In this document: positions 1 to 26,421 of the stretch, piece after piece
How the letters are laid out: each line of letters opens with the position of its first letter
Numbering within the stretch: position 1 is the first letter of the stretch
DNA from: a virus
Lineage: Duplodnaviria; Heunggongvirae; Uroviricota; Caudoviricetes
IMG/VR virus record: IMGVR_UViG_3300006204_000001
Strand: one strand, 5' to 3'
Length of the DNA: 26,421 bases
Notes under the pieces: generated by a model
Databases searched by the model: none
Told to the model about the DNA's origin: nothing
The model's input: only the letters and a program-made list of their open reading frames with translations
Translations under genes and position numbers: made by a program

Positions 1-2277
1 CTTAGAAAAATTTCAGCTGTATACTTAATAGGTGATGCTGGAATATCAGATAAGAATTTTGGTAATTGGGGATTAAGACCTGGAACCAATGAACCAGTAT
101 GTCTAGATTTTGCATATGTATATGAAGTATCATCTAGATTATTTGTTTGCCCTGAATGTAAAGTAGGGGCAATGTTAGTACCGGATAATGATTTTAAAGA
201 TCTTTATTGTTCTAATAAAGCATGTGGTAAAAAGAAATTATTTGAAGACATTAGAGCAAAAATTGGTAATGATATTCATAATCATGAGATTGGTGATCTT
301 TCTGAAGAAGGATATAAATTAACAGAATCCTTTACAGAAACAGAATTGACATTAGAAAGATCTAATTATCTTGTAAAGAAGCTTAAAAAAGAAAAAGATG
401 AATATGATGAAAATATTAATCATATTACTGATGAAGAATCAGAGAAAGAATCCATTATAATTAAGGAGGAAGAAATTATGGATAACAAATTTATTACAAA
501 TGTAACAGTAACAGCGGCAAATGCAGCAAAGAGAAATCCTAATTTATTTAAACTTAAGGATAGACCAAATCCAAAAGTAGTTGCTCAAGTAAAAACTGAA
601 AATGAACATTTAGATACAATTGATAATGAAGCAGAAGAAACTCAGGAAGAATTAGCTGAAGAAGCTATTGAAGAAACAAAAAAGCCTGAAGCTAAAGTTG
701 CTTTTTCCGGATCATTTAATGATTTCGTTTCAAATGTAGAAGTTAAGGTTTCAACTCCAGCTAATAAAGGAGTAAAGAAAACGGTTGAACCAAATAAAGA
801 AGACACTTCAGAATGGATTCCAATTGAAGATCGGTTCTATGATTCATTTGTGGATAATGCACATAAAGCAGTATCATTGTTAGCTAATCGTATTACATTT
901 GATTTGAAAAATATTCAAATATTTGATAAAGTTAAAACAACAATGAAGAGAAATATGTATCCAGAGACATTTTACAATAATATCCAAAATTGTGTATTTT
1001 TGTCTTTGGTAGATTATCTTAACTTCATAGAAACTGAGGTTCCAAAGAAGGATTCAAATGAAAAAGCAATTATCTTTATTCCACCGATTGAAGCAGGTTC
1101 TGATAATTTTGATCACAATACAATGATGTTTATTCAACGTATATATTTAGATAAGGAATTATCAAATGAAAAAAATCCTGAAAAGATTGTGGATTTAGCT
1201 GATGATCTGTATGGTGATGCGGCTACATTCATTAATTCAGAATGGTTATTTGTTCTTGAAGATAAACTGAAGAGAAAAATGAAACTTACTGTAGCAGGAG
1301 CTAAAATAGTAACTGATAGAATTGATGAAATATGGTGTGATAGTTTTATTGATGAAAATACTTCTATGAATCTATCTGAAGAAGCTAATGATGATAATTC
1401 ATTTGAAGATACAGTTACAGTGAATCCTGAAAATACTTATGAAGATATTTATGGTAACCAAGATGAAGAAGGTGAAGAATATGTAGATGCAGATGAAGTT
1501 GTTAATGAAGATGAAATGACAACTATCGACATATATCCTGAAGATGATGTTGATATTATTAAATTATATTCTGTGGATGCTTTTGGTGAAACCAATATTC
1601 CTATTTATATAAGATTAGCTGAAATCGATATTGAGGAATCAAAACAATATAATACTTTTGAGGATAATGGATATTGGGATTGGTTAATTCATATAGTTCC
1701 AGATATAATGTTTAGAACAAAAAATCCTCAGAAGTGGTTAGAAATTAATAATGAAGAATATGAAGAAGATGATTCCCAAGTTCATACTGCTATAATGCAG
1801 AAATGTAAATCATTAACTGACGGAAAAGATGAATATGTTATGGGGTTATTTAACCTTAAAGGTATTTATCTTGTGGATGATGATTATAATAGAGAATTTA
1901 TAATGGATCCTATTCTTCTTGAACAGCTTAATGCAGCAATTAATACTGCTTTAAGTGGAACAATCATGTCCCATAGACATAGATCATTAAGAATGACACA
2001 ATTAATATATGATGAATCATATATAAAGATGATGTTAAATAATAATGAATCTAATGAAGATGATACAGAATCAAATACAGATGAAGAATCTCCAATTAAT
2101 GATGAGACACAAGATGATTCTACTAAGAAAGAAGGAAATCCAGAAACACCTGAGGAAACAGTAACTAAAGAAGAAAGTGAAACTGTAATTACTGAGGAAA
2201 CAGTAGAAGAACCAAAAGAAGAAATACAACAGACAACTTCTTCGGCAATGAAGCCTGTAAGAAGAAAAAGATCATAA
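1..2277 (+). CDS. 5'-truncated protein: kinase-like C-lobe + C4 Zn ribbon + long acidic region
   Basis: Frame 1 is open from base 1: LRKISAVYLIGDAGISDKNFGNWGLRPGTNEPVCLDFAYVYEVSSRLFVCPECKVGAM. The track's ATG at 172 falls inside the CPEC...CSNKAC motif, so it is internal. GD..N and LDFA resemble the kinase catalytic loop and DFG motif. Confidence 0.7.
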   Translation, partial: LRKISAVYLIGDAGISDKNFGNWGLRPGTNEPVCLDFAYVYEVSSRLFVCPECKVGAMLVPDNDFKDLYCSNKACGKKKLFEDIRAKIGNDIHNHEIGDLSEEGYKLTESFTETELTLERSNYLVKKLKKEKDEYDENINHITDEESEKESIIIKEEEIMDNKFITNVTVTAANAAKRNPNLFKLKDRPNPKVVAQVKTENEHLDTIDNEAEETQEELAEEAIEETKKPEAKVAFSGSFNDFVSNVEVKVSTPANKGVKKTVEPNKEDTSEWIPIEDRFYDSFVDNAHKAVSLLANRITFDLKNIQIFDKVKTTMKRNMYPETFYNNIQNCVFLSLVDYLNFIETEVPKKDSNEKAIIFIPPIEAGSDNFDHNTMMFIQRIYLDKELSNEKNPEKIVDLADDLYGDAATFINSEWLFVLEDKLKRKMKLTVAGAKIVTDRIDEIWCDSFIDENTSMNLSEEANDDNSFEDTVTVNPENTYEDIYGNQDEEGEEYVDADEVVNEDEMTTIDIYPEDDVDIIKLYSVDAFGETNIPIYIRLAEIDIEESKQYNTFEDNGYWDWLIHIVPDIMFRTKNPQKWLEINNEEYEEDDSQVHTAIMQKCKSLTDGKDEYVMGLFNLKGIYLVDDDYNREFIMDPILLEQLNAAINTALSGTIMSHRHRSLRMTQLIYDESYIKMMLNNNESNEDDTESNTDEESPINDETQDDSTKKEGNPETPEETVTKEESETVITEETVEEPKEEIQQTTSSAMKPVRRKRS

Positions 2278-2293
2278 TTAAAATAAAAATATT

Positions 2294-2326
2294 ATAGGGG
2301 ATTTAATATCCCCTATTTTATTTTTT
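2294..2326 (+). terminator. Intrinsic terminator
   Basis: ATAGGGGAT/ATCCCCTAT stem followed by a T-rich tract. Confidence 0.8.
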
Positions 2327-2346
2327 AATGAAAGGAGATAATTTTA

Positions 2347-3036
2347 TTGATATACAGAATAGATTATCAACATTTTCTTACCCATATGATAGATCATTTT
2401 ACATTTGATGAAATATTATCAATACAATATTGTCTGATAAGCGTTAAGGTATCTAATACATCAAAATTATTAACTGTTAATAAATGTGGACACTTTTTTC
2501 CAACAACAGATATGATCTTATGCTATGAAGAAACTAAAAATAAAGAAATATTAGAAGAAATGTATATGGATTTATTATTGCCTAAAGATAATAAACTTAA
2601 AAAACAATCTGGAGCAAATTCTTTATATACAACTTTTATTAATCCTCTATTACATCATGTTGATATTTGTATTGTATGTGATGAAGTAGAAAATGATTAT
2701 ATTGATTGCTTCTGTAATATATTACAAAAAGAATATGCTATTGAAGTTATTAATCTCAATGAATTATTTAAGAAGGGATTTATACACCCAATAACTATAA
2801 ATAGAGAAAAAATATGGGATAAAGCAGTTGATATAAGAAAATTAGCAGGTAATAGACAAATAGATGAATTAAAAGCAACATATGATGGCAGAATGAGATT
2901 ATTAAATGTTATTATGGATAAAAAGTCTAAATTACATGCATTAAAAGAATTAGGTATAGATGTAGATAAAAATACAAAAGAAAAAGAATTAAATCAGCTT
3001 CTCATAGAAGCTTGGGAATTAGAAATAGAACAATAG
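2347..3036 (+). CDS. Hypothetical protein, 229 aa
   Basis: TTG start with AAGGAG RBS about 9 nt upstream; no motif recognised. Confidence 0.8.
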   Translation: MIYRIDYQHFLTHMIDHFTFDEILSIQYCLISVKVSNTSKLLTVNKCGHFFPTTDMILCYEETKNKEILEEMYMDLLLPKDNKLKKQSGANSLYTTFINPLLHHVDICIVCDEVENDYIDCFCNILQKEYAIEVINLNELFKKGFIHPITINREKIWDKAVDIRKLAGNRQIDELKATYDGRMRLLNVIMDKKSKLHALKELGIDVDKNTKEKELNQLLIEAWELEIEQ

Positions 3037-3058
3037 GATGGTATGATACCATCCTATT
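3032..3058. terminator. Bidirectional terminator between convergent genes
   Basis: AATAGGATGGTAT/ATACCATCCTATT 13-bp inverted repeat. Confidence 0.75.
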
Positions 3059-3100
3059 TATATTTATAATAAAAATAAATAATATTTAAATTTAATACTT

Positions 3101-3883
3101 TTATATTTTTAATATTTTATTAACTGCAACCTCATTACAAGTAAAAGTACCATTTCCTACTGAGTATAATACATCTGCACCAATTACTCTATATCTTAAT
3201 CCATAAATTAATCTATTATCACTAAATCCACTATTTATCCATATTTCTACTGTAGGACCAGGATCAAAGTTATCAATAAATGTTCTTACAAAAGGCCCCC
3301 AAGCAGAACCTGAAACTTTACATTCAAATCTATTTTCCCATCCATTAGTTGTATGAGCTTCTATTCTTATTTGAGCTTTACATCCTGAAGGAGATAGATC
3401 AAAATATATATCATATGGACACCATGGTACATATTTAGCCGGTATTCCAATAGATCCTTCAAATATTTCAATAGTTTCATAATGGTTTATAACAAAATTA
3501 CATTTTGAATCATGATCACCAAATAAATTATAATTCATATCCCGATAACCTCTATATAGTTTTAACCACATCATTTTATAATCAATTTCTGATGGATAAA
3601 CAGTAGATATATTTTGTTTATTTGATAATAAACTATTTACTTCGCTTTCTGTATAATATCTATCATCATGATTATGTGTAGTTAATGAATAATTACTATG
3701 AGTATGATTAGTTTTACTATATACACTATCATGATTATGTGTAGTTAATGAATAATTACTATGAGTATGATTAGTTTTACTATATACACTATCATGGTTA
3801 TGGTTAATATTTGCTTTATTTTTTAATTCATTCTTTGTTAATCTTATTAATTCTTTTATACCATTATCCTTTAATTGTTTCAT
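3101..3883 (-). CDS. HxH-repeat, tail-fibre-like protein, copy A (260 aa)
   Basis: GGAGG RBS. N-terminal HNHD/HTH repeats and HNHDDRYYTESEVNSLL resemble Firmicute phage fibre motifs. N-terminus is shared with 24047..24706. Confidence 0.65.
   Translation of the reverse strand: MKQLKDNGIKELIRLTKNELKNKANINHNHDSVYSKTNHTHSNYSLTTHNHDSVYSKTNHTHSNYSLTTHNHDDRYYTESEVNSLLSNKQNISTVYPSEIDYKMMWLKLYRGYRDMNYNLFGDHDSKCNFVINHYETIEIFEGSIGIPAKYVPWCPYDIYFDLSPSGCKAQIRIEAHTTNGWENRFECKVSGSAWGPFVRTFIDNFDPGPTVEIWINSGFSDNRLIYGLRYRVIGADVLYSVGNGTFTCNEVAVNKILKI
3665..3796. repeat. 63-bp perfect tandem repeat (2 copies plus a partial) encoding 21-aa NHDSVYSKTNHTHSNYSLTTH
   Basis: Units start at 3665, 3728 and 3791. Confidence 0.95.
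3695..3883. repeat. 189-bp dispersed direct repeat, copy 1 (partner 24518..24706)
   Basis: Manual alignment: 91 bp identical, then 7 mismatches in 98 bp. Confidence 0.92.
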
Positions 3884-3903
3884 ATTATTATACCTCCAAT
3901 ATA

Positions 3904-3946
3904 CTAAATAATTACTATATTTATAATAAATATAGTAATTATTTAG
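3904..3946. promoter_or_regulatory. Perfect 20-bp inverted repeat upstream of HxH copy A
   Basis: CTAAATAATTACTATATTTA-TAA-TAAATATAGTAATTATTTAG; function unknown. Confidence 0.6.
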
Positions 3947-3956
3947 ATTTATAATT

Positions 3957-3987
3957 TATAGGGAATAAAATCCCTATATATTTTTTT
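3957..3987 (+). terminator. Intrinsic terminator between divergent genes
   Basis: TATAGGGA/TCCCTATA stem followed by a T-tract. Confidence 0.7.
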
Positions 3988-4008
3988 ATCTTATTTCGTC
4001 CTAGTAGA

Positions 4009-4020
4009 AACAGAAGCATA
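4009..4020 (+). promoter_or_regulatory. Candidate late promoter AACA-N6-TA
   Basis: AACAGAAGCATA matches the AR9 late-promoter pattern as I recall it and lies upstream of the head block. Confidence 0.45.
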
Positions 4021-4076
4021 AGAATCATACAGGTATATGTATTCAAAAAATTATTTTAGAAAAGGAGAGATAAAAT

Positions 4077-5846
4077 ATGTTTACGTTTGGAGATACAAAA
4101 AATGATATTCTCTTAACTGAAGGAATTATGGATAATGTATTAAATACTGCTGGTGATGCAGTAGGTGTTGATACAAATAAGTTCAAAAAAGCTTGGAATG
4201 ATGCAGCAGATCCTGACATTCATCCTAATAAAGTAAGTGATTCTGAAGTTACTCATAGAAGAATGAAGTTAATGAATAAGGCAGGTAATACTGCAGTAAA
4301 TAAAATTGATAAAACTACTTCTGACATAAGTAAGCTTACAGATAATAGATCACTTGTAGCAAGAGCTAAAAATTCTATTATGATGTTCTCTTGTTATATT
4401 TCACAGTCAACACCAGTAAATGTTGCACAAATTGAATCAGAATTATTTGCTAGAGTATATACATCTTTAGTACAATCAGTATTATCTCAAAATCAAATAT
4501 TGGATGAATCTGAGGCACATAATATGTCATTTTTAAAGAATTATCATACCAATTTGAGAGAAGCTGTTGATGTATTTGTAAATCAATTTTATGAGCCTAT
4601 TGATAATATCGATGAAATGATTTGTGAATCTGTATTTCTTGAACAAAAGATTACAAATAATCTTAGTGTTACATTTAGTGCTATTCCGAGAAATAATGAA
4701 ATTATTAATATGGAAAGTGCTATATTTGTACAAGATCCTATAATAGGTTTTGAATCTTTATATGCAGAAGCAGAAGAAATACAATCTGAAAATAAAGATA
4801 ATTTCTATACATTATCAGATAATGATTTTAGAGATATGGCTATGAATCAACTTAATATGACATCATCAGATAGAAAATTAGCCGATATGTCTGAAATTGA
4901 TTTAATTAATAGATATGGCGATTATGATAGCAGGTCTGGTAAGAATGTTCCAAATGGTAGTGAGTATAGTGATGCAATAGATGCAAGGAATGATCTTAAT
5001 AATCAGATTGATAATAAAATAGCTGATATTAAAGATGCTATTAAGAGTGGAGAAGATAAAAATTATAGTATGTATAAATATGTAAATGGAAGATTCGCTA
5101 GATGTGATAGATCTGCAACCGTTAAAAATATTAGTAAGCGAGTAGATGCTCCTATTATTTTGAGAGATCATGATATTAAAAAGATCAATGCTATGGCTCC
5201 ATATACAATTAAAGCTCAATTCAAATTAAGAGATAATAAGGGAAATATTACTGGTGAAGTAGAATATGTAATAGGAGTAAAATGTATATTACATCTTATT
5301 CGTACCGAAGATTTAGTAGATGATCTACCAGAGCTCGTTACAGGTAAGATTAAGAAATTACAAAAAGTAAGATACAAAACAGGTGAAATTACATTCTTCG
5401 ATTATTTATTTAATAAAAAAGGATTAAAATCTGATGCAGCTAAGAGAATTAATCATAATAAGAGATGGATAAATAATCTTAAGAGATTATCTGAATATAG
5501 ACAAGCTCATGGTGGGTTTTTAAAGAAACCTATAGAAGATATAACAAGTGGTCATGTTCCCATTCCTAATGGAACACTTATACTTACTCAATCCGATGTA
5601 TCTACATTAACATCCACTACAGGTATTGATCTAAGTGAATCTTCTAATGCTATTAAATTAGCAAAGAATTTATTTTTAATGGCAGTTGTAATTATTGATA
5701 GTTCTGCAGGTACAATGAGAGTTCTGTTTCCTGATGAATCATCATCATGGAATGTTTATTCGTTATCATCAATTGAAGCTGATTTAGCTAAGACTGATAA
5801 TAATAAACTTATGCAGGAATTAAATAGAGTAGTAAATACAAGATAG
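4077..5846 (+). CDS. Probable virion head/inner-body protein, 589 aa
   Basis: Sits in an operon with the prohead protease; hydrophobic-X-E|small motifs (LTE|G, LRE|A, ICE|S, YAE|A). Confidence 0.6.
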   Translation: MFTFGDTKNDILLTEGIMDNVLNTAGDAVGVDTNKFKKAWNDAADPDIHPNKVSDSEVTHRRMKLMNKAGNTAVNKIDKTTSDISKLTDNRSLVARAKNSIMMFSCYISQSTPVNVAQIESELFARVYTSLVQSVLSQNQILDESEAHNMSFLKNYHTNLREAVDVFVNQFYEPIDNIDEMICESVFLEQKITNNLSVTFSAIPRNNEIINMESAIFVQDPIIGFESLYAEAEEIQSENKDNFYTLSDNDFRDMAMNQLNMTSSDRKLADMSEIDLINRYGDYDSRSGKNVPNGSEYSDAIDARNDLNNQIDNKIADIKDAIKSGEDKNYSMYKYVNGRFARCDRSATVKNISKRVDAPIILRDHDIKKINAMAPYTIKAQFKLRDNKGNITGEVEYVIGVKCILHLIRTEDLVDDLPELVTGKIKKLQKVRYKTGEITFFDYLFNKKGLKSDAAKRINHNKRWINNLKRLSEYRQAHGGFLKKPIEDITSGHVPIPNGTLILTQSDVSTLTSTTGIDLSESSNAIKLAKNLFLMAVVIIDSSAGTMRVLFPDESSSWNVYSLSSIEADLAKTDNNKLMQELNRVVNTR

Positions 5847-5860
5847 GAGGATATAATATA

Positions 5861-7027
5861 ATGAATCAGTATAGTATATGTAATAATTATCTTGAGATTG
5901 TTGCAGGTACGGGTAATAAAACTCATCCTAAATATGTAACAGAAGCAAAATCTATTGCTTCTAGTGGAACAGAGGGTCTTGGAAAATTAAAAAACTTTAT
6001 TACATCGATAGAAAAGATTTCTTCTTCTAGTGCCTGTAAGGATTCAAGAATTTCAGAATCAAAAGGTAATATTAAAAACTTTTCAGGATATGAAAATATC
6101 ACTACTGCAATGACATTTTTAAAGAGTAATTTATCTGGTGTAAATTTAATGAAAGATCTTATATCATTATATGATAATTTGATTAAATACCAACCATTAT
6201 ATTCCGATGGATATACAAAAGGAGTTAGACTTGTAATACTTGAATATGAAAGTGCAGTATATATGTTAGTAACAGGTTTATCTATGGCTATGGCTAATAA
6301 TATAGATGTAGTATCTACTGGTACTAAAGTAAAGATTGTTAAAAAATCTTCTGATACACATGGTACTATATCAACTGTAATATCTGATCTTGTTAAGCAA
6401 TTAAATAAATCAGAGCATAAAACATATCTTGAGAATATGGTAAAGGCAAGAGATAATGTTAAAATCGATACAAGTAAAATTGATAAAAAGGAAGAAAATA
6501 AGGATGATAAAGAAATTAAAGAATCATATATGGTTGAATCTCTTGTATCAGATACTCTTGAATTAATTAATACTGGTATAAGTTTAGTTGGTTCTGGTGT
6601 TAGATTTGTAGGAACAGCTACTCGTGCGGTTAAAGATTCTATTTTTGGTATTGTACCATTAATAAGATCTGTAATGTATCTTAAATATAAAAAGAAAGCA
6701 GATACTATATTAGCATTAGAACAACAAGTTCAATTCATTCAGCAAAATATTAATCAACTTGAGAATAGGAGTAATATTGATCCTAAAAAGAAAGAGCATA
6801 TTATAAAAAAACAACAGGCTCATATTGATGCATATAAGAAGAGAGCAGAGAAATTAAGAGCAGAATTAATGGAAACCGAAAAAGATGCTTCTAATGCTAT
6901 AAAGAATGATAATCCAAATATGTCTAAAGAAGATACTCCCAATAAAGATGATGATTTTGTATTAGAAGGAAAAACTATTAAAGAAATATTTACAGAAAAT
7001 GAGGTAAATAGCAACACTCTTTCATGA
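5861..7027 (+). CDS. Probable virion head protein, 388 aa
   Basis: RBS overlaps the upstream TAG; IKE|S, MVE|S and VLE|G motifs; C-terminal coiled-coil-like segment. Confidence 0.6.
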   Translation: MNQYSICNNYLEIVAGTGNKTHPKYVTEAKSIASSGTEGLGKLKNFITSIEKISSSSACKDSRISESKGNIKNFSGYENITTAMTFLKSNLSGVNLMKDLISLYDNLIKYQPLYSDGYTKGVRLVILEYESAVYMLVTGLSMAMANNIDVVSTGTKVKIVKKSSDTHGTISTVISDLVKQLNKSEHKTYLENMVKARDNVKIDTSKIDKKEENKDDKEIKESYMVESLVSDTLELINTGISLVGSGVRFVGTATRAVKDSIFGIVPLIRSVMYLKYKKKADTILALEQQVQFIQQNINQLENRSNIDPKKKEHIIKKQQAHIDAYKKRAEKLRAELMETEKDASNAIKNDNPNMSKEDTPNKDDDFVLEGKTIKEIFTENEVNSNTLS

Positions 7028-7061
7028 AGCCACTAATTATTCTGATATAAAAGATGATATT

Positions 7062-8492
7062 ATGAAAAAATATATACCTAATATTTATCAAAAATCAATA
7101 TATACAATTGACTATGATAAGTTGAAAAAGAAAGGTATAAAATTATTATCATTTGATATTGATGAAACTATTAGTGGCGATAGAGAAAAAGAACCACCTA
7201 AACCAGCTATTACATTATTTGAAGACTTAAAGAAGAAAGGATTTAAAATTATTTTATTCACAAATGCTAGTGAAATTAGAGCAAGAAAATTTGCTACATT
7301 ACTAGATGTTCCATTCTATTGTGAATGTAAAAAACCTTTAGGAACTAACTTCAATAAAGCTTTAAAGAAATATAATCTTAAACCATCACAAATGTGTCAT
7401 ATTGGTAATAATAGATTCGATGATGTAGCTGGAGGTAATTCACTAGGTATTATAACATGCTTAGTTAATAATGTATCAGGTAAAGTTGATAATCCTGAAG
7501 AGATAAAGTTGGTGAATGAATTACGGAGAAGAAAATTGATAACTAAAAATAAATTCTATCAGATAAATGAATCTGTAGATATGAATGTTGTTAATAAAAG
7601 AAAAGAAAATTCTATTAATAAATTTATTAATAGGATGGATAAATCAAATAATTTCTCATTTCCATGGAATAAAAACAAATCGACTATTAATAATGATTTA
7701 GAATTATATAAACCTAAATTAGATGCATTATATGATGAATTATTTGAAATTACTAAACAACAATCAATAGTTCTTAATTTCAGTTATGCTCAAATGACAG
7801 AACCTCCAAGTTTTAGAACTAGAACTAAACTTGGTGGTACGCCATATTGGCCTGCTGAAATGGCCCCATCCTATCCAAAAGATATGCTGTTATATGCTCA
7901 AATTAATTTTGCAGAATTACCAAATCTAAAAGGATATCCATCATCTGGTATTTTACAATTCTTTACTGATGGATGGTTGTGGGATGGAACAAATGATTAT
8001 TCAAGACATAAAACAATTTATCATCCAAATGTGTTTGAAAACATATTACAGTTTAATTATATACCAAAAACAACTATAACTGACAATGATGATGAAGCAC
8101 CATTTAAAGGTGTGATACCATTATTAGGATCAAAGATGGAATATCAATGTATCCAAATGGACGTTGAAGGTTTTGATAATGTAATATATCCATTAATTGA
8201 AAAACATCTTGGTATTAAGACTGATAGTATATATTATGGATTACCAAAAGGATGTTATAGTTATCTGTATAATAAAATAAATGCAACTGGATGGGGTAAT
8301 AGAATAGGTGGTTATCCTAACTTTACTCAATCTGATGCTACTGATGATAATTATAATACACTATTATTCCAAGTTGATAGTAATAAAGATATCTTATGGG
8401 GTGATGATGGTATATCTAATATCTTTATTAATGATAAAAAATTATTAAATAAAGATTTTAGTGATTGTCTATATACATGGGATTGTTATTAA
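7062..8492 (+). CDS. Fusion of YqeG-like HAD IIIA phosphatase and YwqG/DUF1963-like domain
   Basis: N-terminal SIYTIDYDKLKKKGIKLLSFDIDET, FTNA, KKP, IGNNRFDDVAGGNSLG. C-terminal TKLGGTPYWP, AQINFAELP, GILQFF, RIGGYPNFTQ, LLFQVDS, WGDDG, DFS..YTWDC. Confidence 0.85.
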   Translation: MKKYIPNIYQKSIYTIDYDKLKKKGIKLLSFDIDETISGDREKEPPKPAITLFEDLKKKGFKIILFTNASEIRARKFATLLDVPFYCECKKPLGTNFNKALKKYNLKPSQMCHIGNNRFDDVAGGNSLGIITCLVNNVSGKVDNPEEIKLVNELRRRKLITKNKFYQINESVDMNVVNKRKENSINKFINRMDKSNNFSFPWNKNKSTINNDLELYKPKLDALYDELFEITKQQSIVLNFSYAQMTEPPSFRTRTKLGGTPYWPAEMAPSYPKDMLLYAQINFAELPNLKGYPSSGILQFFTDGWLWDGTNDYSRHKTIYHPNVFENILQFNYIPKTTITDNDDEAPFKGVIPLLGSKMEYQCIQMDVEGFDNVIYPLIEKHLGIKTDSIYYGLPKGCYSYLYNKINATGWGNRIGGYPNFTQSDATDDNYNTLLFQVDSNKDILWGDDGISNIFINDKKLLNKDFSDCLYTWDCY

Positions 8493-8507
8493 GGAGGTGA
8501 AATCAAA

Positions 8508-9377
8508 TTGATTAATAAAAGTAAACTTGCAGATATGAATACATTTTGTTATATCCAGGAGCAAACTTCATCTGAAGAAGATTACACTAACTTTGGTTAT
8601 CAAGTTTATGATAAAGGTAATAGGTTTTATGTAACTTTTAAAGCTGTATTACAATCATTTGAAGTTAAGAATCGTAATGGTCGTGAATATGATCAAAACA
8701 ATGTATGGGATAAAATTGTTAATGATGAATATATTCAGGATCAATTACGTAAGAATTCTTGGATGGGTGAAATTGATCATCCAGCTCCAATTTATAAAGA
8801 TGATGAATTAACAGTACAAAGGATAGCTAATCCTGATCCAAAGTTAACATCACATTATATTAGATCTCCTAGATTAAATAGTAATCTTTTAGAAGCTAAT
8901 ATACAAACAGACTCAGGTACAGAAGCAGGAATGAATTTTGCTATTAAAATAGTAGATGGTAAAATTATTCCATGTTTCTCTGCTAGAGTATTAGGTTCAG
9001 CTAAAACTGTAGGTGGAAGACTTGTAGTATGGGTAAATAAATTAGTTACATATGATTGGGTATTTTATCCTAGTCATAAAGAAGCTGAAGCTAGAATTAA
9101 CCAACCTAGAATGGAAGCTGTAGATGACTTTACTAAATTTACAGGATGTAAAGTAATTTATTTTCCTGAACTTGCAAGAATGGCAGCAAATAATTCTAGA
9201 GAAACAGAATATTTATGTGAATCATTTGGTCTTACAATAGATGATGTAATAGGTATTACAGAATCGGGTAATTCAATTGTTATACAAGAGAATTCAAATA
9301 TATATGCTCAACCTATTATGGATTCTACTATTAAGAATAAAACACAAAAGATGATGAAAGATTGGTTACATAGATAA
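8508..9377 (+). CDS. Prohead core protease (T4 gp21-like)
   Basis: NRNGREY, GEIDHP, FSARVLG and TYDWVFYPSH motifs; TTG start with AAGGAGGTG RBS. Confidence 0.88.
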   Translation: MINKSKLADMNTFCYIQEQTSSEEDYTNFGYQVYDKGNRFYVTFKAVLQSFEVKNRNGREYDQNNVWDKIVNDEYIQDQLRKNSWMGEIDHPAPIYKDDELTVQRIANPDPKLTSHYIRSPRLNSNLLEANIQTDSGTEAGMNFAIKIVDGKIIPCFSARVLGSAKTVGGRLVVWVNKLVTYDWVFYPSHKEAEARINQPRMEAVDDFTKFTGCKVIYFPELARMAANNSRETEYLCESFGLTIDDVIGITESGNSIVIQENSNIYAQPIMDSTIKNKTQKMMKDWLHR

Positions 9378-9382
9378 TATAT

Positions 9383-9418
9383 TAGAGGTATCCAATTGGA
9401 TACCTCTATTTTTCTTTT
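9383..9418 (+). terminator. Intrinsic terminator
   Basis: Perfect 26-bp palindrome TAGAGGTATCCAATTGGATACCTCTA followed by a T-tract. Confidence 0.85.
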
Positions 9419-9425
9419 ATATATT
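9418..9425 (+). promoter_or_regulatory. TATATATT candidate early promoter
   Basis: Recurrent intergenic motif; the following ATAAAAGTGA is echoed at 23397. Confidence 0.5.
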
Positions 9426-9478
9426 ATAAAAGTGATGGTAATAAATTAAGTGTTAAAAAAACGAAAGGAGAATTATTT

Positions 9479-10510
9479 ATGAAACACATTATTATTCCAG
9501 AAAAAGCTAATGTAAAACTTTTGTCAAAAGCTATTTATAGCTTATTAGCAGGATTAGATTATTCTGTTGGTAAAGTTACAGTAGATGAAACAAATTATCA
9601 GTACTATATCCGTTCACAGGCAGATGGAGATGGTACAACTATCTATTCCATGTTTGCTTTTAAGACAACAGGAACATTTGAAATGAATATACCATTGTAT
9701 ATCTCAGACATGATTATTATGCCTAATTTCTCAATGCGGCTGATTAACATTAGTAAAGGAATGACAAAATTACATGATGCTAATGATGATATCAACGTTT
9801 TGTATGGTCGGTTTTCAGACTACAGAGAATTGTTCATTGAAATCTCTAATCATATCATTGAAATGTATTTGCACGAAAAATGCAAATTGACTGTATATTG
9901 TCTTGCAAAGAAATTTCCAAATGGAGATAGACATCAGGTTCTAAATGGTGCCATATTCGGGTTGTATTGGAATAAATCAAAACAGCAGATGGAATTTATT
10001 GATCTAATGAAAGAGGATAATACTTTATGGGTGATTCCTAATATTGAATCTGATACTGTACAAAAAAATGGCACAAGAATAATTCAGTCATCACAAACTG
10101 TATATGTTTGTATTCCTATTGAAAAAGCTGTTAAAATTTTTCAGGATAACCAGGAAGAAGCTGAAAAGTTAGCATCTACAGCTGATTCTATTGCTGCAAA
10201 GTTATCTGACAAGAAAACTTTGGTATATGAATTAGTAGATGAACATTCCAAGCCGATTCATTATGGTGACGGATATTCTGTAAAAGTTTTCATGTTTGAA
10301 AAGCCGATTACTAAAAAGAAATTCAAAGAAGTTCTTAAAGATAAGAAACTGGCTGTGAATGAGGAGGAGGAATATCCATATGGCAACTATGTGAATATTT
10401 ACGCAGGTAAGTTTGATGATTTCAAGAACCGTACGAAAGTAGAAGATTGGGATTATGAAACAATATCCAATGTATGGACATGGCAGGAGATTCATCAGTA
10501 TACCGATTAA
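9479..10510 (+). CDS. Hypothetical protein, 343 aa; probable paralog of 10575..11555
   Basis: AAAGGAG RBS; YCLA..F......LNG..F motif at aa 140-160. Confidence 0.8.
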   Translation: MKHIIIPEKANVKLLSKAIYSLLAGLDYSVGKVTVDETNYQYYIRSQADGDGTTIYSMFAFKTTGTFEMNIPLYISDMIIMPNFSMRLINISKGMTKLHDANDDINVLYGRFSDYRELFIEISNHIIEMYLHEKCKLTVYCLAKKFPNGDRHQVLNGAIFGLYWNKSKQQMEFIDLMKEDNTLWVIPNIESDTVQKNGTRIIQSSQTVYVCIPIEKAVKIFQDNQEEAEKLASTADSIAAKLSDKKTLVYELVDEHSKPIHYGDGYSVKVFMFEKPITKKKFKEVLKDKKLAVNEEEEYPYGNYVNIYAGKFDDFKNRTKVEDWDYETISNVWTWQEIHQYTD

Positions 10511-10526
10511 TAAATAACACATAATA

Positions 10527-10558
10527 TGGGGATTCAGTTGAATCCCCAATTTTTATTT
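10527..10558 (+). terminator. Intrinsic terminator
   Basis: TGGGGATTCA/TGAATCCCCA stem followed by a T-tract. Confidence 0.8.
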
Positions 10559-10574
10559 GTAAAGGAGAAAAAAT

Positions 10575-11555
10575 ATGATTAAGGTTATAAATAATATTAC
10601 AATTGGTTTACTTAAAAATTTTATTTTTAGTAAATATGCTAGAATAAATCTGAACGGAATAACAGATGAGGTGGAGTATGATTATGAAAATAATACTTAT
10701 AGAATATATTCTATAGTCGATGAATTATCAGTAAGGATATATTTCGGAAATAGTGATGGATTTTCAAGATCAAAATTAATTATGAATTTTGATCATGACA
10801 TGAATGTATTATTTTATGATGAAATAGATCATACACATTGTGCAGCTAAAGTTAATCCAGATACAATTATTGACAATAAAATATGGGATTTATTATTCGA
10901 TAATCCTGATGAGCATAAAGCAGAACAGACAGGTATCGAAGCTATGATTCTGAAATATTCAGAAGGGTTTTTATCTGAATACATGTATTGTTTAGCAATA
11001 CCTTTTGGATCTAAGGATGGTGGTTTATATAATTTGAATGGTAAATGTTTCCAGATAGAATTACAGAAAAATCATGCATTATTTAAATCTAATAAAGGTG
11101 ATACGATTCTTTCAGTGGGTGCTACTACTAAATCTGATTATATTGTTAATATATTCAATGAGAATAATGTTGATATTGTGATAAATAATGATCATAATCT
11201 TGTCAGAATAAACTTAATAACAGTTAATTACATTATCGATCAATTACATCAGGAATACTTTTTCAATAAAGAAGCCGATGAGGAAGAGAACATAGATGAA
11301 GACAATATATGGTATGATTCAATGGAGAATATTGCCGCATATGTGATAAAAAGAAATGATGAGATTCTTTGTTATTTTGAAAAGAATATATCTGGGATTA
11401 AAGCAAAGCATTTTATTATGAATTATTTGAAATACAAAGGAATCGCAGATTTTAAAAATGAATGTGAATTTCTTAGCAGCTATATCATTTTATCTTATGG
11501 AAACGAAATAACGAATGACACTGTTTCATTCGTGTTTTATATCAAAAAGAAATAA
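10575..11555 (+). CDS. Hypothetical protein, 326 aa; probable paralog of 9479..10510
   Basis: AAAGGAG RBS; YCLA..F......LNG..F motif at aa 138-159. Confidence 0.8.
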   Translation: MIKVINNITIGLLKNFIFSKYARINLNGITDEVEYDYENNTYRIYSIVDELSVRIYFGNSDGFSRSKLIMNFDHDMNVLFYDEIDHTHCAAKVNPDTIIDNKIWDLLFDNPDEHKAEQTGIEAMILKYSEGFLSEYMYCLAIPFGSKDGGLYNLNGKCFQIELQKNHALFKSNKGDTILSVGATTKSDYIVNIFNENNVDIVINNDHNLVRINLITVNYIIDQLHQEYFFNKEADEEENIDEDNIWYDSMENIAAYVIKRNDEILCYFEKNISGIKAKHFIMNYLKYKGIADFKNECEFLSSYIILSYGNEITNDTVSFVFYIKKK

Positions 11556-11563
11556 AAAGATTT

Positions 11564-11596
11564 AAGGGTGGTTTAATTCCACCCTTTTATTTTTTA
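11564..11596. terminator. Terminator between convergent genes
   Basis: AAGGGTGG/CCACCCTT stem followed by a T-tract. Confidence 0.75.
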
Positions 11597-11598
11597 TA

Positions 11599-11808
11599 TT
11601 ATTGAGCAAAATCATAAGGTAAACTTGTCATTGTTTCATAATCATCTGCTGTAATTTTATTTTGTACTCTATATTCAATTAAGTATACTACACGTTCTAC
11701 AGGTCTATATGTTTTTTGTATAGTCTCCAATGCTAACTTTTCTGCATCTGTTAAATTTGTTCTATTAGAAAAGTCTACATAAAATTTAGACTGATCGTAA
11801 AGAATCAT
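11599..11808 (-). CDS. 69-aa protein with XkdX-like C-terminal motif
   Basis: NKITADDYETMTSLPY resembles the XkdX pattern GKIT.EEY..ITG..Y; ATGA overlap with the upstream gene. Confidence 0.5.
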   Translation of the reverse strand: MILYDQSKFYVDFSNRTNLTDAEKLALETIQKTYRPVERVVYLIEYRVQNKITADDYETMTSLPYDFAQ

Positions 11809-12557
11809 GGTTCTTCCTCCTTTAATAATTCTTCAAATTTTGTATAATTTTTATTTACAATTTTAATAAACTTAACGAATCGAGTTAAAGATTGCATCAT
11901 TTCTTCTTTAAGTTTATCCTTTTCTCTGCTTTCTTGATTAATATTTAATGCAGATCCATCATCTTTTATTTCTACTTCTAAACCGAGAGATGGAATATAA
12001 AAATCAGGGATATAAAAATGTATATCTCCTTTATAATGATAAATATATGTATGTGGTGAAGGTGAAAATAAATCAGATGAAGGCCAATATAATTTATAAT
12101 CTAAATATTTCAAAAAATCTAATTCATATGATGATGAATATGTAAATTTAGATTTATTATCAGACCATATATATTCACCTGATATTTTTCTATTAGCTAA
12201 CATTTTCTTTTGCATTTCTGGATCATCTAATAAATATACTTTGCCATATTTATCTATCATTCTTTTATCACGTTCTTCCTTATATTTTTGCTTACACATT
12301 GGATTATTACAGAAACGTGAATATTTCATTGTTTTTTCATTGAAATCTGTTTCATTATGACATTCTATACAACTACCTTTATCTTTTCCAGTTAATAAAT
12401 AATAAAAATATCTATAACCATTCATTCCTTCTGGTAATAATAATCGATGTTTAGTATCATAATGTTTACCCATTTTATGTTTAGCATCTATAACTTGTTT
12501 CCTATTTGAAGGTATAGGAATATTATATTTACAAAAGTTGCATCTATATATCTTCAT
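11805..12557 (-). CDS. Zn-finger PD-(D/E)xK (TnsA-like) endonuclease
   Basis: CNFC..H...H, CIEC..FCNNPMC, SSYELDF and YIPDFYIPSLGLEVEIKD; AAGGAG RBS. Confidence 0.75.
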   Translation of the reverse strand: MKIYRCNFCKYNIPIPSNRKQVIDAKHKMGKHYDTKHRLLLPEGMNGYRYFYYLLTGKDKGSCIECHNETDFNEKTMKYSRFCNNPMCKQKYKEERDKRMIDKYGKVYLLDDPEMQKKMLANRKISGEYIWSDNKSKFTYSSSYELDFLKYLDYKLYWPSSDLFSPSPHTYIYHYKGDIHFYIPDFYIPSLGLEVEIKDDGSALNINQESREKDKLKEEMMQSLTRFVKFIKIVNKNYTKFEELLKEEEP

Positions 12558-12631
12558 ATGTTAACCATCTCCTTAATATTTTATATTATACAATAATTTT
12601 ATAATAAATGTATAAAGTACCAAAAAGTAAA

Positions 12632-12643
12632 TACATCGCATTA
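12632..12643 (+). promoter_or_regulatory. Candidate late promoter (T)ACA-N6-TA
   Basis: TACATCGCATTA, one mismatch to AACA-N6-TA, just before the RBS of the 851-aa gene. Confidence 0.35.
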
Positions 12644-12664
12644 TTTTAAGGAGGGAATACAATA

Positions 12665-15220
12665 ATGGCAAAAAATTTTTGTAAGATCTATGAGTATGAA
12701 TTAATGGAAGATGTAAGAACATTAATGAATCATAGTTCAAAGGTAAAAGCAGATATATTCAAATCAATTATGATGAATCGTAATAGTGATTTATTAGTAT
12801 ATAAATCTTTTCTTTCATATATAAATATTTTATTAAAACGATATGAAGAGTATGGATTTGAATTATCTAATAGAATGAAAAACTGTAAGGGTATAGAAAA
12901 TATTAAAATTATATCATATGATGATATTAAAAATATTATTTATGCAAAATATGATTATGAATCATTATTATCATTCGTAGATGGGGTAATGAAAGCATCA
13001 TCAGAAGGTAATAATAAAATGAATGTGGAAGAATTCTTTATACATGTAGTAACAAAAGCATTTAAAGAATTACCACCATCCACAGCAGGAATCCTTGATT
13101 CATATATAGGAGATTCAACAGTTATTACTTATAAGGTATCTGATAAATATGAATCACGATTATTTGAATCATTAAAGACATATAAAATGTTTAATAATAC
13201 AGATCGTTCAGATTTATATCGTAATATTACATCTATTATGAATATGATGTCAAATTATGATCTTGTAAATAAATATATCAAATTTGCTAATCCAAAAGAA
13301 ACTATATCAGCTATTAGTTGTATTATAGAATTTATAACATATTCTGTTACAGCATATATTTCACGTATTTATATCATTGGATCATATTTGATAAATTTTA
13401 TTTATGCAAATGAAGATCTTAATACAAAACCACATATAGAATTTACAGAAAGATCTGAATTACCATCTACAGAACAAACATTGGATTCAGTAGCTAGTAC
13501 AATATGTAGAGATTTAGAAGATGCATTTTCTAAGGATATAAACAATCATAAAGAATTAAATAATAAACTTAAAGAATTTATTATAAACATAGGATGCGAA
13601 TTAAATCAAGCATTATCAAATACAGAAACAGAATATTGTGCAAAGGATGCATATGTTAATTCATTTAGTAATAAATTGAATGGTAATGCATTATATAATT
13701 TTCTTATTAATGGTAAATATGAATTATTTAGTATGGATAATATAGAACCACATCTTGCAGAATTACATAATATTTTAAAATCTTCTATATATAATCCTAC
13801 ACATGCTATTGAAGGATCATCATCTGATAGACATGAAATAATTCATACAATTAAAGGTGCATCTATAGGAAAGACAATGAAAGATGTACAGAATGTATCT
13901 TTAGATCTTTATAAATTTATAAGATATATTGGTAATCAAATATCAAATACATTGAATACATTATCAAGGTGGTCGGGCGATATACAGGTATCATTGTTAT
14001 ATAATCCTACAATCAAAAATGATATTGCTGATTGTGATAGAATGATGAGAGAAATATATGCAGAAATAGCTCTTATAGTAATTCAAAAATTTAAAGATAT
14101 TGAAGATGAATATAATAGATTAGTTAGTAATAAGAAAAATGATATTATGAATAAATTATCATTAAATCTTTCTAATACTAAATTAACTACAGATAATACT
14201 ACTAATGCTGCGTCTGATGCAACTCGTATTCCATTAGGAATAATGGATATGTATACAATGCAAGCATTTGAAAGTGCTAATATGTATAATGAATATCTTA
14301 GAGAAATTTTTAAAGATGATATTTATTTCTCTGAAGCATTTAATTTTTCATCTATCATTGAATATCTTAAATCATTACTCAATTCAGGATTACAGAAGTT
14401 AGAAAATTTTATTAATGATAATAAGGTGAAACTTTGTGTAAAATGGATTAATGATAATAAAGAAAAATTCAATTCTCTTGACTATAATAAAGTTGGAGTT
14501 ATAAAAGTATTACCATATAAAGAAAATATTAATATAAAATTAGGATTAACAAAATTAATTTCAAATGCATCTCAATATAAAAATAAAGATGTTAAATCAT
14601 ATTCAGAATCATTATATCCTAATAATACTGTATATAGTTGGTTTACTTCTTCTAATACTAATGATAAAAAACAAAAAACTGGATCAAATAAATATTGGAA
14701 TTATATTTGTTTTGCTAAGAGTGAAGCAGAAGTTACAGATAAACCTGCATCATATATTGATATACAAGGTGATAACATAAGTAAATATGTAAATAGTTAT
14801 ATTTCAACTATATTATCTTTACAAGCTGCTTATAATGAAATAAAGAAAGATAAACAAACATTGGATAATATTGTAAATGATATACAGAAAGAAATTGTTA
14901 GATTAACTAATGAACAGAAAAAGAATAATAATTCAAATGCAGCTGATGGATCAGTACCGCCAAATATGAATGATAATAATCAGAATAATAACAATAATAA
15001 TTCTGATAATAATCAAACACATACAGAAAGTACTAATGCTCCTGAGACACCTGGAGATAATAAATCAGATAATGAATTAAATGCTCTTAAGGATAAAATA
15101 ACTGCATTGCAATTAGCAATTAGTAATTTATGGATACCTATTCCGTATATAGTAGCTAAAGTAGTTTCTGTTCAATATGGTTATCTAAAAGAAATCTATA
15201 ATAAAGTACCTAAAGCTTAA
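12665..15220 (+). CDS. Probable virion structural protein, 851 aa
   Basis: AFE|S, FSE|A and FTE motifs; Asn-rich linker near the C-terminus; strong RBS. Confidence 0.55.
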   Translation: MAKNFCKIYEYELMEDVRTLMNHSSKVKADIFKSIMMNRNSDLLVYKSFLSYINILLKRYEEYGFELSNRMKNCKGIENIKIISYDDIKNIIYAKYDYESLLSFVDGVMKASSEGNNKMNVEEFFIHVVTKAFKELPPSTAGILDSYIGDSTVITYKVSDKYESRLFESLKTYKMFNNTDRSDLYRNITSIMNMMSNYDLVNKYIKFANPKETISAISCIIEFITYSVTAYISRIYIIGSYLINFIYANEDLNTKPHIEFTERSELPSTEQTLDSVASTICRDLEDAFSKDINNHKELNNKLKEFIINIGCELNQALSNTETEYCAKDAYVNSFSNKLNGNALYNFLINGKYELFSMDNIEPHLAELHNILKSSIYNPTHAIEGSSSDRHEIIHTIKGASIGKTMKDVQNVSLDLYKFIRYIGNQISNTLNTLSRWSGDIQVSLLYNPTIKNDIADCDRMMREIYAEIALIVIQKFKDIEDEYNRLVSNKKNDIMNKLSLNLSNTKLTTDNTTNAASDATRIPLGIMDMYTMQAFESANMYNEYLREIFKDDIYFSEAFNFSSIIEYLKSLLNSGLQKLENFINDNKVKLCVKWINDNKEKFNSLDYNKVGVIKVLPYKENINIKLGLTKLISNASQYKNKDVKSYSESLYPNNTVYSWFTSSNTNDKKQKTGSNKYWNYICFAKSEAEVTDKPASYIDIQGDNISKYVNSYISTILSLQAAYNEIKKDKQTLDNIVNDIQKEIVRLTNEQKKNNNSNAADGSVPPNMNDNNQNNNNNNSDNNQTHTESTNAPETPGDNKSDNELNALKDKITALQLAISNLWIPIPYIVAKVVSVQYGYLKEIYNKVPKA

Positions 15221-15223
15221 TTA

Positions 15224-15267
15224 AATAAGAAGAGGGATTTAAATCCCTCTTCTTATTATTTATTTTT
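15224..15267 (+). terminator. Intrinsic terminator
   Basis: Perfect 34-bp palindrome at 15224..15257 followed by a T-rich tail. Confidence 0.85.
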
Positions 15268-15270
15268 AAC

Positions 15271-15278
15271 TATATATT
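15271..15278 (+). promoter_or_regulatory. TATATATT candidate early promoter
   Basis: Recurrent motif immediately after a terminator. Confidence 0.5.
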
Positions 15279-15324
15279 CTTATATTGACATAGGATATAT
15301 TAAATATAGAAAGGAATAAATATT

Positions 15325-16866
15325 ATGTTTGATAATATAGAGAAAATGTATCAGGAATTATTACAGGCAGAGGCGAATTCATATAATGAAGGTTCAGGTG
15401 TTAATGGATTATATGATTACCAGTATGATAGTTATGATGATATAGAAGTTATAGGTACAAGTGCAGAAACAGCTAAAGAACAAGAAAAAATAGAAAAAGC
15501 ATTAGGTGATAAATATAATTATGATAAATATAATGAATCGCCAATAGAAGAAAGATTACATTTTAAACGATATAGTGTAAAAAGAGAGCATAAATATACA
15601 GAGACAGAAATGAAAAAGATTAGGGAAGAATGTGAAGCTGTTATAGTACATGATTATGGTGAAAATGATATATATCATATGTCTGATGAAGAAAGACAAG
15701 AAAATGATATGTTGGCAGAAATTAGTATAAAGTTAAGAGGTATTGGTAGGATATATCATAAGGTAGATCAATATGTTGAAGCTATGAGAGTTGTAACGCA
15801 AGCATGGGAAATTTTAGAGAAAAATAATTATATACATCCTGAAGATGAATTCTTTCAACTTGTAGCAGAAGGTAAAATAGTATCTAATAGAATAATAATG
15901 CCAAAACTAAAAAGAAAAGATAAATATAATATGGATCTAATAATAAAATATATTAGTAACCCAGAATTAGATCCTGCAGATTTAAGACCAGAAGTAAAAG
16001 ATTTAGATCCATTAGATGATGATTTTTACACAGATATGGAAGAAAATGAAGAATATGTTAGATTAAGAGATAAATATAAGGAAGAACATAAAAATGATAT
16101 TATAAAGAATGATTTTACAGGTAAAAAAGAAAAGATTGATGATTATGAATTGGAATATAGAGCAGATAATTATGCAAGAAATGAATTGAAGATAATAAGG
16201 ATGGAAGAATTATTAACTCCAGAAGAGGCATTATCATTAAATAATAATGAACCGTGTCAAATGAGAGTTAAAGAAGTAAAGAGGAAATATATAAAAGATT
16301 TTAGTGAATTCGGTTCTTTGAAATCTAGAAAGAAAAAGTTTAATAAGAAAGAAAAATATATTAGAGATAATTTACATCTATTATTGAATAAAATACAAAC
16401 TAATCCTAAAAATCATGATGATGACGAGGGATTTACTAGAAGTTATATGTTAACACATAATATGTTTGAAACTGATAAACCTGAAAAAGATGTTTGGGAC
16501 GATATACATTTTGAAGGATCATTAGCATCTGATTCGGCAGATTATTTATATAATATCACTGTAAGAGAAAAATTGATGGAACAACATCCATTGAAAGATA
16601 GATATCAAACATATGCAGATAAAGAATTAAGTAATTTCTTCAAAGTATTAGAAGATCATGGAGTTAGTACACTAGAACTTAGCAGAAGAATGGATTATAG
16701 TCAGGAAGAAGAAAATAAGAAAATATCACAAAGGAAGAAGAAAGAAAATAGAAAAATGGAATCACAAATTATACAGCGAATTACAAAACAAAATAATGAT
16801 CCTAAATTTAAGAAACTAGTAGCTAAAGCAGAAAAAGCATTAAATAGAGCTGCAGAAGAATATTAA
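15325..16866 (+). CDS. Hypothetical charged protein, 513 aa
   Basis: Long ORF with GAAAGGA RBS; no motif recognised. Confidence 0.8.
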   Translation: MFDNIEKMYQELLQAEANSYNEGSGVNGLYDYQYDSYDDIEVIGTSAETAKEQEKIEKALGDKYNYDKYNESPIEERLHFKRYSVKREHKYTETEMKKIREECEAVIVHDYGENDIYHMSDEERQENDMLAEISIKLRGIGRIYHKVDQYVEAMRVVTQAWEILEKNNYIHPEDEFFQLVAEGKIVSNRIIMPKLKRKDKYNMDLIIKYISNPELDPADLRPEVKDLDPLDDDFYTDMEENEEYVRLRDKYKEEHKNDIIKNDFTGKKEKIDDYELEYRADNYARNELKIIRMEELLTPEEALSLNNNEPCQMRVKEVKRKYIKDFSEFGSLKSRKKKFNKKEKYIRDNLHLLLNKIQTNPKNHDDDEGFTRSYMLTHNMFETDKPEKDVWDDIHFEGSLASDSADYLYNITVREKLMEQHPLKDRYQTYADKELSNFFKVLEDHGVSTLELSRRMDYSQEEENKKISQRKKKENRKMESQIIQRITKQNNDPKFKKLVAKAEKALNRAAEEY

Positions 16867-16894
16867 TTTATTAAAAGAAAGGAAATAAAATATT

Positions 16895-17479
16895 ATGATA
16901 AGTATGCCAGTAGAATTGTACACAGATGGAAGTTGTTTAAGGAATCCAGGAGCAGGAGGTCTTGGATTCCTAATAAGGTATTATGATGAAATTGATGATC
17001 AATCTATGCCAGAAGAAAAAATTATAGAAGGTAATCAAGGTTTCAGATTAACCACTAATAATAGAATGGAAATAATGGCAACATTATATGGAATAAAGAA
17101 AGTAATTGAGTTAACTAATTCTAAAGTATTAGATGGTATAAAACAATTAAACATATTCTCTGATAGTGAATATTTATGTAATGCAATTAATCAAAGATGG
17201 ATAAATAGATGGCAAGAGAATAATTGGATGACATCTGGATTTAGAGGAAATCAACCAAGTCCAGTAAAGAATAAGGATTTATGGGAACAGATAATAATTA
17301 TGCAACAAGAATTACAGAATATGGATATTATAATGACTATTACTCATGTTAAAGGACATGCAGATAATGAATACAATAATAAAGCTGATAAATTAGCAAC
17401 ACAAGCATCAGGAAATGGTCAGAATCATATTATAGATGAATATTATGAGAAGACTACTACTGTAATAAATAGGAGATGA
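16895..17479 (+). CDS. rnhA: Ribonuclease HI
   Basis: YTDGSC..NPG.GG, TNNRME, SDSEY, VKNKDLW and HVKGHA..YNNKADKLA. Confidence 0.96.
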   Translation: MISMPVELYTDGSCLRNPGAGGLGFLIRYYDEIDDQSMPEEKIIEGNQGFRLTTNNRMEIMATLYGIKKVIELTNSKVLDGIKQLNIFSDSEYLCNAINQRWINRWQENNWMTSGFRGNQPSPVKNKDLWEQIIIMQQELQNMDIIMTITHVKGHADNEYNNKADKLATQASGNGQNHIIDEYYEKTTTVINRR

Positions 17480-17485
17480 TAATTT

Positions 17486-17632
17486 ATGAACTATGAAGAA
17501 CTATGTAACTTGCCAAAATTGAATGGATGCAGTATTATAGGAGATAAAACATTTGAAGATTATGGCTTAGTACCCATATCTTCAGAAGAATTGACAGAAT
17601 TAATGTTAGAGGTATTTGGTTATGTATTATAA
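17486..17632 (+). CDS. 48-aa protein missing from the ORF track (MNYEELCNLPKLNGCSIIGDKTFEDYGLVPISSEELTELMLEVFGYVL)
   Basis: AGGAG RBS at 17471 overlapping the rnhA end; a terminator follows immediately. Confidence 0.75.
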   Translation: MNYEELCNLPKLNGCSIIGDKTFEDYGLVPISSEELTELMLEVFGYVL

Positions 17633-17634
17633 AT

Positions 17635-17680
17635 AAATAGAGGGAATTATCCCTCTATTTATTTTTTATTTTATTTTTTA
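17635..17680 (+). terminator. Intrinsic terminator
   Basis: AAATAGAGGGA/TCCCTCTATTT stem followed by a T-tract. Confidence 0.85.
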
Positions 17681-17682
17681 CT

Positions 17683-17690
17683 TATATATT
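17683..17690 (+). promoter_or_regulatory. TATATATT candidate early promoter
   Basis: Recurrent motif; the TTTTTTACTTATATATTTTAAT context is repeated at about 24843. Confidence 0.5.
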
Positions 17691-17719
17691 TTAATGATGA
17701 ATAAAGGAGGTATTATAAT

Positions 17720-18070
17720 ATGATAACTAAAGTAAACTATGATAGTACAAAAGAAAAGAGTGTAATAAATGGATTTTTAACTGAACTGAATAATTGTATA
17801 GATCAATATAATTCTATACTAGAAGAAGTCAATGAGGCTAGCGTATGGATTGATCATGAATATGAAAGAGCTGTTAAAGAAAATCTATTTATTATTCATG
17901 ATAGAGCATCTGTGTTTAATGAATCTTATATTTATAATATAATATCAGATGAATTAAAAGTATCATTAAATACTCAATTGGATACTATTAGAAATGAAAT
18001 ACTAATAGAAAGAGAAAAACAACAGATACGAATGAAAAATAATGGAATTAAATTAAATGAAGATATTTAA
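17720..18070 (+). CDS. Hypothetical protein, 116 aa
   Basis: AAAGGAGG RBS. Confidence 0.8.
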   Translation: MITKVNYDSTKEKSVINGFLTELNNCIDQYNSILEEVNEASVWIDHEYERAVKENLFIIHDRASVFNESYIYNIISDELKVSLNTQLDTIRNEILIEREKQQIRMKNNGIKLNEDI

Positions 18071-18158
18071 AAACTTTTCTATGTTCATAAAAGTTGAATT
18101 TCAAAAATAAACGTTTCAAATTATTAAAAATAAAAATTTGAAAAGGAGGGAATAAAAA

Positions 18159-18668
18159 ATGAATCATTATAATATGAAATATCATAATATTACTACTGAT
18201 GATATGAAAAATGGTGATGGATTACGTGTAGTATTATGGGTATCAGGATGTTCACATCATTGTGATGGATGCCATAATCCATTTACTTGGGATCCAAATT
18301 CTGGTTTAGAATTCACTCAGGAGACAGAGGATGAATTAATGGATAAATTAAATTATCCATATATATCAGGATTGACATTATCAGGAGGTGATCCATTTTT
18401 TCATAGTAATATAGTAGATGTAGGAAAATTAATAGGAAAAGTAAAATTAAATTTTCCTAAAAAGACAATATGGGTATATACTGGATTTAAATATGAAGAT
18501 ATTTATCCTAATATAAAATATTTTATATCTAATATAGATGTAATAATAGATGGAAGATTTGTTAAGGATTTAGCTGATGTAAAATATAAATGGGCAGGAT
18601 CAACAAATCAGAGAATTATTGATGTAAAGAAAACAATAAAGACAGGAGAGATAGTAAGTTATGTATAG
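18159..18668 (+). CDS. nrdG: Anaerobic ribonucleotide reductase activating protein (radical SAM)
   Basis: NGDGLRVVLWVSGCSHHCDGCHNP, GLTLSGGDP, WVYTG and GSTNQRIID; overlaps the nrdD start. Confidence 0.96.
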   Translation: MNHYNMKYHNITTDDMKNGDGLRVVLWVSGCSHHCDGCHNPFTWDPNSGLEFTQETEDELMDKLNYPYISGLTLSGGDPFFHSNIVDVGKLIGKVKLNFPKKTIWVYTGFKYEDIYPNIKYFISNIDVIIDGRFVKDLADVKYKWAGSTNQRIIDVKKTIKTGEIVSYV

Positions 18669-21600
18669 AATAATTAAAAAGGATGGTACATTAGAAGATT
18701 TTGATAACAATAAGATTATTAATGCAGTAACTAAATCAGCAGGTAGAATGATGATTCAATTATCAGATGATGATTTTAATAATATCATTAATAAAATTAT
18801 TTCTAAAATAGAAGATTTTGAAATGTCTGATATTAAAGTAGATGATATGCATTCATTTGTAGAAGCCACATTAGAGGAGTTTAATCCTATTATAGCAAAA
18901 TCTTATAGAGATTATAGAAATTATAAAAAAGATTTTGTACATATGATGGATAAAGTATATGAACGATCACAAGCTATACGATATATAGGTGATAGAGAAA
19001 ATGGTAATACAGATTCTGCATTAGTGGCAACAAAAAGATCATTAATTTATAATGAATTAAATAGAAGACTATATAAACAATTCTTCATGACTGTAGAAGA
19101 AAGACAAGCATGTAGAGATGGCTATATTTATATACATGACCAATGTTCACGACTTGACAGCCTAAACTGCTGTCTATTCCGTATGGATAATGTAATGAAA
19201 GATGGATTTGAGATGGGTAATGTTTGGTATAATGAACCTAAAACATTGGATACTGCATTTGATGTTATGGGTGACATTATATTATCAGCAGCATCGCAAC
19301 AATATGGTGGGTTTACAGTTCCAGAAGTAGATAAATTATTATCATATTACGCAGAGAAATCATATAATGTATATTATAATGAACACAAATCCAATTTAGA
19401 AGAATTTATTATGAACAACGATGTTCTTCATAATAAATGTGATGAATATGCAATGAAGAAAGTTAGACGGGAATATGAACAAGGATTTCAAGGTATTGAA
19501 ATGAAATTAAATACTGTAGGAAGTAGTAGAGGAGATTATCCTTTTATTACTATGACATTTGGATTAGCTACTGATAAATTTGGTAAGATGGCTTCAGAAG
19601 TATTTTTAGATGTTCATATGAAAGGTCAAGGAAAGAAAGGATTTAAACGCCCAGTATTATTTCCTAAATTGGTATTTTTATATGATAAAAATTTACATGG
19701 AGAAGGAAAAGAATTAGAAGATTTATTTAATAAAAGTATTGAATGTTCATCATCAACCATGTATCCAGATTATCTTTCATTAACTGGAGATGGATATGTT
19801 CCTTCTATGTATAAAAAGTATGGTAAAGTAATCAGTCCTATGGGATGTGTTCAAAAAGATGAACTTGTAACATATAAATTCAATGGAAATTTATATGTTG
19901 AGAGTATAGGAAGGATGTGGAATAGAATTAAGTGTGCATTTCCACAAAAAATACAAATTGAAGGACAACCTCATTTGTATATTGATGTAGATCCAAATTT
20001 AGTTCAAATATATGATAAAGAAAAAGGTTTTGTAAAAACTAAAAGAATGGTAAAAAATAGGAGTAATAATTGGGCTAGAGTTACATTATCAAATGGAAGA
20101 ATATTAGAATGCACATTAGATCATCCGTTACCTGTAATAGGAAAGGGTCGAACATTTGTATCAAATTTACAAATAGGTGATAAAATTCCATTGAATAAGA
20201 CTCAATATGTTGAAGAAACATATAATGGAACTAATATTGATTATGCATGGATGCTAGGAATAATATTATGTGATGGATGTTATGATGATCAACTAAATGT
20301 TACAATTAATTCTTATGGAGAAGATGAAATTGTTAATGCTTTAGCTCCAATTATGCAAAAATATTATAATCTTGAAATGATTATAAATGAGCAGAAAAGG
20401 GGTAAAAAAGGAAATTATTTAGAGTTGAAATTTCCTCATTCTAGTCATGTATGTAGAGATATGATTCATATATTTGAAGGATTACAAAAAGTGCATAGAC
20501 ACATACCTAATTTTATATTTAATTCAAGTAAAGAAGTTAGATTAGCATTTTTAGCTGGAATGATTGATGCAGATGGGTATATTAATGATAATAATCATGT
20601 ATCTACAATTCAGCTTGGATCTACTAATAAAGAATTAGCTTTACAACAAATGGCTCTTATGCAATCATTAGGGATTAGATCAAATATTTATTCTAATAAA
20701 TATAATAAAGTATTTCCGAACAAAATAAGGTATAAAGTTGAAGGAGAAGCTATAAGTGAATTAGTAAAGTATATAAAATGTAAAAAGAAAATTGAACATT
20801 TCAATGAGAATGTTCGTACTAATATTTCTAAATCTGATTTAGATGAAGGAGTGGTAACAAAGATAGAAATATTATATAACAGAATTGATTGGAGTTATGA
20901 CGTTACAACAGAATCCGATTATTTTGATATTTCTGGAATATATTCTCATAATTGTCGAGCATTTTTATCACCTTGGTATGAAAAAGGTGGCATAGAACAA
21001 GAGAATGAAGATGACCAACCAGTATTTCTCGGTAGATTTAATATAGGAGCTGTATCATTACATCTTCCTATGATATATATGAAATCTAAAAAGGAGAATA
21101 AGGATTTTTATGAAATATTAGATTATTATCTTGAAATGATTAGACAGCTGCATATTCGTACATATGCATATCTTGGAGAAATGAGAGCATCTACTAATCC
21201 ATTAGGATTTTGTGAAGGTGGATTCTTAGGTGGCAATCTTAAACCTAATGACAAGATTAAACCTTTATTAAAGGCTATGACAGCTTCTTTTGGTATTACT
21301 GCATTTAATGAATTGCAAGAACTTTATAATGGAAAATCTATTAGAGAAGATGGGATGTTTGCATTAGATGTATTAAAATATATAAATAATAAAGTTAATG
21401 AGTTTAAAAAAGAAGACAATAATCTATATGCAATTTATGGTACTCCTGGAGAAAACCTTTGTAGTTTACAAGTTAAACAATTTAGACAAATATATGGCAT
21501 AATAGAAAATGTTTCTGATAGACCGTATGTGAGTAATTCATTTCATTGTCATGTAACTGAGGATGTTACTCCTATAGAAAAACAGAATATTGAAAATAAA

Positions 21601-21912
21601 TATTGGAATTATTGTAATGGAGGAAAAATACAATATGTAAAATATCCAATTGATTATAATATAAAAGCAATAAAAACATTGGTAAAGAGAGCAATGGAAA
21701 TGGGTTATTATGAAGGTGTGAATCTATCACTTGCATATTGTGAAGAATGTGGACATACAGAATTGGAAATGGATGTATGTCCAAAATGTGGAACAAGAAA
21801 TATATGTAAAGTAGATAGAATGAATGGATATTTAGCATATAGCAGGGTACATGGGAGTAGCAGACTTAGTGATGGTAAAATGGCTGAAATAGCTGATAGA
21901 GTAAGTATGTAA
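18661..21912 (+). CDS. nrdD: Class III ribonucleotide reductase with ATP cone, intein-containing
   Basis: ATP cone, YIHD, FPKLVF, SPMG|C...HN|CRAFLS, YGTPGE, SNSFHCHV, CEECG..CPKCG and RMNGYL. Confidence 0.97.
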   Translation: MYRIIKKDGTLEDFDNNKIINAVTKSAGRMMIQLSDDDFNNIINKIISKIEDFEMSDIKVDDMHSFVEATLEEFNPIIAKSYRDYRNYKKDFVHMMDKVYERSQAIRYIGDRENGNTDSALVATKRSLIYNELNRRLYKQFFMTVEERQACRDGYIYIHDQCSRLDSLNCCLFRMDNVMKDGFEMGNVWYNEPKTLDTAFDVMGDIILSAASQQYGGFTVPEVDKLLSYYAEKSYNVYYNEHKSNLEEFIMNNDVLHNKCDEYAMKKVRREYEQGFQGIEMKLNTVGSSRGDYPFITMTFGLATDKFGKMASEVFLDVHMKGQGKKGFKRPVLFPKLVFLYDKNLHGEGKELEDLFNKSIECSSSTMYPDYLSLTGDGYVPSMYKKYGKVISPMGCVQKDELVTYKFNGNLYVESIGRMWNRIKCAFPQKIQIEGQPHLYIDVDPNLVQIYDKEKGFVKTKRMVKNRSNNWARVTLSNGRILECTLDHPLPVIGKGRTFVSNLQIGDKIPLNKTQYVEETYNGTNIDYAWMLGIILCDGCYDDQLNVTINSYGEDEIVNALAPIMQKYYNLEMIINEQKRGKKGNYLELKFPHSSHVCRDMIHIFEGLQKVHRHIPNFIFNSSKEVRLAFLAGMIDADGYINDNNHVSTIQLGSTNKELALQQMALMQSLGIRSNIYSNKYNKVFPNKIRYKVEGEAISELVKYIKCKKKIEHFNENVRTNISKSDLDEGVVTKIEILYNRIDWSYDVTTESDYFDISGIYSHNCRAFLSPWYEKGGIEQENEDDQPVFLGRFNIGAVSLHLPMIYMKSKKENKDFYEILDYYLEMIRQLHIRTYAYLGEMRASTNPLGFCEGGFLGGNLKPNDKIKPLLKAMTASFGITAFNELQELYNGKSIREDGMFALDVLKYINNKVNEFKKEDNNLYAIYGTPGENLCSLQVKQFRQIYGIIENVSDRPYVSNSFHCHVTEDVTPIEKQNIENKYWNYCNGGKIQYVKYPIDYNIKAIKTLVKRAMEMGYYEGVNLSLAYCEECGHTELEMDVCPKCGTRNICKVDRMNGYLAYSRVHGSSRLSDGKMAEIADRVSM
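19846..20952 (+). mobile_element. 369-aa intein with LAGLIDADG homing endonuclease
   Basis: Starts at Cys after SPMG; CTLDHP block B; WMLGIILCDG and FLAGMIDADG; ends YDVTT..SHN followed by Cys. Confidence 0.95.
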
Positions 21913-21916
21913 TTAG

Positions 21917-21960
21917 AATAATATTGGAGTGTATAATACACTCCAATATTATTTATTTTA
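21917..21960 (+). terminator. Intrinsic terminator
   Basis: 17-bp stem AATAATATTGGAGTGTA/TACACTCCAATATTATT. Confidence 0.85.
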
Positions 21961-22063
21961 TAATTATAGACAACAATGATCTTGTAACATGGATCCTTTA
22001 TCTTTTATTTACATAGAGAAGACCCTACAGAAGCCCATGGTGTAAAACATTTAAAATGAAAAT

Positions 22064-22137
22064 GGGAAAAACTCGCCAACTACTATTATATTTGAGAAAA
22101 ATTTATATAATATAAAAGCTAATGGCGAGATTTTCCC
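22064..22137. repeat. 15-bp inverted repeat (1 mismatch) around a 44-nt AT-rich loop
   Basis: GGGAAAAACTCGCCA at 22064..22078 and TGGCGAGATTTTCCC at 22123..22137. Confidence 0.8.
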
Positions 22138-22211
22138 TAAATATTATATTATAAATTTCAATGATAATATTGGATACACCAATGATGATCTGTATAGTTA
22201 TATACTATAAT

Positions 22212-22219
22212 TATATATT
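22212..22219 (+). promoter_or_regulatory. TATATATT candidate early promoter
   Basis: Recurrent motif. Confidence 0.45.
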
Positions 22220-22293
22220 ATATTTATATATGAAAAGGAGGCATATATAAATATAGTATATAAAAATTTTAATTAACGAGAAGGAGAAATAGT

Positions 22294-22767
22294 ATGAAAA
22301 TGAAAAGTGGCATAACTTTTAAAGATTTAAAAGATGCAATAAATTTATTACGAGAACTTAATATATCAGATTACTCATTCGAGGATGATGAATATAGTTT
22401 ACAAATTGATATTTCATTTAATAATTTAGATATGATTCGTATAAGTAATCTTAAAGGTGATAAAAAAATTAATATGTTTTTTTATTATTTAGAGAGGAAT
22501 CCTAATATTAAAGAAATCGAATATGATATGATGATTTTATATGAAATCATCTATAATAAATATGGAGTAGTATCAAATGATGATATGATAAAAGGGTCTA
22601 CGTGTTTTTATACACATCAAGACAATCTAATATGTAATAATCATTTCTTATATTTAACTTTTGAAGGATTTAACTTAGATCCAAGACCTTTAATAATTAA
22701 TTCCATAGTGAATATTTATAAAAATTCCAATGAAAACATAAAACTCTCAGATGAAGATTTTTGCTAA
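22294..22767 (+). CDS. Hypothetical protein, 157 aa
   Basis: GAAGGAG RBS. Confidence 0.78.
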   Translation: MKMKSGITFKDLKDAINLLRELNISDYSFEDDEYSLQIDISFNNLDMIRISNLKGDKKINMFFYYLERNPNIKEIEYDMMILYEIIYNKYGVVSNDDMIKGSTCFYTHQDNLICNNHFLYLTFEGFNLDPRPLIINSIVNIYKNSNENIKLSDEDFC

Positions 22768-22857
22768 GAAATTTTTAATTGAAGCAAAAAATAAAGGATT
22801 GAAAGTCTCAATAAATATTAATGGCACAATTTATGAATAAAGAAAGGAAATAATGAA

Positions 22858-23313
22858 ATGATTAAGATTGATATTAAGTATTTTTCAAACGATATTGACA
22901 AAATAACAAAAATTGAAAAAGGTAATTGGATTGATTTGAGAGCAGCAGAAACAATTGAATTGAAACAAGGTGATCATAAATTAATACCATTGGGTATTGG
23001 AATGATATTACCAGTAGGATTTGAAGCTCATATAGTACCTCGTAGTTCAACATTTAAAAGATATGGAATTATACAGACTAATCATATAGGTGTTATTGAT
23101 GGTCCTGATAGAGAAACTGGCATAGGTGGTTATTGCGGTAATAATGATCAATGGTTTATGTCTGTATATGCTACCAGAGATACTGTTATCAATAAAAATG
23201 ACAGAATATGCCAATTTAGAATAATAGAACAACAACCTACAATAGAATTTATTGAAGTGGATAATCTTGGAGATGTAAATAGAGGTGGATTTGGTACTAC
23301 TGGTGTAAATTAA
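22858..23313 (+). CDS. dut: Trimeric dUTPase with motif III insertion
   Basis: WIDL, PRSS, GVID...Y.G, RICQF and RGGFGTTG. Confidence 0.92.
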   Translation: MIKIDIKYFSNDIDKITKIEKGNWIDLRAAETIELKQGDHKLIPLGIGMILPVGFEAHIVPRSSTFKRYGIIQTNHIGVIDGPDRETGIGGYCGNNDQWFMSVYATRDTVINKNDRICQFRIIEQQPTIEFIEVDNLGDVNRGGFGTTGVN

Positions 23314-23330
23314 TAATATTAATAATAGAT

Positions 23331-23365
23331 TGGGGTTCATGTTGATAGAGGAACCTCCCCCCCCC
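23331..23365 (+). terminator. Atypical hairpin running into a C9 tract
   Basis: GGGGTTC/GAACCTC stem with a 12-nt loop; C9 at 23357..23365. Confidence 0.4.
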
Positions 23366-23388
23366 ATCGTATATTTCTCTTATTATAT

Positions 23389-23396
23389 TATATATT
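23389..23396 (+). promoter_or_regulatory. TATATATT candidate early promoter
   Basis: Followed by CTAAAAGTGAT, echoing the site at 9418. Confidence 0.5.
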
Positions 23397-23445
23397 CTAA
23401 AAGTGATACATAGTTTAGAATATTAAAAATAGGAGGATAAAAACT

Positions 23446-23802
23446 ATGAATGCAATTACAGAGGTAAGTTTCAAAGTATCGGAAAACTGTGAATTGGAAG
23501 ATGTTGTAGGAATTATTTCTATAAGAGATAATATTAGATCAAGAAGGATTGGAGCTAATCTTTCCACATCTTTCGAAATCATGCCTAAATCATTACACAA
23601 TGATATTGCAGAATCATTAGACAATAATTTTGCAGGTGGGTGTACATTTAAGCTGAAATGTATTGAAACTGGTAAGATTATTGATAGTGATGATTGTGTA
23701 GCTAATATCACATTACGATCAGGTGATAAAGTTCAGATTCAAGTAGCATGGAATGAAGTGGATGGTATTGCTACCGATTGGTTGAATGTGAGTATTTTCT
23801 AA
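23446..23802 (+). CDS. Hypothetical protein, 118 aa
   Basis: AGGAGG RBS. Confidence 0.8.
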   Translation: MNAITEVSFKVSENCELEDVVGIISIRDNIRSRRIGANLSTSFEIMPKSLHNDIAESLDNNFAGGCTFKLKCIETGKIIDSDDCVANITLRSGDKVQIQVAWNEVDGIATDWLNVSIF

Positions 23803-23816
23803 GAAGGAATAAAGAA

Positions 23817-23948
23817 ATGAAAAGAGAAGATTATGTACCATCAAAGGAACTTCAGGATATCATTAAAAGATCGTTAGAGGATGAGATTATGTTTAGACAA
23901 AATATCCAAACATTTAATAATTATATCGAATGTCTAATGAATCAGTAA
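23817..23948 (+). CDS. 43-aa protein missing from the ORF track (MKREDYVPSKELQDIIKRSLEDEIMFRQNIQTFNNYIECLMNQ)
   Basis: GAAGGA RBS right after the upstream stop; a terminator follows. Confidence 0.65.
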   Translation: MKREDYVPSKELQDIIKRSLEDEIMFRQNIQTFNNYIECLMNQ

Positions 23949-23969
23949 AATTACAACTAAATATTGAGA

Positions 23970-23999
23970 AAGGGTGATTATAATCACCCTTATTTTTTT
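23970..23999. terminator. Terminator between convergent genes
   Basis: Perfect 22-bp palindrome AAGGGTGATTATAATCACCCTT followed by a T-tract. Confidence 0.85.
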
Positions 24000-24046
24000 A
24001 TAATATTATCTATTATAAAATAAAATATTGAAGAAAACGTTAAAAA

Positions 24047-24706
24047 TTAATAATTTCCTTTAAAATGTTCAATATAATCATTTACATCATAAATAACTTC
24101 TATACTAGTTTTATATTTATTTAAAAATTTTACATGAATATTTATTATGCTATGATTTGTATGAATTAATTGAGTATGATAATCATATAAATTCCCTTCT
24201 CTACATATATCTATATTTATAAAAGCAAATTCTGTATTGAAAGTTACAGTACTTTCAAGATTTATTCCATTTGTTTTTGTTAATATTGGTTTTATAGGAT
24301 GAATACTATCAGTACTACTTGGATAATTTATAAAATTAGTATTTATAGTTTCAATAATTTCATAATTAAAATTTCTAAATTCAATATTATACATTAAATA
24401 GTCATCATAAAATTCATCAACACTATAAAAGAATTTAAATAATACAGATTTTATATTATGATTATTTATATTAACTGATAAATATTTATCGTCGTGATTA
24501 TGAGATGATGCTGCATAACTATGAGTATGATTAGTTTTACTATATACACTATCATGATTATGTGTAGTTAATGAATAATTACTATGAGTATGATTAGTTT
24601 TACTATATGCATTATCATGGTTATGATTAATATTAGCTTTATTTTTTAATTCATTTTTTACTAATCTTATTAATTCTTTTATACCATTATCCTTTAATTG
24701 TTTCAT
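24047..24706 (-). CDS. HxH-repeat, tail-fibre-like protein, copy B (219 aa)
   Basis: GAGGT RBS; first 63 aa nearly identical to copy A, C-terminus unrelated. Confidence 0.65.
   Translation of the reverse strand: MKQLKDNGIKELIRLVKNELKNKANINHNHDNAYSKTNHTHSNYSLTTHNHDSVYSKTNHTHSYAASSHNHDDKYLSVNINNHNIKSVLFKFFYSVDEFYDDYLMYNIEFRNFNYEIIETINTNFINYPSSTDSIHPIKPILTKTNGINLESTVTFNTEFAFINIDICREGNLYDYHTQLIHTNHSIINIHVKFLNKYKTSIEVIYDVNDYIEHFKGNY
24518..24706. repeat. 189-bp dispersed direct repeat, copy 2
   Basis: See 3695..3883. Confidence 0.92.
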
Positions 24707-24736
24707 ATATTTATTACCTCTTTTCTATGTATTTAT

Positions 24737-24768
24737 CTATACTAATTTTATAAATAAAATTAGTATAG
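24737..24768. promoter_or_regulatory. Perfect 15-bp inverted repeat upstream of HxH copy B
   Basis: CTATACTAATTTTAT-AA-ATAAAATTAGTATAG; function unknown. Confidence 0.6.
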
Positions 24769-24813
24769 CTTAAAGGTTATAATAAATATATAAATACAAT
24801 GAAATAAATTAAT

Positions 24814-24848
24814 TAAAGATCTCCTATTATAGGAGATCTTTATTTTTT
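24814..24848 (+). terminator. Intrinsic terminator between divergent genes
   Basis: TAAAGATCTCCTAT/ATAGGAGATCTTTA stem followed by a T-tract. Confidence 0.8.
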
Positions 24849-24851
24849 ACT

Positions 24852-24859
24852 TATATATT
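24852..24859 (+). promoter_or_regulatory. TATATATT candidate early promoter
   Basis: Recurrent motif after a terminator, upstream of the RNAP gene. Confidence 0.5.
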
Positions 24860-24919
24860 TTAATATTATCTAAATAACAAATTATTTAGTTATCATTAAA
24901 TTTTAAGGAGGAATAAAAT

Positions 24920-25105
24920 ATGAAGGTGCGTTTTTTAAACAGGGATATTGAAGTTACTAAAAGTAGGATTAATATTTGTAATTTTAAAGGTGAAAAAATT
25001 CTGATAGGAAGGAGTTTTAACAAAAAAGAAATGAATATTAAAAGTTATAAAATTTTAATATTAATGATATTTATGCCATATGATTATTTAAATAAAAGAT
25101 TATAA
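24920..25105 (+). CDS. Hypothetical protein, 61 aa
   Basis: AAGGAGG RBS; short, no motif. Confidence 0.55.
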   Translation: MKVRFLNRDIEVTKSRINICNFKGEKILIGRSFNKKEMNIKSYKILILMIFMPYDYLNKRL

Positions 25106-25121
25106 AAGGAGGATCATAATT

Positions 25122-26270
25122 TTGAGAGAAAAATTTAATTTAATACAGGAGCTTCGTGGAAAAAATGAAGAACTTGTAGGAACTAATCGATTAGCTTTAG
25201 TTGGTCAAGGTGATTTCGTAGGTGCCAATAATGTAACACGTGGTGCTATGAATATTAAACATAAGACTCAACATTTAGCAATTGATAATCCAGAATTCCC
25301 ATTCTTTTATGATGGTAAAGAAAATGTAATGGGTGAAAATTCATCTTTCTATTTCAAGACTGATAAAAATTATGAGGTCGTAGATATAGTAAAGAAATAT
25401 AATGAATTTTTAAAAGGTAGAACAAAAATAGCATTATATTTTCTATATTGTAGAGATGATGATTCATATAAGTTGGTAGAACGCCAAGAATGTGAGAACC
25501 TAACAGAGAATTTTGGATTTGATTATGTAAATGATACATTGGATAGTTTAGAAGTAGGAGATAAAATACCAAAAAATACATTATTGAAAAGATCTACATC
25601 ATATGATGAAAATGGTAATGTTGGTGTTGGATTAAATGGTAGAATATTAAATGCAATACATCCTGCAGTACAAGATGATGCCATTATAGTATCTGAATCA
25701 TTTGCTAAACGTGCTGTCATTAATAATATTATTACAGTTACTATTCCCATTAATAATGATACCATGTTGTTAAATTTACATGGTAAAGATGGAAAATATA
25801 TAGGATTACCAGATATAGGTATGAAAGTAACAGAAGGTGTAATAGCAGCTACACGTCCTATAAAAGAAACACGCATGTTTTCAGATTTGCGTGATGCATC
25901 ATTAAATACATATAATATTCATACAGATCAAGTGTATTATGCAGATGGTGAAATTATTGATATTAATGTATATTGCAATAATCCAAATCAAAAAATAAAT
26001 AAGGTTAATAGACAATTAATGCAATATTATTATGATTGTCGGTGGTTTTTTACTGAAGTCTATAAAGTATGTAAAAGAATATTAAAGACAGGAGCATCTA
26101 AAATAGATAAAGAAATTAATAATTGGATGAGAATGGCTATTGATTATTTGGATACAAATGCAATATGGGATTTCGGTAATGATAATAATTCAAATATGAT
26201 GGTAGAATTATTAGTAAGACGTAAAGAGCCCATTAAAGTAGGCAGAAAAATAGTTGGTAGAGCGGGGACG
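25122..26270 (+). CDS. Exon 1 of split multisubunit RNA polymerase beta C-terminal subunit (likely non-virion RNAP)
   Basis: NNVTRGAMNIKHKTQ resembles beta NR..M......Q; QDDAIIVSESFA resembles EDA.I.SE; VGRKIVGR(AG) resembles GDK..GRHGNK. The frame ends where the NKG continuation is expected. Exon end is approximate. Confidence 0.82.
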
Positions 26271-26421
26271 TATATAATCATTTTATAAATTAAACATGGT
26301 TTAGCCTCGGGTAAACTATATTAATTGCGGGAAAGACTTGTATAAGTCATTATTACTAAACTATTTATAGAAATATAGTAGTGGTCTAGAGTAATTAACT
26401 AGAGTATAGTAAAAAGATAAT
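26259..26421 (+). mobile_element. 5' part of a group I intron, continuing beyond the window
   Basis: Conserved P element AATTGCGGGAAA at 26323..26334; GACTT/AAGTC hairpin; ATTATTACT pairs with AGTA..ATAAT. The 5' splice site is unresolved within about 26258-26271. Confidence 0.8.

Follow-up and report, generated by a model that had tools for sequence, protein, structure and literature searches.

A candidate family of eight dispersed short-fibre genes with a common N-terminal helix and exchanged tips in an AR9-like jumbo phage

Introduction

Fibre systems that combine a conserved anchor with swappable tips are already known. The multi-RBP phages treated in PMC6872550 and PMC10253068 (T7/K1F, K1-5, G7C, the Klebsiella KP32/KP34 groups, and the jumbo phages RaK2 and phiK64-1) each carry several RBPs that begin with a brief conserved stretch, 29 aa long in KP32 group A. 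This N-terminus is thought to attach the proteins at one shared site, and their C-termini vary and are horizontally exchanged. In other trimeric fibres, as described in PMC6116203, an octahedral Fe site in the core is built from HxH motifs of three chains; HxH chemistry is also treated in PMC11705849. P2-type tail-collar fibres (e.g., P0009) consist of a 150-aa PF12571 anchor followed by a NHNHDSVYSKTNHTHSNYA repeat, a type that also includes P0043, annotated as 'phage tail protein' in Mucispirillum. For T-even phages, Tetart et al. (1996, 1998) reportedly described recombination in the distal tail-fibre locus that takes place at conserved motifs; these papers are said to name the motifs 'His boxes', and a literature search found no paper using that term. 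For T4-type phages, PMC2839356 describes PeSL, short promoter and stem-loop cassettes that lie on either side of non-essential genes and bring about modular shuffling.

The window analyzed in this study (a stretch of 26,421 nt) is part of a 289-kb AR9-like jumbo phage genome (GC 27%) from mouse gut; the phage is uncultured, and none of the sequencing runs listed for it is an RNA run. Two of its genes share with the multi-RBP phages a short conserved N-terminus followed by differing, exchanged C-termini. Unlike in those phages, the genes are unclustered and spread over 289 kb as inverted, insulated units with palindromes, the conserved part includes an HxH stalk of a putative metal-binding kind, and Pfam searches returned neither depolymerase domains nor, in 10 neighbouring structural proteins, a gp10-like or other docking domain. 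Like the T4 gp37 tip, the R-type pyocin fibre shaft, P2 gpV and the phi92 spike, the shaft carries HxH motifs, here modelled in register at the trimer interface; in contrast to those fibres, the motif forms a regular 21-aa tandem repeat of variable copy number (1-6 HxH) with predicted metal sites, and no solved chain is detectably similar to it in sequence, the module profile finding no match among PDB sequences. The repeat is nearly the same as that of P2-type tail-collar fibres, with a 24-aa helix in place of their PF12571 anchor. Joints that fall on HxH codons or on an 81-nt box recall T-even recombination, whereas T-even exchange concerns one locus in co-infecting phages and the exchange here concerns eight dispersed paralogues in one genome lineage, with a module that appears to evolve in concert. 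As with PeSL, each family gene has an upstream hairpin-forming palindrome and terminator hairpins around it, but these palindromes are AT-only, perfect and copy-specific, and sigma-70-like promoter matches were not enriched (10 vs. 14.2 expected in the A region and 15 vs. 15.0 in the B region). The new element is the insulated, inverted single-gene unit, each behind its own perfect AT palindrome. We consider it fairly probable that the two genes are members of a set of eight paralogues encoding short homotrimeric fibres, docked by a common helix and carrying swapped tips, which would provide the virus with a set of exchangeable host-recognition tips.

Results and Discussion

Gene pair and family

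The initial annotation had described a pair of minus-strand genes with a common N-terminus, and both ORFs were recovered with their translations: gene A (gA260; 3101..3883, minus strand; 260 aa; genome 250716-251498) and gene B (gB219; 24047..24706, minus strand; 219 aa; genome 271662-272321). A repeat search of the window matched 3692-3891 to 24515-24714 with 95% identity across 200 nt, far above chance level, and reproduced the 20,823-bp start-to-start distance reported before. By pairwise alignment, the similarity opens a few bases 5' of the ATG and reaches codon ~63, and a second patch, HNHDD(R/K)Y, follows at codons ~69-76, beyond which there is no alignable sequence. The sharing is not limited to the 189 bp at about 96% identity over 63 codons noted earlier: the second patch carries it on to codon ~76, and it stops inside the HxH repeats. 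The two stalks differ in repeat make-up, as had been noted, with units a-b-a-b-a' in A and a-b-a-b'-a' in B (a, HNHDSVYSKTN; b, HTHSNYSLTT; b', HTHSYAASS).

Searching the whole genome with the module DNA gave 12 matches, and eight ORFs start with the module. The proposed family thus extends well past two copies with fixed C-termini: the eight dispersed genes have the N-terminus MKQLKDNGIKELIRLVKNELK, and with it the N-terminal helix, in common, and their C-termini have been exchanged. Members range from 159 to 436 aa, and six of the eight carry an HxH stalk with 1-6 HxH motifs in 21-aa repeat units. The 24-aa helix was present in only 8 of 1.84 billion representative proteins, all from this phage lineage. 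Different pairs have different segments in common: g212 and gA are 100% identical over 102 nt and also share their upstream region, g317 and g420 are likewise 100% identical over their first 102 nt, and the 20 nt that precede the ATG are common to g420 and g368. The claim that the C-termini diverge completely holds for A against B, which cannot be aligned, but not for the family, where weak similarity links own212 to A (E 3e-4) and to own317 (E 6e-4), own420 to own436 (E 3e-13) and own368 to own420 (E 8e-8). The B C-terminus had no match among the other family C-termini in this comparison.

Fibre nature, trimer model and genomic neighbours

The HxH stalk is a bona fide motif of tail-fibre shafts. 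Among 102 database matches to A, PF12571 ('Phage tail-collar fibre protein, N-terminal') precedes the same HxH repeat in 32 and PF12789 ('Phage tail repeat like') is present in 5. The own368 protein matches tail-fibre phrog_10316 (E 6.5e-15), own436 matches phrog_3639 (E 7.6e-4), and the own420 body is similar to a protein of Cronobacter phage S13 annotated as 'tail fiber protein proximal subunit' (E 6e-9). A itself matches phrog_28169 (E 2e-9) and phrog_19961, 'tail fiber protein' (E 1.1e-5); the corresponding matches of B are weak (E 0.0015 and 0.015, respectively). A and B themselves had no Pfam match and no match among 50,697 cultured-phage records.

The AF2 monomer models were unusable (pLDDT 33.2 and 32.3 for the two genes). 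The trimeric HxH fibre assumed in the initial annotation was modelled with three copies of B, 4 Fe(II) and our own alignment, in three runs and with 3 controls, and passed those controls: ipSAE was 0.56 in all three runs, compared to 0.00 for the best of the 3 controls. Partner pLDDT was at least 52, between-run contact agreement at least 66%, and overall pLDDT 52-58. The score mark is reached by 20/30 solved pairs and 1/23 single chains, counts that apply here only roughly because an own alignment and a ligand were used, and the pass may be due in part to resemblance to solved HxH fibres. The confident interface spans residues 8-78 in register (contacts 34:34, 35:35, 45:45 and 55:55), and the model supports a predicted parallel trimer through this region. 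On this model, the 24-residue N-terminal helix would form a parallel three-helix bundle that fits the fibre to a single shared type of docking site on the virion, each HxH motif would yield a six-histidine metal site that sets the register and stiffens the shaft, and the variable body or tip, 70-395 residues long, may be the ligand-binding end. With a common helix and variable tips, several different tips could therefore occupy one socket type.

The g317 gene is flanked by two tail-fibre-like genes of 1375 aa (phrog_892, E 1e-31) and 644 aa, and g420 adjoins a baseplate-wedge-like gene; four of the eight (g159, g212, A and B) sit amid replication, nucleotide-metabolism or head genes and not tail genes. 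This distribution, with just 3-4 of 8 genes near tail or baseplate genes and A beside head genes (the virion structural protein gene at 4077-5846 and the S80 prohead protease), fits trimeric fibres used not as receptor-binding tips that determine host range but as decoration, i.e., head fibres or tail whiskers/hairs for mucus or surface adhesion or for virion stability. The shortness of the proteins and the existence of 'hairy' jumbo phages point the same way. We regard this as unlikely, given that the own368, own420 and own436 bodies are homologous to annotated tail-fibre proteins, that the same HxH stalk elsewhere comes after the tail-collar fibre domain PF12571, and that rapid tip exchange between strains is expected of host-recognition parts.

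Gene units and upstream palindromes

In gene A, the N-terminal helix (codons 1-24, MKQLKDNGIKELIRLTKNELKNKA; 3812..3883, minus strand) is predicted by AF2 at residues 2-24, the sole part of the monomer with pLDDT above 50. It is presumed to be a trimeric coiled-coil docking peptide; the positions that match it, 8-24, sit in the interface of the trimer model run on B. The HxH shaft follows (codons 28-76; 3656..3802, minus strand). It has five HxH motifs, whose units alternate between 11 and 10 aa, with a period of 63 nt that is seen as a 63-nt internal copy. The variable C-terminal part (184 aa; 3101..3655, minus strand) is a beta-rich orphan with a single orthologue, P0003 (180/187 identical); it had no Pfam match and none in cultured phages, and its Atlas leads were all below 0.9. 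Gene B, whose orthologue P0006 is 95% identical, has the same layout: a helix (codons 1-24; 24635..24706, minus strand; AF2 helix 2-24, trimer interface 8-24), an HxH shaft with five HxH motifs and in-register trimer contacts (codons 28-75; 24482..24625, minus strand), and an orphan C-terminal part (144 aa; 24047..24481, minus strand), which had no Pfam match and whose Atlas structure rows derive from a poor model.

All eight family genes are opposite in strand to both neighbours, compared to 41 of 265 ORFs genome-wide, and every one has its own AT-only, perfect palindrome of 15-26 bp per arm. The A palindrome (3904..3946; arm 21, loop 1) lies directly 5' of the RBS, with an RNA hairpin z-score of -4.97, and that of B (24737..24768; arm 15, loop 2) is also 5' of the RBS (z-score -5.33). 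A bidirectional terminator-like hairpin lies past the A stop codon (3032..3058), and another on the far side of the palindrome (3957..3978, plus strand) insulates A from the gene at 4077-5846; the A region has 4 such sites vs. 0.3 expected in shuffles. For B, these hairpins are found past the stop codon (23970..23991, plus strand) and, in bidirectional form, on the far side of the palindrome (24814..24842), with 3 sites in the region vs. 0.0 expected. Each gene is an insulated unit inverted to its neighbours, with a palindrome in front and a terminator hairpin at its end, and the palindrome is probably a shared regulatory element.

These units, a palindrome for each member, the pair-specific shared segments described above, and the shuffling documented for PeSL (PMC2839356) would also suit a mobile regulatory or leader cassette (palindrome, RBS and N-terminal coding sequence) that captures unrelated ORFs and has no common structural role. 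We hold this to be improbable. Most of the conserved part is coding sequence, which specifies a coherent helix and a metal-binding-type shaft modelled as a trimer; most copies do not share the sequence of their palindrome arms; and at least three members have fibre-like downstream parts. A cassette and a fibre can both be true of the same genes.

Exchange and concerted evolution

In the fibre family with exchanged tips, as favoured here, bodies and tips would move from locus to locus by way of the repeats and the 81-nt box, and stalk length would shift by one 21-aa unit at a time. Such exchange between strains, which the initial annotation had anticipated as C-terminal swapping, is seen in P0039 and P0007, which combine an own420 front with an own436 back; in P0045 and P0017, which are joined at HxH codons; and in P0107, the converse form. 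Contigs of other studies carry the same chimeric joints, and in P0008, P0105 and P0007 the difference from the counterpart is precisely one 21-aa unit. The 81-nt box, 98.8% identical, is a second kind of joint site, and P0039 could be a mis-join across it. Exact identity at the HxH joints in this genome is only 9-12 nt; exchanges there may thus stem from microhomology, with selection filtering the outcomes, and not from homologous recombination.

The idea that gene conversion keeps the module homogeneous is supported by comparison of metagenome assemblies, in which repeats can collapse or mis-join. The modules of P0003, P0005 and P0006 are mutually 71-72/72 identical, vs. 63-69/72 for orthologous modules, with orthologous C-termini at 180/187, 120/140 and 138/147. 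At the sequence level, these values show a module that appears to evolve in concert among paralogues, although the assemblies may themselves homogenize repeats. Recombination would thereby homogenize the ~190-nt module across loci, and every tip would stay socket-compatible as a result. That the near-identity and the chimeras are assembly artefacts masking more divergent, fixed genes is very improbable: although all data are assemblies whose contigs break exactly at repeats, depth rises about 5-fold and 2.4-fold there, the 104-bp terminal overlap of the record is the repeated module itself, and P0039 sits on a 4.5-kb contig, the copies keep their own differences (95% between A and B, 100% within the two pairs above), the same eight types are found again in independent assemblies (289,277 and 289,525 bp), P0045 lies within the 289,277-bp contig, depth in X15 falls to zero across the segment that its joint lacks, the X9 and X15 contigs begin at the same HNHD joint, and the stalk variants differ by exact repeat units.

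The exchange of tips among these candidate fibres would proceed without a reverse transcriptase or site-specific invertase. In agreement with the initial annotation, which had seen neither, no match to RVT_1, Resolvase or Phage_integrase (reverse transcriptase, serine or tyrosine recombinase) was found in the record. The phage encodes a UvsX-like recombinase (phrog_97, E 1e-27).

A family of eight genes with a shared N-terminal module

The two fibre-like genes A (window 3101-3883, minus strand, genome 250716-251498, 260 aa) and B (window 24047-24706, minus strand, genome 271662-272321, 219 aa) carry a repeat pair (3692-3891 and 24515-24714) that is 95% identical over 200 nt at a distance of 20,823 bp; the repeat search also placed an internal copy, shifted by 63 nt, within A. 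In the pairwise alignment, identity between the genes begins a few bases 5' of the ATG and extends to approximately codon 63; a second patch covers HNHDD(R/K)Y, and the sequences beyond it are unalignable. The near-identical front and diverged back reported in the initial annotation were borne out by the ORFs, the repeat search and the pairwise alignment. Its picture of two dispersed cassettes has to be enlarged: a search of the whole genome with the 200-nt module, as it had proposed, gave 12 DNA matches, and tblastn together with an ORF scan identified eight genes that open with the same N-terminal sequence, a family rather than a pair. Overall, its interpretation of interchangeable tips on a shared module is partly supported.

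The other six members, each named by its length in amino acids, are g368 (genome 90975-92081, minus), which has the helix of the module without HxH motifs; g436 (92177-93487, plus), with a diverged helix (MKIFNNNGINQLIKLVK); g317 (113376-114329, plus); g159 (156496-156975, plus); g212 (187012-187650, plus); and g420 (287795-289057, minus), which spans the ends of the record. Module residues 1-24 are a predicted helix, and the stalk consists of alternating HNHDSVYSKTN (11 aa) and HTHSNYSLTT or HTHSYAASS (10 or 9 aa) units with a 63-nt period. Across the six HxH-bearing members, the fibre-forming part repeats the His-x-His motif between 1 and 6 times (one copy in g420, three in g317, five in A, B and g212, and six in g159). 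The variable parts, i.e., the bodies and tips C-terminal to the module, all start straight after an HxH(D)(D)xY box, and the C-termini of the eight genes are mostly unrelated.

The window occupies positions 247616-274036 of a 289,059-bp virus record (26.9% GC, with a 104-bp exact terminal overlap). It encodes an S80-type prohead protease, a piece of a split RNA polymerase beta subunit, NrdD with an intein, NrdG, RNase H and dUTPase, a gene content that fits an AR9-like jumbo phage. Phage DNA was present in 19 of the 24 listed public runs (9 studies, mostly mouse-gut or faecal metagenomes), and no RNA run was among those listed. The terminal repeat (genome 1-104 and 288956-289059) coincides exactly with the start of the repeated module: it corresponds to codons 1-34 of g420, and the first 102 nt of g317 match it at 100% identity. 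The overlap may thus reflect where the assembly broke at a repeat, and not a physical terminal repeat.

Relation to annotated fibre proteins

PHROG tail-fibre or minor-tail families were matched by A (phrog_19961, E 1.1e-5), g212 (9.3e-5), g317 (3.3e-4), g368 (phrog_10316, E 6.5e-15) and g436 (phrog_3639, 7.6e-4), the PHROG names being annotations and not tested functions. The match of B was marginal (0.015) and g420 had no PHROG match; for the body of g420, matches were obtained to a Cronobacter phage S13 protein annotated as 'tail fiber protein proximal subunit' (E 6e-9) and to tail-fibre genes of Klebsiella phages. In terms of neighbourhood, g317 is flanked by tail-fibre-like genes of 1375 aa and 644 aa, g420 adjoins a baseplate-wedge-like gene of 136 aa and virion structural genes, and g159 and g212 lie among replication and transcription genes.

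Against 5.8 billion proteins, A gave 102 matches, of which 32 carry PF12571 ('Phage tail-collar fibre protein, N-terminal') and 5 carry PF12789 ('Phage tail repeat like'), names that were confirmed by scanning representatives. In the PF12571 proteins, a NHNHDSVYSKTNHTHSNYA-type repeat, the same as in A, stands after the 150-aa collar domain. The link of A and B to PF12571 and PF12789 is thus indirect, running through database proteins that have these domains beside the same repeat; A and B themselves matched no Pfam family at E up to 0.01, and the eight members matched nothing relevant in Pfam at E up to 1. The N-terminal 24-34 residues were restricted to this phage lineage in both profile and region-restricted searches: of 1.84 billion representatives, the N-terminus profile matched 9 at E up to 0.001, and 8 of these begin with this N-terminus at residue 1, and the region-restricted searches returned 9 and 7 proteins. 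As judged from these sequence comparisons, the stalk is a known fibre motif and the helix is lineage-specific.

Two candidates were rejected. The ninth protein matching the N-terminus profile is an unrelated repeat protein, and the 78% coverage of A by P0069, a database protein considered as a homologue of the A tip, consists of HDDRYYTESE repeats. Cultured phages gave no tblastn match to A or B, and the module profile had no match at E up to 1 among 177,635 distinct PDB sequences. In DNA of relatives, the module alignment yielded 98 pattern stretches and a 589-aa structural protein yielded 3, none of which was confirmed, and an exact-pattern scan of viral and metagenome contigs with the first 31 nt of the gene gave no matches, the sequences covered by these searches perhaps not including very near relatives.

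A predicted trimeric stalk

The trimer structure prediction proposed in the initial annotation was run with three copies of B, a 12-row family alignment and four Fe(II), in three runs with three controls. The ipSAE was 0.56 in each of the three runs and 0.00 for the best control; pLDDT was 52-58, with a minimum of 52 for the partner chains, and no less than 66% of contacts recurred between runs. Twenty of 30 solved pairs attain the mark used by the tool, as does 1 of 23 single chains; these counts apply only approximately here because our own alignment and a ligand were used. The confident interface comprises residues 8-78 only, with in-register pairs 23:23, 34:34, 45:45 and 55:55, and is described in the model by a parallel bundle of helix and HxH stalk. 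The prediction supports homotrimerisation of B, with the proviso that the result may lean on resemblance to solved HxH fibres. According to the available text of PMC6116203 (see also PMC11705849), octahedral iron sites in the shaft of the R-pyocin fibre, in T4 gp37 and in the spikes of P2 and phi92 are built from HxH motifs contributed by three chains. Repeated HxH is what A and B have in common with shafts of the T4 gp37/R-pyocin type, without sequence homology to a solved member.

For the tips, AF2 monomers were unusable (pLDDT 33.2 for B and 32.3 for A). In the ESM Atlas, the A tip gave sub-threshold leads only (feature scores 0.87-0.89, to viral hypotheticals, 'pyocin knob', gp37_C and Gp34_trimer), and the B tip gave TM scores of 0.44-0.58 to assorted beta-sandwich proteins from a query model with a pLDDT of 0.46.

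Concerted evolution of the module

Three database proteins from related strains, P0003 (A-type), P0005 (212-type) and P0006 (B-type), share 71-72 of 72 module positions with one another and 63-69 of 72 with their orthologues in the present genome, whereas their orthologous C-terminal parts are identical at 180/187, 120/140 and 138/147 positions, respectively. Therefore, the A module diverges more between orthologues (87.5% identity) than does the tip (96%), and the A-type module is almost identical between paralogues. Additionally, residue 16 (T in A and g212, V in B) tracks orthology and residues 32-61 track lineage, a pattern that places the centre of the exchanged tract on the repeats. Taken together, the substitutions give a clear indication that the module evolves in concert among paralogues, as read from proteins that come from assemblies and possibly from more than one genome. 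Within the present genome, g212 and A share approximately 75 nt upstream and the first 102 nt; g317 and g420 are 100% identical over the first 102 nt and differ upstream; and g420 and g368 have 20 nt before the ATG in common.

Exchange of bodies and tips

The swappable C-termini proposed in the initial annotation are met with in five chimeric database proteins, all of them from assemblies. P0039 (395 aa) shows no difference from g420 as far as a 27-aa box (core IPFSFGIDSNGNYGYKKIGADTV) and none from g436 beyond it; P0007 (417 aa), from a diverged strain, is built in the same way with an additional 21-aa unit. P0107 is the converse, with a g436-type N-terminus leading through the box to a g420-type end. 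In P0045 (333 aa, on a 289,277-bp contig), the standard module is joined at HNHD to g436 residues 133-436, and in P0017 a g436-type N-terminus is joined at HTH to the repeats and tip of g317. The length of the stalk varies as well: P0008 (212-type) and P0105 (159-type) are each shorter by exactly one 21-aa unit.

In DNA, the box shared by g420 and g436 spans 81 nt at 98.8% identity within otherwise unalignable sequence. The HxH joints have exact identity over only 9-12 nt in this genome; they may be microhomology events, or may simply be the sole joints from which a functional fibre results. Contigs from four other studies, compared with the g368-g436 locus (locus-local positions), corroborate the joints. 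In the X15 data, a contig joins 8230 to 8960, skipping 729 nt as in P0107, with zero depth over the deleted part; contigs of X9 and X15 start at 8574, the HNHD joint of P0045; and beyond a loose end in X9 after 8284 the sequence continues as the standard repeat, like that of P0017. These contigs confirm the joint DNA, although perhaps not independently, as the database proteins may have been called from the same data. At the 81-nt box, the loose ends (8989 and 9069) are accounted for by the g420 paralogue and are compatible both with the P0039 form and with its absence. P0039, from a 4.5-kb contig, is either a within-population recombinant or a mis-join, a choice that lies beyond the k=31 contigs available for the runs holding the phage, since these break at every repeat.

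The 81-nt box stands in inverted orientation in g420 (minus) and g436 (plus), and both converse box architectures exist as database proteins (P0039 and P0107). Deduced from this geometry, a reciprocal crossover at the box would invert the intervening segment, because the two genes are inverted relative to each other.

The statement in the initial annotation that no RT or invertase was in view also extends to the entire record, which is rated 100% complete: RVT_1 (PF00078, for which a control search was positive in 3 of 14 genomes), Resolvase (PF00239) and Phage_integrase (PF00589) had no match in it. Neither the RT with a template/variable repeat pair of a diversity-generating retroelement (Mtd type) nor the site-specific serine or tyrosine recombinase of an invertible segment (Gin/Cin/shufflon), which acts on inverted sites at a constant/variable junction, was found. 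The RecA Pfam model likewise had no match in the record, and an ORF at 178500-179807 matches the UvsX-like recombinase family phrog_97 (E 1e-27).

Palindromes and gene organisation

Perfect palindromes with arms of 11 bp or more number 79 in the genome, compared with 3-5 in shuffles; most of the 79 are GC-cored terminator hairpins. Each of the eight family genes has a long AT-only perfect palindrome (arms 15-26 bp, loop 0-2) directly 5' of its RBS. There are seven of them, since the divergent g368 and g436 have a single one between them, at the same distance (31 nt) from either ATG. Those of A and B are at window 3904-3946 and 24737-24768, and the other five at genome 121-173, 92112-92146, 113311-113357, 156443-156477 and 186949-186991. 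They stand upstream of the constant part and not at the constant/variable junction. Among the 52 AT-rich palindromes of a relaxed scan, none has longer arms than these seven, terminator-type hairpins aside; the arms differ among copies and the symmetry is perfect, and as RNA they have folding z-scores of -4.4 to -6.7. Two further AT palindromes of similar size (genome 189688-189723 and 234239-234276) precede unannotated genes.

All eight family genes are opposite in strand to both neighbours, an arrangement found genome-wide in 41 of 265 ORFs from a crude ORF calling, the eight included. Every family gene has a GC-cored terminator-like hairpin past its stop, and A and B have another past the palindrome. 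From the opposite strand and the terminator hairpins, the genes are therefore read as insulated single-gene units. Sigma-70-like promoter matches were not enriched around A or B. The palindrome could serve the phage's own transcription system as operator or promoter, could form a hairpin in the 5'-UTR, or could act in recombination, akin to the PeSL cassettes described for T4-type phages in the available text of PMC2839356. In phages with RNA polymerases of their own, these family-specific perfect palindromes suggest an element for regulation or recombination.

Proposed role of the family

The best-supported reading is that the family encodes short homotrimeric fibres, in which a putative socket-binding helix and a putative metal-zipper stalk carry different bodies and tips. 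The length of the stalk would be adjustable and bodies and tips would differ between members, gene conversion of the module would keep the members mutually compatible, and recombination at conserved boxes would diversify them.

A more far-reaching reading, which we consider unlikely, is that the eight palindrome-marked, insulated, inverted cassettes form a recombinase-independent system of tip shuffling through UvsX, with the palindromes as a control element of the family. The module and internal boxes would then be portable crossover sites for the phage UvsX, by which tips could move between loci; a crossover of g420 with g436 at the 81-nt box would exchange two tips in one event, with inversion of a large genome segment; and the perfect palindromes would co-regulate the set or choose the expressed members. 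If true, the g420/g436 crossover would give standing host-range heterogeneity within the phage population.

Considered as short fibres, the eight genes follow the same logic as the conserved-anchor multi-RBP systems (T7/K1F, K1-5, G7C, the KP32 group and RaK2) as these are presented in the available text of PMC6872550 and PMC10253068, with a common N-terminus and mostly unrelated C-termini. A T4 gp10-like docking domain, another feature of multi-RBP systems, was not found by Pfam in 10 neighbouring structural proteins; the adaptor is possibly of another type. The exchanges also resemble the motif-mediated adhesin exchange of T-even phages, as far as the available text of PMC3157838 describes it; no paper using 'His box' as a name for the T-even motifs was found in literature searches. 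The family differs from these known systems in the genome-wide dispersal of its genes, its insulated inverted cassettes and family-specific palindromes, its very short anchor, and the clear signs of concerted evolution in the module.

Eight small self-contained fibre genes are candidate host-recognition parts, and tagged tips could be used to fish for binding bacteria. To our knowledge, almost nothing is known of how gut jumbo phages recognise their hosts, and we know of no cultured member of this clade. A 24-residue putative socket peptide and a length-adjustable putative metal-zipper stalk that accept very different tips would also make a small natural scaffold. Furthermore, with concerted evolution of the module next to a rapid exchange of tips, the family offers a testable case in which an assembly interface would be kept constant while specificity changes, without a retroelement or invertase.

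Other features of the window

The NrdD gene (window 18661-21912, 1083 aa) contains an intein with a LAGLIDADG homing-endonuclease domain (Pfam Intein_splicing, LAGLIDADG_3 and Hom_end), with NrdG just upstream at 18159-18668. Among the head genes, window 7062-8492 encodes a 476-aa protein with a HAD-type hydrolase domain fused to DUF1963. A 250-aa endonuclease-like gene (window 11805-12557, minus; phrog_15137, E 1e-46) sits on the opposite strand amid structural genes and may be a homing endonuclease. Lastly, a 26-nt stretch, TTTATTTTTTACTTATATATTTTAAT, is common to window 17670-17731 and 24839-24900, each before a plus-strand gene; it belongs to repeat family D3 (73% identity over 62 nt) and may be a promoter-type motif.

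Follow-up and report, generated by a model that had tools for sequence, protein, structure and literature searches.

A HAD-TYPP fusion protein in a variable gene slot next to the prohead protease of an AR9-like jumbo phage

The window analysed here is a stretch of 26,421 nucleotides (IMG/VR record IMGVR_UViG_3300006204_000001) from an AR9-like jumbo phage of the mouse gut. It contains an open reading frame, P0001, in which a YqeG/PgpP-like HAD module is joined to a DUF1963/YwqG (TYPP) module by a linker that is predicted to be disordered (Table 1). The first gene of the surrounding operon encodes a protein that matches phrog_23804 ('virion structural protein', E 4.2e-28) and gp213 of AR9/PBS1 (tblastn, E 3e-20). 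It is followed by the gene of a second virion-protein homologue, N-dom, by the fusion gene and by the gene of the prohead protease, which matches Pfam S80 (PF20034, E 4.8e-14), S77 (E 7.6e-8) and phrog_3014 (E 3.1e-24) and is 32% identical to g079 of phiR1-37. Terminator-like hairpins were found before position 4077 and after the protease gene and none from 4077 to 9377, and the placing of the fusion gene in one operon with the protease is supported. The motif upstream of the operon was compared with the AR9 late-promoter consensus AACA-(6N)-TA/G (PMC5312081). The initial annotation had placed the fusion between a head protein and the prohead protease with no terminator in between. The neighbouring protease and the missing hairpin were found as described, and the gene order suggests a head location for the upstream protein. 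The two genes downstream of the protease (343 and 326 residues) show no clear paralogy.

Table 1. Features of the operon that carries the HAD-TYPP fusion gene (positions in the window)
Feature	Position	Strand	Remarks
AACA-N6-TA motif	4009..4020	+	intergenic, 57 nt before the operon's first gene; candidate late promoter of the AR9 type by consensus match only
Virion protein gene, 589 aa	4077..5846	+	AR9 gp213 homologue; first gene of the operon
N-dom gene	5861..7027	+	388 aa, helical; AR9 gp214 homologue; carrier fused to TYPP/HAD in relatives
D-F-V-L-E motif	6953..6967	+	N-dom residues 365-369; candidate prohead-protease site; followed by F-T-E at 6989-6997
Leader upstream of the ATG	7008..7061	+	open in the HAD frame (+1 relative to N-dom); no ATG/GTG/TTG, no Shine-Dalgarno
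HAD-TYPP fusion ORF	7062..8492	+	476 aa, 55 kDa, ATG start
YqeG/PgpP-like HAD module	7062..7571	+	residues 1-170; Pfam/NCBIfam, alignment with relatives, subfamily features
Y-Q-I-N-E-S-V-D	7557..7580	+	residues 166-173; HAD end/linker start; cleavage site proposed in the initial annotation (E170/S171)
Linker	7572..7688	+	residues 171-209; low model confidence
TYPP domain	7689..8489	+	residues 210-476; Pfam E 1.3e-39; 1PV5 by sequence and fold
Prohead maturation protease	8508..9377	+	Peptidase_S80, weaker S77; strong GGAGG ribosome-binding site
Terminator-like hairpin	9383..9408	+	11 bp, then a T-run; ends the operon right after the protease

The fusion was confirmed as real. Pfam found HAD (PF00702) at residues 19-129 with an E value of 2.7e-10 and DUF1963 (PF09234) at residues 255-475, where the match covered the full model (positions 1-216 of 216) and scored 137.2 bits against a gathering score of 23. 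With the NCBIfam match and the sequence and fold matches to YwqG, the claim that two host-type domains are fused here was borne out. An exhaustive HMMER scan of 1.84e9 protein representatives, the domain-architecture search that had been proposed, returned P0001 as the sole protein matching both halves, and two word-index searches gave the same result. Among these 1.84 billion representatives the fusion is confined to only one phage species. It was absent from the cellular genomes and the other protein clusters searched, in line with the initial expectation that the fusion is unfamiliar and not common in bacteria, and at none of the 80 closest cellular loci was a TYPP gene found within 3 kb of yqeG.

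The top NCBIfam match of the HAD module was YqeG (TIGR01668, HAD-IIIA) with 78.4 bits, below the curated cut-off of 89.1. YqeG is PgpP, the essential phosphatidylglycerophosphate (PGP) phosphatase of Firmicutes (PMC11804483). The two proteins share a similar size, HAD motifs I-III and the N-terminal start Y-I-P-x-x-Y-Q-K-S-I-Y. In our alignment, motif I (F-D-I-D-E-T, residues 31-36) has an invariant D32 and T36 and a nearly invariant D34, motif II is T67 in L-F-T-N, and motif III is K91 in K-K-P, with K91 and P92 invariant. The phage module differs from PgpP in motif I (D-x-D-E-T instead of D-x-D-N-T), in motif IV (G-N-x4-D instead of G-D-Q-x-x-T-D) and in its YYQLGE-type C-terminal end. In motif IV (G-N-N-R-F-D-D, residues 115-121) an Asn replaces the first Asp, whereas D121 is invariant and D120 is present; the G-N is common to the whole subfamily and the phosphatase activity is a prediction. 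In a quick tree the subfamily formed a clade separate from the canonical YqeG of 173 residues, with strong support (SH-aLRT 99), and its members are few in reference genomes (3 of 80). The label of a YqeG-type phosphatase therefore stands for a YqeG-like HAD, here of a divergent subfamily and not of the housekeeping type. A function as dTMP phosphatase of a uracil-DNA phage was set aside, as AR9 has no homologue of the HAD module. Dtm of PBS1 reportedly resembles a mitochondrial-type deoxyribonucleotidase (PMC12697855).

The fusion protein may be a late auxiliary protein of the cytoplasm, whose place in the operon is incidental and reflects tolerated insertions. The HAD module would then act on PGP or another phosphomonoester, for example a nucleotide, and TYPP would be a protein-binding targeting domain. 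This would agree with the intact motifs I-III, with the essential role of PgpP and with the closest cellular homologues of the HAD module, which occur in plausible hosts (gut Bacilli and Tenericutes-type MAGs). HAD relatives are also found on mobile-element-like contigs outside head operons (L105, L020), and TYPP genes adjoin replication genes in other phages (L013, L014), so TYPP is not head-specific; the ORF of 447 residues upstream of the L014 TYPP gene is not an N-dom. We nevertheless consider a free cytoplasmic protein improbable. The modules occur in five independent architectures, always in the order N-dom, HAD, TYPP and directly before the protease, and they are mostly fused to a virion-protein homologue, which a free-acting enzyme would not need. 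In addition, a housekeeping PgpP role is doubtful because of the score below the YqeG cut-off and the altered motif IV.

The TYPP domain was modelled by AlphaFold as a confident fold (residues 210-476, mean pLDDT 88.8). The C-terminal half matched YwqG of B. subtilis (PDB 1PV5) by sequence with an E value of 2.6e-27, and the model matched it in Foldseek (E 2.9e-20, TM 0.63/0.75). Characteristic of the TYPP family are a GGxP-like motif in each of two repeats and a conserved pocket Gln (PMC4275035). Both motifs (G-G-T-P at 258-261 and G-G-Y-P at 416-419) and the corresponding Q280 and Q423 are present, their columns are invariant or nearly invariant, and the phage clade shows no variation in the GGxP motifs or the pocket Gln. 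The full-length DUF1963 match, these residues and the fold link the domain to YwqG and to the superfamily with Tsr4, PDCD2 and PDCD2L. Unlike the phage protein, bacterial YwqG proteins occur singly or in fusions with LRR, DUF6630 and similar domains, and never with HAD or a phage virion protein. To our knowledge, none of the bacterial or phage TYPP members has a known client. The statement in the initial annotation that the function of DUF1963 is poorly defined is outdated, since this is the TYPP domain, which is predicted to bind extended peptides in a chaperone-like manner (PMC4275035), and the eukaryotic members Tsr4 and PDCD2 are dedicated chaperones that escort an aggregation-prone ribosomal protein (PMC6648895, PMC7736825).

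Comparison with related phages showed that the position between N-dom and the protease is a variable add-on slot. The gene order is kept, with a 701-residue protein, a 229-residue protein, the 589-residue virion protein, N-dom and the protease. In at least 24 related gut AR9-like lineages (loci including L001-L004, L007, L008, L011 and L012) N-dom is fused to TYPP, and the N-dom of the window is 43-53% identical to the N-terminal 350-370 residues of 24 such fusions. N-dom and TYPP are encoded by separate genes in L005 and L021. In L015 an N-dom-HAD fusion (P0124) is followed by the protease, and in L016 N-dom, HAD (P0121, 62% identical) and protease are three genes. N-dom carries an unrelated tail of about 105 residues in L009. 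In the window phage HAD and TYPP are joined to each other and are separate from N-dom. The add-ons are dispensable across the clade, as some relatives have no TYPP and one strain has a frameshift in it; for this reason cargo fits better than an essential assembly part.

TYPP may instead be a removable assembly chaperone. It would hold a sticky or extended stretch, in N-dom or a different head protein, until this stretch is incorporated into the prohead; the protease would then cut TYPP off, and it would be lost without being delivered, with HAD as a passenger in the same slot. In head modules of the T4 type, scaffold and core genes directly precede the protease gene, and the add-ons lie at just this place. 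The default architecture, a cis fusion of N-dom and TYPP with a candidate cleavage motif in between, also agrees with a chaperone, as do the predicted binding of extended peptides, the invariant TYPP residues and the role of Tsr4 and PDCD2. Still, we regard it as unlikely, since L009, L015 and L016 have N-dom and protease without TYPP, and the repeated occurrence of a phosphatase in the slot is left unexplained. The frameshift in a strain of the window phage indicates that TYPP is not essential for N-dom.

The translation start of the fusion gene is unusual. No Shine-Dalgarno sequence precedes it, whereas all eight neighbouring genes have GGAGG or AAGGAG, and a core of at least 4 nt was found in 152 of 203 long ORFs of the genome. 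Low production of the protein is therefore likely. The stretch upstream of the ATG encodes I-A-T-L-F-H-E-A-T-N-Y-S-D-I-K-D-D-I, which is homologous to the HAD leader of the relatives (L016 and the true fusion in L015). It contains the Leu codon CTC, which makes up about 1% of the Leu codons in nine genes of the window. These features could point to a decaying recombination product, deprived of its own start, hardly expressed and on the way to disappearing, as could the frameshift inside TYPP, which recurs in contigs of two or more sequencing runs. However, the ORF of 476 residues is intact in six sequence variants, found on about 20 contigs of which several are complete genomes of about 289 kb, and the phage is present in mouse-gut data from at least nine studies. 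The pN/pS of TYPP (0.15) indicates purifying selection, no catalytic or family-defining residue has been lost, and the stranded leader is still open and similar to that of homologues whose domains diverge by 38%. A decaying remnant is thus highly improbable. Compared with a 99%-identical strain, the local divergence of TYPP is about 8 times that of the flanking sequence, which would be expected if the module had been swapped.

N-dom is homologous to gp214 of AR9 (YP_009283119, A0A172JIC3), which is annotated as a virion structural protein, by profile (hhalign 95.8%, E 6.5e-9) and by fold (BFVD 'Virion protein [Bacillus phage AR9]', E 1.6e-6). In both phages the gene directly follows the gp213 homologue. 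In contrast to N-dom, gp214 has neither the DFVLE motif at its end nor an add-on. For AR9, 43 virion proteins have been identified (PMC5312081), and its protease gene has another location, as none is annotated in the region gp207-gp221. In the AR9-like phage Goe21 the protease match lies about 90 kb from the gp213 homologue, whereas here both genes are in the same operon. Fold searches with N-dom found nothing in the PDB or the ESM Atlas. A hydropathy scan of N-dom showed no transmembrane segment (maximum 1.35), so a membrane-inserting ejection protein is not supported.

The tail of N-dom (residues 356-388) is predicted to be disordered, with a pLDDT of about 31-33. A motif D(F/L/Y)(V/I)(L/I)E with an invariant Glu was found near the end of nearly every N-dom; in 24 sequences E369 was invariant and L368 at least 90% conserved. 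In most relatives a linker predicted to be disordered, which starts with the D-F-V-L-E motif, connects the C-terminus of N-dom to TYPP. The T4 protease gp21 cuts at L/I-x-E and the phiKZ protease gp175 at S/A/G-x-E. S80/S77 relatives cut after Glu, as with AXE in SPN3US (PMC7411985), and an invariant-Glu motif in a disordered tail would fit such proteases. Candidate x-x-Glu sites in accessible segments are thus found together with an adjacent S80 protease gene, and cleavage is predicted. A genome-wide scan for DFVLE-like motifs gave a handful of matches, which could be read only against known head proteins of the phage. Examples are an ORF of 92 residues ending in D-D-L-I-L-E-G-E-S-N-G and D-L-I-L-E at residues 40-44 of an ORF of 353 residues.

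A cleavage site in the fusion protein itself had been proposed at YQINE/SVD. The string is present, fits hydrophobic-x-Glu and lies at the start of the disordered linker. Residues from about 160 to 209 were modelled by AlphaFold with low confidence (pLDDT 46-70, construct residues 1-50). The site aligns with the N-terminus of the free-standing TYPP proteins P0002 and P0003, and an alignment showed that a conserved basic N-K-F-I and F-x-F-P-W patch of the linker is also present in P0002, P0003 and P0013. As a cleavage site it is doubtful, because the YYQLGE-type end runs through the entire HAD subfamily, also where its genes lie outside phage head operons, so the conservation of YQINE says nothing on cleavage. 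For the same reason, the (L/I)-x-E end of HAD as an adaptation to the protease was rejected.

Taken together, the modular slot behind a virion-protein homologue and the invariant Glu motif in a disordered tail make encapsidation followed by cleavage a reasonable reading. The variation suggests that the slot is a plug-in site for capsid-loaded proteins. We favour, at somewhat below an even chance, an accessory two-module protein whose modules are packaged, clipped and delivered; the idea of a packaged and cleaved protein in the initial annotation thus appears plausible but unproven. The modules would enter the assembling prohead with N-dom, through the covalent link in the fused relatives and, in the window phage, through translational coupling, a rare frameshift fusion or binding by TYPP. 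The disordered linkers would be clipped by the S80 protease, all of whose relatives cut on the C-terminal side of Glu, and the freed modules (HAD of about 19.5 kDa, linker plus TYPP of about 35.6 kDa) would remain inside the capsid until they pass into the host together with the DNA. Against packaging speak the missing covalent link to N-dom in this phage, the small P3 residue, not a hydrophobic one, of S80 motifs known elsewhere, the subfamily-wide YQINE, the occurrence of TYPP outside head modules and the lack of a Shine-Dalgarno sequence. A T4-type N-terminal capsid-targeting sequence is absent as well, as the ORF opens directly on the HAD fold (M-K-K-Y-I-P corresponds to residue 1 of bacterial YqeG). 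The role against host signalling or defence that had been suggested was not borne out: nothing links the ORF to either, and PADLOC gave no defence-system match.

Such loading would resemble that of Alt and IPI-III of T4, where cargo is loaded into the prohead, clipped after Glu by gp21 (Peptidase S77) and injected; the neighbouring protease here also matches S77, and V-L-E, F-T-E and I-N-E are close to the L/I-x-E rule of T4. However, T4 cargo is packaged and has a short N-terminal capsid-targeting peptide, whereas the candidate cargo here lies C-terminal to a carrier or in a separate ORF, and its packaging is predicted. We know of no variable add-on slot beside the protease gene in phiKZ, 201phi2-1 or SPN3US. 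With these phages and their inner-body and ejection proteins (gp175, gp245) the window phage shares the S80 protease family (PF20034), and it belongs to the same wider group with split multisubunit RNA polymerase genes. Their motifs are A/S/G-x-E and not hydrophobic-x-E, and no homology to N-dom, HAD or TYPP was noted. Cleavage after Glu and ejection into the host are described for many head proteins of these three phages (PMC7411985, PMC10052503).

If the slot is a loading site, it would give bacterial and phage DUF1963/TYPP proteins a first functional context, which they have been without since the structure of 2004. It would also offer a natural carrier-linker-cargo design for foreign proteins in jumbo-phage capsids, and a candidate for an injected enzyme with kinship to a lipid phosphatase that is essential in Gram-positive bacteria. 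Knowledge of head contents processed by a protease, so far from phages of the phiKZ and T4 types, would then extend to AR9-like phages of the mammalian gut, which have been little studied. If not, the locus is still a clear case of module shuffling at a fixed genomic position.

In its widest form, which we think very unlikely as a whole, N-dom and the slot would be a general system that loads chosen enzymes for injection. The Glu motifs would be release sites, TYPP a peptide-clamp adaptor or co-injected chaperone, and HAD an injected enzyme acting at entry on a host phosphomonoester, possibly phosphatidylglycerophosphate. Recoding at the N-dom stop, +1 in HAD lineages and -1 at T-runs in TYPP lineages, would then set the ratio of bare to loaded carrier. 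At four split junctions no downstream RNA structure beyond shuffled controls was observed (z from +1.56 to -1.82). An A/U-rich hairpin of 8 bp that pairs the N-dom stop (about 7020-7027) with the ATG region (about 7060-7067) was not significant. Of four sequencing runs compared, only X18 covers the junction (6181-7193), and it has no indel. The window and L016 both have the +1 arrangement with C-T-C-T-T at the overlap. L005 and L021 have the -1 arrangement with a run of T6-T8 just before the stop, and each has an AGAGG plus ATG of its own.

The HAD-TYPP reading frame encodes 476 residues and consists, as the initial annotation had proposed, of two domains joined by a linker. Residues 1-170 form a HAD phosphatase with the YqeG family TIGR01668 as the top match (78.4 bits, under the cut-off of 89.1), and residues 255-475 matched the whole DUF1963 model (E 1.3e-39). 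The C-terminal half matched B. subtilis YwqG (PDB 1PV5, E 2.6e-27), the sole structure superposed on the AlphaFold model of residues 160-476. This model was confident from residue 210 onward (mean pLDDT 88.8) and of low confidence in the linker (about 160-209), which contains Y-Q-I-N-E-S-V-D at 166-173. Work from 2025 identified YqeG as the PgpP of Firmicutes, their essential phosphatidylglycerophosphate phosphatase (PMC11804483). Motifs I-III of the phage HAD are intact, and its motif IV is G-N-N-R-F-D-D in place of G-D-Q-x-x-T-D. DUF1963 corresponds to the TYPP domain that Burroughs and Aravind described (PMC4275035). This domain is a beta unit in duplicate, has two GGxP motifs and a pocket lined with Gln, and is predicted to bind peptides in extended form; the phage protein retains the two GGxP motifs and the two Gln residues.

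The initial annotation knew of no such fusion, and the domain-architecture search showed it to be unusual. When 1.84 billion cluster representatives were scanned exhaustively with HMMER, 4,123 relatives emerged, and only the window protein among them covered both halves; two word-index searches had the same outcome. No TYPP gene was found within 3 kb in the 80 closest cellular YqeG loci. The 90% cluster of the fusion holds 11 sequences, six of them intact 476-residue variants from about 20 contigs, several of which are complete genomes of ~289 kb.

In relatives the gene order is conserved: a protein of 701-1045 residues, one of 229, a virion protein of 589, the N-domain protein, a variable slot and the prohead protease. 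The AR9 gp213 homologue of the window has 589 residues. The slot content differs among relatives (table), and the modules invariably follow the order N-domain, HAD, TYPP. The TYPPs closest to that of the window are P0003 (48% identity) and P0002 (51%), from the two-gene loci L005 and L021, respectively.

Coordinates of features and slot arrangements (L, loci or contigs of relatives or strains; P, their proteins; G000:C1, phage genome; others, window)
Feature	Location	Strand	Description
N-domain gene	5861-7027	+	388 aa
HAD-TYPP gene	7062-8492		follows N-domain gene
Protease gene	8508-9377	+	S80
Operon	4077-9377		terminator-like hairpins on both sides, none inside
Endonuclease gene	11805-12557	-	phrog_15137, E 1e-46
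NrdD ORF	18661-21912		1083 aa; NrdD matches at residues 2-396 and 761-1083
N-domain-linker-TYPP, one protein	at least 24 distinct clusters		660-725 aa; P0004, P0005, P0010, P0018 and others
N-domain and linker-TYPP, two genes	L005, L021
N-domain-HAD fusion, then protease	L015		P0124
N-domain, HAD gene, protease	L016		P0121, 193 aa, 62% identical to window HAD
N-domain with unrelated tail	L009		~105 aa
T-run junction	L005:9976-10010		AGT TTT TTC TAA
T-run junction	L021:2462-2490		AAT TTT TTT TGA
N-domain with insertion	L021:786-2474		~157 aa
Frameshifted variant	L023:2202-3633; L024		ORFs of 257-265 and 210 aa
TYPP gene and upstream ORF in unrelated contig	L014:4626-6927		330 and 447 aa
D-L-I-L-E ORF	G000:C1:69865-70143		92 aa; motif 5 residues before C-terminus
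D-L-I-L-E ORF	G000:C1:170901-171962		353 aa; motif at residues 40-44
HAD fused to unknown domain	L020:6001-7350		P0183

The N-domain protein, modelled as helical (pLDDT 75), is homologous to AR9 gp214 (hhalign 95.8%, E 6.5e-9; BFVD fold match, E 1.6e-6), whose annotation is that of a virion structural protein. Its C-terminal ~30 residues are predicted to be disordered and contain D-(F/L/Y)-(V/I)-(L/I)-E, where the Glu is invariant across 24 N-domain sequences; a second aromatic-x-Glu usually follows 7-10 residues later. Split forms retain the motif and a tail of ~20 residues. S77/S80 prohead proteases cut after Glu, at L/I-x-E in T4 and at S/A/G-x-E in phiKZ. The motif of the SPN3US protease is AXE (PMC7411985). 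Since the Glu of the motif is invariant and lies in a disordered tail, at the boundary between a virion homologue and a swappable module, with the protease gene adjacent, it is best read as marking a putative release site. On this reading the N-domain would bring the add-ons into the prohead, where they would be cut free and then injected with the DNA, like Alt and the internal proteins of T4 and the ejection proteins of phiKZ-type phages. We infer packaging, cleavage and delivery alike, and hold this sequence of events to be tenable, a little short of even odds. An auxiliary enzyme acting late in the cytoplasm, with its position incidental, seems rather improbable. AACA-N6-TA, a match to the AR9 late-promoter consensus, lies 57 nt upstream of the first operon gene.

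The initial annotation had placed the cut at E170/S171. This site fits hydrophobic-x-Glu, lies where the disordered linker begins and lines up with the N-terminal residues of free-standing TYPPs, but its motif is common to the whole HAD subfamily, and it is at best a weak candidate. The suggested link to host defence was not borne out, as a PADLOC search matched no defence-related family. Among known systems, T4 and phiKZ/SPN3US come nearest, with head contents that are processed by the protease. In contrast to these, the putative cargo here is C-terminal to its carrier, the slot is fixed beside the protease gene and filled combinatorially, and TYPP and the PgpP-like HAD are modules that would be new to such a role. 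The comparative slot pattern is clean and testable, whereas the mechanism is what we infer from it.

Two further ORFs of the phage genome have D-L-I-L-E followed by a small residue and may, from their sequence, contain additional protease sites. In L021 the insertion lies at a loop that is disordered in the window N-domain model (residues ~204-223); therefore the carrier can accommodate insertions at a second point.

In eukaryotes, the TYPP proteins Tsr4 and PDCD2 serve the ribosomal protein uS5 as its dedicated chaperones (PMC6648895, PMC7736825). A TYPP that acts as an assembly chaperone and is then clipped off is unlikely here, and an essential assembly factor is argued against by the relatives without TYPP and by a 99% identical strain (L023/L024), where an A inserted after 7826 breaks the TYPP at the first GGxP motif. 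At least two sequencing runs yielded contigs with this variant, several in all, with 12 substitutions clustered around the insertion, between 7798 and 7889. The synonymous divergence of its linker-TYPP was 0.08, against ~0.01 in the flanking genes, with a pN/pS of 0.15; it follows that recombination has swapped the module and that purifying selection normally acts on it. That the HAD-TYPP ORF is a decaying remnant is very unlikely.

GGAGG or AAGGAG was found 7-11 nt before the start in all eight neighbouring genes, and a Shine-Dalgarno core of at least 4 nt in 152 of the 203 long ORFs genome-wide; the ATG at 7062 has no comparable sequence. From 7008 onward the HAD frame is free of stops and encodes L-F-H-E-A-T-N-Y-S-D-I-K-D-D-I, a leader homologous to that of P0121 and to the N-domain/HAD junction of the true fusion P0124, and no ATG, GTG or TTG start is present in this stretch upstream of 7062. 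The frame is +1 relative to the N-domain, whose stop (7025-7027) falls within the leader; L016 shares both this arrangement and the C-T-C-T-T where the two frames overlap. The window junction was recovered without an indel in one independent contig. Ribosomes could re-initiate after the N-domain stop or occasionally shift by +1 at C-U-U, and either route would couple add-on synthesis to the N-domain; a third possible route is independent initiation at a very low level. No RNA structure supporting programmed frameshifting was found.

In the diverged phages L005 and L021 the downstream frame is -1 and reads F-F-L-T-E-A-(G/S)-M-A into the TYPP, which also has its own AGAGG and ATG. The N-domain stop directly follows 6-8 T, and judged by sequence this junction could be either a conserved gene split or a -1 frameshift that restores the common fusion. 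L014, an unrelated viral contig of 120 kb, contains a TYPP gene that shares 35 nt, in the +1 frame, with the end of the 447-aa ORF upstream of it (phrog_2767); this TYPP gene lies amid DNA polymerase, phosphoesterase and reverse-transcriptase genes.

The window derives from a complete phage genome of 289,059 bp with terminal repeats and split multisubunit RNA polymerase genes, by sequence a relative of AR9, PBS1 and phiR1-37. Among isolates, its protease is closest to phiR1-37 g079 (32% identity) and to proteins from jumbo phages of Staphylococcus, Listeria and Bacillus. Contigs of the phage were present in mouse-gut metagenomes of at least nine studies. The endonuclease gene, on the opposite strand within the head-gene region, occupies the same place in the relatives L001, L007 and L011 (63-68% identity). 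An unrelated segment of ~360 residues between the two matches to NrdD, the anaerobic ribonucleotide reductase, is probably an intein or other in-frame insertion.

A quick tree and a motif table assign the window HAD to a well-separated subfamily (SH-aLRT 99) with D-x-D-(D/E)-T, G-N-x4-D and a YYQLGE-type C-terminal motif. It is rare among the 80 closest cellular YqeG loci, three of which have G-N; 66 end in YYE or YYD. Some members lie on mobile-element-like contigs. The closest cellular homologues (37-47% identity) belong to uncultured Bacilli of the gut and to genomes of Tenericutes type, organisms that a phage of 27% G+C could plausibly infect. In P0014, P0136 and P0183, a HAD of this subfamily is joined, at one end or the other, to an unknown domain of ~250 residues that is common to the three and contains W-Y-K-L-x-x-x-G-x-V-x-T-Y, and P0183 is neighboured by AAA ATPase and Sel1/TPR genes.
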